This document shows positions 1 to 64,000 of a stretch of 64,000 bases of DNA, in pieces. The notes beneath the pieces were generated by a model. It saw only the letters and a program-made list of their open reading frames with translations, did no database searches and was not told the DNA's origin. A program made the position numbers and the translations under genes. The stretch is from assembly GCA_965248435.1 (NCBI GenBank), contig OZ252100.1:4960001-5024000 (forward strand), given 5' to 3'. The stretch's first letter is position 1. Each line of letters opens with the position of its first letter. This DNA is from Candidatus Latescibacterota bacterium. GTDB lineage: Bacteria > Latescibacterota > UBA2968 > GCA-2709665.

Positions 1-798
1 TATCCCGCATCCAATCGAGAGTGGTCCATGGATAGGAAGGTCAAAGCCGCGAAGGAGGCCGGGTTCAAGGGCCTCAGTGCGCCCGCGGACGACGAAGTGA
101 TCGCGGCACTGCATAAGCACAAGATGGTCCACGTCGGAAACGTGGATGTCTCGACGGAGGGACAGGTCGCCCGCAGACTGAGGAAATTTCAGAAGGCGGG
201 TGCCGTGCACATCAACGTCCAGCTGTGTGACCACGATACCCCGGTCAAGACGTCCCTGCCCGTCGCCAGGAAGGTGATGGTCGTGGGGGATGAGCTGGGC
301 ATCAAGCCGGCCATCGAAGTTCACCGGGACACGTGCACGGAGACGCCCGAGAAGACCTTCGCCCTTGCAAAGGCCTACGAGAGGCGCTACAAGAAGAAGC
401 TGAGGATGAATTTCGATCATTCCCACCCCGCGATTATCAAACAGCTTCGTCCGCCTACCTACTGGAAGCGGCTTTCCGAACGCCTGGATCTCTTCCTGAT
501 GGCCGAGCTGATCCATCTGAGGCCGTTTACCGGGAGCCACTGCCAGACGCCGGTGACAAACGGTAAGGGCAAGCTGGACACCGATTTTAAAACCTGGCTG
601 GACAATTTCTGTGAGCCGGCCCTGAAGGCGTGGTTGAAGGGCGCCGGGCCGGGCAAGGAACTGTTCGCCGTCGTCGAGCTTGGGCCGAAGGGGTCTGGCT
701 ATGGGCTGGCCGTGTTCCCCGACATCTGGAAGGACGCGATTCGGGGGAGAAGAGAGATCGCGCGGGTGTTCAGGAGACTCGTCCAGGACTGGAAATAG
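1..798 (+). CDS. Xylose-isomerase-like TIM-barrel protein (sugar phosphate isomerase/epimerase family), probably 5'-partial
   Basis: ORF 28..798; frame is open back to position 1; AKEAGFKG, EVHRDT and FDHSH motifs fit AP-endonuclease-2 barrels. Confidence 0.65.
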   Translation, partial: YPASNREWSMDRKVKAAKEAGFKGLSAPADDEVIAALHKHKMVHVGNVDVSTEGQVARRLRKFQKAGAVHINVQLCDHDTPVKTSLPVARKVMVVGDELGIKPAIEVHRDTCTETPEKTFALAKAYERRYKKKLRMNFDHSHPAIIKQLRPPTYWKRLSERLDLFLMAELIHLRPFTGSHCQTPVTNGKGKLDTDFKTWLDNFCEPALKAWLKGAGPGKELFAVVELGPKGSGYGLAVFPDIWKDAIRGRREIARVFRRLVQDWK

Positions 799-832
799 GA
801 GTCGTTATCAGCGCCTGAAGCGGAGGACCGGC

Positions 833-1345
833 ATGAATCAGAAACAGCATCAACTGATGAAGATCCTTCAAAAGATCAGTGTGTTTCAAGGCCTCGAGAT
901 TTCGGAAGCCGAGCGCCTGATTCAAATTTGCAAGTTCCAGCAGTACGAAGATAATGAGCATATCTATAATGAGGGTCAGGCCAGCTCGGAGATGCTCGTC
1001 CTGATGCAGGGGAAGTTGCTTGTGGTCGGCCCAGCAGGTAACGTGTTCGGAGAGGTCAAGCCAGGGCAGCCGACCGGGGAGATGGGCGTCTTCACCGGGC
1101 ATCGCCGCTCGGCGAACATCGTTGCCGCCGAGAAGTCAGCTGCGCTTACGATCCAGAAGAAGGACCTCGACGAGCTTATGGATCAGGACCGCGAGATCAA
1201 GGCGAAGGTGCTTTCGAATGTGGTGGGCTTCCTTTCGCTGCGTCTCGAGGAATCCAACAAGCTGGTCGCGAAATACAGAACGGAAGTGGAAGAGCTGAAG
1301 GCGCAGGTTGCCGAGCAAGGTTCTCAGGTTTCCGAGGAAGGTTGA
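833..1345 (+). CDS. Cyclic nucleotide-binding domain protein
   Basis: ATG at 833 after GGAGG; cNMP-binding signature (IYNEG..SSEM...GEMG...RSANIVA) plus a coiled-coil tail. Confidence 0.8.
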   Translation: MNQKQHQLMKILQKISVFQGLEISEAERLIQICKFQQYEDNEHIYNEGQASSEMLVLMQGKLLVVGPAGNVFGEVKPGQPTGEMGVFTGHRRSANIVAAEKSAALTIQKKDLDELMDQDREIKAKVLSNVVGFLSLRLEESNKLVAKYRTEVEELKAQVAEQGSQVSEEG

Positions 1346-1371
1346 GAGGGTCGAATTCGCGCAGATGATGG

Positions 1372-1410
1372 AAGAGGGGCAGATCCAAGGATCCGCCCCT
1401 CTTTTGTTTC
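1372..1410 (+). terminator. Rho-independent terminator
   Basis: AAGAGGGGC..GCCCCTCTT stem followed by a T-rich tract, just after the stop at 1345. Confidence 0.7.
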
Positions 1411-1449
1411 TTCATATTATGACGATCTCGAAAGATCGTTGTTGATTAC

Positions 1450-2283
1450 CAGGGAGGGGTGCCCCGAAGGGCTTGCCCCTGCAAGATTTAAAGCAGGGGG
1501 CGGGGTGGGTTATATCGCGAGCACAAAAAATCATGCCTCCGGCGGCCGCACAATTGCGGATTTGGGATTGCGGAATGAAAGGCAAAAGGGCGTGTTTTCG
1601 GAATCAGAAAATAAATGTGGTAGGAGCCAGCTCCTGCTGGCGAACCCATGAATGGGGCTTCGCATTCGAGGGTTTCCGATCGATGAATCGGTCGTGTCCC
1701 ACAGGACACGACCTGAGACGATCCACCAACGACGGCCCTTGCCTCCGGCGGAGAGGCCAGTTCCCTCCTGGTCGGGGTGGGTAATATCGCGAACTTCACA
1801 ACATCATGCCTCCGGCGGCCCGCCCGTCGGCTCGCTGTCTTCGATCACGAACTCGCCGTGGATAATCACGAAGTCGATGCCGACAGGCTTCTGAATGTTA
1901 CCGGTACCCAACTTTTCTTGCTCGCCCAAGAAAAGGCCTACCGCAACCGCCACCCTGGGGCACAGCGCGGCTGTGCCCCTACACTCCAAGATTTCGCCGC
2001 AGGGGCGCGGCGTGCCGCGCCCGAGGACAAAAGAAAGGCGCCCCTCAGGCGCCGGGGAGGCTTCGGCCGCGGTACCTCACCCTCAGTGGCATAAACAGTC
2101 CACGGCAGGAGGGCCAAATCCTCACCACGCGCTCGCGATCACTGAGGAACCCACCCGCTGGGAGGAGAAATGGGCTGGTTGCATCGGAGTCGCACACCGC
2201 GGCCCCGACGGTTTTGAGCGATGACATTGCTTTCGTTCAATTCTTCCCCCTTTATCAAAGGGGGACCGAGGGGGATTTCGAAA
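1450..2283 (+). repeat. Mosaic palindromic repeat cluster (core element variant 1, GTAG REPs, deacylase-derived module)
   Basis: Modules recur near-identically at 23450-23960, 29826-29948 and 31010-31430. Confidence 0.9.
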
Positions 2284-2293
2284 TGTATCACAA

Positions 2294-3256
2294 TTATTGT
2301 TTTTGTACGAGATAGCCGAGGCGTTTGTCCACGACGTTCAGGAGGGGTTCGCCTTCCAAATAACGGCGGAGGTTTTCAACGAAGATGTCACCCTGGTTGT
2401 CCCAGCCTTCTGCTGACCAGCCTGCGACGTGGGGGGTGAGGACGACGTTCTCCATGTCCCACAACGGGCTGGACTCTGGGAGCGGCTCTTGTTCGAATAC
2501 GTCCAGCCCGGCGCCCCCGATCTTGTTCGACTGAAGCGCCTGGATGAGGTCGGATTCGTTGATGATGCCGCCTCGGGCCACGTTGACGACCAGGGCCGTC
2601 TCTTTCATGTGGTCGAAACACTCCGCATTCAGGAGCCCTTTCGTCCTCGCATTCAGAGGCAGGGCCACGGCGACGACATCTGCTAGAGAAAGGGCTTCCA
2701 GCATGCCCTCCGGTTTGAAGATTCGATCCACGCCTTCAGGAGGCGTTTCTACCTGCGCGTCTACCGCGATGACCTCCATGCCCAGTGCGTGGAGTCGACT
2801 GACCATGCCCCGCCCGATGCTGCCGAGCCCGAGGACGCAGACGCACTTTCCCTCGATCTGGGTGACTGTGCGATTCCGCTCCCACGTCCGGGTTTTGCGG
2901 TTTCGCTCGAAGTGAGAGATCAGGCGGGTAGAAGCCAGTATCAGCGAGATTGCGTGCTCCGCCATCGCCGTGTCGTAGGCCCCGGCGGTGTTGGTCATGA
3001 TGACGTCGCTTTCGATCATCTCAGGGTAGAGCATGGTCTCGAACCCGACCCCGATGCTCTGGACCCAGCGAAGCTGCTTGGCGGCCAGGAAGGCGTCCCT
3101 CGGAATCCGACCGTAGACCACCTCCGCATCCCCGACTTCGCTCATCAGGTCGGCATCCTTCACTGCGATTGCGTTTACCCTGGGTGATATCTCCCGCATG
3201 GCGGGGACCCACCTATCCCATTCCCCTTCCATCATCACGAGCTTGATTTCTGACAC
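2294..3256 (-). CDS. D-2-hydroxyacid dehydrogenase
   Basis: GLGSIG Rossmann motif, NVARG, LDVFEQEPLP, TPHVAG. Confidence 0.92.
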   Translation of the reverse strand: MSEIKLVMMEGEWDRWVPAMREISPRVNAIAVKDADLMSEVGDAEVVYGRIPRDAFLAAKQLRWVQSIGVGFETMLYPEMIESDVIMTNTAGAYDTAMAEHAISLILASTRLISHFERNRKTRTWERNRTVTQIEGKCVCVLGLGSIGRGMVSRLHALGMEVIAVDAQVETPPEGVDRIFKPEGMLEALSLADVVAVALPLNARTKGLLNAECFDHMKETALVVNVARGGIINESDLIQALQSNKIGGAGLDVFEQEPLPESSPLWDMENVVLTPHVAGWSAEGWDNQGDIFVENLRRYLEGEPLLNVVDKRLGYLVQKQ

Positions 3257-3365
3257 GAGCGATCCCTTTCTCCAGTTGTTTGTGAAACGCTAGGGGTAGG
3301 ATCAAACGTTTGCAAATCGGGGGGCAAAATGCCTTGGACATTCGCCTGTCACCACAACTTCCCCG

Positions 3366-3660
3366 TGCCTCCGGCGGCCTACTTGTCTCGCCACAAGAAA
3401 AGTAGGCAAAAGAAAGGCGCCGCTCAAGCGCCGCGGAGGCTTGGGCCGCGGCACCTTACCCTCAGCGGACCGATCGGACGCAGCAAAAGCCCATACTCCT
3501 CCCCCCACCTTACGCCCGCTGTGGGACCCGCCCCCACTCCGCGAATTTCCATTCGCCCCTGCCAACACCCCGAACCCCGCACCGTCCCACAGAGGGCCCC
3601 AACCCCTTGGGAGAACGAACATTGGTGGTCGCAAAGGAGTCGCACACCGCGGCCCTGAGG
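3366..3660 (+). repeat. Core repeat element, internal variant 3
   Basis: Runs from GCCTCCGGCGGCC to GAGTCGCACACCGCGGCCC with a unique longer internal module. Confidence 0.85.
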
Positions 3661-3791
3661 CATTCGGCGGACCCACCGCAATTGCAATCGTCGCAACGCG
3701 CGGACTTGCGAGATTTCCTGAGTTCACGTATCATTATGCCGCTATGAGAAACCATGATATGAAAAAATCCTCAGTTCGCAAGGAGTAGCCG

Positions 3792-4784
3792 ATGGCGGGA
3801 AGGGTTAACGTCTACGGAATCGGAAACGCCCTGGTAGACATCCAGTATCGCGTCGAACCGGACTACCTGGCCAGGATGCAGATCGAAAAGGGCGTGATGA
3901 CGCTGATCGAGGAAGCGCGCCATCACGAGCTGGTCGAGGGTCTCCAGGCGCTTTCTTCTGAACGTGCTTCAGGTGGCTCGGCGGCGAACACGATGATCGC
4001 GGTGGCCAACATGGGCGGAAGCGCCCACTATGGGTGCAAGGTCGCCCGGGATGAATTTGGCGATTTTTATCTGAATGACCTGGAAGCAGCCGGGGTGGGG
4101 TCCGATCCGTCTAATCGCGGGGAAGGGATAACGGGAAAGTGCCTGGTCTTCATCACGCCCGATGCGGATCGAACCATGAACACCTTCCTTGGCATCACGA
4201 GCACGTTCGGGCCCGACCAGATCGACGAAGAGGTCGTGAGCCAGAGCGACTATCTCTACATCGAAGGCTACCTGCTTTCCTCCGATACCGGGTTCGAGGC
4301 GGCGCTTCTGGCTCAGTCGCAGGCGCACGACCACGGGACGCCTGTCGCGATTACGCTGAGTGATCCCTTCATCGTGAGTGTCTTCAAGGAGCGTGTGCAG
4401 ACGATTCTGGAGCGCGGGGTGGATCTCCTCTTTTGCAATGATGCGGAAGCGATGGCCTACACGGAAACCTCAAAGATCGATGAAGCCTGTTCGGCCCTTT
4501 CCCGGGCGGTGGGATTCTTCGCGGTGACGTGCGGAGCCAGGGGGGCCGTGATCGGTGATCGAGATCGAACCATGGAGGTAGACGGCTTCAAGGTGGACGC
4601 AGTGGACACGAATGGCGCGGGGGATTCGTTCGCGGGTGCGTACCTGTTCGGGATCACGAACGGGTACGATGTTGGCGACGCGGGGAAGCTCGCGACCTAT
4701 GTCTCTTCCCGTGTCGTCGCCAAGTACGGGCCCCGGCTTGACGCCTCTCTTAAAGGAGAAGTGGACCGGATTCTATCTCTCTAA
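3792..4784 (+). CDS. PfkB-family (adenosine kinase-like) kinase
   Basis: GNALVD, GGSAANT and DTNGAGDSF motifs. Confidence 0.9.
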   Translation: MAGRVNVYGIGNALVDIQYRVEPDYLARMQIEKGVMTLIEEARHHELVEGLQALSSERASGGSAANTMIAVANMGGSAHYGCKVARDEFGDFYLNDLEAAGVGSDPSNRGEGITGKCLVFITPDADRTMNTFLGITSTFGPDQIDEEVVSQSDYLYIEGYLLSSDTGFEAALLAQSQAHDHGTPVAITLSDPFIVSVFKERVQTILERGVDLLFCNDAEAMAYTETSKIDEACSALSRAVGFFAVTCGARGAVIGDRDRTMEVDGFKVDAVDTNGAGDSFAGAYLFGITNGYDVGDAGKLATYVSSRVVAKYGPRLDASLKGEVDRILSL

Positions 4785-6051
4785 GTTGGCCCCGCGACTC
4801 GCTGAATGGGAATGTCGTCTTCTGACGGCATTCCCACCTCTCCGTTCTCCGCCTTCCAGATTACCGGCATCGTCGTGGCTACACCCACCACAGAGGCTAC
4901 CGCGGCCGCTCCAAACAGCCCCACCGCGAGGGGCGCCCCCATTCCTTCTGCCATCGCTCCCAAGGTCAATTTTCCCACAGGTCCAAACCCGATCGCGAGC
5001 GCAACCGCCCCCATGGCACGGCTTCGCATCTCGTCAGAGGCCCGAAGCAGCACGATTGAGCTTTGCATAATCCCGAACCAGGACTGGCCGACCCCGAAAA
5101 GGAACATCAGTGCTATAGATAGATGAAAATTCGTAGAGGCCGAAAACCCGATCACGGTCGTTGACATCACGAAGGCACCAAGGCAGTAGACCCACCCGTT
5201 GCCGATCGATCGCCGCATCCTGTTGATGAGGAGCAGTGCAAGCAGCGAGCCGAGCCCGGGGGCCTTCCGAGGATACCGAGTCCGACCGGACCCTGTCCCA
5301 GAATATCTCGAGCGAATATTGGGTGGAGCACCTTGTGAGGGAAGATCAGGAAGTTCATGGCAGCCGTGATCAGCAGGGCTGCGAGGATCAAACGGCTGCC
5401 GATGATGTAAGCCAGGCCGCCCAGGATCTGTTTGCCGGGAGAAGCTCCGGGTGTTTTGAACTGGGGAGCGTCGGGCACCGAAATGCGGGTCGTGAAGAAC
5501 AGCCCGATTCCCGAAAAGACCGTCATCATCGCAAAGCAGCCCACGGGACCCGCGGCATCGATCAGGAATCCTGCCGTAAAGGGGCCCAGGAGCCGCGCGA
5601 TACTCTGGAAGAAGCTGTCCAAAAGTACACCGTCTACAATCCTGGACTTTCCCACCAGATCGGGCATCAGTGAGCGCCGAGTCGGGAAATCCACGGCCCA
5701 CCCGATGCCGAGGATGAAGGAGCCGACCGCAAGGTGCCAGAAAGAGAGCGTGTCGGTCCACAGGAGGAGGACGATGGCGAACTGGACAAGGAAATTCAGT
5801 CCCTGGCTGAGCCCCACCAACCTCACGCGACCGAATCGGTCTCCGATCGGTCCTGAGAAAAAGCCGATGAACATCAGCGGCGCGGCGCGATAAAAACCGA
5901 TGAGAGAAACCATCCAGGCCGAATTCGTCAATTCCAGGGTGAGCCACCCGACGACGATCATCTCCATCCACATGCAAAGCCACCAGAGCGTGTTGCTGCT
6001 CAGCAGGAATCGATAGCTCGGGTTGGCGAGCGGCGCCAATCCCCCGCTCAT
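4781..6051 (-). pseudogene. MFS transporter with a frameshift near 5265
   Basis: N-terminal half in ORF 5167..6051 (GDRFGRV motif, TM helices); C-terminal helices continue in another frame (APGLGSLL...MRSRAMG) to 4781. Confidence 0.75.
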
Positions 6052-6077
6052 GATGGAGGTTTTCTTATTTTCAGTCA

Positions 6078-7132
6078 GCTGGATTCAATGACTAAGTGCA
6101 ACACTTGGACTTGAAGACTTCAGCTGGTGTTTTGAAGTTAAGACATTTTCTTGGTCGGTTGTTGATCCGGTTCTGAATTTTCTTTAACTCGTGTTTGCTG
6201 ACCTTTGAGAAGTCTGTCTTCTTGGGGAGGTATCTGCGGACCAGACCGATAGCGTTTTCCACAGCGCCTCGCTCCCAGCTGTGGAACGGTTTGCAGAAAT
6301 AGGATTTGGTGCCAAGCACCTCGTTGACCCGTTGATGTTGGCCGTTTTCGGATCCGTTGTCATATGTGATGCTCTTCCTCATGTGGGGAGGATGTCGCCC
6401 AAGGCGTCGATTAATCGCTTCGGCGACCTCCGAGGGTCCGTTCTTTGCCAGCTTAGCCAGGTGTAGGTATCTCGACGATCGCTCAAGACAAGCGCCAACG
6501 GCCTGTTTGCTCTCACGAGAGATGATGGTGTCGGATTCCCAGTGGCCAGGTTGTTTCCGTTTTTCGATGTAACGGGGACGTCGATCGATCGAAATACGGC
6601 CTGGAATGTGGCTTTCCCGGTGTTTTCGGGTATGCCACCGCGGCTTTCGTTTTTTGTGAGCTCGGGATAAGCAAGCAACCAGATCCCGCTGCTTGTGCAC
6701 CTTTGGATCGTAGATATACTGGTAGATGGCTTCGTGGCTGATACCCGCGCTCGGACGCTCCTCGGGAAGCCTCCCAGCGATCAACTCGGGAGACCATCCT
6801 TGCTTGAGTTTGGTCTCGACATATCGCCGGATAACCGGATTCTTCAGCCGTTTCCGCTTGCCGGCCTCCCGCTTACGTTTCTCAGCCCTTCTGTGAGCCT
6901 GGAGGCCCGAGTAACTCTCAGCTATCGGGGACGGATTACGTTTCAACTCTCTTGAAATCGTGCTGGCGCTCCGGTCAAGGGCCTTGGCAATATCTCTAAG
7001 GCTTGCACCAGTGGCTCGACAAAGCGCAATCTGCTCGCGTTCGTCTATCGTAAGATGCTTGTAATTGTTTCCCATACACTTAGGATAGGACAGTTGCTAC
7101 CCTAAGTGTTGCACTTCCTTATTGAACTCAGG
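6078..7132 (-). mobile_element. IS30-family insertion sequence
   Basis: Imperfect terminal inverted repeats GCTGGATTCAATGACTAAGTGCAACACTT / AAGTGTTGCACTTCCTTATTGAACTCAGG; 3-bp TCA duplication at 6075-6077 and 7133-7135. Confidence 0.9.
6092..7075 (-). CDS. IS30-family transposase
   Basis: HTH (IAKALDRSASTISRELKRN), WSPELI, GHWESD, TYDNGSE, WERGAVEN, NNRPRKCL. Confidence 0.95.
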   Translation of the reverse strand: MGNNYKHLTIDEREQIALCRATGASLRDIAKALDRSASTISRELKRNPSPIAESYSGLQAHRRAEKRKREAGKRKRLKNPVIRRYVETKLKQGWSPELIAGRLPEERPSAGISHEAIYQYIYDPKVHKQRDLVACLSRAHKKRKPRWHTRKHRESHIPGRISIDRRPRYIEKRKQPGHWESDTIISRESKQAVGACLERSSRYLHLAKLAKNGPSEVAEAINRRLGRHPPHMRKSITYDNGSENGQHQRVNEVLGTKSYFCKPFHSWERGAVENAIGLVRRYLPKKTDFSKVSKHELKKIQNRINNRPRKCLNFKTPAEVFKSKCCT

Positions 7133-7202
7133 TCATGGATAGCAATCAGATCGAAGAGGCTGCGCCATCAGGTGGGCCTGGACCACGGCGCGGTCAAATT
7201 TA

Positions 7203-7760
7203 TTCGCCGCCAGGAGGCGGCTCCTACCGGATCTACCGGTGTTTGAATTCATGTCATTCCCTCAAGTCATGTATAAGGTAGGAGCCAGCTCCTGCTGGCG
7301 AACCCCTGAATGGGGGATTCATATTCAAGGGGCATATCAAACGAGGATCACAAGGTTCACAAAATCATGCCTCCGGCGGCCTACCCTTCGGCAGGCTCAG
7401 GGCATGCTTTTCTTGCTCGCCCAAGAAAAGTTGGACAAAAGAAAGGCTCCCCTCAGCCCCTCGATACACCGATCGCTCCCAGAAGCGGTCGCGGTCGGCA
7501 CTCGGGGGCTATTTTTCCGCTGAACCGTCCCAGTGGCCTTAGAGAGATAAGTGTCCTTGGATCTTTTGCGGCCTCTAAGAACGAGGGTGCTTGACGGATA
7601 AGCGCGGAAAAGTCCCACCCCACCCCAAACAGGTGGGTTTCTTCGCGCCTTTCGTGCTTCTTCGTGTCCTTCGTGATCCAGCGTTTGCGATCCACGAACG
7701 ACGGCCTTAGCCTCCGGCGGCCATTGTATGCGTAGGAGCCAACTCCCGTTGGCGACGGGA
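7203..7760 (+). repeat. Mosaic repeat cluster (three GTAG REP hairpins, variant-4 module)
   Basis: GTAGGAGCC hairpins at 7203 (reverse), 7278 and 7732; modules shared with 15606-15900. Confidence 0.85.
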
Positions 7761-7781
7761 AAAATCACGACGTTGGAAGAA

Positions 7782-9242
7782 CTACCCGAAGAGCTTCCAG
7801 AAGAGACCCCATCCGCTGACGCAGGCCGACGTGATCAGGATCGCCGCGGACACAAGTGCGCCCAGAAGCACGGGGGGGCGAGTGCGATACGGACGCGGCA
7901 GTTTGAAGTTGAGATAGATGGCCGCGATCATGATCAAAGCGATGGCGAAGTTGGCGAGCATGAAGCCCGCGATTTGGGTCAGGATGTCGAAGGGAATGTT
8001 GAGCCAGACGATGACCATGGTCGTGGCGAGGAGGTAGACGCTGATGATGTGGCGTAGTTTCTGGTAATTCCATTCGCGATGGGGCCACACGGCCTGAAAA
8101 AACTCGTGCGTGACGCGCGTGTAGATTTCCGGCAGGGCCTGAAGGGTGCCCCACAACGCGGCAACGATGTAGATGTAATAGACGACAACCAGAGACGGGT
8201 GGATGTTGGCCCAGACGTGCGCCTGGTTCGTGAGAAGACTCCATCCCTCGAATCTGGACTCGAGGGGGTAGAGCACGGCCGCACCAGAGAGCATGAAGGC
8301 AGCGGTCACGACGAACAACACGAGCGCTCCCATGCCTACGTCCCATCGCATCGGGGCCGTGAGGTGACGAAGATGAGCTACGGCGTCTGGAGAATCGGGG
8401 AGGTAATCGATCTCGTCCTGAGAGGAGGCGTGTTGGCGGATCTCTTCGATTTTTTCGTGGCCCGTCAAACCCCATCCGTGTAATCCGACCCAGTTGGCGT
8501 AGACGATGTATCCCATGACCGATCCACCGACGTATCCAAACGCGGTCCCCATGGTCAACATGGGGTGGCGGATCGCGTCTTCAGGTGCCCAGGCCGGGAA
8601 GGGAGGCAGATAGCCGAAGCTGAGGCTGCCGGTGAACGCGTCCGAAAAGTCGGGCCGGACGAGCAGGGTCCCGAAAATGGTACCGCAGACCAGAATAAAA
8701 CAGATGGCCAGCTGCTGCTTTTCCAGCCTGTCGTACGAAAGTCGCAGACCGAGCGTCAGGGCGAGTATGATAAAGAGGGAGGTAATCAGGTTTTCCAAAA
8801 CCGTTTCCGAAATCGAAGTGGCGACGCCCTGGAAGAACAGGTAGTAAAACAGGTCTCCACACGGTTTGGCGATGGGCACCCAGGCCAGCGGTGCCCCGAT
8901 CATTTCGATGAGGACCATGGCAATAAGCAGCCAACCGCGGGGACCGGGGAGGTGTACGAGTCTGTGCCCGATGTATTCGCCTGTAAAGGCGGTGTAACGG
9001 CCCAACAGGTAGGTGACGAACAGGCCTTTGACGACACAGCTGAGCAGGACGAGCCACAGGAGATTGTAGCCCGCCCAGGCCCCGGCCCTCACGACGACGA
9101 TCGTCTCTCCTGCCCCGATACTGGCCGAGGCGACGATGGCGGCGGGACCGAATACCGCGAGCAGAGCCCAGAGTTTGCGCAGGGACCAGGGCTCGGCGAA
9201 GACGCCCTTGACAGGAGGGATCTCTATCTTGCGTGTGTTCAC
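7782..9242 (-). CDS. Nramp/APC-fold transporter
   Basis: FGPAAIVASASIGAGE motif and about 11 TM helices; GTG start at 9242 preferred because the longer ORF start lies in repeat DNA. Confidence 0.75.
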   Translation of the reverse strand: MNTRKIEIPPVKGVFAEPWSLRKLWALLAVFGPAAIVASASIGAGETIVVVRAGAWAGYNLLWLVLLSCVVKGLFVTYLLGRYTAFTGEYIGHRLVHLPGPRGWLLIAMVLIEMIGAPLAWVPIAKPCGDLFYYLFFQGVATSISETVLENLITSLFIILALTLGLRLSYDRLEKQQLAICFILVCGTIFGTLLVRPDFSDAFTGSLSFGYLPPFPAWAPEDAIRHPMLTMGTAFGYVGGSVMGYIVYANWVGLHGWGLTGHEKIEEIRQHASSQDEIDYLPDSPDAVAHLRHLTAPMRWDVGMGALVLFVVTAAFMLSGAAVLYPLESRFEGWSLLTNQAHVWANIHPSLVVVYYIYIVAALWGTLQALPEIYTRVTHEFFQAVWPHREWNYQKLRHIISVYLLATTMVIVWLNIPFDILTQIAGFMLANFAIALIMIAAIYLNFKLPRPYRTRPPVLLGALVSAAILITSACVSGWGLFWKLFG

Positions 9243-9324
9243 GGCTGGCCGATTCCAGGCGGTGTCGGACGGATGGTCGACATGGAAAAAATCTCCCCTG
9301 CCCCCTCTCGCGACGCTGCGCGGG

Positions 9325-9640
9325 TCCCCTCCCGGGAGGGGTGCCCCGAAGGGGCGGGGTGGGTGCAATCAGGATCTCTGAACAACATGCCTCCGGCGGC
9401 CAACCCTTCGGCAGGCTCAGGGCATGCTTTTCTTGCTCTCGCCCAAGAAAAGTAGGCAAAAGAAGGGCGCCCCTCAGGCGCCGGGGAGGCTCCGGCCGCG
9501 GCACCTCACCCTCAGTGGTATAAACAGTCCACGGCAGGAGGGTCAAATCCTCACCACGCGCTCGCGATCACTGAGGAACCAACCCGCTGGGAGGAGAAAT
9601 GGGCTGGTTGCATCGGAGTCGCACACCGCGGCCCCGATTG
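9325..9640 (+). repeat. Core repeat element, variant 1
   Basis: Near-identical to the other variant-1 copies. Confidence 0.9.
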
Positions 9641-9727
9641 CATTTGCGAGTATAAGGCACATTGGTGAAGGTACGTATGTTGGAGAGAGAGGCGAGCGTT
9701 CAGATGGCAGGACTCTGGCGAGTGACC

Positions 9728-10489
9728 TCATATCATCAGGTCGCCGCCGTTGATGTCGAGGGAGGCGCCCGTTATGTATGCCGCCTGGTCGCTCGCGAGA
9801 AAGGCGACGAGGTCGGCGACTTCCTGGGGTTGTCCGAGGCGCGAAATGGGAAAGACGTTCTCGAAATGCTTGATGCGCTCTTCGTCGATCGTGTTGCGAA
9901 CCATTTCGGTGTCGATCAGGCCCGGGCAGACCGAGTTGACCGTGATGCCGAACCCGGCCTCTTCCTTGGCCAGGTGCCGTGTAAAGCCGAGGATTCCGGC
10001 CTTTGCGGCCGTGTAATGGGCGCCACCGACCGTGCTGATGTTCTTGCCTGCCGTTGAGGAGAAGTTGACGATCCGGCCCCAACCGGCGGCCCGCATGCTG
10101 GGCAGGACGGCCTGTGAACAAAGGAAGGTGCCTTTCAGGTTCACTGCGATCACGCGATCCCACTCCGCTTCTTCGATGTCGATCACCGGCGTGGGATACA
10201 GGATGCCGGCGTTGTTGATGAGGATGTGGATCGGCCCGAAACGGTCCTGGGTCTGGCGGACCATCTCTCGAACATTTTCGGAGCGGGTGACGTCGCCCTG
10301 GATGGCGACGGCCTCCGCGCCTGAATTTTGGAGGGCTTCCGCTGTCGTGTCCGCGCGGTTTTGATCGAGATCGTTGACGACGATGCGCGCGCCGCGGGAG
10401 GCGAGGGTTTCGGCGACGGCGCGGCCCATGCCCTGGCCTGCGCCCGTGATGAGGGCGGTTCTGCCTTCAAGTGATGATGAGTTTGGCAA
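9728..10489 (-). CDS. SDR family oxidoreductase (FabG-like)
   Basis: TGAGQGMG, NNAGI, YTAAK; TTG start at 10489, upstream extension is repeat-derived. Confidence 0.9.
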   Translation of the reverse strand: MPNSSSLEGRTALITGAGQGMGRAVAETLASRGARIVVNDLDQNRADTTAEALQNSGAEAVAIQGDVTRSENVREMVRQTQDRFGPIHILINNAGILYPTPVIDIEEAEWDRVIAVNLKGTFLCSQAVLPSMRAAGWGRIVNFSSTAGKNISTVGGAHYTAAKAGILGFTRHLAKEEAGFGITVNSVCPGLIDTEMVRNTIDEERIKHFENVFPISRLGQPQEVADLVAFLASDQAAYITGASLDINGGDLMI

Positions 10490-10539
10490 GCGTCTCTCTT
10501 TGTTGAATGTCAAAATCATTCCCTCCACCCCACAACCCC

Positions 10540-10860
10540 ATGCCTCCGGCGTCCCGTCCGTCGGCTCGCCGTCTTCGATCACGAACTCGCCGTTGACGAA
10601 CACGAAGTCGATGCCGACGGGCTTCTGAACGTTTGCTACCGGTACCCAACTTTTCTTGCTCGCCCAAGAAAAGTTGGGCAAAAGAAGGGCGCCCCTCAGG
10701 CGCCGGGGAGGCTGATTTTTCCACGAACTCTCAGTGGCCTTAGAGAGGTTTGTGTCCTTGGATCGTTTGTGACGTCCATAAACGAAGGTGCTTGACGGAT
10801 AAGCGCGGAAAAATCCCACCCCTCCCCCCGAGGGAGACGCCTCGGCGGGGCATCTCTACG
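10540..10860 (+). repeat. Mosaic repeat cluster (deacylase-derived module, variant-4 module, REP)
   Basis: Modules shared with 1806-1900 and 22408-22530. Confidence 0.88.
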
Positions 10861-10885
10861 GGTGATGAATCGGGTCATTCCGCAA

Positions 10886-12076
10886 TTAGATAACGCCGAG
10901 GTTTTTACCCACGTCTTTAAATGCCGCGATCGCCCGATCGAGTTGCTCGCGCGTGTGCGCGGCCGAGAGCTGTACACGTATCCGGGCCTCTCCGCGGGGT
11001 ACGACGGGGAAGCTGAATCCGACGACAAAGATGCCCCTCTGATTGATGGCGCGCGCCATCTCCACGGTGCGGCGCTCGTCCCCGAGCATGATGGGCACGA
11101 TGGGATGGATGCCCGGGAGGATGTTGAATCCCAGGGAGGTCATTTGCTCCCTGAAGAAACGGGTATGTTCCATCAGGGTGTCCCTGAGCTCAGGGCTTTT
11201 CTCGGCCAGGTCGATGGCCTTGAGGGATGCAGAGACGATGGGCGGCGCCACGGTGTTGGAGAAGAGGTAGGGTCGGGATCGCTGTCTCAGATAGTCGATG
11301 ATTTCCTGGCGGCCCGTGGTAAACCCCCCGGACGCACCCCCCAGTGCCTTGCCGAGCGTGCTGGTGGTGACGTCGATCTGTTCAGAGACGCCGAAATGCT
11401 CGGGCGTGCCCCTTCCGGTGGGTCCAAGAAAGCCGGTCGCGTGCGAGTCATCCACCATGACCATGGCGTCGTATCGGTCGGCCAGGTCACAGATCGCATC
11501 CAGCGGAGCGAGGTCGCCCTGCATGCTGAAGACACCGTCCGTGGAGATCAGCTTGAACCGGACGGCATCGGCCGCTTTCAACTTGCTCTCCAGATCGGCC
11601 ATGTCCGAGTGCTGGTAAACGTTTCGCTGTGCCTTGCAGAGTCTGATGCCGTCGATGATGCTCGCGTGATTGAGGGCGTCGCTGAAGATCGCGTCTTCCG
11701 GAGTGAGGAGCGTCTCGAACAGTCCCGCATTGGCGTCGAAGCAGGAGCCATACAGGATCGTGTCTTCCGTTCCAAGAAAGCTGGAGATCCGTCGTTCCAG
11801 GGCCTTGTGGATGTCCTGTGTCCCGCAGATAAACCGGACCGAGGACATCCCGTAGCCGCGCGTCCGCATTCCGTCGACGGCCGCTTGGACCACCTCGGGA
11901 TGATTGGCGAGTCCCAGGTAGTTGTTCGCGCAAAAGTTGATGATTTCCCCATCCGCCGTCTCGATCCGGGATCCTTGAGCGGTGGTGATCTCTTTTTCAC
12001 CCTTATAGAGCCCGCTGTCCTGAATGATCTTCAGCTCTTCTTCGAGCCAGGATTTCACTTTCGCGTATGACGCCAA
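10886..12076 (-). CDS. kbl: Glycine C-acetyltransferase (2-amino-3-ketobutyrate CoA ligase)
   Basis: [30 protein letters not shown] (PLP lysine), [11 protein letters not shown]; TTG start after GAGGAGG. Confidence 0.95.
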
Positions 12077-12168
12077 CAGAGACCTCCTCAAGACAAAAGT
12101 TCTTCACCAAATGCCGGCGAAGGCGCGGCGGATTTCGAGACAAATCACGTTTGACCCACGCAAGAACC

Positions 12169-12480
12169 GATGCCTCCGGCGGCCTACCCTTCGGCAAGCT
12201 CAGGGCATGCTTTTCTCGTCTCGCCACAAGAAAAGGCCTACCGCAACCGCCACCCTTGGGCACAGCGCGGCTGTGCCCCTACACTCCAGGATTTCGCCGC
12301 AGGGGCTCGGGCCGCGGCACCTCACCCTCAGTGGAAAGGACGGTGGCGGCAATCAGGGCGGGACTCCCGCCCCGCCTGACGCCCATTATGGGACCGGCCC
12401 AGAGGGCCTAACCGCGTGGGAGGTGAAAGAACGAGGTTGCATGGGAGTCGCACACCGCGGCCCTGATGGATTTGAGCGAT
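12169..12480 (+). repeat. Core repeat element, variant 2
   Basis: Matches 16010-16250, 29950-30190 and 32640-32880. Confidence 0.9.
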
Positions 12481-12747
12481 GCATTTCCCGAGTTTCAGAG
12501 CCGGCAACTGGGCGAGTTCTTAAAATCGAGTTCAGAATTACCCTAACTTCCAACATTCAGCGAAGCCAAGGGTGCTTCGAACCGGCGGATAATTTGCGGA
12601 ACGGTGGTCCAAAATAGGTGATAACCCCTCTAAAAGCAAGGTAGATATGAGCGACTCGAGGTGGGAGTTTCCTTGACTTCAATCCTGGCGATCCCGATAT
12701 TTGCGTTTCTTGAAATCCCCTTTTAATCCGATCTGAAAGGCGTTTGC

Positions 12748-14544
12748 ATGTTCACATTCACGACGCGTCCGGTCATCATGGGAAGACGGGGCGTTGTTAC
12801 ATCGGGGCACTACCTGGCGACGGCCGCCGGGTTTCGAATTATGGAACAGGGAGGCAACGCCATAGATGCCGCGGCATCGATGGCGTTCTGCTTGAATCTC
12901 CTCGAGCCGCACATGAACGGCATTGGTGGTGAGGTGCCCACGCTCATCTACTCCGCGAAGGAGCAGAAGACGTTTTCGATCAGCGGAATGGGCTGGTCGC
13001 CCAAGGCGTTTACGATATCGTGGTGCAAGGAGCGTGCGATCGACCTGATTCCGGGCGACGGCTACCTGCCGACGTGCGTGCCTGCGTCCGTGGACACCTG
13101 GGCGGTTGCCGTCTCGCGCTTCGGAACCCAGTCTTTTTCCGAGATCCTGCAGCCTGCCATCGAGCTCGCGAAGGAGGGATTTCCTCTTTACGAGACCCTG
13201 CGCGAACATTTGGAATCGGATGCGGAGTTCTATCTCGAGAGGTATCCCACAACGGCGGAGATCTACTGTCCCGGAGGGCGCATTCCGGAGGTCGGGGAGA
13301 TCATTCGGAATCCGGATTGGGCGGCGACGCTGGAGCTGATGTGCAGTGCCGAGCAGTCCGCAAAGGGGAATGGACGTGAGGCCGGGATCGAGGCCGCCCG
13401 AGACGTCTTCTACAAAGGAGAGATCGCGGAGCGGATGGTCGACTTCGCGCAGAACACTCCTGTGCTCGACGCCACCGGGGAGGAACACGCCGGACTTATC
13501 TCTTATGAAGACATCGCCGAGTGGCGCGCGGCTGTGGAAGCGCCGGTGAGCTTCCCGTTTCGCGGGCTGGACGTTCACAAATGTTCGTCCTGGACACAGG
13601 GCCCGGTCTTCCTGCAGCAGCTGGCCCTGCTGGATGGCTACGATCTGGCCGGGATGGGGCTCAACTCTGCAGACTACCTGCACACACTCATGGAGTGTGC
13701 CAAGCTGGCCTTCGCGGACCGCGAGGCCTACTACGGGGATCCACTTTTCGACCAGGTGCCGTTCGATGTGCTCCTCTCGCTGGACTACAACTCCGACCGG
13801 CGGAAACTTATCGGTCCGGATGCATCGATGGAGATGCGACCGGGGGACGTGGGAGAAGGCCTACCGGCGTTCGCGACCGTGGATGTGGTGGAGGACAATC
13901 GGAGGGCCATGGGCCTGGAGGGTGCGATTCGAGAGGTGTCACCCAAGAGCGGGAACCCGGGAGATACGACGCATCTGGACGCCGTGGATTCAGAGGGGAA
14001 TATGGTCGCCGCCACACCGAGCGGCGGATGGATCAAATCTTCTCCGGTCATCAAGGGCCTGGGGTTCCCTCTGGGCACCCGGGGTCAGATGTTTTACCTG
14101 AACGCGGATCGCCCGAATGCCCTGGAACCGCGCAAGCGTCCACGGGCGACGCTCACGCCTACGATGGTCACACGTCAGGGCAGGCCCTACATGGCGTTCG
14201 GCACGCCCGGGGGAGATACACAGGACCAGACGACGCTCCAATTCTTCCTGAATTATGAGATCTTCGGCATGAACATCCAGGAGGCAATAGACGCGCCGAC
14301 AGCACATTCGAGTCACTTCCCCTCCTCGTTTTACCCCCGCGCCTCCCATCCCGGGCACATGACGGCGGAAGGCCGGATCCCTTCCGATGTGATCGCGGAA
14401 CTTCGGAGACGAGGGCACGAGGTGGACATGACCGGAGACTGGGCGACCGGCAAGGTCATGGGGATTCGCTACGATGAAAAGAAGGGCGTGATCTGCGGTG
14501 GTGTCTCGCCGAGGCGGGCGGTGGGATATGCAATAGGTTGGTAG
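12748..14544 (+). CDS. ggt: Gamma-glutamyltransferase family protein
   Basis: GGNAIDAA, DTTHL nucleophile Thr, KRPRATLTP, GTPGGD. Confidence 0.9.
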   Translation: MFTFTTRPVIMGRRGVVTSGHYLATAAGFRIMEQGGNAIDAAASMAFCLNLLEPHMNGIGGEVPTLIYSAKEQKTFSISGMGWSPKAFTISWCKERAIDLIPGDGYLPTCVPASVDTWAVAVSRFGTQSFSEILQPAIELAKEGFPLYETLREHLESDAEFYLERYPTTAEIYCPGGRIPEVGEIIRNPDWAATLELMCSAEQSAKGNGREAGIEAARDVFYKGEIAERMVDFAQNTPVLDATGEEHAGLISYEDIAEWRAAVEAPVSFPFRGLDVHKCSSWTQGPVFLQQLALLDGYDLAGMGLNSADYLHTLMECAKLAFADREAYYGDPLFDQVPFDVLLSLDYNSDRRKLIGPDASMEMRPGDVGEGLPAFATVDVVEDNRRAMGLEGAIREVSPKSGNPGDTTHLDAVDSEGNMVAATPSGGWIKSSPVIKGLGFPLGTRGQMFYLNADRPNALEPRKRPRATLTPTMVTRQGRPYMAFGTPGGDTQDQTTLQFFLNYEIFGMNIQEAIDAPTAHSSHFPSSFYPRASHPGHMTAEGRIPSDVIAELRRRGHEVDMTGDWATGKVMGIRYDEKKGVICGGVSPRRAVGYAIGW

Positions 14545-14770
14545 GTTAGGCGGGATCACGAAGGGACACGAAATCCCACGAAGAATACGAAAGACAGCCA
14601 GGAGCGCCGGAGCTGGAGTAATGGGGGTATGGAGAAATGGAAAGGCAGGCTTTGGAGTACTCCATCACTCCAGTAGTGCAATACTCCAGGATCGGGAGGC
14701 TGAAAGGTTGCGGCATCGGACGAATCAAGTGACGAAGCAATAGAAAGGCAAACACATTGAGGGGATCAAC

Positions 14771-15529
14771 GTGAACATCAGACCTAACCGCGTTAAACGC
14801 AAACTGGACGCAGGTGAGATCGCGATCGTCGCGAACGGATTCGACCGGGCCGACGATGTGGATGCCTTCGGCCCGTGCGGTTTCGACGGCGCCTGGCTGG
14901 AAGGTGAGCACGGTCCCGTCGACGCCGCCACGATCGGAGACCTCACGCGGGCGTGCGATGTCTGGGGGATGACCTCCGTCGTTCGATTGAATCGGAACGA
15001 TCAGGCGTTGATCTACCGCACGTTCGATCTGGGCGCACAAGGGGTGGTCATTCCGCACGTAAACACGAAGGAGGAGGCAGAAAGCGTCGTAAAAGGCGGC
15101 AAGTTCCCTCCAGTCGGTCTCCGCGGTGTGTATACGGGGCGGCAGGGTTTCAGCGTTCCCGACTACCACCATATCGCAAACGACGAGACGCTGCTGATCA
15201 TCTTGATCGAGGATATCGTCGCGGTCCAGAACCTGGATGAGATCCTGGAGGTGGATAACATCGACGTGTTTCTTGTCGCACCCTCCGATCTATCGGCCTC
15301 CATGGGCCACATCGGAAACCTCCAACACCGGGAGGTCCAGAAGACGCTCGATGAGGCACACCAGAGAATCATCGCGAGCGGTCGGACGGCGGGCGCACTG
15401 GCGAAGAATGAAGATGTGGCGAGATACGTCTCCGCGGGTGCACGTTTTCTGCTGACGGCATCTAAACATTGGATCGCTGCCGGTGCGGCCGAGTTCAAAC
15501 AGCGTGCGGAAGAGGCGCAGAGCGGCTAG
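14771..15529 (+). CDS. HpcH/HpaI aldolase family protein
   Basis: EGEHG, DLGAQGVVIPHV, KFPPVGLRG, APSDLSASMG. Confidence 0.9.
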   Translation: MNIRPNRVKRKLDAGEIAIVANGFDRADDVDAFGPCGFDGAWLEGEHGPVDAATIGDLTRACDVWGMTSVVRLNRNDQALIYRTFDLGAQGVVIPHVNTKEEAESVVKGGKFPPVGLRGVYTGRQGFSVPDYHHIANDETLLIILIEDIVAVQNLDEILEVDNIDVFLVAPSDLSASMGHIGNLQHREVQKTLDEAHQRIIASGRTAGALAKNEDVARYVSAGARFLLTASKHWIAAGAAEFKQRAEEAQSG

Positions 15530-15603
15530 GATTGTGGCGGTGTCCGTTTGTCGGAATCCCTAATGCCCAACCCTGAGCCGGCCGACTTAAACGGCGAATT
15601 GGA

Positions 15604-16475
15604 TCCGGTAGGAGCCAGCTCCTGCTGGCGAACCCCTGAATGGGGATTCATATTCAGGGGGCGTATCAAACGAGGATCACAAGGTTCACAAAACAATGCC
15701 TCCGGCGGCCAACTTTTCTTGCTCGCCCAAGAAAAGTTGGACAAAAGAAGGGCTCCCCTCAAGTGCCGGGGAGGCTGACTTTTCCGCGAACCGTCTCAGT
15801 GACCCTAGAGATATTTGTGTCCTTGGATCTTTTGTGGTGTCCACAAACGGGAGTGCTTGACGGATAAGCGCGGAAAATTCCCACCCCACCCCACGAGCAG
15901 AGTGAATAAAATTGTATCCGGTAGGAGCCAGCTCCTGCTGGCGAACCCCTGAATGGGGATTCATATTCAAGGGGCGTATCAAACGAGGATCACAAGGTTC
16001 ACAAAACAATACCTCCGGCGGCCAACTTTTCTTGCTCGCCCAAGAAAAGTTGGACAAAAGAAGGGCGCCGCTCAAACGCCGCGGGGGCTGGGGCCGCGGC
16101 ACCTCACCCTCAGTGGAAAGGACGGTGGCGGCAATCAGGGCGGGACTCCTGCCCCTCCTGACGCCCACTATGGGACCGGCCCAGAGGGCCTAACCGCGTG
16201 GGAGGTGAAAGAACGAGGTTGCAAGGGAGTCGCACACCGCGGCCCTGATGGGTTTCAGTGATCCTTTTCGTGGAGTACACCTCGTCTAGTGGATGAGTAG
16301 GGTGGATCTGACGAGATACGCTTCACGAGATACGAGATGCGGTAACAAAGTCCCCTCTTAGGTCGGGGTGGGTTACGATCGCGGCGCCGGACATGAATTT
16401 CCAAAGCGGGGAGTAGTCTCTTCGCAAAAGGCATACTTCCCCCTTTCCGAAAGGGGGACTGAGGGGGATTTCAAA
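15604..16475 (+). repeat. Mosaic repeat cluster (tandem leader copies; variant 4 then variant 2)
   Basis: 15604-15760 repeated at 15917-16073, each followed by a different module. Confidence 0.9.
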
Positions 16476-16531
16476 TTGAATCACGATGACTCTTCAGATT
16501 ATTTGAGCAGGGTAAAGCCCGGGTCCAACAC

Positions 16532-17542
16532 ATGGCGAACAACCAACTAAGCGCGGCGGTGATCGGGTTAGGGGTCGGTGGCAGGCATATCACCGCCTAC
16601 AGAGAGGCCGGTGCGGACGTGCTGGCCATTTGCGACACGGACGAGGACATCCTTGGACAGGTCGGGGATGTTTATGGGATAGCGGATCGCTATACCGATT
16701 TTCGTGAGCTGGGGATGCGGGACGACATCGATGTCGTGTCCGTATGCACCCCCGCTCATCTGCACACCGATCCCGCCGTGGCGATGATGGCTTCAGGGAA
16801 GCACGTCCTTATCGAAATGCCGATGGCTTCTACTTTCGAGGATATAGAACGGATCGTAGACACGGCGCGGCGGACGAACCGGAAGGTGATGCACGGAGGT
16901 CAGGTCGCGTACAGCGAGGCATTCGACGAGATCAAGCGAGGGGTGACGTCAGGCGAATTTGGTGATGTCTACTACGCCGAGGGGGATTACATCGCCAGCC
17001 GTTTGGATCTGCTGCGGGGCGGGTGGCGGCAGCATCTCCGTTCGAACTATAACGTCGTCGCGGACCGGGGCGTCGTACCCATAGACGTAGTGCAGTGGAT
17101 CGTTGACGATGCCCCCACGGAGGTTATGGCATACGGGAACGGAATCGCCGGGCGTGGAGAAGGGCTTAAGGCCACCGACTGCATCCTCTCCATGATTCGC
17201 TTCGAGGGTGGGTGCATTGCAAAATCGCTCGTCACGATGGGTGCCGCGAGGCCGGGGTTCAGGAATCTGCAGATCTATGGAACGAAGAAGACGTATGTGA
17301 CCGAACCCTCACCTCCGGGTCACCTCCTCTCGGATGCAGAGTCGCGCAGGTGGACGCATCTCGAGTTCAAGGAGGATCGACGTGACGCACGGAGGTCGTT
17401 GATCGCGGACCTGTTGTGGGCGATCAAGACAGATACCGAGCCCCGGGCGAGCCTGGTTCAGGCGGCGCGCACGGCGGGGATCTGCGCGGCGGCGTTCGAG
17501 TCATTGAAGGCGGGAAGGCCAGTTAAAGTGCCACAGTTTTAG
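16532..17542 (+). CDS. Gfo/Idh/MocA family oxidoreductase
   Basis: VIGLGVG, CTPAHLH, GKHVLIEMP. Confidence 0.88.
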   Translation: MANNQLSAAVIGLGVGGRHITAYREAGADVLAICDTDEDILGQVGDVYGIADRYTDFRELGMRDDIDVVSVCTPAHLHTDPAVAMMASGKHVLIEMPMASTFEDIERIVDTARRTNRKVMHGGQVAYSEAFDEIKRGVTSGEFGDVYYAEGDYIASRLDLLRGGWRQHLRSNYNVVADRGVVPIDVVQWIVDDAPTEVMAYGNGIAGRGEGLKATDCILSMIRFEGGCIAKSLVTMGAARPGFRNLQIYGTKKTYVTEPSPPGHLLSDAESRRWTHLEFKEDRRDARRSLIADLLWAIKTDTEPRASLVQAARTAGICAAAFESLKAGRPVKVPQF

Positions 17543-17544
17543 GT

Positions 17545-18460
17545 CCGCGAACCGTCTCAGTGACCCTGGAGATATTTGTGTCCTTGGATCTTTTGTGGTG
17601 TCCACAAACGGGAGTGCTTGACGGATAAGCGCGGAAAAGTCCCACCCCACCCCACGGGCATCGTGAATGAAATTGTATGCGGTAGGAGCCAGGAACCTCT
17701 GAATGGAGCTTTCATATTCAAGAGCCATATCAAACGAGGATCACAAGGTTCACAAAACAATGCCTCCGGCGGCCTACTTTTCTTGTCTCGCCACAAGAAA
17801 AGTAGGCAAAAGAAAGGCGCCGCTCAGGCGCCGCGGGGGCTTTGGCCGCGGCACCTCACCCTCAGTGGCATAAACAGTCCACGGCAGGAAGGCCAAATCC
17901 TCACCACGCGCTCACGATCACTGAGGAACCAACCCGCTGGGATGAGAAATGGTCTGGTTGCATGGGAGTCGCACACCGCGGCCCCGACGGTTTTGAGCGA
18001 TGACATTGCTTTCGTTCAATTCTTCCCCCTTTGGAAAAGGCCTGTCCCGAGCGAGCATGCGAGTCGAGGGAGGGACTGAGGGGGATTTCAAGATGCATCA
18101 CGCATGGGAGTCGCACACCGCGGCCCCCGAGGCCTGGGGTGGGTTTGCGAACGACGAATCGGTCGTGTCCCACAGGACACGACCTGAGACGATCCACGAT
18201 CGACGGCCTTTAGCCTCCGGCGGAGAGGGCAGTCCCCTCCTGGGTCGGGGTGGGTCACAATAGGGTTTCTGCCCAATCAGACCCACCCCTAGATCGCCGT
18301 CAAGGAGGGCACTTTAGTATTCGCACCAGATGCTTTCCGGGGTGTCCCGAAGGCCTGCCCCTGCAAGATTTAAGCAGGGGGACAGAGTGGGTTACGATTG
18401 CGGATTTGGGATTGGGGAATGAAAACCCAACCTCACCGCAGAGGCGCAGAGATCGCAGAG
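17545..18460 (+). repeat. Mosaic repeat cluster (variant 4, variant 1, solo right end, G/C-run hairpins)
   Basis: Modules recur across the window. Confidence 0.9.
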
Positions 18461-18471
18461 GAAAAATCGAA

Positions 18472-18822
18472 ATGCCATCAAGGCCAAGCAAATCGCTAGA
18501 AACGTTCGATAATCCCTATCCCGACCGGAACTATACGATCGAGTTTGCCTGTCCCGAGTTCACTTCGATCTGTCCGAAGACGGGGCAGCCCGATTTCGGG
18601 AAGATCGTGATTCGGTACGTGCCGGGGCGAAAATGCATCGAGTTGAAGTCGCTCAAGCTCTACATCTGGTCCTACCGGGACGAGGGCGTATTTTTCGAGG
18701 AGGCCACGAACAGGATCCTGGATGACCTTGTGGCCGCCTGCGAACCTGTCGAGATGACTGTCGTAGGGACATTCAACGTCCGGGGCGGTATTTCCCACGA
18801 GGTTACCGCTAAATTTCCATAG
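18472..18822 (+). CDS. queF: PreQ1 synthase (type 1 nitrile reductase)
   Basis: [29 protein letters not shown]. Confidence 0.95.
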
Positions 18823-18861
18823 CCGTGACTCTTCCTTCCCAATCTGCTACCACAATCCTCC

Positions 18862-20109
18862 ATGAATCCTAACTTCGTGATCAGCCGGCAGCTCCAGGAT
18901 CGTAATCCATCAGGAAAAGGCTTCGTACAGGCTGCGGCCTCCCTTTGCCTGGTCGTCGGGATTTTGCTGTTCGGACCCTCTGCCGGGTTCAGCCAGGCTG
19001 AGTACGGTGCGGAGAAGCCGGTTTCGATTTTGATGGACTGTCGAAAGGGGATCGGACTCATCCCGAGCGTCTGGCGGGGTCTCTCGGTCCAGGACGGGAC
19101 GATTCCTGACGGGCTGGGCACGAAGGTCGCACGTCTCGGCCCGGAATGGACCGAGAAGGTGTGGGGGCCCGCCCTGCTCGGGGGCAAGGCAGACTGGGTG
19201 CTGCTAGACGCGACGCTCAACGCACTGAAGGCCAAGGGATTAGAGCTGATCCTGTCGATGCCGATGCCCTCAGGCAAACAGGAGGCAGAGGCCTGGTCGG
19301 AGCTTGTTTTTGAAACCGCACGCCGCGGCGCAGGCCGGGTCTGGGCGTTCGAGGTCGGCGTGGGTCAGTCGGCGAGTCCGTTGGAGCAGTTGATGCCGCT
19401 GTTCGAGTCCGGGGTGTGGGCGATCTACCGTGCCGAACCGGAAGCGAGGATCGGCGGGATGGGTTTCAGATGGGGTGACGAGAGGGCGGGGGAGTTCATC
19501 TCGCGATGCAGGAAGCTGGACCTGCCGTTGAGGTTCGTTACCTGGCAGTTGGACGCCGCCCTGCCCGAAGATCTGGAACGGTCCGTGCGTGCGATCCAGG
19601 GAGAGATCGACCGGCAGGGATTCAGAGAAAAACCGGGCATGTTGATCAGCAAGTGGCGGCAGAATCCGACCTCCAAGATCAATCCGGTCGTGTTGACCGT
19701 GTCGTCGGTGGTGCGCGCACTCGGAACTGACCTCGAAGTCGTCTGCTTCGACGCAGTTGATGGGGGTCAACGAGATGCGCTGCAGGCGTTCGAGAATCTG
19801 GGCGGCGTCAGGCTGCCCCTGCAAGTCGAGCCGATCGACGCGGGTGTGGAAGGGATCTCTACCCTGGAAGGGGAGGAGGTGCTTGCGGTTTTCTGGCACC
19901 GGCGTCCGATCGGAGAGTTGCCCATCTCCATAACCGTAACCGGACTTCCCTGGGGTCGACGGGTAAGGATTCAGAAGCGCAGGATCGGGAAGGACTACGA
20001 AGAGAATCTTCTGGAAGAGGCCTTTCAGGAGATGGAGGAACCGCTCGAGGTGAGGCTCTCCCTCCCCGCGGGCTGCCTGACCTTCGTCCGGCTCAGCGTG
20101 GAGCAGTAG
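18862..20109 (+). CDS. Secreted GH39-like protein, probably non-catalytic
   Basis: Signal-peptide-like N-terminus; GH39-like segments (W..LD..L, PEARIGG, PLRFVTW) but no NEP motif. Confidence 0.5.
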   Translation: MNPNFVISRQLQDRNPSGKGFVQAAASLCLVVGILLFGPSAGFSQAEYGAEKPVSILMDCRKGIGLIPSVWRGLSVQDGTIPDGLGTKVARLGPEWTEKVWGPALLGGKADWVLLDATLNALKAKGLELILSMPMPSGKQEAEAWSELVFETARRGAGRVWAFEVGVGQSASPLEQLMPLFESGVWAIYRAEPEARIGGMGFRWGDERAGEFISRCRKLDLPLRFVTWQLDAALPEDLERSVRAIQGEIDRQGFREKPGMLISKWRQNPTSKINPVVLTVSSVVRALGTDLEVVCFDAVDGGQRDALQAFENLGGVRLPLQVEPIDAGVEGISTLEGEEVLAVFWHRRPIGELPISITVTGLPWGRRVRIQKRRIGKDYEENLLEEAFQEMEEPLEVRLSLPAGCLTFVRLSVEQ

Positions 20110-20133
20110 CCCAGGTTTCTGGGAGGCCGAAAT

Positions 20134-20958
20134 CTACGCCATCAGGCCTCGAAGGAATTCGGCCGACCGAACGGCGGCATCTTTCGGGGGTAGATTCCCT
20201 CCGAAGGCTTGGTGAAGGGTCACGTATCCGTCGTATCGTATGGCCTTGAGCCCTTCGAATACGCTCTGGAAGTCGACGCCTCCGGGTTCCTCCAGGGGAC
20301 GCGTGGTGGACATGGTTTTTCCTCCGACCCAGGTCTCGATCTCTCGATCCCCGTTCGGATCCGGTACATGGTTCTGGAGGTAGACGTTGACTAGGTAGGG
20401 CTCGAAGGCCTTCAGCGCTGCGGGTCCATAATCTTCCAGGCAGAGTGCCAGGTTTGCCGGCTCGTAGATGATTCCGAAGTTGGACCTTCCCACCTTCGCC
20501 AGCACCTCAAGCGAGCCCTGAACGGTTTCGAACAGGCTGCGCGTGTGGCTCTGATGCGCAAGTCGGATGCCTCTCTCCCGCGCTTCATCCGACGCCTTTT
20601 GCGCAAAACCGATGTCCGCCTCTTCTTTCATACATATTCGAATCAGATCGCTTCGGAGCGTCTTCGCCAGGTCGAGGTGAGGGGTAATGTTCCGGAGACA
20701 GCCCGGACCCGCTTCCCGATTCTCCGGCACCGCGAAGTCTCCGGTGACCATCGAGACTTCCAGACCCAGGCGATCAAACTCCTTCCGCACTTCCACCGCC
20801 TTCTCCTCCGGGTCCTCTACTCCGACGAACGCGGCGCGCATACAGATCGCCTGATATCCAGCATCCCTGGCGATCCGGGCCAGCTCGGGCAGCTGGATGT
20901 CGACATCCCGCTTGTTGGAAAAGCTTTCTGCAACGCGCGCTGATAGTGAGAGTTTCAC
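20134..20958 (-). CDS. Sugar phosphate isomerase/epimerase family protein
   Basis: TIM-barrel pattern (NFGIIYEPANL, GGVDF...L..IRYDGYVT). Confidence 0.75.
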   Translation of the reverse strand: MKLSLSARVAESFSNKRDVDIQLPELARIARDAGYQAICMRAAFVGVEDPEEKAVEVRKEFDRLGLEVSMVTGDFAVPENREAGPGCLRNITPHLDLAKTLRSDLIRICMKEEADIGFAQKASDEARERGIRLAHQSHTRSLFETVQGSLEVLAKVGRSNFGIIYEPANLALCLEDYGPAALKAFEPYLVNVYLQNHVPDPNGDREIETWVGGKTMSTTRPLEEPGGVDFQSVFEGLKAIRYDGYVTLHQAFGGNLPPKDAAVRSAEFLRGLMA

Positions 20959-21257
20959 GGGAAGGCCTCCCTGGGTCGCCGTTTGGGTGGAGATTGCGTA
21001 ACTGTCGATGTCTTAGCAAGTTAATTCGGTTCTAGAACGATTGTCAATCGAAAGAACAGGATCCGGGTCAGTTAGGGACGGTCAACCCACCCTGGCGGGG
21101 AGCCCGCTCCGAATTTTCGAAGAATCCGGGTTAACTTACTGTAGAATATTAAAATAGGGCTCAAATTTCCACCGGAACTGGACATTGGGTTTGCCGGATG
21201 CCCAAATTTTTAATATATTATGTCTTACCATTTCGAGGAAGAAGGGACGTCGCGCCA

Positions 21258-21938
21258 ATGACTGAGATGACAGTTCACGGTTTGAGAACGGATCCGAAGA
21301 CCAAGCAGCAGATGGTCTGGCTGCGCAGCATCGAGAATAACGTGATGCTTCCGATCGTGATCGGGAGCACCGAGGCGATGTCGATCTACGCGGAGCTCAC
21401 GGGGGAAAAAACCCCGCGTCCGCTCACGCACGATCTGCTGAGGACGATCCTGGACCATTTCGATGCAGAGGTCGAGGAGGTTCAGATCGTCGATCTGAAG
21501 GACGGGATCTTCTTCGCCGAGCTGGTCGTCACCCGATCGGGGAAACAGATGCGGCTGGATGCGCGACCGAGCGACGGTATCGCCCTCGCCCTGAAATACA
21601 AGGCCCCCGTCTACATGTCCGAAGAGATTTTGAAGGAGGCCGGCTACAAGGTCAAGATCGAGCTGGAAGGGGCGATTACGCTCGAGCAGTTGAACCGCAC
21701 CGATGATGAGGAAGCGACCGAGCTGAAGCCCACGGACATGGATATGGCACTCGCTGTGGAGGATCTGCTCGAGGAGGTCGGGGATGAAGAGATCTTCTTT
21801 GAGGAGGTGGATACCGTCGAGGGTCAGATCGGCCAACTTCAGAGGAAGATGGACGAGGCGATAAAGGAGGAGCAGTATGAGGAGGCCAGCCGCCTCCGGG
21901 ACAAGATCGCCAAGCTGAAAGGTGAGACCAAAGACTAG
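21258..21938 (+). CDS. Bifunctional nuclease (DUF151) with C-terminal UVR motif
   Basis: LPIVIG..EA, PRPLTHDL, DARPSDGIALAL, AIKEEQYEEASRLRDKI. Confidence 0.92.
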   Translation: MTEMTVHGLRTDPKTKQQMVWLRSIENNVMLPIVIGSTEAMSIYAELTGEKTPRPLTHDLLRTILDHFDAEVEEVQIVDLKDGIFFAELVVTRSGKQMRLDARPSDGIALALKYKAPVYMSEEILKEAGYKVKIELEGAITLEQLNRTDDEEATELKPTDMDMALAVEDLLEEVGDEEIFFEEVDTVEGQIGQLQRKMDEAIKEEQYEEASRLRDKIAKLKGETKD

Positions 21939-21966
21939 AATACACGGCAGATGATTCTATGGTAAC

Positions 21967-21998
21967 AGACGAGGTGATTTATCCCTCGTCTTTTTTTT
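21967..21998 (+). terminator. Rho-independent terminator
   Basis: AGACGAGG/CCTCGTCT stem followed by a T run. Confidence 0.8.
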
Positions 21999-22056
21999 GT
22001 GTTTTTTTCGGGGATTGGAAATCACCGGAGGTGACTATCGAACAGTGATAAACAAT

Positions 22057-22690
22057 TCCCCTCCTGGTCGGGGTGGGTCACAATCGAGTTTCTGCTCATC
22101 AGACCCACCGCTAGATTGCCTCCACAAAGGGCGCTTAGTATTCGCACCAGAAGCTCTCCGGGGTGCCCCGGAGGCTTGCCCCTGCGTGATTTAAGCAGGG
22201 GGAAGGGTGGGTTTACGAACGACGATCCACGAACGACGGGCCTTAGCCTCCGGCGGCCAACTTTTCTTGCTCGCCCAAGAAAAGGCCTACCGCAAGCGCC
22301 ACCCTTGGGCACAGCGCGGCTGTGCCCCTACACTCCAAGATTTCCCCGTAGGGGCGCGGCGTGCCGCGCCCGAGGACAAAAGAAGGGCTCCCCTCAGGCG
22401 CCGGGGGGGCTGACTTTTCCACGAACCGTCCCAGTGGCCCTAGAGATGTTTGTGTCCTTGGGTCTTTTGTGTTGTCCACAAACGGGAGTGCTTGACGGAT
22501 AAGCGCGGAAAAGTCCCACCCCACACCCCAAACCGGCCAGGAAGACCTAACCCCCCCAACCCCCCTTCCCTAAAGGGAAGGGGGGAGAGGTCAGGATCAT
22601 CGTGAATTCGAGGAGGAAGTTGATTTCGCGAGAGTGGATGGCTCTAACCTTCCCTCCCCCTTCAGGGGAGGGACCGAGGGAGGGGTCCAA
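22057..22690 (+). repeat. Mosaic repeat cluster (REP pair, variant 4, G/C-run hairpins)
   Basis: 22057-22170 matches 41822-41935; other modules also shared. Confidence 0.9.
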
Positions 22691-22698
22691 TCGCCGTT

Positions 22699-23391
22699 TC
22701 ACGAGATGCGAGATACGTTCTTTTCGATGCGGACAGCGGTGAATGCCATGAGTGCGAAGCCCAGAAGGAAGAGAGGCCATCCGAAGGACTGAGGGACGAA
22801 GGTGAAGACGGCCTGGAGACCGCCTCCGATGATGATCGAGAGGATGTCCTCCGTAAAGCTGTAAATAACGGCGAGCGCCCCGGCCGTCGCGAGTGTCCAG
22901 TCCCGGGAATCGATCCGAATCGTCGCGCCTCTGTCCAGGAGCTGCATGGCGCGGAGAGATCCGAGGATCAGCAGCAAGGATATAAGCACCGGGGCAAGGA
23001 CAGGCCCGATCCAGACGACCGGAATGAGGAAGAGGACGTCCCAGGTCAAGAGCGATTCGGGCCAATTCAAGAAGAGCTTGAGCCAGATGTAATACCAGAT
23101 GTCCCACGCGCCGAACAGGAAGGCGAAGCAAGCGAACCGGCCCCAGCCGGGCGCCCCCGCCACCCAGGCTACGGCCCCGAGCATGAGCAGGGTCGCAAGC
23201 TCACGGCCCACCTCCACGATGAAGATCCACGGCTCCGCCTCCTTCAGGGGAAAGTCGAACCCTCCCGGATAGAAGGCCTCGCGAAGATAGACGACCACGG
23301 CGGATTCCAGGTAGGCCATCGTGATCGCGAAGATGACTAAAGGCACAAGCATCCCCAGATGGCGGCCCCTTTTTTCCGAGTCTGGTATCAC
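22699..23391 (-). CDS. Conserved hypothetical membrane protein
   Basis: Multiple TM helices; YLESAVVVYLR, WDIWYY, WDVLFLIPVVW. Confidence 0.75.
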   Translation of the reverse strand: MIPDSEKRGRHLGMLVPLVIFAITMAYLESAVVVYLREAFYPGGFDFPLKEAEPWIFIVEVGRELATLLMLGAVAWVAGAPGWGRFACFAFLFGAWDIWYYIWLKLFLNWPESLLTWDVLFLIPVVWIGPVLAPVLISLLLILGSLRAMQLLDRGATIRIDSRDWTLATAGALAVIYSFTEDILSIIIGGGLQAVFTFVPQSFGWPLFLLGFALMAFTAVRIEKNVSRIS

Positions 23392-23449
23392 TTCGATTTC
23401 CCTTCTTCAGCGCGCGTCATACCTGGCTCTTTACCTTTCTCGCCCCACC

Positions 23450-23960
23450 CCTGGGTCGGGGTGGGTAATATCGTGAACTTCACAACAGCATGCCTCCGGC
23501 GTCCCGCCCGTCGGCTCGCTGTCTTCGATCACGAACTCGCCGTGGATAATCACGAAGTCGATGCCGACGGGCTTCTGAACGTTGCTACCGGTACCCTACT
23601 TTTCTTGTCTCGCCACAAGAAAAGGCCTACCGCAACCGCCACCCTGGGGCACAGCGCGGCTGTGCCCCTACACTCCAAGATTTCGCTGTAGGGGCGCGGC
23701 GTGCCGCGCCCGAGGACAAAAGAAAGGCGCCCCTCAAACGCCGGGGAGGCTTCGGCCGCGGCACCTCACCCTCAGTGGCATAAACAGTCCACGGCAGGAA
23801 GGCCAAATCCTCACCACGCGCTCGCGATCACTGAGGAACCAACCCGCTGGGAGGCGAAATGGGCTGGTTGCATCGGAGTCGCACACCGCGGCCCTGATGG
23901 TTTCAAGCGATCTCTTTCGTGAGTTTGAGAGACGCCAGTCCCCTCCTGGGTCGGGGTGGG
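23450..23960 (+). repeat. Mosaic repeat cluster (deacylase-derived module, REP pair, variant 1)
   Basis: Near-copy of 1765-2210. Confidence 0.9.
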
Positions 23961-24146
23961 TTGTATCACGTGGTTCACACGTGCGGGCCGCATCAAACTA
24001 TGTTGGCCTGACGGGCGTGTCAAGGCGGTGATCCGGGCCGTTTCGGGCAAGGACAATCCGGTTGCGGTCACGCGTCTCAGGTGTTATCATGCCTAGCGAG
24101 AAAATCCCCAGTCCACCCGTAGTTATCGTAGATAAGGAGGAGCATC

Positions 24147-24581
24147 ATGGCCGGTACTATTCCTTTAATCAGCTCAGAAGTTTCTGGGCCGCTGGGAGCT
24201 ATCCACCTTCCCAGGTTGTGGTTGAAGCTGACCCTGAGCGCGAAGGGGCAGCTGGCAGAGGGCTACGCGGAATGCGGCGCCGGGTTCGACCAGATGGTCC
24301 TGGACGGCTTGAGCATCAACCGGGACGCAGCCGTCAATCAGGTGAAGAGCAGTACACCCACTTATGCAGAATTCGAAAATTGGGTGCTGGAGCAGCGGGG
24401 CGGCAGCATTCCGCAGAGCGAAATCGACAGCTCGAATGCGGCCATAAGAGGTTACAACCACGATGACGCCACGCGAGGCGAAATCCTGTCCGCGGCCGGG
24501 ATTTCCGACGACGGGTCGATCAAGGACGCGGTCAATCTGAACAACATCGAGGACTGGACCGACTTCCACAGTAGTCTGTAG
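24147..24581 (+). CDS. DUF5069-like protein
   Basis: Strong RBS (AAGGAGGAG); GPLGAIHLPRLWLK..L..GY....G.D pattern. Confidence 0.6.
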   Translation: MAGTIPLISSEVSGPLGAIHLPRLWLKLTLSAKGQLAEGYAECGAGFDQMVLDGLSINRDAAVNQVKSSTPTYAEFENWVLEQRGGSIPQSEIDSSNAAIRGYNHDDATRGEILSAAGISDDGSIKDAVNLNNIEDWTDFHSSL

Positions 24582-24682
24582 GTGGAGTGAAAAGCGTTCG
24601 GCGACCCCGGATCGACCGTGATCTCGGGTTGTCGGGCGCTTCTCATTTATTCGTGGCGTGGTGGTTTGAATCAGGAGAGGTT

Positions 24683-25573
24683 ATGGCAAATTCAGATTTC
24701 AAGATCGGGGTCGTCGGCGTGGGTCGTATGGGATCCAACATCGCCCGCCACCTGAAGGATGAGGGGTTCCCGGTTACGGGCGTCTTCGACGCACAGAAGG
24801 ACCTGGCGCAGGAGCTGGCGGGGGAGCTTCAGACCGAAGCGTATGAGACCCTGGCAGGCGTCACGAACGCTGCGGACACGATCATCACGGTCGTCACGGA
24901 CGACGACTCGATGCGGACGATCTTCACCGAGCAGGGAGACAGCCTCCTCGAGGGGGCGCAGGGAAAGGTGTTCCTCAACTGCGCCACGATTTCACCGCAG
25001 GTGCACGTGGACGTCGAGGCGCTCGCCGAGAAGGCGGGCGCGAGCAGCCTGGAGGGCTGTATGGCGAGCAGCATCACGCAGGCGAGGGAAGGGACGCTCT
25101 ACCTGATGTGCGGGGGAAAGAAGGAGGTGTTCGATCGGGTGAGGCCGATCCTGGACGCGATGAGCACCGATCTTCGTTATGTAGGGGAATCCGGAAAGGC
25201 GGCGCAGGTCAAGGCGCTCGTGAATATGGTGATGAATATCAATACGGCCGGTCTTGCCGAGGGATTGGGCCTGGGTGCCGCACTCGGTCTGGACCTGAAG
25301 ATGCTGCAGGAGGTGTTTTCCCAGACCGGCGCGAATTCCCGTGTGCTGGAGACGGATGGGGAGGACATGGAGAACCGGGATCACGAGTGTTATTTCTCGT
25401 CCGCGCACGCGTCGAAGGATTCGGGCATCGCGCTTGGGCTCGCAAAGGCACAGGGGTTGAACCTTCCCCTGGCGGAGGCGACGAAGCGTCAGTTCGACCG
25501 GATGATCGAAATCGGCAAAGGTGAGCTGGACAAATCGGGCGTTGCGGAGCTTACGTTTCCCGGCAGGGGGTAG
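24683..25573 (+). CDS. NAD(P)-dependent oxidoreductase (3-hydroxyisobutyrate dehydrogenase family)
   Basis: GVVGVGRMG, AREGTLYLMCGG, KALVN, KDSGIA. Confidence 0.88.
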   Translation: MANSDFKIGVVGVGRMGSNIARHLKDEGFPVTGVFDAQKDLAQELAGELQTEAYETLAGVTNAADTIITVVTDDDSMRTIFTEQGDSLLEGAQGKVFLNCATISPQVHVDVEALAEKAGASSLEGCMASSITQAREGTLYLMCGGKKEVFDRVRPILDAMSTDLRYVGESGKAAQVKALVNMVMNINTAGLAEGLGLGAALGLDLKMLQEVFSQTGANSRVLETDGEDMENRDHECYFSSAHASKDSGIALGLAKAQGLNLPLAEATKRQFDRMIEIGKGELDKSGVAELTFPGRG

Positions 25574-25595
25574 GTCCGCATCATCGATCTCACGG

Positions 25596-25638
25596 GAGGC
25601 CTCACGGCGCGGAATGCGATGCGTGAGGCCTCTTTTTT
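25596..25638 (+). terminator. Rho-independent terminator
   Basis: GAGGCCTCACG/CGTGAGGCCTC stem followed by T6. Confidence 0.75.
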
Positions 25639-25679
25639 GGTGTAGGAATACGGACTGTGCATTTGGGATTGCGGGGCAC

Positions 25680-25846
25680 GGGCCCTCACCCTGCCTCGCT
25701 CCGCTCGGCATCCCTCTCCCATAAATAGGAGAGGGAAAAAACGAGTTGTTTGTCTTTCTCCCCTCTCCCACGTGTGGGTGAGAGTACATACTGATGAAAC
25801 AGTTATGCGAGCACTGAAACGAGGGAGCGGGGCCGGGGGTGAGGGC
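25680..25846. repeat. CCCTCACCC/CCCTCTCCC-GGGAGAGGG palindromic repeat pair
   Basis: Same family at 32917-33033, 35692-35856 and 39271-39395. Confidence 0.85.
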
Positions 25847-25847
25847 C

Positions 25848-26087
25848 TTGAAGCAGCCATCTCCTGACGACTTCGCAGAAGATCAAGAGCGCGCCGAGAC
25901 GATTCGTGCGATCGTGGACGATGTGGCCCGGCGGATCCAGAACGGCACGCTGACGGAGGTCGAGGCCCGCGCGTTGGCCGCAAATGTTCGATTCCAGATG
26001 ACTCAGATGATTCCGGATCAGATGGATACGTACGATCTGATCTACGGCGCGAGGTTCGACCGGTTGATCGAGCAATTTATTCGGTGA
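25848..26087 (+). CDS. Small hypothetical protein
   Basis: About 80-codon helical ORF (PD..D.YDLIYGARF.RLIEQF) overlapping the next start; start codon uncertain. Confidence 0.6.
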   Translation: MKQPSPDDFAEDQERAETIRAIVDDVARRIQNGTLTEVEARALAANVRFQMTQMIPDQMDTYDLIYGARFDRLIEQFIR

Positions 26088-29000
26088 ATGTTGTAGGTCA
26101 TTTAATGAGAGACATCTCAAACACAACCTACGCGATTTGCCTTGCGGGCGTGTTGTCGATTTCGCTAGGGGAATCGCGGGCGTTCGGCGAACAGGGCGAG
26201 ATCACGACCTTCTTCGGCGGGGGTGTGGGAGACGGCGGCGCACCCACGACCGCGAGTCTGATCGACCCGAGAGGTGTGTTCGCTGATTCGTTGGGGAACG
26301 TCTACATCGCGGATACGGGTCATCACCGGATCCGGAAGGTGGACGGAACGGGGATCATATCCACGGTCGCGGGGAGCGGGATCGAGGGGCTCTCGGGGGA
26401 CGGAGGACCGGCAGTCGCCGCCTCGCTGGCTGCACCCGTCGCGGTCGTGTCCGACGATTCGGGAAATCTCTACATCGCCGACACCGAGAATCACCGGATT
26501 CGAAAGGTGAGCGCGTCGGGGATCATCTCGACGTTTGCCGGCGGCGGCACCGAGCTGGGTGACGGGGGCCCGGCCACTGACGCGCTCCTGGACAGCCCTG
26601 CGGGTCTGTTCCTAAGGGGGCGGGATACGCTCTACATCGCGGACACCGGACAGCATCGCATCCGTATGGTCGATTCGACGGGTGTGATCACGACGCTCGC
26701 CGGAGACGGCGTCGCCTCCTTCCTGGGGGATGACGGTCCTTCGACAGCGGCCAGGTTGAACACGCCGGCGGGGCTGTTCGGTGATGCCGACGGAAATCTA
26801 TACATCGCGGATCGGGGCAACAGCCGGATCCGGAAGATCGATGCCGCGGGGACGATCCAGACGGTGGCGGGCAGCGGCGTGCCGAGTTTCACGGGGGACG
26901 ACGGACCGGCAACGGACGCCCGCTTGAACAACCCGGAGGCGGTCTTCGTCGACAGCTCCGGAACTCTCTTCTTTTCGGATCGCATCAATCACCGGATCCG
27001 GCGGGTGGACGTCTCGGGCACGATCACGACGGTGGCAGGCACGGGGACGCGGGCATTCGCGGGCGACGAGGGATTTGCCGTAGAAGCGGCGCTGGACAAC
27101 CCGAGGGGTCTCTTCGTCGACGCGGAGGGCGTTCTTCTGATCGCCGATTCGGACAACAACCGGATCCGCCGCGTGGACGCCGACGGTATCGTGACGACCT
27201 CCGCCGGGAGCGGGCCGACCCGGTTGACCGAGGCGCCCTTTCTGGGGGACGGCCTGCTGGCCGCGAACGCGGACCTGAACCGTCCGTTCGGCCTCTATCT
27301 GGACGGCGGGGGCAGCCTGTTCGTCGCCGATACCGACAACCAGCGGGTCCGGAAGGTGGACGGCGCCACAGGAATCGCATCCACGATCGCCGGAAACGGG
27401 GAGGCCGGCTACGAGGGAGACAGCCTGGCGGCCGTCGCGACGAGCTTGAACGCGCCAGGGGCTGTGATCTCCGATGCGGACGGAAACGTCTTCGTCGTCG
27501 ACACAGACAATCACAGAATCCGAAAGGTGGACGCGTCGGGGATCATCACGACCGTGGCCGGGACGGGAGGCGCCGGGTTTTCGGGAGATTCGGAACGGGC
27601 CACGATCGCGCGGCTGAATTCACCCGAGCACATCTTTCTGGACACATCAGGTAACCTCTACATCGCCGACACGGGAAACAACCGGGTCCGGAAGATCGAC
27701 ACAAAGACCGGCGTGATTTCGACCCTGGCCGGAAGCGGGGGGATCGGCGCGGTCGCCGCGGGATTCTCGGGGGACGACGGGCCGGCGACGGATGCGCGTC
27801 TGAACGCCCCGTCCGGTCTGTTCGTGGACGGGTTCGGAAATGTCTACATCGCTGACGAGGGGAACGCGCGTGTCCGAAAGATCGATCCGTTCGGGACGAT
27901 CACCTCGATCGTCGGAGCCGGCGGGGGGTTCGACGGGGACGGTGAGCCGGCGACGGACGCGCGGCTGAACGGGCTCAGGTCGATCTTCCTGGACGCCGCC
28001 GGCAGCCTGTTCATCGCGGACCAGGGGAACGACCGGGTTCGAAAGGTGGATGCGTCGGGCATCATCACGACCGTCGCGGGGACGGGGAGCGCGGGATTGT
28101 CAGGGGATGGAGGTCCGGCGACGGAGGCGAGCCTGGACGGTCCATCGGCTGTGTTCGTGGATACGGATGGTGATCTCTACATCGTGGATCGAGAGAACTC
28201 CAGGGTCCGCGTCGTGGAGGGCATCGCCGCAGCGACGCATCTCGAGGTCGGCACGTTCACGTTTCCGACGGAGGGCGTCCCGCCCAGGCTCGAGGGCTCG
28301 TGGCCCAGGAACGGGGCGATCAACATCGATCCACGCGCCCTGGAACGGGACGGGATCACCGCGATCTTCGACAAGCCGATCGACATGGACGCGATCCTGG
28401 CGATCGTCACGGGGAGCTTGGGAAACTGGACGCCGAGCTGGAAGGAGAGCGAGACGCGGCTTCGGCTGAGGCCGACGGGTGACGTGAGTTTCGGTACGGA
28501 GTATCGCGTGAACCTCTTCCAGGTCGCCGACCAGGAGGGAAATGCCGCGGAAGACATCGTGATTCTGTTCACGACCCAGGCGTCGCAGGAGGTTCCCGAG
28601 GGGAACATCGCGACGGCGGCGGGCGACGGGACGCCCGGGTTTGCCGGTGAGGATGAGCCGGCGTCCGAGGCGCGTCTGTTTTCGCCCTCCGATGTGTTCG
28701 TGGACGATGAGGGCAACCTGTTTATCGCCGATCGCGACAACCACCGGGTGAGGAAGGTGGATACGGAAGGAAATATCACGACGATTGCGGGGAACGGTCT
28801 GCGCGGTTTTTCAGGCGAGGGCGGGTCGGCGAACGCGGCCTCACTCGACAGCCCGACCGGGGTCTTCGTGGACGCGGACGGCAACGTCTACATCGTCGAC
28901 CGGGACAACGGCCGGATCAGGAAGGTGAGTCCTGACGGCACGATCCAGACGGTCGCCGGGAACGGGACCCGCGGGTTTTCGGGGGACGGTGCGTCGGCGA

Positions 29001-29608
29001 CCGACGCGAGTCTGGACGGACCTGCCGGGATCTTCGTGGACGCGGCGGGGAACATCTACATCGTGGACCGCCGCAACAAGCGGATTCGAAAGGTGGATGC
29101 GGAGACCGGGTCGATCTCGACCGTGGCAGGCAACGGTTTCGGCGGGTTTACGGATGACGGCGGGTCGGCGACGGACGCGGGCCTGGACGACCCGACCGCG
29201 GTGACGGTTGACTCGGAGGGGAACCTTTACATTGTAGACGGCGGTCGGGTGCGGAAGGTGGATGGCGAGACGGGGCAGATCGATACCGTCGCGGGCGGTG
29301 CGGCAGCCGACGCTCCGCTGGGGGACGGGGGACCGGCCACGGAGGCGAGGCTGACGGCGCAGGATGTGTTCGTGGGCGATGACGGCAGTCTCTACATCGC
29401 AGATTCGGGGCGGATTCGGCACGTCGGTCCGGACGGGACGATCGAGACGGTCGCCGGGACCGGGGAGCTTCAGGGGCCGATCGGGGACGGGGGACCGGCG
29501 GTGGTCGCGAGCATGAGTTCCGCGGGGATCATCCTGGACAAGCTGGGGAACCTGTTTGTGGCCGATCAGGCGAATCACAGGGTTCGGAAGGTGGACTGGC
29601 CGAGTTGA
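26084..29608 (+). CDS. Secreted NHL-repeat beta-propeller protein with a central Ig-like domain
   Basis: About 18 repeats of GNLYIAD..N.RIRKVD..G.I.TVAG.G..G.SGDGGPA; signal peptide; Big_5-like insert. Confidence 0.9.
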   Translation: MNVVGHLMRDISNTTYAICLAGVLSISLGESRAFGEQGEITTFFGGGVGDGGAPTTASLIDPRGVFADSLGNVYIADTGHHRIRKVDGTGIISTVAGSGIEGLSGDGGPAVAASLAAPVAVVSDDSGNLYIADTENHRIRKVSASGIISTFAGGGTELGDGGPATDALLDSPAGLFLRGRDTLYIADTGQHRIRMVDSTGVITTLAGDGVASFLGDDGPSTAARLNTPAGLFGDADGNLYIADRGNSRIRKIDAAGTIQTVAGSGVPSFTGDDGPATDARLNNPEAVFVDSSGTLFFSDRINHRIRRVDVSGTITTVAGTGTRAFAGDEGFAVEAALDNPRGLFVDAEGVLLIADSDNNRIRRVDADGIVTTSAGSGPTRLTEAPFLGDGLLAANADLNRPFGLYLDGGGSLFVADTDNQRVRKVDGATGIASTIAGNGEAGYEGDSLAAVATSLNAPGAVISDADGNVFVVDTDNHRIRKVDASGIITTVAGTGGAGFSGDSERATIARLNSPEHIFLDTSGNLYIADTGNNRVRKIDTKTGVISTLAGSGGIGAVAAGFSGDDGPATDARLNAPSGLFVDGFGNVYIADEGNARVRKIDPFGTITSIVGAGGGFDGDGEPATDARLNGLRSIFLDAAGSLFIADQGNDRVRKVDASGIITTVAGTGSAGLSGDGGPATEASLDGPSAVFVDTDGDLYIVDRENSRVRVVEGIAAATHLEVGTFTFPTEGVPPRLEGSWPRNGAINIDPRALERDGITAIFDKPIDMDAILAIVTGSLGNWTPSWKESETRLRLRPTGDVSFGTEYRVNLFQVADQEGNAAEDIVILFTTQASQEVPEGNIATAAGDGTPGFAGEDEPASEARLFSPSDVFVDDEGNLFIADRDNHRVRKVDTEGNITTIAGNGLRGFSGEGGSANAASLDSPTGVFVDADGNVYIVDRDNGRIRKVSPDGTIQTVAGNGTRGFSGDGASATDASLDGPAGIFVDAAGNIYIVDRRNKRIRKVDAETGSISTVAGNGFGGFTDDGGSATDAGLDDPTAVTVDSEGNLYIVDGGRVRKVDGETGQIDTVAGGAAADAPLGDGGPATEARLTAQDVFVGDDGSLYIADSGRIRHVGPDGTIETVAGTGELQGPIGDGGPAVVASMSSAGIILDKLGNLFVADQANHRVRKVDWPS

Positions 29609-29811
29609 CCCGCCGCGAGCTGGTGCTGCCCAGGCAGGCGGACTTTACACGCGACGGGACGGTGGATTTTTTCGATTTTCTGCAGTTCATTTTGCAGTTC
29701 AACAAAACGCTTGATGATCCGGATTTCGATCCGAGGTTCGACCTGAACCGGAGCGGGTCGGTGGAATTTTTGGATTTTGTTTTGTTCGTGCAGTTGTTTG
29801 AAGGGTCGTGA
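29605..29811 (+). CDS. Dockerin/EF-hand-like module, probably the frameshifted C-terminus of the NHL protein
   Basis: DFTRDGTVDFFDF and DLNRSGSVEFLDF Ca-binding loops; overlaps the upstream stop. Confidence 0.65.
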   Translation: MTRRELVLPRQADFTRDGTVDFFDFLQFILQFNKTLDDPDFDPRFDLNRSGSVEFLDFVLFVQLFEGS

Positions 29812-29825
29812 ACTCGGCGAAAGTC

Positions 29826-30363
29826 TATGCCTCCGGCGGCCGCACAATTGCGGATTGCGGATTTGGGATTGCGGAATGAAAGGCAAAAGGGCGTGTTTTC
29901 GGAATCAGAAAATAAATGTGGTAGGAGCCAGCTCCTGCTGGCGAACCCCTTGCCTCCGGCGGCCTACTTTTCTTGTCTCGCCACAAGAAAAGTAGGCAAA
30001 AGAAGGGCGCCGCTCAGGCGCCGCGGGGGCTTCGGCCGCGGCACCTCACCCTCAGTGGAAAGGACGGTGGCGGCAATCAGGGCGGGACTCCTGCCCCGCC
30101 TGACGCCCACTATGGGACCGGCCCAGAGGGCCTAACCGCGTGGGAGGTGAAAGAACGAGGTTGCATGGGAGTCGCACACCGCGGCCCCGATGGCATCGAG
30201 CGATCCATTTCGCCACTTCCAAGACCGTGCACAAATCGGCGAGTTCCAAAATTAGAGCACATTACTTTAACCCCCGACATTTGACGACGAACCTTTACAG
30301 AGGGGGGAGGCGATCACGAGACGCATTCTTCCCCCTTTGGAAAAGGGGGACTGAGGGGGATTT
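29826..30363 (+). repeat. Mosaic repeat cluster (REP, variant 2)
   Basis: 29826-29948 matches 1533-1648; the core matches other variant-2 copies. Confidence 0.9.
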
Positions 30364-30408
30364 CAGAGTGAATCACCTGACAGTTGGCGACAATACGGGA
30401 GGACGTGC

Positions 30409-30978
30409 ATGGATGTCTTAGAAGCGATTGAGTCAAGAAGAACCACATTCCATTTCAAGCCAGACCCCGTGCCGAAGGATCAGATCGAGCGGATCCTGGG
30501 CTACGGGATCTGGGCGCCGAATCACCACCTGACGAACCCGTGGCGCTTCGTCGTCCTGGGCGAGGCGACCAAGCTAAAGCTGGGGGAGCGTTATCGGGAG
30601 ATCCAGATGGGGAAGGCACCTGACCACGTTCCGGACGAGGCCAGGAATACGCTGGGAGAGAAGGGGTTCCAGAAGTTCATGTCCAAGCCCACGATCGTGG
30701 CGGTGTCGTGTCTTCAGGACGGGGACGAGGAGCGGAATCGGGAGGATTACGCGGCGACATGCTGCGCGGTGCAGAACATTCAGCTCGCGGCGTGGAGTGA
30801 GGGGGTCGGCGTCCAGTGGAGCACGGGACCGATCACGAAGGAGCAGGAGACGTATGACCTGCTGGGGGTGGATAAGGAAACGGAGTTGATCATCGGATTT
30901 CTCTACACGGGCACACCCGCAGAGGTGGGCAAACCGAAGCGGACGCCGATCGAGGAAGTGCTGCGGTGGACGACCTAA
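30409..30978 (+). CDS. Nitroreductase family protein
   Basis: AIESRRT, WAPNHHLTNPWRF, AVQNIQLAAW..G.G..WSTG. Confidence 0.9.
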   Translation: MDVLEAIESRRTTFHFKPDPVPKDQIERILGYGIWAPNHHLTNPWRFVVLGEATKLKLGERYREIQMGKAPDHVPDEARNTLGEKGFQKFMSKPTIVAVSCLQDGDEERNREDYAATCCAVQNIQLAAWSEGVGVQWSTGPITKEQETYDLLGVDKETELIIGFLYTGTPAEVGKPKRTPIEEVLRWTT

Positions 30979-31009
30979 CCCCCCCCCATGTATGACCAGG
31001 CTCGTCACA

Positions 31010-31540
31010 AGTCCCCTCCTTGGAGGGGTGCCCCGAAGGGGCGGGGTGGGTGCAACCAGGATCTCAGACTGCATGCCTCCGGCGGCCTACTTTTCTTGTC
31101 TCGCCACAAGAAAAGGCCTACCGCAACCGCCACCCTGGGGCACAGCGCGGCTGTGCCCCTACACTCCAAGATTTCGCTGTAGGGGCGCGGCGTGCCGCGC
31201 CCGAGGACAAAAGAAGGGCGCCGCTCAAACGCCGCGGGGGCTTCGGCCGCGGCACCTCACCCTCAGTGGAATAAACAGTGCACGGCAGGAAGGCCAAATC
31301 CTCACCACGCGCTCGCGATCACTGAGGAACCAACCCGCTGGGAGGAGAAATGGGCTGGTTGCATCGGAGTCGCACACCGCGGCCCTGATTGTTTCGAGCG
31401 ATCTATTTCGCGAGTTTGAGAGACGCTAGCAACTTGAAAGTCGATTAGTTCCCGAGGTGACGATCATGGTGAATTTTCTTGAACAGGATGGATGGCTCTG
31501 ACCTTCCCTCCCCCTTCAGGGGAGGGACCGAGGGAGGGGT
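31010..31540 (+). repeat. Mosaic repeat cluster (REP pair, variant 1)
   Basis: Shared modules. Confidence 0.9.
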
Positions 31541-32443
31541 CTACGTCGCACCGGTCCTCGCCTCCTTACCGGCAAGGTCCTCGATCACGGTGAGTAGACC
31601 GGAGTGATCCAGTTCGCCACGGCCCTGGGCGAGGGCGGTGTTGAACAGTTCGTGCACGACGCTTGTTACGGGCAGCGGCGTTTTAAAGTCGTTGCCCGTT
31701 TTCATGATGATGTTGAGGTCTTTGTAGTGGAGCCGGATTCGAAAGCCCGGATCGAAGTCGCCGTTGACCATGCGTTCGCCGCGGTTTTCCAGCACGCCGC
31801 ATCGGGCGAGGCCGCCGCTGAGGACCTGGACGATCTTGATCGGGTCGACGCCGGCCTTGGCGCCCAGGACGAGGGCTTCGCTGACGCCGGCGATCGTGAC
31901 GGCGACGAGGACCTGGTTGCAGGCCTTGACGGTCTGTCCTGCACCGAGCGGGCCGCAGAGGACGATGTTCTTGCCCATAACTTCGAAGATCGGTTTCGCG
32001 GTGTCGAAGGTGGCTTCCTCGCCCCCGACCATGATGGAGAGCGCGGCGTTCTTCGCGCCGACGTCGCCGCCGCTCACGGGGGCGTCCAGGCAGTTGACGC
32101 CCTTTTCGGCCATTGCCTCGCCGATGCCGGTCGTGACGCTCGGCGCGATCGTGCTCATGTCGATGTAGATGTCGCCGTCGCTGACGCCTTCGATGATGCC
32201 GTCCGCGCCGAGGGCGACGGTCTCTACGTCGGGAGAATCAGGGAGCATGGTGATGATGACGGTGCTCTTTCCGGCGACTTCCTTAGGGGAGAACGCTTCG
32301 GTCGCGCCCTGGCCGACGAGTTCGGCGACGGATTCGCGGCTGCGGTTGTGGACGACGACGTCGTAGCCGGCGGATAACAGGTGTCCGGACATCGGCTTTC
32401 CCATGATGCCGAGTCCAATGAAGCCTACATTTGGTTTCGCCAT
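31541..32443 (-). CDS. garR: 2-hydroxy-3-oxopropionate (tartronate semialdehyde) reductase
   Basis: GFIGLGIMGKPM, ITMLPDSPDV, LDAPVSGG, GAGQTVKACNQ, PGFRIRLHYKDL. Confidence 0.85.
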   Translation of the reverse strand: MAKPNVGFIGLGIMGKPMSGHLLSAGYDVVVHNRSRESVAELVGQGATEAFSPKEVAGKSTVIITMLPDSPDVETVALGADGIIEGVSDGDIYIDMSTIAPSVTTGIGEAMAEKGVNCLDAPVSGGDVGAKNAALSIMVGGEEATFDTAKPIFEVMGKNIVLCGPLGAGQTVKACNQVLVAVTIAGVSEALVLGAKAGVDPIKIVQVLSGGLARCGVLENRGERMVNGDFDPGFRIRLHYKDLNIIMKTGNDFKTPLPVTSVVHELFNTALAQGRGELDHSGLLTVIEDLAGKEARTGAT

Positions 32444-32479
32444 TTAAGTCTCCTTTTGAATTGACATGGAATCGAATCC

Positions 32480-33033
32480 CCACTGCCCCCTTTTTCAAAG
32501 GGGAAGGTGGTTCACGGAACGAACTCTTCCCCCTTTGGAAAAGGGGGATTGAGGGGGATTTGCCGATGACGACCTCTATGCATTCGTGTCCTCCGCCTTT
32601 CTTCCGTTTTTTTCCGTGATCCAGCCTTTCGCGAAATGCATGCCTCCGGCGGCCTACTTTTCTTGTCACGCCACAAGAAAAGTAGGCAAAAGAAGGGCGC
32701 CCCTCAAACGCCGGGGAGGCTCGGCCGCGGCACCTCACCTTCAGCGGAAAGGACGGTGGCGGCAATCAGGGCGGGACTCCTGCCCCGCCTGACGCCCACT
32801 ATGGGACTGGCCCAGAGGGCCTAACCGCGTGGGAGGTGAAAGAACGAGGTTGCATCGGAGTCGCACACCGCGGCCCTGATGACCTTTAGCGATCCATTTT
32901 GCGAGTTTGGACGGCGGGCCCTGACCCTGCCTCGCTTCGCTCGGCATCCCTCTCCCGTAAATGGGAGAGGGAAAAGGCATCGCTCTGACCTCCCCTCTCC
33001 CACGTGTGGGAGAGGGGCCGGGGGTGAGGGCCT
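32480..33033 (+). repeat. Mosaic repeat cluster (variant 2, G/C-run hairpins)
   Basis: Shared modules. Confidence 0.9.
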
Positions 33034-33058
33034 GAAGCGATATTCAATATCCAGTCAA

Positions 33059-33892
33059 TTACCCATCAATAAACAGTGGAGATGATGATCCAGGCAGGAT
33101 ATCCGCCTTCTGAGCCCGGGACATCAGATCCGCGATCGCGGCTTCGCCGTCAGGGCCATAGTCCTCCGTGTAGGCGTTGACGTAGAGTTCGATATACTCT
33201 CGCACGACCTGCTCGTCCATTTCCTGCGCGTGCTGCAGAATGTAATCCAGGACCGCGTCCGGGTTCGCCTTCGCGTAGGCGATGCTGTCTTTCAGGGCCT
33301 GGTCGGCTCGCTCGATCGCTTCCGGCCCCAGGCTTCTGCGCGCGAGGATGCCGCCCAGGGGGATCGGATGGCCCGTCGTCTGTTCCCACCACGCGCCCAG
33401 GTCGATGACCTGACGGAGTCCGTATTTCGGATAGGTGAAGCGGCCCTCGTGGATGATGACGCCGGCGTCGACGTCACCGCTGGAGACGGCCGACATGATT
33501 TTGTCGAACGGGAGGATCGTCAGGTCGCTCGACCCGGGCTGGAAGAGGCGGAGCAGGAGCGCGGCGGTGGTGAGCTTGCCGGGGATGGCGATGCGCTTCC
33601 CGTCCAGGTCGTCCGATCTCTGCCCTTCAGGCGCGACAACGAGCGGTCCGCAGCCCCGCCCGAGTGCCCCGCCCGCGTGGAGCAGGCAGTAGGTCTCCCT
33701 GAGATGGCCGAAGGCGTGGAAGGAGATTTTCGTCAGGTCCAGACGTCCTTCCATCGCCATGCCGTTCAGGGTCTCGATGTCCTCCAGGACCTCCTTGACC
33801 TGAGGCGCGCCGTCCAGTTTGCCGTGGACGAGCCCGTAGAAGATGAAGGTGTCGTTCGGGCAGGGGGAGTATCCGAGAGATAAGGATGACAT
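33059..33892 (-). CDS. mqnD: 1,4-dihydroxy-6-naphthoate synthase
   Basis: GYSPCPNDTFIF, GGALGRGCGP, IIHEGRFTY, PIPLGG, YIELYVN. Confidence 0.95.
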   Translation of the reverse strand: MSSLSLGYSPCPNDTFIFYGLVHGKLDGAPQVKEVLEDIETLNGMAMEGRLDLTKISFHAFGHLRETYCLLHAGGALGRGCGPLVVAPEGQRSDDLDGKRIAIPGKLTTAALLLRLFQPGSSDLTILPFDKIMSAVSSGDVDAGVIIHEGRFTYPKYGLRQVIDLGAWWEQTTGHPIPLGGILARRSLGPEAIERADQALKDSIAYAKANPDAVLDYILQHAQEMDEQVVREYIELYVNAYTEDYGPDGEAAIADLMSRAQKADILPGSSSPLFIDG

Positions 33893-33898
33893 GGCGAG

Positions 33899-34639
33899 CT
33901 AGAGATCGATCTGCTTGATGAGCGTAAGCGCGGCCTCCTGCGCTCGCTTCGCCGCGAGCGGCAGGTCCCAGGCCTCGCGATCCCGGTCTTCGACCGGGTT
34001 GCTGATGCCGCGAACCTCGAGGAAGGGCGTCTCGTAGCGCGCGCAGACGTGCGCGGCGGCGGCGCCCTCCATGTTTTCGCAGATGGCGCCGAAGCGTTCG
34101 GCGAGCTCGCGTCCCCTCAGCTCCGTACCCGTACACTGCTGGACCGTGACGAACGGCCCCTTGCAGAAAAATGGCGGGATGCCACGCCACGACCGGCCTC
34201 GAATCAGGGCTTCGGCACGCGCGACTCGAGCTGAGTCGAGCGGAAAGGTGTTGAAGTGGTCGCGATCATCCTCGAGCAGGGGGATGCCGATCGCCTCCGC
34301 CGACTCCCAGCCGTCCGCAGTTTCTATGCCGAGTTCCCCGTAGTTCTCCTCCGTCGCCACCGCGATATCCCCGATCAACAGGTTGGACCCCGGGTAGGCG
34401 CCCCCGACGCCGACCTGGAGGACGAGCACGTGCGGCGTGGTCTCCAGGGCCCCGGTCAAGACCTGCGCGGTGTTGACGAGACCGATGCCGGTCTCGACGA
34501 GCTTGACGTCCCGCCCGCCGATCCGTCCCGAGAGACAATCGCGACGCGCAACGGTCGAGGTTTCCTTCTTCTTGAGGGCATCCTTCAGGAGGTCGATTTC
34601 GAGCGGTGTGGCTGACAGGACGAGGATCGGTTCTGACAT
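33899..34639 (-). CDS. mqnB: Futalosine hydrolase
   Basis: Nucleosidase fold (TGIGLVN, ENMEGAA, RGISN.VEDRDR..WD); adjacent to mqnD. Confidence 0.9.
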   Translation of the reverse strand: MSEPILVLSATPLEIDLLKDALKKKETSTVARRDCLSGRIGGRDVKLVETGIGLVNTAQVLTGALETTPHVLVLQVGVGGAYPGSNLLIGDIAVATEENYGELGIETADGWESAEAIGIPLLEDDRDHFNTFPLDSARVARAEALIRGRSWRGIPPFFCKGPFVTVQQCTGTELRGRELAERFGAICENMEGAAAAHVCARYETPFLEVRGISNPVEDRDREAWDLPLAAKRAQEAALTLIKQIDL

Positions 34640-34642
34640 GGG

Positions 34643-35671
34643 CTACCAGGTCGGCGCGATCGCGATGTCGGATTCGCTGCCCAGTTTCTCGAGGCTGCGA
34701 AGGATCCCATCGGGCATCGGGATACCGTCGCGAATGTGCGTATCACGCTTGATCCACTCAGGCTCTCCGGGGAGATAGATCCGGTCCACGCCCTTCGCTC
34801 GCCTGGTGTTTCGGAGCACCTGGATCTTTTCGTCGACCTCGGCCTTGAATGTGTCCAGGTCAACGAAGGTGGCGATGTCCAGGGCGAGGAAGAAGAGGCC
34901 GCCGCGCTCCGGGTCCTGCTGGCCGGCGCTCGTGAGGATGGAGGCGATGCAGGTGGTGACGACGGCGAGGCCGGAGCCCTTCGCGCCCCCGAACGGGAGG
35001 ACAAAGGCGGCCTCGTTCGGGTCGTCGGTCTGCTCGCCGTCCTTCGTGAGGCCCCAGTCGCACGGGATCTTTTCGCCCTTCATCCGGGCGACGACGATCT
35101 TCTGGAAGGCGACGGCGCCGCAGGCCATGTCCAGGACGATCGGACGTTCCTTTCCGGCCGGGATAGCGTAGGCGAGGGGATTGTTTCCGAGCGTCGCCTC
35201 GGAGGCGCCGAAGACCGCCAGGTTGCCCTGCACGCGCCTGCTGCTGGTCGAGAATCCGATCATGTCGGCCTCTGCGGCCATCATGGCATAGTAGCCGGCC
35301 GCGCCGAAATGGTTGGCGTTCCGAATCAGCGCGATCCCCACGCCGGTCTGCCGGGCCTTTTCGATCGCCTGCTCCATCGCGAAGTGGGAGACGGCGTGGC
35401 CCAGTCCGTTGCCGGCGTCGAGGTGCAGGTAGGCGGGGCCTTCTTTGATCACGGTCCGGTTCGGCTTCGGATTGAGCTGCCCTTCCTTCATGCGTTCCCG
35501 GTAGCGCTCTAGCATGCGGATGCCGTGGGTCTGGACGCCGCGGAGGTCGGCCTCCACGAGGATCTGGGCGGTGAGGTCGGCGTCTTGGTCCGTGAATCCC
35601 CAGGCGCGGAGGAGGGCGGATCCAAAGGCGCGTAAATTGTCGGCTGATACATTGTTTGTATTGCTTGACAT
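34643..35671 (-). CDS. Ldh_2 family (malate/L-lactate/ureidoglycolate) oxidoreductase
   Basis: ADLRGVQTHG, NHFGAAGYY, GNNPLA, DMA, KGSGLA, LPGE. Confidence 0.9.
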   Translation of the reverse strand: MSSNTNNVSADNLRAFGSALLRAWGFTDQDADLTAQILVEADLRGVQTHGIRMLERYRERMKEGQLNPKPNRTVIKEGPAYLHLDAGNGLGHAVSHFAMEQAIEKARQTGVGIALIRNANHFGAAGYYAMMAAEADMIGFSTSSRRVQGNLAVFGASEATLGNNPLAYAIPAGKERPIVLDMACGAVAFQKIVVARMKGEKIPCDWGLTKDGEQTDDPNEAAFVLPFGGAKGSGLAVVTTCIASILTSAGQQDPERGGLFFLALDIATFVDLDTFKAEVDEKIQVLRNTRRAKGVDRIYLPGEPEWIKRDTHIRDGIPMPDGILRSLEKLGSESDIAIAPTW

Positions 35672-35689
35672 CTTGCTGTCCTAATCGCT

Positions 35690-36420
35690 AGGGGCCCTCA
35701 CCCTGCCTCGCTTCGCTCGGCATCCCTCTCCCATAAATGGGAGAGGGAAAAAACATCGTTTTGACCTCCCCTCTCCTGCTTGCGGGTGAGAGTAGATGCT
35801 GAGAGCAACGTCACCCAAGTCGTGAAACGGGGGAGCGGGGCCGGGGGTGAGGGCCCGAACGACGAACCTGTCGTGTCCTAAAGGACACGACGCACGATCC
35901 ACGAACGACGGCCTTAGCCTCCGGCGGGGGAGACGCCCCACCGGGGCGTCTCTACGCTCAGGCGCCTCCGTGATCCAGCTTTTCGCGAACTGCATGCCTC
36001 CGGCGGCCTACTTTTCTTGTCTCGCCACAAGAAAAGTAGGCAAAAGAAGGGCGCCGCTCAGTCGCCGCGGGGGCTTTGGCCGCGGCACCTCACCCTCAGT
36101 GGGACAAACGCACACGGCAGGAAGGCCAAATCCTCACCACGCGCTCACGATCTCTGAGGAACCAACCCGCCGGGAGGAGAAATGGGCTGGTTGCATCGGA
36201 GTCGCACACCGCGGCCCTGATGGGTTTGCGCGATCTCATTCGCGGGTTTTAATGAAGTAAGAGTCGACCTGGTCCCCTCCTAGGAGGGGTGCCCCGAAGG
36301 CCCCCTGCATGTTTTAAGCAGGGCGGGGTGGGTTATATCACGAACGCCAGGGTTTTGCGGTACCCGGTACCCGTGTTTTGGTTTCCCGGTACCCGTGTTT
36401 CGATTCCCCGGTACCCGGTT
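35690..36420 (+). repeat. Mosaic repeat cluster (variant 1, REP, CCCGGTA heptamers)
   Basis: Shared modules; CCCGGTA runs also at 42650-42745. Confidence 0.88.
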
Positions 36421-37374
36421 TCACACCTGCAGCGCCGCGATGGCGGCGACACCTACGATGTCATCCACCGAGGCGCCGCGAGAGAGGTCGTTGATCGGCT
36501 TGTTGAAGCCCTGCATGATCGGGCCGATGGCCTCTGCTCCAGCAAGGTACTGCGTCAGCTTGTAGGCGATGTTGCCCGAGTCGAGGTCGGGGAAGATGAG
36601 GACGTTCGCCTCTCCGCCGAGCGGAGAGTCCGGACACTTCGCTTCTGCGACGGCGGGGGAGAGGGCGGCGTCGACCTGCAGTTCGCCATCGACGATACAG
36701 TCGGGCAGTCTTTCGCTCGCAAGGCGGGCGGCTTCGCGGACCTTGTCGACCCGCTCGTGCACGGCGCTGCCGTGCGTGGAGAAGGAGAGCAGCGCGACTT
36801 TCGGTTGGATCTCGAGCAGGGTGCGAGCGTTTCGAGCTGTTGCCACGGCGATCTGGGACAGCTGTTCCGCGGAGGGATCGATCGCGACGGCTGCGTCGGC
36901 GTAAACGATGACGCGCTCCGGCGGGCCGGGAAGGACCATGATGAAGAAGCTGGAGGGCTGCGTGACGCCCGGTTCAAGCCCGATCGCGAGGACGCCCGCG
37001 GAGATGACCCCGGCGGTCGGTTTCGTGGCGCCGGCGATCACGGCGTCGGCGTCGCCCTCGGCGACCATCATCGCGCCGAAGAACAGCGGGCGGCGCACGA
37101 GCCGCTCCGCGACTCTTACCGTGACGTCTCTGCGCGCCGCGTAGGCCTCGCAGTAGCCCGCGAACGATGCGGCGTCAGCCGGATCGACGACCCCGATCCC
37201 CCCTGTTAAATTCTCGCGGGGGCAAGCTTCCGAGCCGATCAGGATCGGGTGGGCGATCCCCTCCGCTACGAGCCGGACGGCCGCCTTGACGACCCGTTCA
37301 TCCTCCGCTTCTGGGAACACGACGCGCTTCGAAGCCTGCTTCGCCCGCTCGACGAATCGATCGATCAATCCCAT
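36421..37374 (-). CDS. pta: Phosphate acetyltransferase
   Basis: [47 protein letters not shown]. Confidence 0.93.
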
Positions 37375-37438
37375 TCCCGTACGGCAGAGAGCCGCACCGA
37401 TTCGGCGCGGCTCGTTCTACCTTTCCTCCCTCGCAGGC

Positions 37439-38830
37439 TCAGGTTGAGACGCGCCCTTCCTTACAGCGGGCGAACTGTTCGGGCAGATGGATCTTGACCT
37501 GTGCTTCCAGCTCCTCGTCGGTGATCGCGCTGAGACGACCGTCGACCTCGTACTGATCCATAACCCACCGCGCCACCTTGTGCACCTTGATCTTGCTGAG
37601 CCGCTCTTTTCCCTTGAGGCCCAGGAATTCGTTGACCCAGTGGGCGATGCCGTCCGTGCCCGATTTGTCGGTGATGGCGACGCGCGGTGGGCGGCCGAAC
37701 AGGGCGGTCGTGTCGAAGATGTTGTAGATCCGTTCGTCGGAGCGGAGTCCGCCGGCGTGTATCCCGGCCCGCGTGGTGTTGAAGTCGCGTCCGACGAAGG
37801 GGTAGTTGGTCGGGATGTCGACACCGATCGATCGCATGTAGTCGGCCATCTCCTGGATCATCTGCGTGTCGATCCCGCAGAGGTCGCCCTTCAGGCCGAT
37901 GTACTCGATCAGCGCGCCCTCGAGCGGCGGGTTGCCGGTCCGCTCGCCGAACCCGAACAGCGTCGTGTTGACGGCGTTGCAACCGTAGAGCCAGGCTGTG
38001 GATCCGTTGGCGTGGACCTTGTGGAAGTCGTTGTGACCGTGCCACTCCAGGCAGTCGTAAGGCACGCCCGCGTCGTGCGTCATGCGGTAGATGAGCTTGG
38101 GAATCGACCGCGGCAGGCAGGCGCCGGGGGTGGCGAGCGCGAAGCCCATGGTGTCGCAGAGACGGATTTTGGCGTGGAGCTCGGGTGGGACCTGTTCGGA
38201 CCGGCGCATGAGCTCGGTGACGAACGGGAGGACGAAACCCGGGATGTCGGCGCGGGTGACGTCCTCGAGGTGACATCGCGGCCGGATCCCGGCTTCCCAC
38301 GCAGCGTCGACGACTTCGAGGTAGTCGTCGAAGGCCTGCTTCCGGTCCTTCTTGAGCTTCATGAAGATGTGGTAGTCGGAGCTGGAAGTGAGCATCCCGG
38401 TCTCTTTGACGCCGGCTTCTTTGACGAGGCGGAAGTCGCCCTTGTCGGCGCGGATCCAGGAGGTGATCTGGGGGTAGGGATGGCCCAGGTCCTGACACTG
38501 TTCCAAAGCCCTTCGGTCGTTCTTGGTGTAGAGGAAGAACTCGACCTGGCGGAGGACGCCGTTGGGTCCGCCCAGCTTCGCCATCATGTCGAAGAGGGTG
38601 ACCTGCTGTTCGACGGTGTAGGGCGGGCGGGCCTGCTGGCCGTCGCGGAAGGTGGTGTCCGTGATGACGAGGTCACGAGCGACGGCTTCGCGGGGATCGA
38701 ATTTGACGAGCTCTCCGTCGATCTCTTCGTAGAGCGGTGCCTCGAACTCGATCTTTGGCGGCAGACTGTAGTCGAACTGGTCCTCGAGCAGGTTGGGCTG
38801 ATCGACTTCGACTAGTTTCCAATCCTTCAT
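37439..38830 (-). CDS. DRE-TIM metallolyase, Re-citrate synthase-like
   Basis: DTTFRDGQQ..PPYT, EFFLY, HLEDVTRAD, EWHGHNDF, GERTGN. Confidence 0.75.
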   Translation of the reverse strand: MKDWKLVEVDQPNLLEDQFDYSLPPKIEFEAPLYEEIDGELVKFDPREAVARDLVITDTTFRDGQQARPPYTVEQQVTLFDMMAKLGGPNGVLRQVEFFLYTKNDRRALEQCQDLGHPYPQITSWIRADKGDFRLVKEAGVKETGMLTSSSDYHIFMKLKKDRKQAFDDYLEVVDAAWEAGIRPRCHLEDVTRADIPGFVLPFVTELMRRSEQVPPELHAKIRLCDTMGFALATPGACLPRSIPKLIYRMTHDAGVPYDCLEWHGHNDFHKVHANGSTAWLYGCNAVNTTLFGFGERTGNPPLEGALIEYIGLKGDLCGIDTQMIQEMADYMRSIGVDIPTNYPFVGRDFNTTRAGIHAGGLRSDERIYNIFDTTALFGRPPRVAITDKSGTDGIAHWVNEFLGLKGKERLSKIKVHKVARWVMDQYEVDGRLSAITDEELEAQVKIHLPEQFARCKEGRVST

Positions 38831-38938
38831 GGTGCTACTCCGCTATACGAGAAATGAAGTGAGACACTTTGCACACCTCGATACGCCCGCTTCGCGGGCT
38901 ACTCGGTGCAGGCGGGCTGATGGTGACGCACATAGGAT

Positions 38939-39181
38939 TCAGTTGACGAATTTGGCGATGTAGTCGATGGCGCCGCTGACGGTCTGAACGGCCATGGCGT
39001 CGTCCTCATCCATTTCGATGTCGAAGGCGTCTTCGAACCCGGCCATGAGTTCGATGGATTGGACCGATTCGGCGCCGAGATCGGTGGTGAAGACGTGGCT
39101 GTCCTGGATCTGGCCCGGGTCGATTTTGAGGACCTGGGAAATTACCTCATAGACCTTGTTTTTGATTTCGTTTTGTTCCAT
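38939..39181 (-). CDS. acpP: Acyl carrier protein
   Basis: 80 aa acidic protein; DLGAESV (phosphopantetheine Ser), FEDAFDIE. Confidence 0.85.
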   Translation of the reverse strand: MEQNEIKNKVYEVISQVLKIDPGQIQDSHVFTTDLGAESVQSIELMAGFEDAFDIEMDEDDAMAVQTVSGAIDYIAKFVN

Positions 39182-39270
39182 GGGTGGCCCCTTTTATCGC
39201 GATCTGCGGTTTGGCGAGGGATCAATATAATGAAAAAGGGGGTGATGGAGGAAGTGATTTTCGAGCGCGA

Positions 39271-39855
39271 GGGCCCTCACCCTGCCTCGCCCCCGAAGGG
39301 GACTCGGCATCCCTCTCCCATAAATGGGAGAGGGAAATTTCTTGCTCTGTCCTCCCCTCTCCCACAGGTGGGAGAGGGGCCGGGGGTGAGGGCCGATCAC
39401 GATCGCCAGAAAACCTCGCCTCCGGCGGCCTACTTTTCTTGTCTCGCCACAAGAAAAGTAGGCAAAAGAAAGGCGCCGCTCAAACGCCGCGGGGGCTCCG
39501 GCCGCGGCACCTCACCCTCAGTGGCATAAACAGTCCACGGCAGGAAGGCCAAATCCTCACCACGCGCTCGCGATCACTGAGGAACCAACCCGCTGGGAGG
39601 AGAAATGGGCTGGTTGCATCGGAGTCGCACACCGCGGCCCCGACGGTTTTGAGCGATGACATTGCTTTCGTTCAAACACACGCATTAATGAAACTCTTCC
39701 CCCTTTGGAAAAGGGGGACTGAGGGGGATTTCAAGATGCATCACGCATCGGAGTCGCACACCGCGGCCCTAATGGTTTCAAGCGATCTTCAATCGGAAAA
39801 TATATGTGGTAGGAGCCAACTCCAGTTGGCGAACAAGAGAATCGCGATCCACCCT
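39271..39855 (+). repeat. Mosaic repeat cluster (variant 1, solo right end, REP)
   Basis: 39418-39770 parallels 17762-18127. Confidence 0.9.
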
Positions 39856-39857
39856 CG

Positions 39858-41405
39858 CTAACCCGATCGCCGTAGTACCTTGCCCGGGGTTCGGCCAGTC
39901 GGTTCACCATTTTCGATCACGAGCTCGCCGTTGACGAACACATAATCGATCCCAACGGGCGGGAGCATGGGCTCTTCAAATGTCGCGGGGCCGTCGATCG
40001 TATCGGGATCGAAGATGACGAGGTCCGCGGCCTTGCCTTTCGCGATTTCGCCGCGGTCGCCGAGGCGGAACCGCTTCGCGGTGAACCCGCTCATTCTGTG
40101 GATTGCCTCTTTGAGCGAGAGGAGCTTCTTTTCGCGAACGAACCGGGCCGGTACGCGGGCGAAGCAGCCGAACCCGCGCGGGTGTGGGTGGGGGATGTCG
40201 TAGACGCCGTCGCTGGCGATCATCATCCTGGGGTCGGTCGCGGTGCGCGTGATTCGCTTTTCTATGTCTTCTTCGGGGAACTGCCACGGGAAGATGTAGC
40301 ACTGCCGGCCCTCTTCCTCGACGACGAGGTCGTAGGCGAACGCCTCGGGTGTCTTGCCGGTCTGTTTCGCCGCCTCGGCCAGTCTGAGGCCGGTGTAGCG
40401 GCCCGATCGGGTGTGGCCGATGATCTGATTCGCCGCGCCGAGCTTTTCCCGCAGGACGGGGAGGGAGGTGTCGCGGACCGCGGGGTCCTTCAGCCGTTCG
40501 AGGACGGTCTCCGGGCTGCCGAGCTGAAACTCCATCGGGATCATCATCGTCATGTGGGTCATGCCTGCCGGGTAGAGGTAGGACTCGAAGGTGAGGTCGA
40601 TGTTATCGCGCTCGGCATGGTCGAGGACCTCGACGATCTCGTCGCTGACGGTGGCGTGAGAGACGTGGACCGGAATCCCCGATTGTCGCGAGAGCTCGAG
40701 CGTCTCCTCCCAGGCGCCCGTGACGCCCAGGATCTGGTAGCGGATGTGCGCGGTGTAGATGCCGCCGTAAGACTCCGTGATCTTACAGAGGGCGACGAGC
40801 TCGCGGAGGTCGGCGTTCGAGCTGGGCTGATAGTCCAGGCCGAGGCAGAGCGCGCCGGCGCCGGCCTCCATCCATTCCCTTGTGATTCTGGACATCGTTT
40901 CGAGCTCGGCGTCGGTTGCGGGGCGAGGGTCCCAGCCCATCGCGGCGAGGCGTACCGCGCAGTGGGGGACCTGGGGGTAGACGTTCGACGGTGTATTTCC
41001 GGGGAAGAGGGCGAGGTAATCCTCCGGGGTCGGCCAATTCAGGGCGAGGTCAATGTCGGGATAGATGAAGGCGGTGTAGTCCCACATCTCGCGGGCTCTT
41101 TCCTTCGTGAGACCGGCCCACCCGAAGCCGTCGGGCGCGAGGAGCTGGGTGGTGACGCCCTGCATGGGCCCGGCGAATCGGTCCCGCCCGCCGAGGAGGG
41201 AGATCTCCGAGTGGACGTGCACATCGATAAATCCAGGACAGACGGAGCGACCCGAAGCGTCGATTTCGCGGGCGGCTTCGGCCGCGCTCAAATCGTCGAC
41301 CGCGGCGATGCGGTCCCCGGTAATGCCCACGTCGGCGGAGAAGGGCTCCACGGCGCCGGTGCCGTCCACGACGAGGGCGTTGCGGATGAGGGTGTCGAAG
41401 GTCAC
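39858..41405 (-). CDS. N-acyl-D-amino-acid deacylase family amidohydrolase
   Basis: PGFIDVHVHS, QGVTT, HPRGFG.F.R, G..ADLVIFDP, GIDYVFVNG. Confidence 0.92.
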   Translation of the reverse strand: MTFDTLIRNALVVDGTGAVEPFSADVGITGDRIAAVDDLSAAEAAREIDASGRSVCPGFIDVHVHSEISLLGGRDRFAGPMQGVTTQLLAPDGFGWAGLTKERAREMWDYTAFIYPDIDLALNWPTPEDYLALFPGNTPSNVYPQVPHCAVRLAAMGWDPRPATDAELETMSRITREWMEAGAGALCLGLDYQPSSNADLRELVALCKITESYGGIYTAHIRYQILGVTGAWEETLELSRQSGIPVHVSHATVSDEIVEVLDHAERDNIDLTFESYLYPAGMTHMTMMIPMEFQLGSPETVLERLKDPAVRDTSLPVLREKLGAANQIIGHTRSGRYTGLRLAEAAKQTGKTPEAFAYDLVVEEEGRQCYIFPWQFPEEDIEKRITRTATDPRMMIASDGVYDIPHPHPRGFGCFARVPARFVREKKLLSLKEAIHRMSGFTAKRFRLGDRGEIAKGKAADLVIFDPDTIDGPATFEEPMLPPVGIDYVFVNGELVIENGEPTGRTPGKVLRRSG

Positions 41406-41734
41406 GGGAGCCTACTTTCTCAGTTCGCGCGAAATGGGTAGTGAGTTTACCCGTTTGGTGGATTAGGCGAAAGTGAATGGGGTTTCTGCCGGTTACTCCC
41501 CGCACGGAGCGTCAATATTTGCTTTAAGTATTGTAAACTTAATGAGTTAATTTTTCTTCAGTCAATGTAATTCTTTTGCGCCTTTGAGGAGGTTTACACG
41601 TAATTTTGGGTAATATGATTCCAAATTGACGCGCAAAATGGAATCAACACTTCCATTTTGCGGGGGAGTGCTGGGGAACAGATGTGCGACTTCACCCACA
41701 CCGACCTCTGGAGCTCTGGTCCTCGAATGCGCGA

Positions 41735-42746
41735 ATTGTATCCGGTAGGAGCCAACTCCTGTTGGCGAACAAGAGAATCGCGATCCACCTTGCTGAGCCC
41801 CACGCCAAACGCGGTGCCAAGTCCCCTCCTGGTCGGGGTGGGTCACAATCGAGTTTCTGCTCATCAGACCCACCGCTAGATTGCCTCCACAGAGGGCGCT
41901 TAGTATTCGCACCAGAAGCTCTCCGGGGTGCCCCAAAGGGGCGGGGTGGGTCGAATCACGATTTGAGAAAAACATGCCTCCGGCGGCCCACTTTTCTTGC
42001 TCGCCCAAGAAAAGTGGGTCAAAAGAAAGGCGCCCCTCAGGCGCCGGGGAGGCTCCGGCCGCGGCACCTCACCCTCAGTGGCATAAACAGTCCACGGCAG
42101 GAAGGCCAAATCCTCACCACGCGCTCGCGATCACTGAGGAACCAACCCGCTGGGAGGAGAAATTCTCTCGTTGCATCGGAGTCGCACACCGCGGCCCTGA
42201 TGGTTTCGAGCGATCTTCTTTGTGAGATAGAAAGACGCCAGTCCCCTCCTTGGAGGGGTGCCCCGAAGGGGCGGGGTGGGTCGAATCACGATTTGAGAAA
42301 AACATGCCTCCGGCGGCCCACTTTTCTTGCTCGCCCAAGAAAAGTGGGTCAAAAGAAGGGCTCCCCTCAGTCGCCGCGGGGGCTTTGGCCGCGGCACCTC
42401 GCCCTCAGTGGCATAAACAGTCCACGGCAGGAGGGCCAAATCCTCACCACGCGCTCGCGATCACTGAGAAACCAACCGCTGGGAGGAGAAATGGTCTGGT
42501 TGCATCGGAGTCGCACACCGCGGCCCTGATGAATTGCAGCGATCTCTTTCGTGAGTTTGAGAGACGCCAGTCCCCTCCCAGGAGGGGTGCTCCGAAGGGG
42601 CGGGGTGGGTTTTACGAACGACGATCGACGGCCTTCCGACTTTCCCGATCCCCGGTACCCGTGTTCTGCTTTCCCGGTACCCGGTCTTTGCGAGCGACGA
42701 ACGACGGTTTTACGGTACCCGGTACCCGTGTTTTGGTTTCCCGGTC
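41735..42746 (+). repeat. Mosaic repeat cluster with two tandem variant-1 elements
   Basis: 41925-42200 repeated at 42255-42530. Confidence 0.9.
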
Positions 42747-42807
42747 ATGATACACAAAGAGTCAATGTGCTCGTAGGAAAATGTGTTAAGGTGACAAGCG
42801 AAAGCGT

Positions 42808-42837
42808 TTGACAGGGCCACCGATTCATTGGTAAGTT
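42808..42837 (+). promoter_or_regulatory. Sigma70-type promoter upstream of the transaldolase-family gene
   Basis: TTGACA, 18 bp spacer, TG-n-TAAGTT; the boxes are largely retained in the duplicate at 44033-44062. Confidence 0.55.
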
Positions 42838-42911
42838 GCAAAACGGCGGCGTCAGGAGGTTCGGTTGCCGTATTCGTATGTACGCAACCTGTTGACCAGG
42901 AGGAACTCGAA

Positions 42912-43664
42912 ATGGCAACGAAAAGCGCCTCGGCAGCCAGTTTGGGACGTGTGCCAGCCGCACGTAACGAGGGAAGGGGTCCCACGATCTGGCTCGCCGG
43001 CGATCCGGATGACTTGCGAGAATGGATGCCGATGGGCATCACGGGTATCGTGCTGAACACGGTGGTGCACAACGAGTACGCGCAGAATCACGGCTCAGCC
43101 ATGAAGGTTGTCGAAAAATACTTAGAGATGACGGATAAGCCGGTCGTTGTCGAGATCGATGGACATACTGTCGATGAGTTGAGGGCGGTGGGGAAGGTCT
43201 TTACCGATCTATCGGATCAGATCATCCTGAAGATTCCGTGCTCGGCCAATGGACTGAGGGCCTTCGCCATCCTGAAGGATGAAGGTGTCGAGACGTTCTG
43301 TACGACGGTCTTTTCGTTGACTCAGGCGGCGGCTGTCGCGCAGGCAGGGGTCGATCACATCCTGCCATTCTGTGACCCGGTCAAACAGGTCGGCGGTGAT
43401 CCAACGCAGCTCATTCGAGAATGCTCAGAGATGTTCAAGGGATGGGCGCATCGACCTTTCGTGATGGCGGCTCTGGTTCGGTCCGTGGAGACCGCTCACG
43501 CGGCGTTCCGAGATGGAGCGGACGAGCTCGTGACGATGTGGACGGTCTATCGAGATATGCTCGAGCATCCGCTGACGGATCAGTGGATGAAGATTTTCCT
43601 GGATTCGTGGAACGACATGCACGAGAAGGGGCTGCTCGAGGGGGTACCCGTCGAGCAGCATTAA
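42912..43664 (+). CDS. Transaldolase/fructose-6-phosphate aldolase family protein (divergent)
   Basis: ILKIP Schiff-base Lys, G.ETFCTTVFS..QA, MAALVRS, HPLTD. Confidence 0.75.
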   Translation: MATKSASAASLGRVPAARNEGRGPTIWLAGDPDDLREWMPMGITGIVLNTVVHNEYAQNHGSAMKVVEKYLEMTDKPVVVEIDGHTVDELRAVGKVFTDLSDQIILKIPCSANGLRAFAILKDEGVETFCTTVFSLTQAAAVAQAGVDHILPFCDPVKQVGGDPTQLIRECSEMFKGWAHRPFVMAALVRSVETAHAAFRDGADELVTMWTVYRDMLEHPLTDQWMKIFLDSWNDMHEKGLLEGVPVEQH

Positions 43665-43685
43665 TATCACACCGGTAGTAAATGA

Positions 43686-43721
43686 AAAACACTCCCGCGG
43701 GAATCCTGTGGGGGTGTTTTT
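43686..43721 (+). terminator. Rho-independent terminator
   Basis: AAAAACACTCCCGCGGG / CCTGTGGGGGTGTTTTT stem after the stop. Confidence 0.7.
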
Positions 43722-43878
43722 CGTTGTGTGTTGACGGTGGGTTTTGCGAACGACGAACGCCTGTCCCCAGCGAAGCCTGCACTGCCTGTACCGAGTAGGC
43801 CCGCAGGGCCGTATCGAGGCAAGCGAGCGGAGCGAGTCGAATGTGTCGAGGGGACGATCGACGAACGACGGCTTCTAA

Positions 43879-43962
43879 GATGCCGACGTCGGTGGAAAAG
43901 GGATCGGTAGATCCGGAGCCGTGTACGTCAAGTGTGTTTCTAATGATGGTGTCGAATATCAT
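43879..43962 (-). pseudogene. Remnant 5' end of an N-acyl-D-amino-acid deacylase gene
   Basis: MIFDTIIRNTLDVHGSGSTDPFSTDVGI versus MTFDTLIRNALVVDGTGAVEPFSADVGI starting at 41405. Confidence 0.8.
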
Positions 43963-43982
43963 AAAGGATGATTATACGCTAT

Positions 43983-44081
43983 AGAGTTAATGTGCTAGAA
44001 GGAAAATGTGTGAAGGAGACAAGCGAAAGCGTTTGACAGGACAGTCGATGTAGTGGTAGGTTGTTGAACGGCGGCGTCAGG
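43983..44081 (+). repeat. Diverged 99-bp direct repeat of 42758-42856, including the promoter
   Basis: Shared blocks AATGTGCT, AGGAAAATGTGT, GACAAGCGAAAGCGTTTGACAGG and AACGGCGGCGTCAGG, collinear. Confidence 0.85.
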
Positions 44082-44518
44082 GATCCTCGCTTAGATGGGG
44101 ATTCCGGAACGGTGGAGACCTTTAGGTATTCGGGGGGAGACCGCCGCATATGTGAAACTTCCCAATAAACCCAGATGTGTCCTGGACAACAGGATTACGT
44201 TCTGGGTTTTTGCTTTGGAAAAGACCGTTGATATTCGCTGGGAAAATAAATCTACCAAAGAAAGGATTATGGACCAGGTTTCGTTAAGTTTCATTTCGGA
44301 GAGGATTCTGCGAAGTTCGCAGACATGTTCGGCCAGGCCAATATCGCGAACTGGTTCGTGAATGCCGTAGTTAAGTGCAATGCCGGTGCCACAAGGGCGG
44401 CCCATCCCTGGACCGCCCCCCGGCTCAAGCGAACCGAAAGAATGGACGGCGTTCTATCGCAGGCTAGCAATGAGCTGGAAGAGAGGTACCCAGTCGATGG
44501 TAAAGGGAGGTAGGTTCG

Positions 44519-46366
44519 GTGGCCACCTGTAAGCATACCTATGAGGATGGCAAAACGTGCGGAAGGGCAGCCTCCAAAGTAGACCCGGATGGCTTCTGCC
44601 TCTTTCACTCCTCTGTAGCCGACAGGGACTGGACTCAGATCCTGGATGGCTTTCAGAAAGAAGTGAATGATAGGATGGGGCTACTGGACTTCCGCGGGTG
44701 GAAGTTGCCGAAGATCGTTTGCGATCACCTAGAGTCTACGCAGTTTACTCAGCCCGCAGACTTCTCAAATGCTGAGCTGGAGGGACCAGTCCTTTCCAAT
44801 CTAGAGTTCCGGGAAGGTGCGAAATTCGCGGGCACGAAGTTCCTTGGAGGTGTCACCTTTCACGGGGGAGGAGCAAGCAAGAATCCTGTGGAATTCGATG
44901 GTGCGGTAGCTGATGGCGAATTCGAGCTTTTGGACTTCAATGTCAACTCGCAATTAGTCTTCAAAGACTGCACATTCCAGAAGTTCAAACTGGTGTATGG
45001 CGAGGGGAAGGGAATAGGGCACAATGCTGTCTTTTCTGGTTGCAGGTTTGGGGATGAGGCTTTCATCCAACTCGTCAATAGACCTGAGATCTTGATTGGG
45101 CCTGGCTGCACCTTTGAAAAGGCTCCGTCCTTTCGCGGTTCTAGATTGGATGACCTGAAGGTGAAGAAGACTACTATCAGAGGAAGCCTTGATCTCTCTA
45201 CAGCGGGGAACATTCAGTGCGTGTCACTCATTGGGTGTACGATTTCCGGTGGCGTCAAAGCTCTGAGAAGGGTGCAAGGCCTGACAATTGAGAAGAGCAC
45301 AATAGGCGGTGGTCTTGAGTGTTCTCGCTCGCCATTCAACTCCCCCCTTCAGCTGAAGAACAGCGTCTTCAAGGATGAGGTGGATTTCTCCGACGCAGTC
45401 TCCTCCAATTCGACGCGAATTGAGGCCTGTGAATTTCAGGAAGTCGAGTTTTCTAGGTTCACCAGCATGAATAGTGCAGCCTTTACGATTTCCGGGTCCA
45501 CTTTTGAAGGAGCCCTGACGCTCTCACGCGGATCCCTTACCGGTGGGATTGAAGTGTCCGGAAGTCACTTCAATGATGGACTCAAGCTTGAACGAGTGCA
45601 ACTAGCGAACGAGGTCCGATTTGACAGCCTCGAATACACTGGGCCCTTCTGGATTCAAGACTGTGATCTATCAGGGGCAATCTTCCGGAATATGAATCTC
45701 TCTCACCCCTCCTTTCTCAACTCCAGGGGGATAGAAAAGGCGCTCTTCGATGGTGTGACCTGGCATCAAAGCGGAAACCGAACATCGAGATGGGAACGGC
45801 TTCTGAGCTGGTTCCGTGGTGATGGAGAATTACTGGAGGAAGCTGAGATACGGCGGAATCCCAAAATGAGCGCCAGAAATCGCGAGCAGATGTGTCTTCA
45901 GGCCGGGAGGATCTACAGTCAGCTGAAGAAGAACTACGAGGATTGTCGGGAGTTCAGAAGTGCTGGCTATTTCCACTACGGAGAGCTGGAGACTGCCCGT
46001 CTAGGGAAACGATGGCGCTTGGGCAGATTCTTCCTCTCCTGGGACGCCCTCTATTGGCTCCTGTCAGGCTACGGTGAAAGGATCTATCGTTCCGTCTTCC
46101 TCCTGTGCGCTCTATTGCTTGGTTTCGGGACCGCCTACTGGGCGATTGGTATCTGTACGCCAATGCTTGGGACTCGTCCGAGCTTAGGATTCTGGAGAGC
46201 TGTTGACGCTGTGCTCTTTGCCCTCACGGTTCCGCCTCTGAAACCCTTCAAAGACTACGAGGTTATTTCCGCAACGGGACACTACATCCGGTTGCTGAAC
46301 ACTCTCTTGGTTCCGATCGTCATCGCCTTTGCGGTGTTGGCAGTTAGGCGCCGATTCAAGAGATAG
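44519..46366 (+). CDS. Pentapeptide-repeat protein with C-terminal membrane (ion-channel-like) segment
   Basis: N-terminal C..C...FCLFH motif, F-x4 periodic repeats, YWLLSGYGER followed by TM helices. Confidence 0.75.
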   Translation: MATCKHTYEDGKTCGRAASKVDPDGFCLFHSSVADRDWTQILDGFQKEVNDRMGLLDFRGWKLPKIVCDHLESTQFTQPADFSNAELEGPVLSNLEFREGAKFAGTKFLGGVTFHGGGASKNPVEFDGAVADGEFELLDFNVNSQLVFKDCTFQKFKLVYGEGKGIGHNAVFSGCRFGDEAFIQLVNRPEILIGPGCTFEKAPSFRGSRLDDLKVKKTTIRGSLDLSTAGNIQCVSLIGCTISGGVKALRRVQGLTIEKSTIGGGLECSRSPFNSPLQLKNSVFKDEVDFSDAVSSNSTRIEACEFQEVEFSRFTSMNSAAFTISGSTFEGALTLSRGSLTGGIEVSGSHFNDGLKLERVQLANEVRFDSLEYTGPFWIQDCDLSGAIFRNMNLSHPSFLNSRGIEKALFDGVTWHQSGNRTSRWERLLSWFRGDGELLEEAEIRRNPKMSARNREQMCLQAGRIYSQLKKNYEDCREFRSAGYFHYGELETARLGKRWRLGRFFLSWDALYWLLSGYGERIYRSVFLLCALLLGFGTAYWAIGICTPMLGTRPSLGFWRAVDAVLFALTVPPLKPFKDYEVISATGHYIRLLNTLLVPIVIAFAVLAVRRRFKR

Positions 46367-46873
46367 ACTCCGACGTGGAGATAGAAGACTTTGGGGCCTT
46401 TCCCCCCAAGTTGGAGATAGTTCCTTCCGACAAGAAAGCAGGGACGAGATCAAGAGGGTTCCCTGTGCAGCGGCCTCTCCTTGCCCTGGTCACATCCATA
46501 GAGAGAAGTGCGTTTGCCTTCCCTGGCAAACGCACTTGCACCGGCACAACACTTAACAGCAGCACTTGCGGCTCAGGCCTACCGGCCCTCGTCCTAACTT
46601 GCCTTCGGCAAGTTCGCAAGTGCGCGGACCGTTACACGCAAGCGGCGCAAGAACTCAACCGCCCCACCCCGGCAAATCGTGCACAAAGGCAAAAACCACC
46701 TCGTCAAAGGTGAATACCGGTATATCGAGCTTCTTCGATTCTTGCTGGAGTGATGCTGGATTTACTTCACCCCGACTGAGATATCCCGCATCTTCCCGCA
46801 GAATCACAAGTTGTAGGCAGCGGTGGCTCAACAGACGTAGAGCTACAGTTGCCAAACTTAATAGGAGGCAGCC

Positions 46874-47245
46874 ATGGCAGACAAAAAGGTAATCTTCGTT
46901 GCATTCGCTATTGAGGACGAGCGACAGAGGGACTTTCTAAAAGGTCAGTCCTTGAATACGAATTCCCCATTCGAATACATCGATATGTCCGTGAAGGAAC
47001 CGTACGATTCTGATTGGAAGGAGCGTGTCCGCACTCGGATTCGTCGCTCGGACGGTGTGATCGCGCTAGTAAGCAAGAATTCTCTCGCTTCGAGCGGTCA
47101 AAAGTGGGAACTCACATGTGCCAGAGAAGAAAAGAAAAAGATCCTCGGCATCTGGGCCTACAAAGACGACCGGACAAACCTCCCCGGCGTAAGAACTGTG
47201 GTCTGGACGTGGAAAGCTATCGAGAACTTCATCGATAGTCTTTAG
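46874..47245 (+). CDS. Short TIR-domain protein (ThsB/MTH538-like)
   Basis: IFVAF...[19 protein letters not shown] catalytic Glu; RBS AGGAGG. Confidence 0.85.
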
Positions 47246-47267
47246 CCCACTCGTATGGAGGTGCTCC

Positions 47268-48242
47268 ATGAGAATCGCACTGATTGTTGGCATCAATTAC
47301 TACGATCATGGTAATGTACTATTCGGTTGCGTTGATGATGCACATGCTGTCAAAGCGACGTTGGAGCGACACGATGGTGGCGCTGTGAATTTCGATTGTC
47401 ACCTACTTACTGGCACTAGTCAAAGTGATCGAGTAGATCGTAACGAGCTAAAGGATCGGATTGAGGAGCTTTTCAGAGCCGATGCAGAAATTGCCTTGTT
47501 GTACTTTGCAGGGCACGGCCATATTGAAGCGTCTGGCGGCTACCTCCTTACAACAGACTCTAGCCGTGGTGATGAGGGCGTCTCTCTTTCGGAAATTCTG
47601 ACTCTTGCGAATGCTTCACCAGCAAGAAATAAAGTCGTCGTATTGGACAGTTGTCACTCAGGGATAGCGGGTACGCCGCCAACCGGCGATCAATTGGCCA
47701 CTTTGTCAGAGGGCCTCACTGTTTTAACCGCATCTACAAAGGATCAGTATGCAACGGAAGAAAACGGACGTGGCGTATTTACCTCTCTGTTCGTGGATGC
47801 ATTAAGTGGAGGCGCAGCCAACCTTACCGGCGACATTACTCCAGGAAGCGTATACGCGCATATAGATCAATCATTGGGCGCGTGGGAGCAGCGACCGGTA
47901 TTTAAGACCAATGTCAAACAGTTCGTTTCGTTGCGAAAGTCATCCCCTCCGATAGAAGTTTCAGATTTGCGCCGATTGGCAGAGTTGTTTCCTACCCCTG
48001 GTTTTGACTATGGTCTTGATCCCACCTATGAACCCGAAATGAAAGGACGAGACTCAGGAATGCCGCCACCAGACCCTGATAACACGCGCATCTTTGCAGT
48101 ATTGCAGCGCTACAACCGTTTAAGCCTTCTTGTCCCAGTCGACGCTCCACACATGTGGAACGCTGCCATGGAGAGCAAGTCTTGCAGACTTACGGCACTC
48201 GGAGAGCACTATAGAAGATTGGTAGAGAAGAACCGAATATAG
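47268..48242 (+). CDS. Caspase-like protease (peptidase C14) with C-terminal extension
   Basis: [21 protein letters not shown] and LDSCHSG His-Cys dyad, GVFT. Confidence 0.92.
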
Positions 48243-48265
48243 GAGAAGCTGCCTCCCAACGATCC

Positions 48266-48541
48266 TTGGCCTTCCAAGAGGAGAAGGAGTGGCGTCTTGT
48301 TGCACTTCCGAGACAATCACGAAAACAAACAATTCAATTCAGGGATACCGAGAAGGGCCTCGTGCCGTATGTCTGTATACCTTTATGCAAGGAAAATGAT
48401 CTGATCCCTATAAACCGTGTTTATGTTGGTCCGACTCACTCCCCTGAGATGAGGGTAACGGCAGCCATGTCTTTTCTAGACTCCCAGGGATACGACGGAG
48501 ATAGAGTAGTCTGTGATTCAGACATCCCATTTATGGGATAA
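48266..48541 (+). pseudogene. C-terminal fragment of a DUF2971-like protein
   Basis: F.EEKEWRL, LVPY..I, I..VYVGP and S.IPF pattern with no N-terminus. Confidence 0.5.
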
Positions 48542-48673
48542 AGCCTTCAACGATCGCATTGGCCACGCTGCTGGAAAGATACCAAAGCGAGCGCAATGCC
48601 TGCGGACTAACTCCGGCTCGAATTACTCTCAAGATCAAACAGGAGATGTCAACATGCTGAAAGAGGTGGCTGT

Positions 48674-49588
48674 GTGAGCGACATCAAGCTATTCAACATA
48701 GCGGGTGGTGAGGCCGTCGAGCTAAGTGGCAGTTCCGTTCTATTGGAGCGTTCGCTTCAGTCTCTGATCGAGCAGAATCTGGAATCGCTTATCGGCGTCC
48801 GCTTGCTGGAATCCGAGTACTCAACAGGGAAGACCCACGGCGGACGCATCGATACGCTTGGTATCGACGAAAACAGCTATCCAGTTATCATTGAGTACAA
48901 GCGGTCGCAGAGCGAAAACGTAATCAATCAGGGTCTGTTTTATCTGGACTGGCTGCTGGATCATCAGGCAGAGTTTCAACTCCTTGTGAGGAAACGTATC
49001 GGGCAGAAGGAATCCGAGCAGATCGAGTGGGCAAGTCCCCGATTGCTCTGTATCGCCTCGAACTTCACAAAGTACGACGAGCACGCTGTACAACAGATCA
49101 CCCGTAACATCGAACTCATCCGGTACCGGCAGTTCGTCGATGACCTGTTGCTACTTGAGCTTGTGAATGCGACAACCGCTGGCGAACAAACCGTAGAAAA
49201 GTCCACCAAGGGGACAATATCGAAACAGAACTATAAGACTGTAACCGAGTCCGTCGAGGATCTTGTCCCTGAGCTGCGTGCGATCTACGAGGATGCAAGA
49301 ACTTTCATACTCTCCCTCGGAGACGACGTACAAGAGAAGACTCTGAAGTATTATGTCGCCTTCCGACGGTTAAAGAATTTCGTCTGTGTCGAAGCACACC
49401 CCATAGCCGGCTATCTGAAACTATATCTAAAACTGGATCCGTCAGAAGTGGATTTGGTCGAGGGGTTCACGAGGGATGTTCGAGAAATCGGCCACCTAGG
49501 TACTGGTGACCTAGAGGTAGTTATCCGTACAAGGTCTGAACTTCAGCGCACTAAGGCTATGCTGCAGCAGAGCTATGAGGCGAATTGA
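48674..49588 (+). CDS. NucS-like PD-(D/E)XK nuclease fused to DUF5655
   Basis: LE..LQ, GRIDTLGID...PVIIEYKR, QGLFYLDW; C-terminal KYYVAF...RDV..IGH.GTGDLEV. Confidence 0.8.
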   Translation: MSDIKLFNIAGGEAVELSGSSVLLERSLQSLIEQNLESLIGVRLLESEYSTGKTHGGRIDTLGIDENSYPVIIEYKRSQSENVINQGLFYLDWLLDHQAEFQLLVRKRIGQKESEQIEWASPRLLCIASNFTKYDEHAVQQITRNIELIRYRQFVDDLLLLELVNATTAGEQTVEKSTKGTISKQNYKTVTESVEDLVPELRAIYEDARTFILSLGDDVQEKTLKYYVAFRRLKNFVCVEAHPIAGYLKLYLKLDPSEVDLVEGFTRDVREIGHLGTGDLEVVIRTRSELQRTKAMLQQSYEAN

Positions 49589-49710
49589 GGCACTACGCGG
49601 ATCTCCGATAATAGTTTCGGGTCTCCAAAAGGCTGGAATCCCAGTCAACGTTCGGGGTGAGCGAACTGGTTTGGGACCTCGCTGTACGCCTGGCAAGTAG
49701 GGGGATAGAG

Positions 49711-50196
49711 ATGAAGATAAAGCTGAAATTTTGGATTTTCCGGAATTGCTGGTGGTTGCTAACACTTGTGTTCTCCAGCATCCTTACGGCAATGCTCCTC
49801 CTCGGGACGGGCGTCGACTTTAGGCTAGTGGCAACTCTCCTCGGCACGCTGCTTTCCCTGCTTTACTTCTTGCAGAAGCAGGGCTTGGAGGAGGTGAGGC
49901 TATTTCGTGAGATATTCGCAGAATGCAATTGCAGGTACAACACGATGAACGAACGACTGAATGCCATTGTTGATGCTCCCGACAACCAGCCACTGCAATC
50001 GGAAGAGATCGCGATTCTCTATGACTACTTCAATCTCTGCGGCGAGGAGTACCTATACTACCGTCAGGGACACATCTTGCCGTCGGTCTGGAAAGCCTGG
50101 CACAACGGTATGAAATATCTTATTGGGAATCCAAAGGTCGCCGCCGTCTGGGCAGAGGAGAGGACGTCTGATTCTTACTATGGCCTGCCCCTGTAG
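49711..50196 (+). CDS. Hypothetical two-TM protein (DUF4760-like)
   Basis: Two N-terminal TM helices followed by YFNLC.EEY.Y...G.I...VW..W. Confidence 0.55.
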   Translation: MKIKLKFWIFRNCWWLLTLVFSSILTAMLLLGTGVDFRLVATLLGTLLSLLYFLQKQGLEEVRLFREIFAECNCRYNTMNERLNAIVDAPDNQPLQSEEIAILYDYFNLCGEEYLYYRQGHILPSVWKAWHNGMKYLIGNPKVAAVWAEERTSDSYYGLPL

Positions 50197-50329
50197 TTCG
50201 AGCTAGCCGTCTGTATATCACGGAGGAGGAGCTCACAAAAGAAGCACCATCGATCACCCAACAGGTCATTCATGACCTCAAGCTTACTAGGCCAGTCCAC
50301 TTCGATCCAGTGGGGCGAATGCGAATCCA

Positions 50330-53035
50330 CTACCAAGGCTCGGATAACTTCTCAACAACATCCCTGCGTGCGAGTACTCGCGAGCAGAGCTCCCAACGGT
50401 CTTTGTCCGGATCGATCGTGCCTTGATATCGCATCTCGAAGACGTCTCGCGCTTGTTGGCGAAGGTGGATGTACTCATCCATCATCTCCTCGAGCATCTC
50501 GACGTTCTCGATCCACTCGTCCTCAATGGTATCGGGGAGGCCGCCGAAGATGTCGTATCGGTCTTTCATGCGTCGCGAAAGCACCTGATAGACCTTCTCG
50601 TCTTGGGTGTCGTGATAGACCAAGTTAAGCATGTCTACAGTGCGGCGCGCCTGGCCGATGCGTTTGATCCGGCCCAGCCGCTGCTCGAGGCGGGACGGGT
50701 TCCAGGGTAGGTCGACGTTGATCAACGTTCCCAGTGTCTGCAAGTTCAAACCCTCACAAGCCGCATCGGTCGCAACGACGAGGCGTATCTCCCGTTTCTT
50801 GACCGCCTCCTTGATTTCCTCGCGCTTGACAGCAGCGAAATCCTCGCCCCGAAACAGCCCACTCTTGCCAGTGCCCGCATAGACGCCTATGACCTCTCCG
50901 GGAAGGAGCTTCGCGAGCTCAGCACCGATGAAGTGCGCCGTGTCGTAGTACTGGCTGAAGATGATGCACCCGTGCTCGAGCCACGTCTTCCCATCGGTAC
51001 GATGTTCGGTGAGGAAGTACTGGACTGCCGCCAACTTAGGATCCCGCGCCTCCGGTCGCGACAATTCTTCCACGATCGTTCGCAGATGAGTCGCTTCGTC
51101 CGGACTCATCTCGTCCATCGCCTGCTCCACCAATCTCGTCTGCTCTTCCTCTTCGAGTTCCTCACGCTGCAACATCTTTTCCGCGGTCGACCGCCCCGAC
51201 GCAAAACTCGAGCAGATCCGCTGAAGCAGGAGTGTCTTCATGAATCCCGCCGCCTTGCTCCGCTGCCTCAAGGCCTCCGTAAACGCCTCCGCGGCCTGGT
51301 ACGCAAGGTCGAAGGGGTGATTCGTCAGCAGGCCCAAGCCGCTAAACTGGACACCGGCGTACGCTGTAGCGGGTGAATCCGGGTTTGGATGTACGTCGGC
51401 TCCGACCTTCTCAAGGAGGCCAGCCTCTTCGAGTGTTTGGCGACGCCGTAGGACGGTATGCCGGACCACCGGGTTGTGCTCGCGGAAGAATTCTGGAGCG
51501 AGTGCCTGCCCGATGGCTTGCTGTTCCAGGAAGCCGAGCGACCCGAAACCCCGATCGGTGAAGAAGGCTTGCTCGCCGACCCCTAAATGGAGGCGTAGGT
51601 TCGCAAACAAGGCGTCTTCGTCGCCGTGCGGCAAGGGGTTCCGCAGCCATTCCCACGCCTCGCGTTCTTCAACTAGCGCCTCATCTCCTTTGACGAGCGG
51701 CAGCGCCCTCTCCCAATTTCCCCACCGATCGAAGAACTCTCGGCCGAGGACAAAATCTGCGCCTCCGTTGAGGATTCGGAGAAGGTCCCAAAGTTCGTGG
51801 ACCTCGGTCTGGATCGGGGTGGCCGTCCCCAGCAGGAGGTTCCTTGTACGCGCTGCAATTCGGAGCATGAAGTCCAGAAGGTTGTTCGCTTCCCGCTTCT
51901 TCTCTCCAAGCCCTCCGCGGCGTCTCGCCCTGTGCGCCTCGTCGAGGACAACCGTCCCGAACTTGCGCTCAAGCAGGTGCTCCCGTTCATCAGAGTCGTG
52001 AAAGATCAGCCCGGTCGAGACAATGGCGATGCGAAACGGGCAGCGCGTGACGTCCTCGGGACCCCGCGTCCTGATGATGTGCCCCTTCGTATCAATCCAC
52101 ACCTTCTTGGTGGAAGACCAGACAGCACTCGGGATACCGAGTCTGTCAGTCAGCTCCACCTGCCACTGGAGCGTCAGGGTCGACGGGCACAGGATGAGCA
52201 CCGGCCCGTCACCCATGATTGCAGAAATCATCGCACTGGCTGCGAGCGAGAGCGTCTTGCCGACTCCGACCTCGTCGGCAAGCAGCAGCCGAGCGCTTCC
52301 GTATGTCTCTCGGTGCTGAAGGAACATGGTCACAAAAGAGCGCTGCCAGGGCTGGAGCTGCTCACCAGCGCGGTAGATCGGACTCTCGGCGAGAGCCGCC
52401 CCAGGGAGCTCCTCGGGACTCGCATCTTGGAACCGGATCTCGACCCGGTCGGCGACGCGCTTGATTTCCTTGAGGATGGCTTCGGGGAGCGGGTAGGAAT
52501 CCTTCCAGAGCGCCTCGAACTCCTCCTCGACCCAGGTCACGCCCTCCATCGAGGGATCTTCCCACAGGATCTCATAGTTGTGTGCGAATGCGCTCTTCGT
52601 CTCGTTAATCGAACCCAGAAAGCACGTTTTGCTGCCGTCCGGACCTTCGATGACACCGGCCTTGCCGTGAATGAAGATCCGGTCTTTGGGAACAACCCGA
52701 ATCTCAACTCGCCCGCTGGTCAGGAGCTCATGCAGGCGGCGATAGCGGTCCCGGTGCAGCAGCGCTTCCACCTCTGAAGGCGCTTCGTACCAGCGTTCCT
52801 TCAGGGCGGTCTCTCGAACGTGCTTCGAGATGACGACATCGGCAGCGTCGAGCTCGCTGTTGCAAACGATCTGAACCTTCGGGACTGCAGCGATCTCTTC
52901 ACCCACCAACTCGAAGATGGAGCTACGGAAATAGCCCGCGATGCGTTTGTAGGAGCTCGCCTGTTTCAGCCTTGCACTGAGAAAGGCATGGTCGAGCCGT
53001 TGGCGGCGGGAGGAAAAACGATTGATTTCGCTCAC
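50330..53035 (-). CDS. Phospholipase D-like nuclease / SNF2 helicase (restriction-like anti-phage system)
   Basis: FIHGKAG...GSINE; LADEVGVGKT, DEAH, TATP, TDAACEGLNLQ, QRLGRI.RIGQ. Confidence 0.9.
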   Translation of the reverse strand: MSEINRFSSRRQRLDHAFLSARLKQASSYKRIAGYFRSSIFELVGEEIAAVPKVQIVCNSELDAADVVISKHVRETALKERWYEAPSEVEALLHRDRYRRLHELLTSGRVEIRVVPKDRIFIHGKAGVIEGPDGSKTCFLGSINETKSAFAHNYEILWEDPSMEGVTWVEEEFEALWKDSYPLPEAILKEIKRVADRVEIRFQDASPEELPGAALAESPIYRAGEQLQPWQRSFVTMFLQHRETYGSARLLLADEVGVGKTLSLAASAMISAIMGDGPVLILCPSTLTLQWQVELTDRLGIPSAVWSSTKKVWIDTKGHIIRTRGPEDVTRCPFRIAIVSTGLIFHDSDEREHLLERKFGTVVLDEAHRARRRGGLGEKKREANNLLDFMLRIAARTRNLLLGTATPIQTEVHELWDLLRILNGGADFVLGREFFDRWGNWERALPLVKGDEALVEEREAWEWLRNPLPHGDEDALFANLRLHLGVGEQAFFTDRGFGSLGFLEQQAIGQALAPEFFREHNPVVRHTVLRRRQTLEEAGLLEKVGADVHPNPDSPATAYAGVQFSGLGLLTNHPFDLAYQAAEAFTEALRQRSKAAGFMKTLLLQRICSSFASGRSTAEKMLQREELEEEEQTRLVEQAMDEMSPDEATHLRTIVEELSRPEARDPKLAAVQYFLTEHRTDGKTWLEHGCIIFSQYYDTAHFIGAELAKLLPGEVIGVYAGTGKSGLFRGEDFAAVKREEIKEAVKKREIRLVVATDAACEGLNLQTLGTLINVDLPWNPSRLEQRLGRIKRIGQARRTVDMLNLVYHDTQDEKVYQVLSRRMKDRYDIFGGLPDTIEDEWIENVEMLEEMMDEYIHLRQQARDVFEMRYQGTIDPDKDRWELCSRVLARRDVVEKLSEPW

Positions 53036-53340
53036 ACGTCCTCCAGCGTGTGCCAGTCTTCAGGGGCTAGACCTCGGAGGAATGAACCCACGATGTCCAA
53101 CACACGTTGCTCAGCTGCGTACTGGATATGCTCTCGAAGGCGCAGCTGCTTCTCTGGTGCGCTAGTATGCCACCAAGCGCCAAGAATAAGCGGGAGTGCG
53201 GGATTCCAATCCCCGCCTTCCCTCCGTTTGCCTGGCAGCATCTCCCAAAGCGCTTTCCAATGCTGCGGCTGCGGGCAGACCCGCCGCTCAGCCTGAACAT
53301 AGGAAAGAAGACTCGTGAGGTTTTCAGAGTTGTTTGCCAT
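53032..53340 (-). CDS. Small Trp-rich hypothetical protein
   Basis: 102 aa, tightly packed between the methyltransferase and helicase genes; RVCPQP..W, PLIL.AWW. Confidence 0.7.
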   Translation of the reverse strand: MANNSENLTSLLSYVQAERRVCPQPQHWKALWEMLPGKRREGGDWNPALPLILGAWWHTSAPEKQLRLREHIQYAAEQRVLDIVGSFLRGLAPEDWHTLEDV

Positions 53341-53344
53341 CGTT

Positions 53345-56300
53345 TCACCCGAGCCGCTGGTTCTTGACCAGCTCGCGGAGTACGCGCGCGGCGCTCGCTT
53401 CTTCGGGGCGCAAGCTCTCAAGTCGGTTGGCGAGGTAATCGGCGAGCTCCACGGCGAGCTCACGCTGGGTCAGGTCGCCGTAGTAATTGGGCACGTTGAG
53501 CATGAGGTGGGCCAGTACCTCGCTCCCGTCCACGTTCTTGACCAGCTCCATCAGCGCGAACAACGCGGCCCGCAGTACCGATTGGTGAAGCTCGGAGCCG
53601 TCGCCCATTTCGGCGCGGGCAAGCTCAACCGCACTCTTGAGCCGCGCGTTGTTGGCCTTGTGGCTGCCCATCAACGGTTTGAAGTCGCGTACCTTGAACG
53701 ATTTCGCGAAGTTCTGGTAGTTGTCGAGCGTCTTCTGGCCTCTGGCTTCAAGGTCGAGCATCTTCAAATAGAAACGCTCAGCGGGAAGCAACTTGTCCCA
53801 TTGCGACTTGGGAAGGCCCCGGGGTACAAGGCACTGGTTGGCCGTATCCACGGCGAAAGCGATCAGGCCGTCGACGAAGGTTGTCTCGCCCCTGACACGC
53901 GGCCGGACCGCTTCCGCGGTCATATTGCGACCGTCTATGATAGCGTAGCGGGTAAGCACACGCAGAGCCGCCGCGTAGCCCGCCATTTGGATGTCGGCGT
54001 CTTCAAAGACGTTCTCGTCGCGGTAGAGGCCCTTGGCCTCTTGGTTCAGGCCGGAAAGTGCCTGTACCTGTGATTCGACTTCCTCCTGGATCTCCCAAGC
54101 GAGGTCATCGCGAGTCGTCTTGTGCATCCCCTCGCGCTTGCGCAGGACGAGGAGGACCGTTCCTTTTACGTAGCTTCCTTCGCGGAGGACGCTGTCCGTC
54201 TCGGTGACCACGTACCAGGCCGCAGTGACGCGTAGCCCGGCCGCCCACACGATGTTCGCCATGTCAGCCCAGATCGAGCCGGATTGATGAGTGAACATAA
54301 TGATCAGGATCCCATTGTCCGGCATGCATTCCGTCATACGCCGATATGCGGTCACCATCCCGCGCCGGAAGTCCTCGTCTTCGCCCTTGATAGCGAGCGA
54401 GCGGCGACTGTCCCAAACCCACTCAGCGAATTCGGGGTGCGGATTCTTGCGCAGCCAAGCAATGAAGAATTCTAGTATCTCGTCATAGTTCACTGCGTCG
54501 CCGTACGGTGGATCAGTTATGCACACGTCGAAATTAGCCGACACGTCCGCTGCCGGCTGGCAGGCTATTTCCCAATCACCATGTGAGACGCTGTGAGGAA
54601 AGGCCCCGCCAAAAAGTTCGAGAAGCGGAAAACTCGCTCGGCACCCATAGTTATAGAATGTGTTGAGTGCTTGGTTGTAGTAGACGTGGGCAGGATTATC
54701 GCTTGCACCTCCCGTCCGGCCGCCTTCGCCAGACTTGCTCGAGCCAGCTTTCGAAGTAGTCCACTGGCACAGTTTGCTTGTATAATCTAGGATTCGGGCG
54801 AGTAGCAGGGTGTGCTCACCGCCGGTTGCTTCTCGCCTCAGCATGCCGAGCAACATCAGGTGCCGGGGCGGGAATAGGTGATGCCAGTACGTCCAGCCTC
54901 GCTCGCGCAATAGGCGCGTTGTCTCCGCGCCAGGTTCGATGCGCATGTCCGGCAGCCATCCCTTGCTCTGCCATTCCGTAAGATGTCGGGCGACGAATTC
55001 CTCGACAACTCGCTCTCGGTCAAGATCGTTTTCCGATACGGACCGGAACTCGTAGTCAAATTGTTTGCCCGTTTTCTTGCTTCTCATCCAATGAACAGCA
55101 TAGAGACGCTCCTGAAAGAGGTCGTCTAACCGCGGTTTGAAATCCGAATTTTCCCAAAGCCGCAGCCTGTTGTCAATTGTTCCGTCAGAAGTCCGGTGGT
55201 CTCCACGCAATGTAGAAATCTTCGTTCGATACTCTAGGCCATCAACCGTGTGTATGAGATAAGGCTCCCGACCTCGGCCGTCGTTTTTCACCGTTCCCTT
55301 CGATGCGGCTGCCATTTCCGCTTCTGACGCACCGGACCGCACAAGAATGTCGTAGCATTTCTCTGGAGCGCGCGGTTCGAGTTCTGCAATGGCCCTGTTT
55401 TTGAAGCTGAGTATTCTGGAAGGAATCAATGGTACTTTCCATCCAGTTTGCGGACAGCGCACCTCAAGACAGTAGAGGTAGGCCTTCGCGCGCCAACCAT
55501 CACCGTCAGTCTCGATGCCCAGCTTGTCAATCTCTGCATTCACTCTACGTACAAGCTCCTGCTGGGACTTAGCGAGTATCTTTCTGCTTTTTTCCGTGCC
55601 ACCCACGATATTCAGGGCTCCCCAGGTGAGCATGCACGCGACAGGGTTCAATTCCGAAGCGTATACGTCACAGCCAAGCCTTGCCGCCTCGAATGGAATC
55701 TGTCCAGATCCGCAGAAAGTGTCGGCGACTCGCGTGCGGTGGCCAAAGCGCATTATGCCGAGCTGTTCAATCAACTCCGGAAATGATTGGGCGCTTGTCC
55801 CGAGGTGGGAGTTTACCGCATCCCAGATGTGGACGTGCACTGTGTCCATCACCTCTTCGGGCCGCTTCGCCGCGCCCACTCGCTCCCGATACGGCCTCCT
55901 GGGAAGTGCTTGCGCCACGAGCCTGCGTCGCTTAAGCTCAGGCAAGTCCTTGCGCCAGGAAACCTTGATCCCGTCGTACTTGGGATTGGACCAGTCTACT
56001 GGCGCGGATTCAGGCAGCACTCCCTGCGGATCGACCGTGAAGTAATCGGTGATTCGAGCAATAGAGATGGCTTCGAGAATCACCTTCGGCTTTAGGCGGC
56101 TCTTCCACCGAGCGACAAAGGACTCGTCGTCCATTGCCATCAGCTTTTCAAAGATCTCGAGGTCCCGGGGAGAGTCATCAGTCGCCGGCAGCAGGCAACC
56201 GAGGATGCACGCCTTGCTTAGGAGAAGCGGCTTCCGCCCCTTCCAATAGGCACCGAGTTTCACAAGAGTTTGACCAGTGCCCGCCTTTCTTTCCTTGAAC

Positions 56301-56389
56301 ACCTCGGCGGAGAGCTTCTGCACAGGCAGCAGGTGCTCGATAAGGGCAGGTGTGTCCTTTAGAGAGAACGGAGTAAGCATGTCATTCAT
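53345..56389 (-). CDS. DUF1156-domain adenine DNA methyltransferase
   Basis: LGAYWKGRKPL, DTFCGSGQIPFEA (SAM binding), ELNPVA, TDPPY catalytic motif. Confidence 0.9.
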   Translation of the reverse strand: MNDMLTPFSLKDTPALIEHLLPVQKLSAEVFKERKAGTGQTLVKLGAYWKGRKPLLLSKACILGCLLPATDDSPRDLEIFEKLMAMDDESFVARWKSRLKPKVILEAISIARITDYFTVDPQGVLPESAPVDWSNPKYDGIKVSWRKDLPELKRRRLVAQALPRRPYRERVGAAKRPEEVMDTVHVHIWDAVNSHLGTSAQSFPELIEQLGIMRFGHRTRVADTFCGSGQIPFEAARLGCDVYASELNPVACMLTWGALNIVGGTEKSRKILAKSQQELVRRVNAEIDKLGIETDGDGWRAKAYLYCLEVRCPQTGWKVPLIPSRILSFKNRAIAELEPRAPEKCYDILVRSGASEAEMAAASKGTVKNDGRGREPYLIHTVDGLEYRTKISTLRGDHRTSDGTIDNRLRLWENSDFKPRLDDLFQERLYAVHWMRSKKTGKQFDYEFRSVSENDLDRERVVEEFVARHLTEWQSKGWLPDMRIEPGAETTRLLRERGWTYWHHLFPPRHLMLLGMLRREATGGEHTLLLARILDYTSKLCQWTTSKAGSSKSGEGGRTGGASDNPAHVYYNQALNTFYNYGCRASFPLLELFGGAFPHSVSHGDWEIACQPAADVSANFDVCITDPPYGDAVNYDEILEFFIAWLRKNPHPEFAEWVWDSRRSLAIKGEDEDFRRGMVTAYRRMTECMPDNGILIIMFTHQSGSIWADMANIVWAAGLRVTAAWYVVTETDSVLREGSYVKGTVLLVLRKREGMHKTTRDDLAWEIQEEVESQVQALSGLNQEAKGLYRDENVFEDADIQMAGYAAALRVLTRYAIIDGRNMTAEAVRPRVRGETTFVDGLIAFAVDTANQCLVPRGLPKSQWDKLLPAERFYLKMLDLEARGQKTLDNYQNFAKSFKVRDFKPLMGSHKANNARLKSAVELARAEMGDGSELHQSVLRAALFALMELVKNVDGSEVLAHLMLNVPNYYGDLTQRELAVELADYLANRLESLRPEEASAARVLRELVKNQRLG

Positions 56390-56393
56390 CCCA

Positions 56394-57660
56394 TTACCCG
56401 ATCCGCTGGTTGCTAATGAGTTCGCGAAGCACCCGCCCACCGCTCGCCTCTTCGGGGCGCAAACTGTCAAGCCGGTTGGCGAGGTAATCGGCGAGCTCCA
56501 CAGCGAGCTCACGCTGTGTCATGTCACCGTAGTAATTGGGCACGTTGAGCATGAGGTGGGCCAGTACCTCGCTCCCGTCCACATTCTTGACCAGCTCCAT
56601 CAGCGCGTACAGCACGGCCCGCAGTACTGATTGGTGAAGCTCCGAGGCGTCGCCCATCTCCGCGCGGCCGAGCTCCGTCGCACTCTTGAGCCGCGCGTCG
56701 TTCGCCTTGCGGCTCCCCATCAGAACCTGGAAGTCGCGTACCTTGAACGCCTTAGCGAAGTTCTGGTAGTTGTCGAGCGTCTTCGCGCCCCGGGCCTCCA
56801 GGTCGAGCATCTTCAAATAGAAGCGCTCAGCCGGAAGCAGCTTGTCCCAGTTCGACTTGGGGAGGCCCTCCGGTACGAGGCACTGGTTGGCCGTATCCAC
56901 GGCGAATGCAATCAGCCCGTCCACGAAGGTCGTCTCGCCTTTGACACGCGGCCGGATCGCCTCGGCGGTCATGTCGCGGCCGTCGATCACGGCATAGCGA
57001 GTGAGCACACGCAGGGCCGCCGCGTAGCCCGCCATCTGGATGTCGGCGTCCTCGAAGACATTCTCGTCGCGGTAGAGGCCCTTGGCCTCCTGGTTAAGGC
57101 CGGAAAGTGCCTCCACCTGCGCTTCGACTTCCTCCTGGATTTCCCAAGCGAGATCGTCGCGGGTGGTCTTGTACTCCCCTTCGCGCTTACGAAGGACCAG
57201 GAGCACGGTGCCCTTGACGTAGCTTCCTTCGCGGAGTGGGCTGTCGGTCTCGGTGACGACGTACCAAGCCGCGGTGACATGAAGTCCGGACGCCCAGACG
57301 ATGTTCGCCATGTCGGCCCAGATCGAGCCAGACTGATGAGTAAACATGATGACCTGGATGCCATTGTCGGGCATACAATCGGTCATCCGTCGATACGCGG
57401 CAACCATCCCTCGGCGAAAGTCCTCGTCTTCACCCTTGATCGCGAGTGACCGGCGGCAGTCCCACACCCACTCGGCAAACTCGGGCGGCGGCCTCCTGCG
57501 AAACCAAGCGACGAAGAAATCCAGGATCTCCTCGTACTTCACTGCATCGCCGTATGGCGGATCAGTGATATATACGTCGTTAACATCATCAAGTTGCTCG
57601 GCAGAAGCCGCCTTCACTGCGTACTTGATGTTGCCTGGGACCGGGAACCACTTGTAGTTC
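56394..57660 (-). pseudogene. 5'-truncated second DUF1156 methyltransferase (C-terminal ~410 aa)
   Basis: Highly similar to 53345-54520 from TDPPY to the stop; SAM-binding half absent. Confidence 0.85.
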
Positions 57661-57714
57661 TGCAGCCCTCTTTTGTCAGTATATCTGCCCGGATAAGGAA
57701 GTCGTTAAAGCGTA

Positions 57715-59296
57715 TTGCCGGTTCGAAAATGGTTGTCCTTTCTTCCTTCAATAACTCACTCGTCTGTTTCGAAGAGGGAATACGAAAAGGCAAAACAGGA
57801 ACTTGTGCGGCGCGGTCTGGTTGCGCTTGGAGCGGGAAAGGGTGGTAGCATTCGTCGTAAGCACAACGTGGAGAATAGCGATGATCAGTACTATGCTAAG
57901 ACGCCTATAGCACAAATGCAAGGAAATCAACCGGCACATGCTGAAGTTGGCGCTCCAACTACAACGGAAACTGACGAACTCAATATATCTGAGGACGAAG
58001 ATGATGAGAGCAACGAGGAAGTTGAAGCCCCCGCAGCTGCGGGTCGTCACATCTTTTCGGATAAATCTGATCCAAGCGTCTCAGAGCCTCTACATACGCT
58101 ACAAGGAAGGGGATCTTATCCTTCAGTCGGATTTTCAGCGTCAGTTCGTTTGGGACGTTAGTAAGTGCAGTCGTTTGATCGAATCAGCCATTCTCGAAGT
58201 CCCTCTCCCGATGATATATCTAGCCGAAGAAGAAGATGGACGCGAAGCTGTAATCGATGGGCAGCAGCGTCTCACGGCCTTCTTCAACTTTCTGGATGCG
58301 GTCTACGCTCTGCGGAGCATGACAGTTTTGCAGGAGCTAAATGGAAGCTATTTCAAGGATCTTGACCGCGCCATCCAGAACAAGATCAAGCGTTGCTCCC
58401 TTCGAACAACGACTATCAAAAAGGAATCAAGTGAGAACCTGAGATTTGAGATTTTTGAAAGACTAAATACTGGAGCAGTTTCACTTAATGACCAGGAGCT
58501 TCGCAACTGCATCTTTAGGGGCCGGTACAACGAGCTCTTGAAGGAGCTTTCGCATGATTCCGAATTCCGAGCTGCTGTGGGTATCAAGCGCGTTGAGCGA
58601 CGAATGCGCGATGTCGAACTGGTGCTGAGATTCGCCGCATTCTTTCACGCTTCCTATTTGAACTACAGACCGCCCATGCGTCGATTTTTGAACGACGATA
58701 TGAAGCGATTCCGTGAGATCTCGAGATCAGATGAACAGGAACTTCGGACCGCTTTCAAGAATTCTGTAGCCATCATCAGGACCTTGTTCGGAAAGCACGT
58801 GTTCAGGAGACTGTATAGGGGAACATCCGAGGAGCACACAGGGGGGTGGGAACAGAAAACCTTTAGCGCATCGCTCTATGATGTTTTGATGTTCAGTTTC
58901 GCCCGTAGTGACAAGAACACCGTCTATCGCAATCTCGATGAGATCCGAGAGACGTTTCTTGATCTTTTGACGCAGAATGACGAATTCATTGAGACGATTG
59001 AAAGAGGTACAAGCAACAAGGTGATGATCACCCGGCGCTTTGATCTATGGAGGACGGCGTTAGAGAAATTACTAGACCACGAAACTACGCCCGAGACGCG
59101 GTGCTTTTCGTACAAGCTAAAGGAAGAGCTGTATGAGAATGATCCTACGTGTACACTGTGTGGACAGCGGATCCAAATGATTGATGATGCGTCCGTTGAT
59201 CACATCGAGCAATATGCCCATGGTGGCCGGACTATACCGGAAAACGCGCGACTAACGCATCGATACTGTAACTGGGCACGTGCGAGGAGTGATTGA
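57715..59296 (+). pseudogene. DUF262 (GmrS-like) plus HNH endonuclease, frameshifted near 58081 and probably 5'-truncated
   Basis: FQRQFVW, IDGQQRLT, IFERLNTG; C..C...DHI...GG.T..EN..L.H..CN; one extra base joins DPSV to QSLYIRY. Confidence 0.8.
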
Positions 59297-59407
59297 TCCG
59301 CCAAGATGCCTTTTGAAATCCCTATCATTGCAGGGGCTGAGCGAGAGATGGCAGATCTAGTCGATTGCTGAATAGAAACGCTTGAAGAGATACGATTCTA
59401 AACACGC

Positions 59408-59449
59408 GCCTGGTGATCAGTACTTCACCAGGTGTTTATTTTTCTCTTT
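59408..59449 (+). terminator. Probable terminator
   Basis: GCCTGGTGA/TCACCAGGT stem followed by a T-rich tract. Confidence 0.55.
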
Positions 59450-59482
59450 TGGCCGTCTGCGGTCTGTGGTCTGCCGTCTGCT

Positions 59483-59524
59483 CTTCACCACGTATTAATC
59501 TCATGCCCATTCCCCGGAAACCAT
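59483..59524 (-). repeat. Displaced 42-bp copy of the 3' end of the DUF6785 gene (61899-61940)
   Basis: 39/42 identical; both copies encode WFPGNGHEINTW-stop; the three differences are synonymous. Confidence 0.88.
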
Positions 59525-59676
59525 GAAGGCCCGTATTTCGTATCTCGGGGCGATTGACCTACCCTTCAACGGACACAGCCCGACCGCCTATTTTCTCTTG
59601 ATTTGTTGTTTATTACCGACTTAGAGCAATTTTCCAGACGTCTGGAATATTGGGTTATAGATCGAATCGTTGTTTT

Positions 59677-61293
59677 TTAGTGATTTAGAACAATTTTCCA
59701 CGCGCGTGGAATATTCGTTGATCGTGAATCGTGGATTCTAACTCCCCGCACTAAAAGGAAGTGGCCCAACGCCTGAGTAATGGAGTTTAAAAGCCGAATG
59801 CTAGAATAGGATATGAGCTTCAGTGTCTCAAGACGGCTTTTAAAACTCCGGAGATCGTGGATCGTAAAAACGCGTATCTCGTATCGCCGGGGAATGCATC
59901 GTTTCCGTGGCCCTCCGCCTCTTTCCGCTTTTCTCCGTGATCCAGCCTGTTTGCCATCGCCCTCGCTTGCAATTTCCTGAAGACATGAAATCTTCCGAGC
60001 GGATTCCCGCGCATCCCCTTCGATGAGGCAATAAAGCTCCAGTTCCTCCGGACATCCGCAGGGTCGCCGCCACAGGCCTGCTTTTGTGAGCGCTGCTTCC
60101 AGAGCCTTTCTCTGTGAAGCGTCCCGCACCAGGAAGTAGAGTCCGGCGGGGAGGTCATCCACGCGGTGAACAAAGATGGCCAGATGAATATGAGGCTTCC
60201 AGGGAAGCGTGCTGAACGGAATGTTTCCTGGGACGGCCAGGGTCTTTTGAAGGATTCGATAGAACGTGTCTCGAGAGATTCGAGTCTCTCCGTCCATCGC
60301 CACGGCACTCCGGCGTTGGCGAATCATCTTGCGAAGAGAAACAGGACGAATGTCCAAAGACCACGGCTTCGGTGGACTTTTAAACGGTTCATACGGGCTC
60401 GAACCACGCCGCTTCCGAGCCGCCTCTGCAATTTCATCCATACCCCATTCAACGTGAGACGGACTCAGTTGATTGGGACGGCCACGCCAGTCAAGAGACT
60501 CGAAAGTCAGAACATGGTCCTGGGGCAAACCTGCTTCATTCGCCTCTTTTCCAACCGGACCTATGGCCAGCAGCACATCCGGCTCTTCCGGCTCGGCGTC
60601 GTGATCACGAAATGTGCCCGTGAGCATCGCCAACTCATCCGTGCTCAAATCGTCCAGCATCCACGCGTGCCAGCCAAGCCCGGCTGCGGCGATACTGACA
60701 GCCCCGATGGCGTGACCGGCATCGTGCTGGCAGTAGCGATAGGCGCGCTGACCGTACTTCCAGGCCTCTCGCCAGTGAATGGAAGTGAGTCCTATGAAGA
60801 GTGTGTCCTTCGGGAATTTCACGCAGAGGTTTTCCCATAACTCCAACCCGAACTCTGCCCGCACCTCCAACCCGTGTTCCCTGGGTGCATAATGGCAGAC
60901 CATGGGCTTGTCGCATAGTGCTTCTACAGGACCGCAGATCAGGTAGGCCTCGGTCGGATGCAGATTCCCACTGGAAGGATTGACGCGTAGTGCCCAACGG
61001 GTCTCGCCCGTGCTTTTCCAGGCAGATATCGCGAGGCTATCGTAGAAGAGTTGAGAAATGCTTCGCAAGTTCATCGGAACGGGGGGGATTCGGCCCTGAA
61101 TAAAGGCATCGTCGTATCGCGGTTCATCCGTGGGTCCGATTTTCTCCAGAGGTACCAACCGCGCGCCCTCATACCGACGAAAAGGGTTCGGCTGAGTGGC
61201 CCAATCCAAATATCCCGGGCTCCTGGCAAAGCCCTGGAAGTGATGCTTTGTGGCCTGGTGATAATCGAAGACGTTTTCGAGCGGGTCGGTCAT
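59677..61293 (-). pseudogene. SagB/ThcOx-family nitroreductase, 3'-truncated near 59959
   Basis: YHQATKH, LDWATQP.PFRRY, NPSSGNLHPTE, WREAWKYG.RA.RY; after CLQEIASEG the frame runs into repeat-derived sequence. Confidence 0.75.
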
Positions 61294-61397
61294 AGCCGTG
61301 TGCGAGGGGGTTTAAAGTCCGCTACAATACGTGAGATGATCGTTTCTCGTAAAATACAGTTTTTCTTCGTTGCAGGACGCTATCGATATACAGTGAG

Positions 61398-61750
61398 GGG
61401 TGGGTTGTATCGCGAACTTCACAACAGCATGCCTCCGGCGTTCCGCCCGTCGGCTCGCTGTCTTCGATCACGAACTCGCCGTTGACCATCACGAAGTCGA
61501 TGCCGACGGGCCTCTGAACGTTGCTACCAGTACCAACTTTTCTTGTCTCGCCACAAGAAAAGTAGACAAAAGAAGGGCGCCGCTCAGTCGCCGCGGGGCT
61601 CGGGCCGCGGCACCTCACCCTCAGTGGCATAAACAGTCCACGGCAGGAAGGCCAAATCCTCACCAAGCGCTCGCGATCACTGAGGAACCAACCCGCTGGG
61701 AGGAGAAATGGTCTGGTTGCATCGGAGTCGCACACCGCGGCCCTGATGGG
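61398..61750 (+). repeat. Mosaic repeat cluster (deacylase-derived module, variant 1)
   Basis: Shared modules. Confidence 0.9.
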
Positions 61751-61900
61751 TTTGTGCAATTTTTTTAGCGAGCTTGACAGACAGTGGCAACTTGAAAATC
61801 GACCCTTCACATTTAGCACAGCTCAAAAGAACCGCTCAATTTGGGATCGAAAGATCAAGGGGAGCAGCTTGGCTTGAAGCGCAGCTCCCGGCAGAACGCT

Positions 61901-63841
61901 TCACCACGTATTTATTTCGTGCCCATTCCCCGGAAACCATATAAAATCCACGACGAATCCCAGCGCAACTGCCGCCAGATAGCCGATGATGATGCCGAGG
62001 AAGAGAGGCGCGGTTCGCCGGTAGCTTTCCAATCCACCGATTCTCAGGATCAGCACTTTGGTCAACCAGACGATGAAGATCGGTGAAATGCTGTTCCGCA
62101 GGACGGCCGACGCGGAAATCGTGAACCCGATCGGGGAGATCGGGAAGGTCGGAAACCAGGTCCGCAGGCCGAACAGTACAGCCACCAACGCTCCGCCGAT
62201 CCCCAGAAACGCGATCCGGTCCCAGCCGACCCCGAGATCGCCCTGCTGCATCCGACCCGCCGCGAACGTCCACATCCCGCCTCCCGGCGCCCCCCGCCGG
62301 TAGAACAGCGCGCTCCCGAAGTTGGAGCTGCCCACGCCGTGATACCCCTGATCGATCGTGAACCAGATGACCGTGGCGGCGCCGACGAACGCCCCGAGGA
62401 GGACGGCCGGCACCAGGCCGCGTCGAAACCGGACCGACATCGCGTCCGCGATGCGCGGGACGTGGGCGAGCATCGTCAGCCCGAAGGTCTTGGCGTCGCA
62501 GAAGAAGGTGTAGCTCAGGCCGCCGAGCACGACCGCGCTGGCGGGCGACATGCCGGTCATGCCGAACAGGTGCCACGTGAAGGCCTGCGCCGTGATCGGA
62601 CCCCGGAGGTAGACGAGTCCGGACTCGGCGATGATGCGCGCGAGGGCCAGGTAGAGGACGAAGGTGCTGAACCCGAACGCGATCAGCGGGCCCCACTCGA
62701 ACCCGGCGCGCCGGAGCCAGACCGCCATGAAGAGGAGGCTGGCGATCAGGAGCCGGGCCGCCCAGCCGTAGGACATCAGCTCCTGCGTGTCCCGTTCGGA
62801 TCGATCGGATCGACGCTGCGTCAGCGCCGATTTGAAGACCTGGAAAAGATGGTCCCGGGCGATCCAGAGGCCATACGCGACGAACACGATCATCCCGCCG
62901 AAGGACTGCCAGCCGATCGCGGGGTGGAAGGAGCACCAGGGGTCCGAGCTGCCCATGTCGAACCCGACCCGGTTGAAGATGCCGGCCTGGAGCATGGCCA
63001 GGATGTGGAACAGCCAGATACTCAACAGGACTTCGGACCGGGTGAAGTAGCCGAACCCGATCGTCATCGGGAGCAGTTTGAAGCGAAACGCGGGAAACCC
63101 ACGCGCGATCGGGATCGTGTGCCGGATCAACATCGGAATGAACGGCAGGGTCGGCACGAACCAGCCGCCGATGTTCCACGCGAGCGCGCTGAACACAGCC
63201 CAGAACCCGATCCGGAACAGCGGGTTCCGGACGAGGGTCTGAAGCGTCCCCGTCGAACCGGAGGCGCCCGTGAGCTCCAGGAGCACGGTGGCGATCGGGA
63301 AGGGGAGGCGTTCGTGCTCGGTCCACTGCCTGCGCAGGAGGATCGACAGGCAGAAGGAGGCGAGCAGGAGCGCGCCGAGAAACGTGCCCCACCAGAAGAG
63401 GGGGGTGAGCCACGGCCCCCAGGGGATCGGCTGGTCCAGCGGCAGGCCCTCGTAGAAGCCGACGGTCGCGGGCTTGTCGGTGACGATGGTCCAGTCCGCG
63501 ATGTGGGGCCGCATGAAATCGTTCCACTGGTTTTCCGAGTTGGCCCAGTAGGTGACCTGGGAGATGACGAGAAGGAGGTAGTCGGAGAGCCATTCGCCCT
63601 GCATCACGGCGGCGACCATGCCGACGCAGGCGATGACGAGGAGTTCGGAGGCGGAGAGGCCGCCGCCCCAGCGGTCGAGGAGGCGGTTGAACAGGAGGAG
63701 GATGAGGAAGGGGATGAGGAAGGCGGCGGAGAGGTGGGAGAAGGCGTACTGGGAGGAGCGCATTACGTTCGTGGAGTAGGCCGCGAAGAGGTTGACCAGT
63801 GCGGCCATGAATAGGGCGAGGAGAAGGGATCTGCGCGTCAT
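61901..63841 (-). CDS. DUF6785/DUF6784-family polytopic membrane protein
   Basis: RRQW..HERL.FP, RIIAESG, FPISPIG and PLFLG...G motifs; many TM helices; ATG at 63841. Confidence 0.75.
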   Translation of the reverse strand: MTRRSLLLALFMAALVNLFAAYSTNVMRSSQYAFSHLSAAFLIPFLILLLFNRLLDRWGGGLSASELLVIACVGMVAAVMQGEWLSDYLLLVISQVTYWANSENQWNDFMRPHIADWTIVTDKPATVGFYEGLPLDQPIPWGPWLTPLFWWGTFLGALLLASFCLSILLRRQWTEHERLPFPIATVLLELTGASGSTGTLQTLVRNPLFRIGFWAVFSALAWNIGGWFVPTLPFIPMLIRHTIPIARGFPAFRFKLLPMTIGFGYFTRSEVLLSIWLFHILAMLQAGIFNRVGFDMGSSDPWCSFHPAIGWQSFGGMIVFVAYGLWIARDHLFQVFKSALTQRRSDRSERDTQELMSYGWAARLLIASLLFMAVWLRRAGFEWGPLIAFGFSTFVLYLALARIIAESGLVYLRGPITAQAFTWHLFGMTGMSPASAVVLGGLSYTFFCDAKTFGLTMLAHVPRIADAMSVRFRRGLVPAVLLGAFVGAATVIWFTIDQGYHGVGSSNFGSALFYRRGAPGGGMWTFAAGRMQQGDLGVGWDRIAFLGIGGALVAVLFGLRTWFPTFPISPIGFTISASAVLRNSISPIFIVWLTKVLILRIGGLESYRRTAPLFLGIIIGYLAAVALGFVVDFIWFPGNGHEINTW

Positions 63842-63847
63842 GAGCGT

Positions 63848-64000
63848 GTCTCGTATCTCGTATTTCGTATCTCGTGGTGAATGACGACGCTCCTCAGAAT
63901 CCGCAAGCCACAATCCGAAATCCACAATTGTAGATAGCGTCTCGCTTCTCGAACTGCATGCCTCCGGCGGCCTACTTTTCTTGTCTCGCCACAAGAAAAG
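63848..64000 (+). repeat. TCTCGTA heptamers and the start of a core repeat element (cut by the window end)
   Basis: ATGCCTCCGGCGGCCTACTTTTCTTGTCTCGCCACAAGAAAAG at the window end. Confidence 0.85.

Follow-up and report, generated by a model that had tools for sequence, protein, structure and literature searches.

A modular non-coding intergenic repeat family of Candidatus Latescibacterota with conserved base-paired stems, enclosed in part by ISL3-type transposon ends

Modular structured intergenic repeats are exemplified by the pneumococcal BOX elements (boxA-boxB(n)-boxC), the enterobacterial ERIC or IRU sequences, and the BIMEs of E. coli. These repeats are dispersed between genes, have a fixed frame whose inner modules can be exchanged or repeated, and pair over long range through their outer segments; their copy number varies widely among related genomes. 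To our knowledge, most repeats of this type have no dedicated enzyme. Large structured RNAs are also tied to mobile elements, as in the HEARO or omega RNAs of IscB and IsrB and the bridge RNA of IS110.

Here, we describe a repeat family of a Candidatus Latescibacterota genome, dissected in a 64-kb stretch of DNA (the window) and followed through 53 genomes of the order. The family shares with BOX, ERIC and BIMEs a constant frame, exchangeable modules, outer pairing and variable copy number, but has no sequence relationship to them. Unlike these repeats, it is built on two local hairpins and a closing stem, which compensatory changes have preserved across two bacterial families, and a part of it is demonstrably enclosed in insertion sequence (IS) ends. 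Its length of ~200-300 nt, several helices, multiple copies and association with transposons recall the HEARO/omega and bridge RNAs; it differs from these in that it has no Rfam match, no TnpB-type domain is present in the genome, and IS110 does not track it. A third point of comparison is provided by the MITEs derived from ISL3-family elements, and PMC9782665 describes a member of that family that carries a GGGTCTTCGGA repeat and duplicates 8 bp. Inverted repeats, the 8 bp duplication, the target, a length under 650 bp, the lack of a transposase gene and the presence of a full IS in the genome are all shared with such MITEs, whereas the present elements enclose, instead of a deleted IS, a structured module that is older and order-wide, and most copies in the window are without transposon ends.

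Copies and architecture of the repeat in the window

Seventeen exact matches to the right-end motif GAGTCGCACACCGCGGCCC lie in the window, always on the plus strand, where shuffled sequences are expected to contain none. Fifteen of these occurrences terminate full copies, confirming the right ends that an earlier note on this DNA had listed, and two are solo right ends that can now be added to them. The unit is 220-400 bp long. Its core begins with the left end GCCTYCGGCG, followed by a 13-14 bp A/T-rich hairpin (hairpin 1), an A-rich linker, a short G+C-rich hairpin (hairpin 2), a long closing stem enclosing a variable domain, and a short tail. The left-end motif GCCTCCGGCG is found 35 times in the window at up to one mismatch (12.5 expected), a surplus over the full units that arises from its attachment to other repeat modules as well.

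Three internal modules occupy the full copies in the proportion of 10, 4 and 1 that had been counted before, all on the plus strand. Variant 1 is present in copies 1 (1808..2205), 3 (9389..9634), 6 (17762..17984), 7 (23492..23894), 9 (31075..31385), 11 (35996..36217), 12 (39418..39640, the reference copy), 13 (41976..42197), 14 (42306..42526) and 15 (61431..61743), variant 2 in copies 4 (12172..12463), 5 (16011..16245), 8 (29952..30187) and 10 (32642..32876), and variant 3 solely in copy 2 (3367..3655). Copies 13 and 14 form a head-to-tail pair with a spacing of 330 bp. All of the stem versions that the earlier note had read from the sequence are present: CCTAC/GTAGG, CCAAC/GTTGG and CCCAC/GTGGG in hairpin 1, and CCCC/GGGG and CCGC/GCGG in hairpin 2, the one mismatched hairpin 2 belonging to copy 14 (42316-42384). 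A further plus-strand copy runs past the edge of the window (63960..64000) and has its right end at genome position 5024176.

Several copies harbor nested insertions, such as a REP-like doublet of two hairpins within hairpin 1 (copy 9). Another is a 77 nt gene fragment, lying inside 5-6 copies, whose source is the 3' end of an amidohydrolase gene on the minus strand (39858..41405); the version bearing this fragment has multiplied as a unit, with 6 occurrences. The fragment is found in copy 15 and, together with a REP-like doublet, in copies 1 and 7, in copy 1 between the left end and hairpin 2. The two solo right ends, both exact matches on the plus strand, lie 142 nt past copy 6 (18108..18126) and 129 nt past copy 12 (39751..39769), and each is preceded by an insertion of 129-142 nt that contains another palindromic repeat.

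Four full members and one partial member (17544-17635) of the family have a different closing stem, TTTTCCGCG/CGCGGAAAA. The full members, all on the plus strand, carry the stem seen order-wide, TTTTCCGC.../GCGCGGAAAA, and are located at 7394..7624 (116 bits, with an insertion in hairpin 2), 10637..10825 (177.5 bits), 15700..15890 (176.4 bits) and 22337..22525 (126 bits, with a REP-like doublet in place of hairpin 1).

Pairing and distribution of the core across the order

The genome contains about 56 copies, and a covariance model of the 5' module finds between 1 and at least 96 matches per genome in 48 of the order's 53 genomes. In sequence, the linker and hairpin 2 are strongly conserved across two bacterial families of the order, and together they form the most conserved stretch of the element. 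The core is old, is present throughout the order, and predates this genome. Copies resemble each other more within a genome than between genomes. Rfam 15 gave no match in the window, either at the gathering score or at E<=1 over any copy; among further stretches searched, one (L014) returned only hairpin-type miRNA noise on another repeat, and two (L018 and L021) returned nothing. The repeat, which the earlier note could assign to no described RNA family, is thus without a match to any Rfam family, and a literature search found no paper on repeats or non-coding RNAs of Candidatus Latescibacterota.

Three helices, hairpin 1, hairpin 2 and the long closing stem, are conserved with compensatory substitution. 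In an alignment of 44 full-length sequences from four genera, 25 of 47 pairs have changes on both sides, as against 10.2 in shuffles that ignore relatedness, and 89% of cells are paired, as against ~50% when the partners are slid. None of 500 such shuffles, which take no account of relatedness, attains any of the five measures. Within the same alignment, 12 of the 13 pairs of hairpin 1 have changes on both sides and 98% of its cells are paired, and the closing-stem helices are 92-97% paired. The closing stem exists in at least eight complementary sequence versions at the same position, in a survey of 34 sequences for four of which the script chose another stem. This support is limited by the blindness of the shuffles to relatedness and by the fitting of one alignment (A5) to the model. 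The repeat is a real intergenic, non-coding family with base-paired stems conserved across the order. It has no coding capacity, and the suggestion of the earlier note that it is a non-autonomous element is supported.

The strength and the strand character of the helices are not uniform. The inner helices are predicted on the plus strand and are only 75-80% paired in an alignment (A5) that was itself fitted to the model; in the model-fitted alignment, G-U pairs are frequent among them on the plus strand. The three strong helices consist almost entirely of Watson-Crick pairs, with G-U and A-C cells about equal on both strands, and the consensus energy is nearly the same for the two strands (-35.7 vs -34.8 kcal/mol). 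Our guess is that the stems are kept through recognition of folded or inverted-repeat DNA during propagation, and not by an RNA function of one strand.

ISL3-type ends and a proposed route of multiplication

The earlier note had looked to Y1/HUH, reverse transcriptase (RT), IscB/TnpB or GIY-YIG proteins for an autonomous partner. This expectation was not borne out: the genome has no TnpB and no RT, and the enzyme found in their place is an ISL3-family DDE transposase. The IS that encodes it is present in 10 copies of 1,322-1,323 bp with a 427-aa open frame that matches DDE_Tnp_ISL3 (PF01610) at 224 bits (cut-off 23). All 10 copies sit in CCCCCC-TTTNNAAA-GGGGGG sites, and for 5 of them the 8 bp duplication is perfect. 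A right terminal inverted repeat within five substitutions of the left inverted repeat of the IS follows 22 of the 56 core copies, and in all but 3 of these 22 the right half of the palindrome comes next. Left ends are of one type in 9 copies genome-wide and of the IS right-end type in at least 3; in one subfamily, the left end matches ~33 nt of the right end of the IS. The core lies inside all 10 distinct two-ended elements, which share with the IS a common target, the loop of CCCCCC-TTTNNAAA-GGGGGG palindromes. Eight of these elements could be assessed for an 8 bp duplication, which is perfect in 4, matches at 7/8 in 2, at 6/8 in 1 and at 5/8 in 1, although the palindromic target alone makes partial matches likely. 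Many copies in this genome lie within MITEs that the ISL3-family transposase could probably move.

Within the window, an ISL3-type end is found on only one of the 15 copies, and no copy is two-ended. The right arm of copy 8 (30188..30293, plus strand) finishes in an ISL3-type terminal inverted repeat (30272-30293, the end being genome position 4990293), and TTTACAGAGGGGGG, the right half of the target palindrome, follows it. Since ends are found in 1 of 15 window copies, the ISL3 mechanism therefore misses most of the finding.

We favor, with moderate confidence, an explanation in which the unit represents the conserved core of an intergenic repeat family, non-autonomous and non-coding, that propagates at the DNA level and has become enclosed by ISL3 ends in this genome. 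The core would have been captured here between both ends of the ISL3-family IS, giving rise to MITEs of 390-630 bp. The 427-aa transposase from the 10 full IS copies would act on these in trans, and they would enter the loop of CCCCCTTTNNAAAGGGGG-type palindromes, duplicating 8 bp. The same-strand array of the window would consist mostly of derivatives that lost both transposon ends, some of them arranged head to tail, such that a truncated right arm abuts the inner part of a left arm. Such end-less copies may have multiplied locally through recombination or replication slippage between shared repeat modules. Against this explanation, the linker and hairpin 2 are more strongly conserved across two families than a passive passenger would require.

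Only 8 of the order's 53 genomes have ISL3 transposases. Copy-rich genomes such as G018 (74 matches), G003 (71), G022 (96) and G026 (95) lack them, and the same-genus genome G001 (89 matches) has ISL3 remnants only; a sample of ~400 kb from G001 contained no ISL3-type ends but for one unrelated hit. The core must therefore multiply in some other way. Because the core is found in 48 genomes and ISL3 in 8, the core itself is not an ISL3 MITE. The elements of this genome are composites of ISL3 ends and a conserved core, and only the composites qualify as ISL3 MITEs. In them, a miniature transposon encloses an older module under structural constraint instead of a deleted parent IS, and this module persists and multiplies in dozens of genomes that have no such transposase. 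The distribution of the family across the order is tracked by neither ISL3, Y1 nor IS110 transposases; IS110 is present in 19 of the 53 genomes, and in 10 loci inspected for it, it was not a consistent neighbor.

Structured RNA, gene context and other explanations

A bolder reading, which we consider unlikely, is that the order-wide core represents an undescribed class of structured nucleic acid, RNA or folded single-stranded DNA, with a frame of ~200 nt made up of a three-way 5' domain and a stem-closed variable domain. Its fold would have been retained through complete turnover of stem sequence across two families, and it would direct or aid its own multiplication without ISL3, Y1 or IS110, the ISL3 ends being a secondary capture. 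A core that propagates by a mechanism of its own or functions as RNA would constitute a new structured element; the family is useful as a marker even if the core has neither.

It is also possible, though in our judgment unlikely, that the core is a multiplied structured non-coding RNA gene or module hitch-hiking in transposons here, transcribed either on the plus strand from hairpin 1 or on the minus strand ending at hairpin 2 and a U-tract. The compensatory changes in three helices conserved order-wide and the persistence of the family in genomes without ISL3, Y1 or IS110 transposases are consistent with an RNA, as are the plus-strand G-U richness of the inner helices in the model-fitted alignment and an A/T-rich leader that immediately precedes hairpin 1 in one subfamily of genus g3. 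Moreover, a terminator-like hairpin and T-run are found on the minus strand at hairpin 2 and the linker in every copy examined (3/3 at L177 and 5 in 29500-43000), in what is the most conserved part of the element. However, the lack of an Rfam match and the strand symmetry of the three strong helices in pair types and consensus energy argue against an RNA, and 50 to at least 96 copies, closer likeness within than between genomes, and the lack of the element in the sister genome's orthologous spacers are the behavior of mobile DNA. Promoter-like sites were not found in 29500-43000, and the two plus-strand hits just upstream of a copy at L177 belong to a neighboring REP-like repeat that does not precede every copy.

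The orthologous spacers are those of G001, in which the same gene order is maintained with spacers of 25, 61, 163 and 103 nt, as against 571, 637, 777 and 622 nt at the matched positions of the window. Thus, the units here were inserted relative to the sister genome. Their location is strictly intergenic, with no fixed orientation to the neighboring genes, and no Pfam family is enriched among 54 neighboring reading frames (maximum 3/54, none a transposase). Strict confinement to spacers and the minus-strand terminator-like structure would fit a cis-acting element for its neighbors, such as a portable terminator, mRNA stabilizer or insulator, kept as useful where it landed. We regard this as quite improbable: the same spacers of the sister genome do without the element, and the right-hand gene points toward it in 18 of 30 loci across the order (2 of the 30 mis-oriented by the script) and in ~6-7 of 14 in the window, neither figure differing from chance.

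There is still less to recommend a remnant of an IS200/IS605- or REP/RAYT-type transposon, in which a Y1 (HUH) enzyme would move the element as single-stranded DNA from the lagging-strand template. The family resembles REP/REPIN-RAYT and IS200/IS605 elements in its subterminal hairpins, in the lack of terminal inverted repeats in most copies, and in an orientation bias in this genome, which contains 5 Y1_Tnp matches: the sense strand is on the G-rich, presumed leading, strand for 49 of 56 right ends. This bias falls to ~18 vs 7 loci once clusters are collapsed and is not reproduced in G001 (17 plus vs 7 minus where the sampled GC skew is negative). Nor does Y1 co-occur with the family, as Y1_Tnp is absent from the copy-rich genomes G019 (27), G007 (33), G026 (95), G034 (61) and G043 (64), while G004, with 32 Y1_Tnp matches, has no copies, and the REP flanking the two intact Y1 genes here is a different one.

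Finally, a chromosomal integron-like cassette array with the repeat as recombination site, brought to mind by 25 equally oriented right ends in a stretch of 110 kb, where each spacer between single, unrelated metabolic genes has one, and by a left-end motif joined to several different modules, was rejected: the genes are syntenic and compact in G001 and therefore are not cassettes, both strands carry them, integrase near the cluster is represented only by short C-terminal fragments beside IS3-like remnants, and the right end, compared by eye, does not match GTTRRRY, the core of integron recombination sites. Insertion of the family between these genes explains intergenic spacers 4 to 20 times longer here than in the sister species.

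Architecture and distribution of the repeat family

The intergenic repeat of the genome under study (G000; 5.66 Mb, 56.6% G+C; the window is G000:C1:4960001-5024000) belongs to an order-wide structured family that is multiplying as DNA. Its core, which spans ~200 nt in the order-wide form and is longer in G000, begins with a left end, GCCTYCGGCG (in genus g3, instead, a C-rich or A/T-rich leader), followed by hairpin 1, the linker AAAAAGAAGG, and hairpin 2, with loop TCAAACGCC and then GGGGCT. A closing stem surrounds a variable domain of ~100 nt with conserved CYCAGTGG and TGCTGRACGGA blocks, and a tail completes the unit. When one copy was compared by BLAST with 40 relatives, just the first ~100 nt (hairpin 1, linker, and hairpin 2) were found elsewhere, and the covariance model for the order-wide search was built from this 5' module. 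The model matches 48 of the 53 genomes of the order, with 1 to at least 96 matches per genome and roughly 1,100 in all, and the same architecture was present in all genomes of the order inspected, at one locus each. The version described in the earlier note, with three interiors closed by GGCCGCGG/CCGCGGCC, is specific to its lineage; in the same-genus relative G001 the corresponding pair is GGCCGTGGCG/CGCCACGGCC. Among 185,579 species genomes the exact right-end motif gave 79 single, scattered matches in high-G+C genomes, which we read as chance. A degenerate hairpin 2 pattern had no match in viral contigs, and the hairpin 2 pattern matched metagenome contigs 15 times.

The right-end motif occurs 56 times in G000 (33 on the plus strand, 23 on the minus), and 25 of these ends, every one on the plus strand, lie within 4.927-5.038 Mb; hairpin 1 anchors 56-57 loci. 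The window holds 17 right ends with no mismatch, all on the plus strand, where 100 shuffles gave none, and 35 left-end motifs at one mismatch or fewer against 12.5 expected. The 15 full units claimed earlier were recovered on reading the copies, divided 10/4/1 among the three interiors, as were the hairpin variants (three of hairpin 1, and two of hairpin 2, which is mismatched in one copy). The family is real and larger than first described. The window also contains five members whose closing stem differs (four complete, one partial), and a further copy starts at 63960. Two extra right ends, at 18108 and 39751, stand alone as duplicates following an insertion of 129-142 nt. Several window copies contain nested insertions, either an inverted pair of REP-like hairpins inside hairpin 1 or a 77 nt antisense piece of the 3' end of an amidohydrolase gene (39858-41405); the version bearing this gene fragment is present six times across the genome.

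Comparison with G001 bears on how these copies arose. The gene cluster at window positions 24104-41414 is conserved there in order, at 77-83% identity, with spacers of 25, 61, 163, and 103 nt versus 571, 637, 777, and 622 nt in the window, and each window spacer owes its extra length to a single family member together with repeats of other families. Copies resemble one another more within a genome than between genomes. Contigs from four sequencing runs stop at the repeats, and a clean empty site was not obtained from them. The comparison with G001 shows the repeat to be inserted DNA.

At five loci of genus g6 in family f2 (L132, L133, L140, L144, and L189), the tail past the closing stem carries three or four GATGG motifs spaced 12-13 nt apart. 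Several of these lie within GGGATGG, which contains GGA, a possible likeness to CsrA-type sites, in which GGA is also present.

Pairing and strand

The earlier note proposed a multi-junction fold under selection, with covariation in its stems. In 44 full-length sequences from genera g1, g2, g3, and g7 plus one of g10, aligned to a full-length model, standard pairs fill 89.1% of cells, compared with 84.8% after shuffling and 49-55% when the 3' partners were slid; both sides change in 25 of 47 pairs versus 10.2 in shuffles, and none of 500 shuffles reaches any of the five pairing measures, figures that are not probabilities, given the relatedness of the sequences and the fitting of their alignment to the model. 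Hairpin 1 supplies most of the covariation signal (both-side changes in 12 of 13 pairs, 98% paired), and in this model-fitted alignment the closing stem is 92-97% paired and the inner helices 75-80%. When 35 of the sequences were aligned with MAFFT without fitting to the model, folding of either strand returned the same three helices, among them hairpin 2, with G-C in 26 sequences and with C-G in another 8. Over the full set of loci, at least eight complementary sequence versions of the closing stem occupy one position, in a count for which the script chose another stem in 4 of 34 sequences. Compensatory change was found in both hairpins and the closing stem, against a shuffle null that ignores relatedness. 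The support for selection on pairing is therefore good for these three helices and weak for the inner junction.

Whether the stems act in RNA or in DNA is addressed by their symmetry. Nearly all pairs in the three strong helices are Watson-Crick, with G-U and A-C cells about equal on both strands; the consensus energies of the two strands are -35.7 and -34.8 kcal/mol, and the folding z-scores of one copy, -2.76 on the plus strand and -2.62 on the minus, do not tell the strands apart. Because the stems are symmetric between strands, we lean toward constraint at the DNA level. Read on the minus strand, hairpin 2 plus the linker make a terminator-like hairpin followed by a T-run in all copies examined, and this stretch is the most conserved part of the core. 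No σ70-like promoter was found in the scanned window stretch 29500-43000, and none of the sequencing runs listed as containing the region is of RNA. Unit orientation is unrelated to neighboring genes, both in the window and at 30 loci across the order, and the unit is therefore not the leader or trailer of particular genes. As to known RNAs, no tRNA or tmRNA was found, and the earlier failure to assign the element to a family was borne out by Rfam, which gave no window match at gathering score and, at E≤1 for three loci, returned miRNA-type hairpin noise on another repeat.

ISL3-type ends and other candidate partners

The earlier note also envisaged a non-autonomous mobile element with an autonomous partner. 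Element ends were defined by aligning copies that share a long left flank. These copies start with GGCTCTTCACCGAATCTAGGGG, finish with the reverse complement of GGTTCTTCGCCGAATGTTGGGG, and lie within the palindrome CCCCCTTT..AAAGGGGG, one half on each side, where 8 bp are repeated. G000 contains ten copies of a 1,322 bp ISL3-family IS, whose ends are GGTTCTTCGTCAAATGTTGGGG and, reverse-complemented, GGTTCATCACCGATTTCCGGGG, and whose 8 bp duplication and target are identical in kind to those of the long-left-flank copies. In a second subfamily of elements, the first ~33 nt are those of the IS right end. The ISL3-type right end is found in 22 of the 56 core copies, and all ten distinct two-ended elements (386-627 bp; for example G000:C1:4599761-4600269) contain the core; in the eight with comparable flanks the duplication is retained at 8/8 positions in four, 7/8 in two, 6/8 in one, and 5/8 in one. 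The palindromic repeat TTCCCCCTTTGGAAAAGGGGGACTGAGGGGGATTTC, located at window 39690-39730, 16440-16480, and 30335-30375 and at many other genome sites, offers in its loop the target of both the IS and the MITEs (core copies enclosed by ISL3-type ends), and is likewise present within the 129-142 nt segment that separates duplicated right ends.

ISL3-type transposition has the strongest support as the mechanism behind the dispersed copies in G000; a 427-aa ISL3 transposase would insert two-ended copies into CCCCCTTTNNAAAGGGGG loops with 8 bp duplications. A comparable short repeat, together with an 8 bp duplication, is reported for an ISL3-family element in PMC9782665, and the portion of PMC4133298 consulted holds nothing on ISL3 duplications.

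In G000, then, part of the family is carried as ISL3-derived MITEs whose partner can be identified and is not the Y1, RT, or TnpB enzyme proposed. This packaging places the repeat among known kinds, namely MITEs and modular repeats such as BOX, ERIC, and BIME. The core is unusual in retaining its stems through complete sequence turnover and in thriving in genomes without any transposase tested; real novelty, if any, would lie in the core's own mode of propagation or its function.

Copy 8 (29952-30293) is the sole window copy with an ISL3-type end. In the remaining copies (for example 39418-39640) the right arm ends ...GAGACGCCAG and continues directly into a REP-like module, which in the full MITE is part of the left arm, and this joining of right arm to left arm gives a 330 bp head-to-tail unit (41976-42526). 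We infer that such end-less units would spread locally via recombination among shared modules. In G038, another ISL3-rich genome, one copy has a single GGCTCTTCG-like end ~115 nt past hairpin 2. As an order-wide partner ISL3 fails, being present in 8 of 53 genomes and not tracking the family.

IS110, considered as a partner or as an IS targeting the element, occurs in 19 of 53 genomes with inconsistent adjacency: it is present in the three copy-rich g6 genomes and absent from copy-rich f1 genomes, and ten IS110 loci had just four core-model matches, at no fixed distance. Y1 transposases (34 of 53 genomes) are uncorrelated with the family, and in G000 their genes are flanked by different REPs. 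A replication-strand rule would draw on the orientation bias relative to GC skew in G000 (49 of 56 copies, falling to ~18 versus 7 with clusters counted once); in G001, matches do not follow GC skew, which was sampled there from 20 x 20 kb and is noisy. The integrase matches close to the cluster correspond to gene fragments that adjoin IS3-like remnants, neither the TnpB-type domain PF07282 nor reverse transcriptase PF00078 had a match in the G000 genome, and no gene family was enriched among 54 neighboring reading frames.

Two 159-aa Y1-transposase frames (L001 and L002; G000:C1:2292534-2292875 and 3762381-3762722) are flanked by REP GCGTGGAAATTTATTTCCACGC / GCGCGGGAATTCATTCCCGCGC and look like RAYT genes with their own REP family. 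In all family members with the order-wide closing stem, the two stem arms (GGCTGCTTTTCCGCG and its complement; for example window 15776-15790/15868-15882) are alike at ~9 of 12 positions to the ISL3-type inverted repeat GGCTCTTCGCCG. Speculatively, the domain closed by the order-wide stem may itself be an ancient small MITE.

Neighboring repeats and genes

A REP-like hairpin, GGTAGGAGCCAGCTCCTGCTGGCGAAC, with a GTAG head and a palindrome, has seven window copies (1602-1668, 7260-7326, 15590-15656, 15903-15969, 29903-29969, 39791-39857, and 41727-41793), often 70-100 nt upstream of a family member. The inverted REP-like hairpins GGGGCACAGCGCGGCTGTGCCCC and GGGGCGCGGCGTGCCGCGCCC form one unit, which in several copies interrupts hairpin 1 within its 3' arm (1935-2040, 23625-23730, and 31115-31220), in an arrangement similar to a REPIN.

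On the plus strand, a 1,174-aa open frame (26084-29608) contains ~13 diverged 168 bp repeats that look NHL-like by eye, with the motif ...DxxNxRIRKV. On the minus strand, a 327-aa frame (6092-7075) carries HTH_38 plus a weak match to the rve integrase core, is IS30-like in its domain order, and is flanked by two family members, one on each side. Two 300 bp stretches (53338-53637 and 56387-56686), 87% identical, are located at the ends of two large neighboring frames on the minus strand (1,055 and 407 aa). Elsewhere in G000, a 314-aa tyrosine recombinase is present in six copies of two near-identical versions and in three places has copies of an IS110-family transposase no more than 4-10 kb away (G000:C1:1445115-1449176, 2067117-2072488, and 3850323-3861096), a proximity that suggests a larger multi-copy mobile element. 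A count of multihaem frames gave eight with at least four CXXCH motifs.
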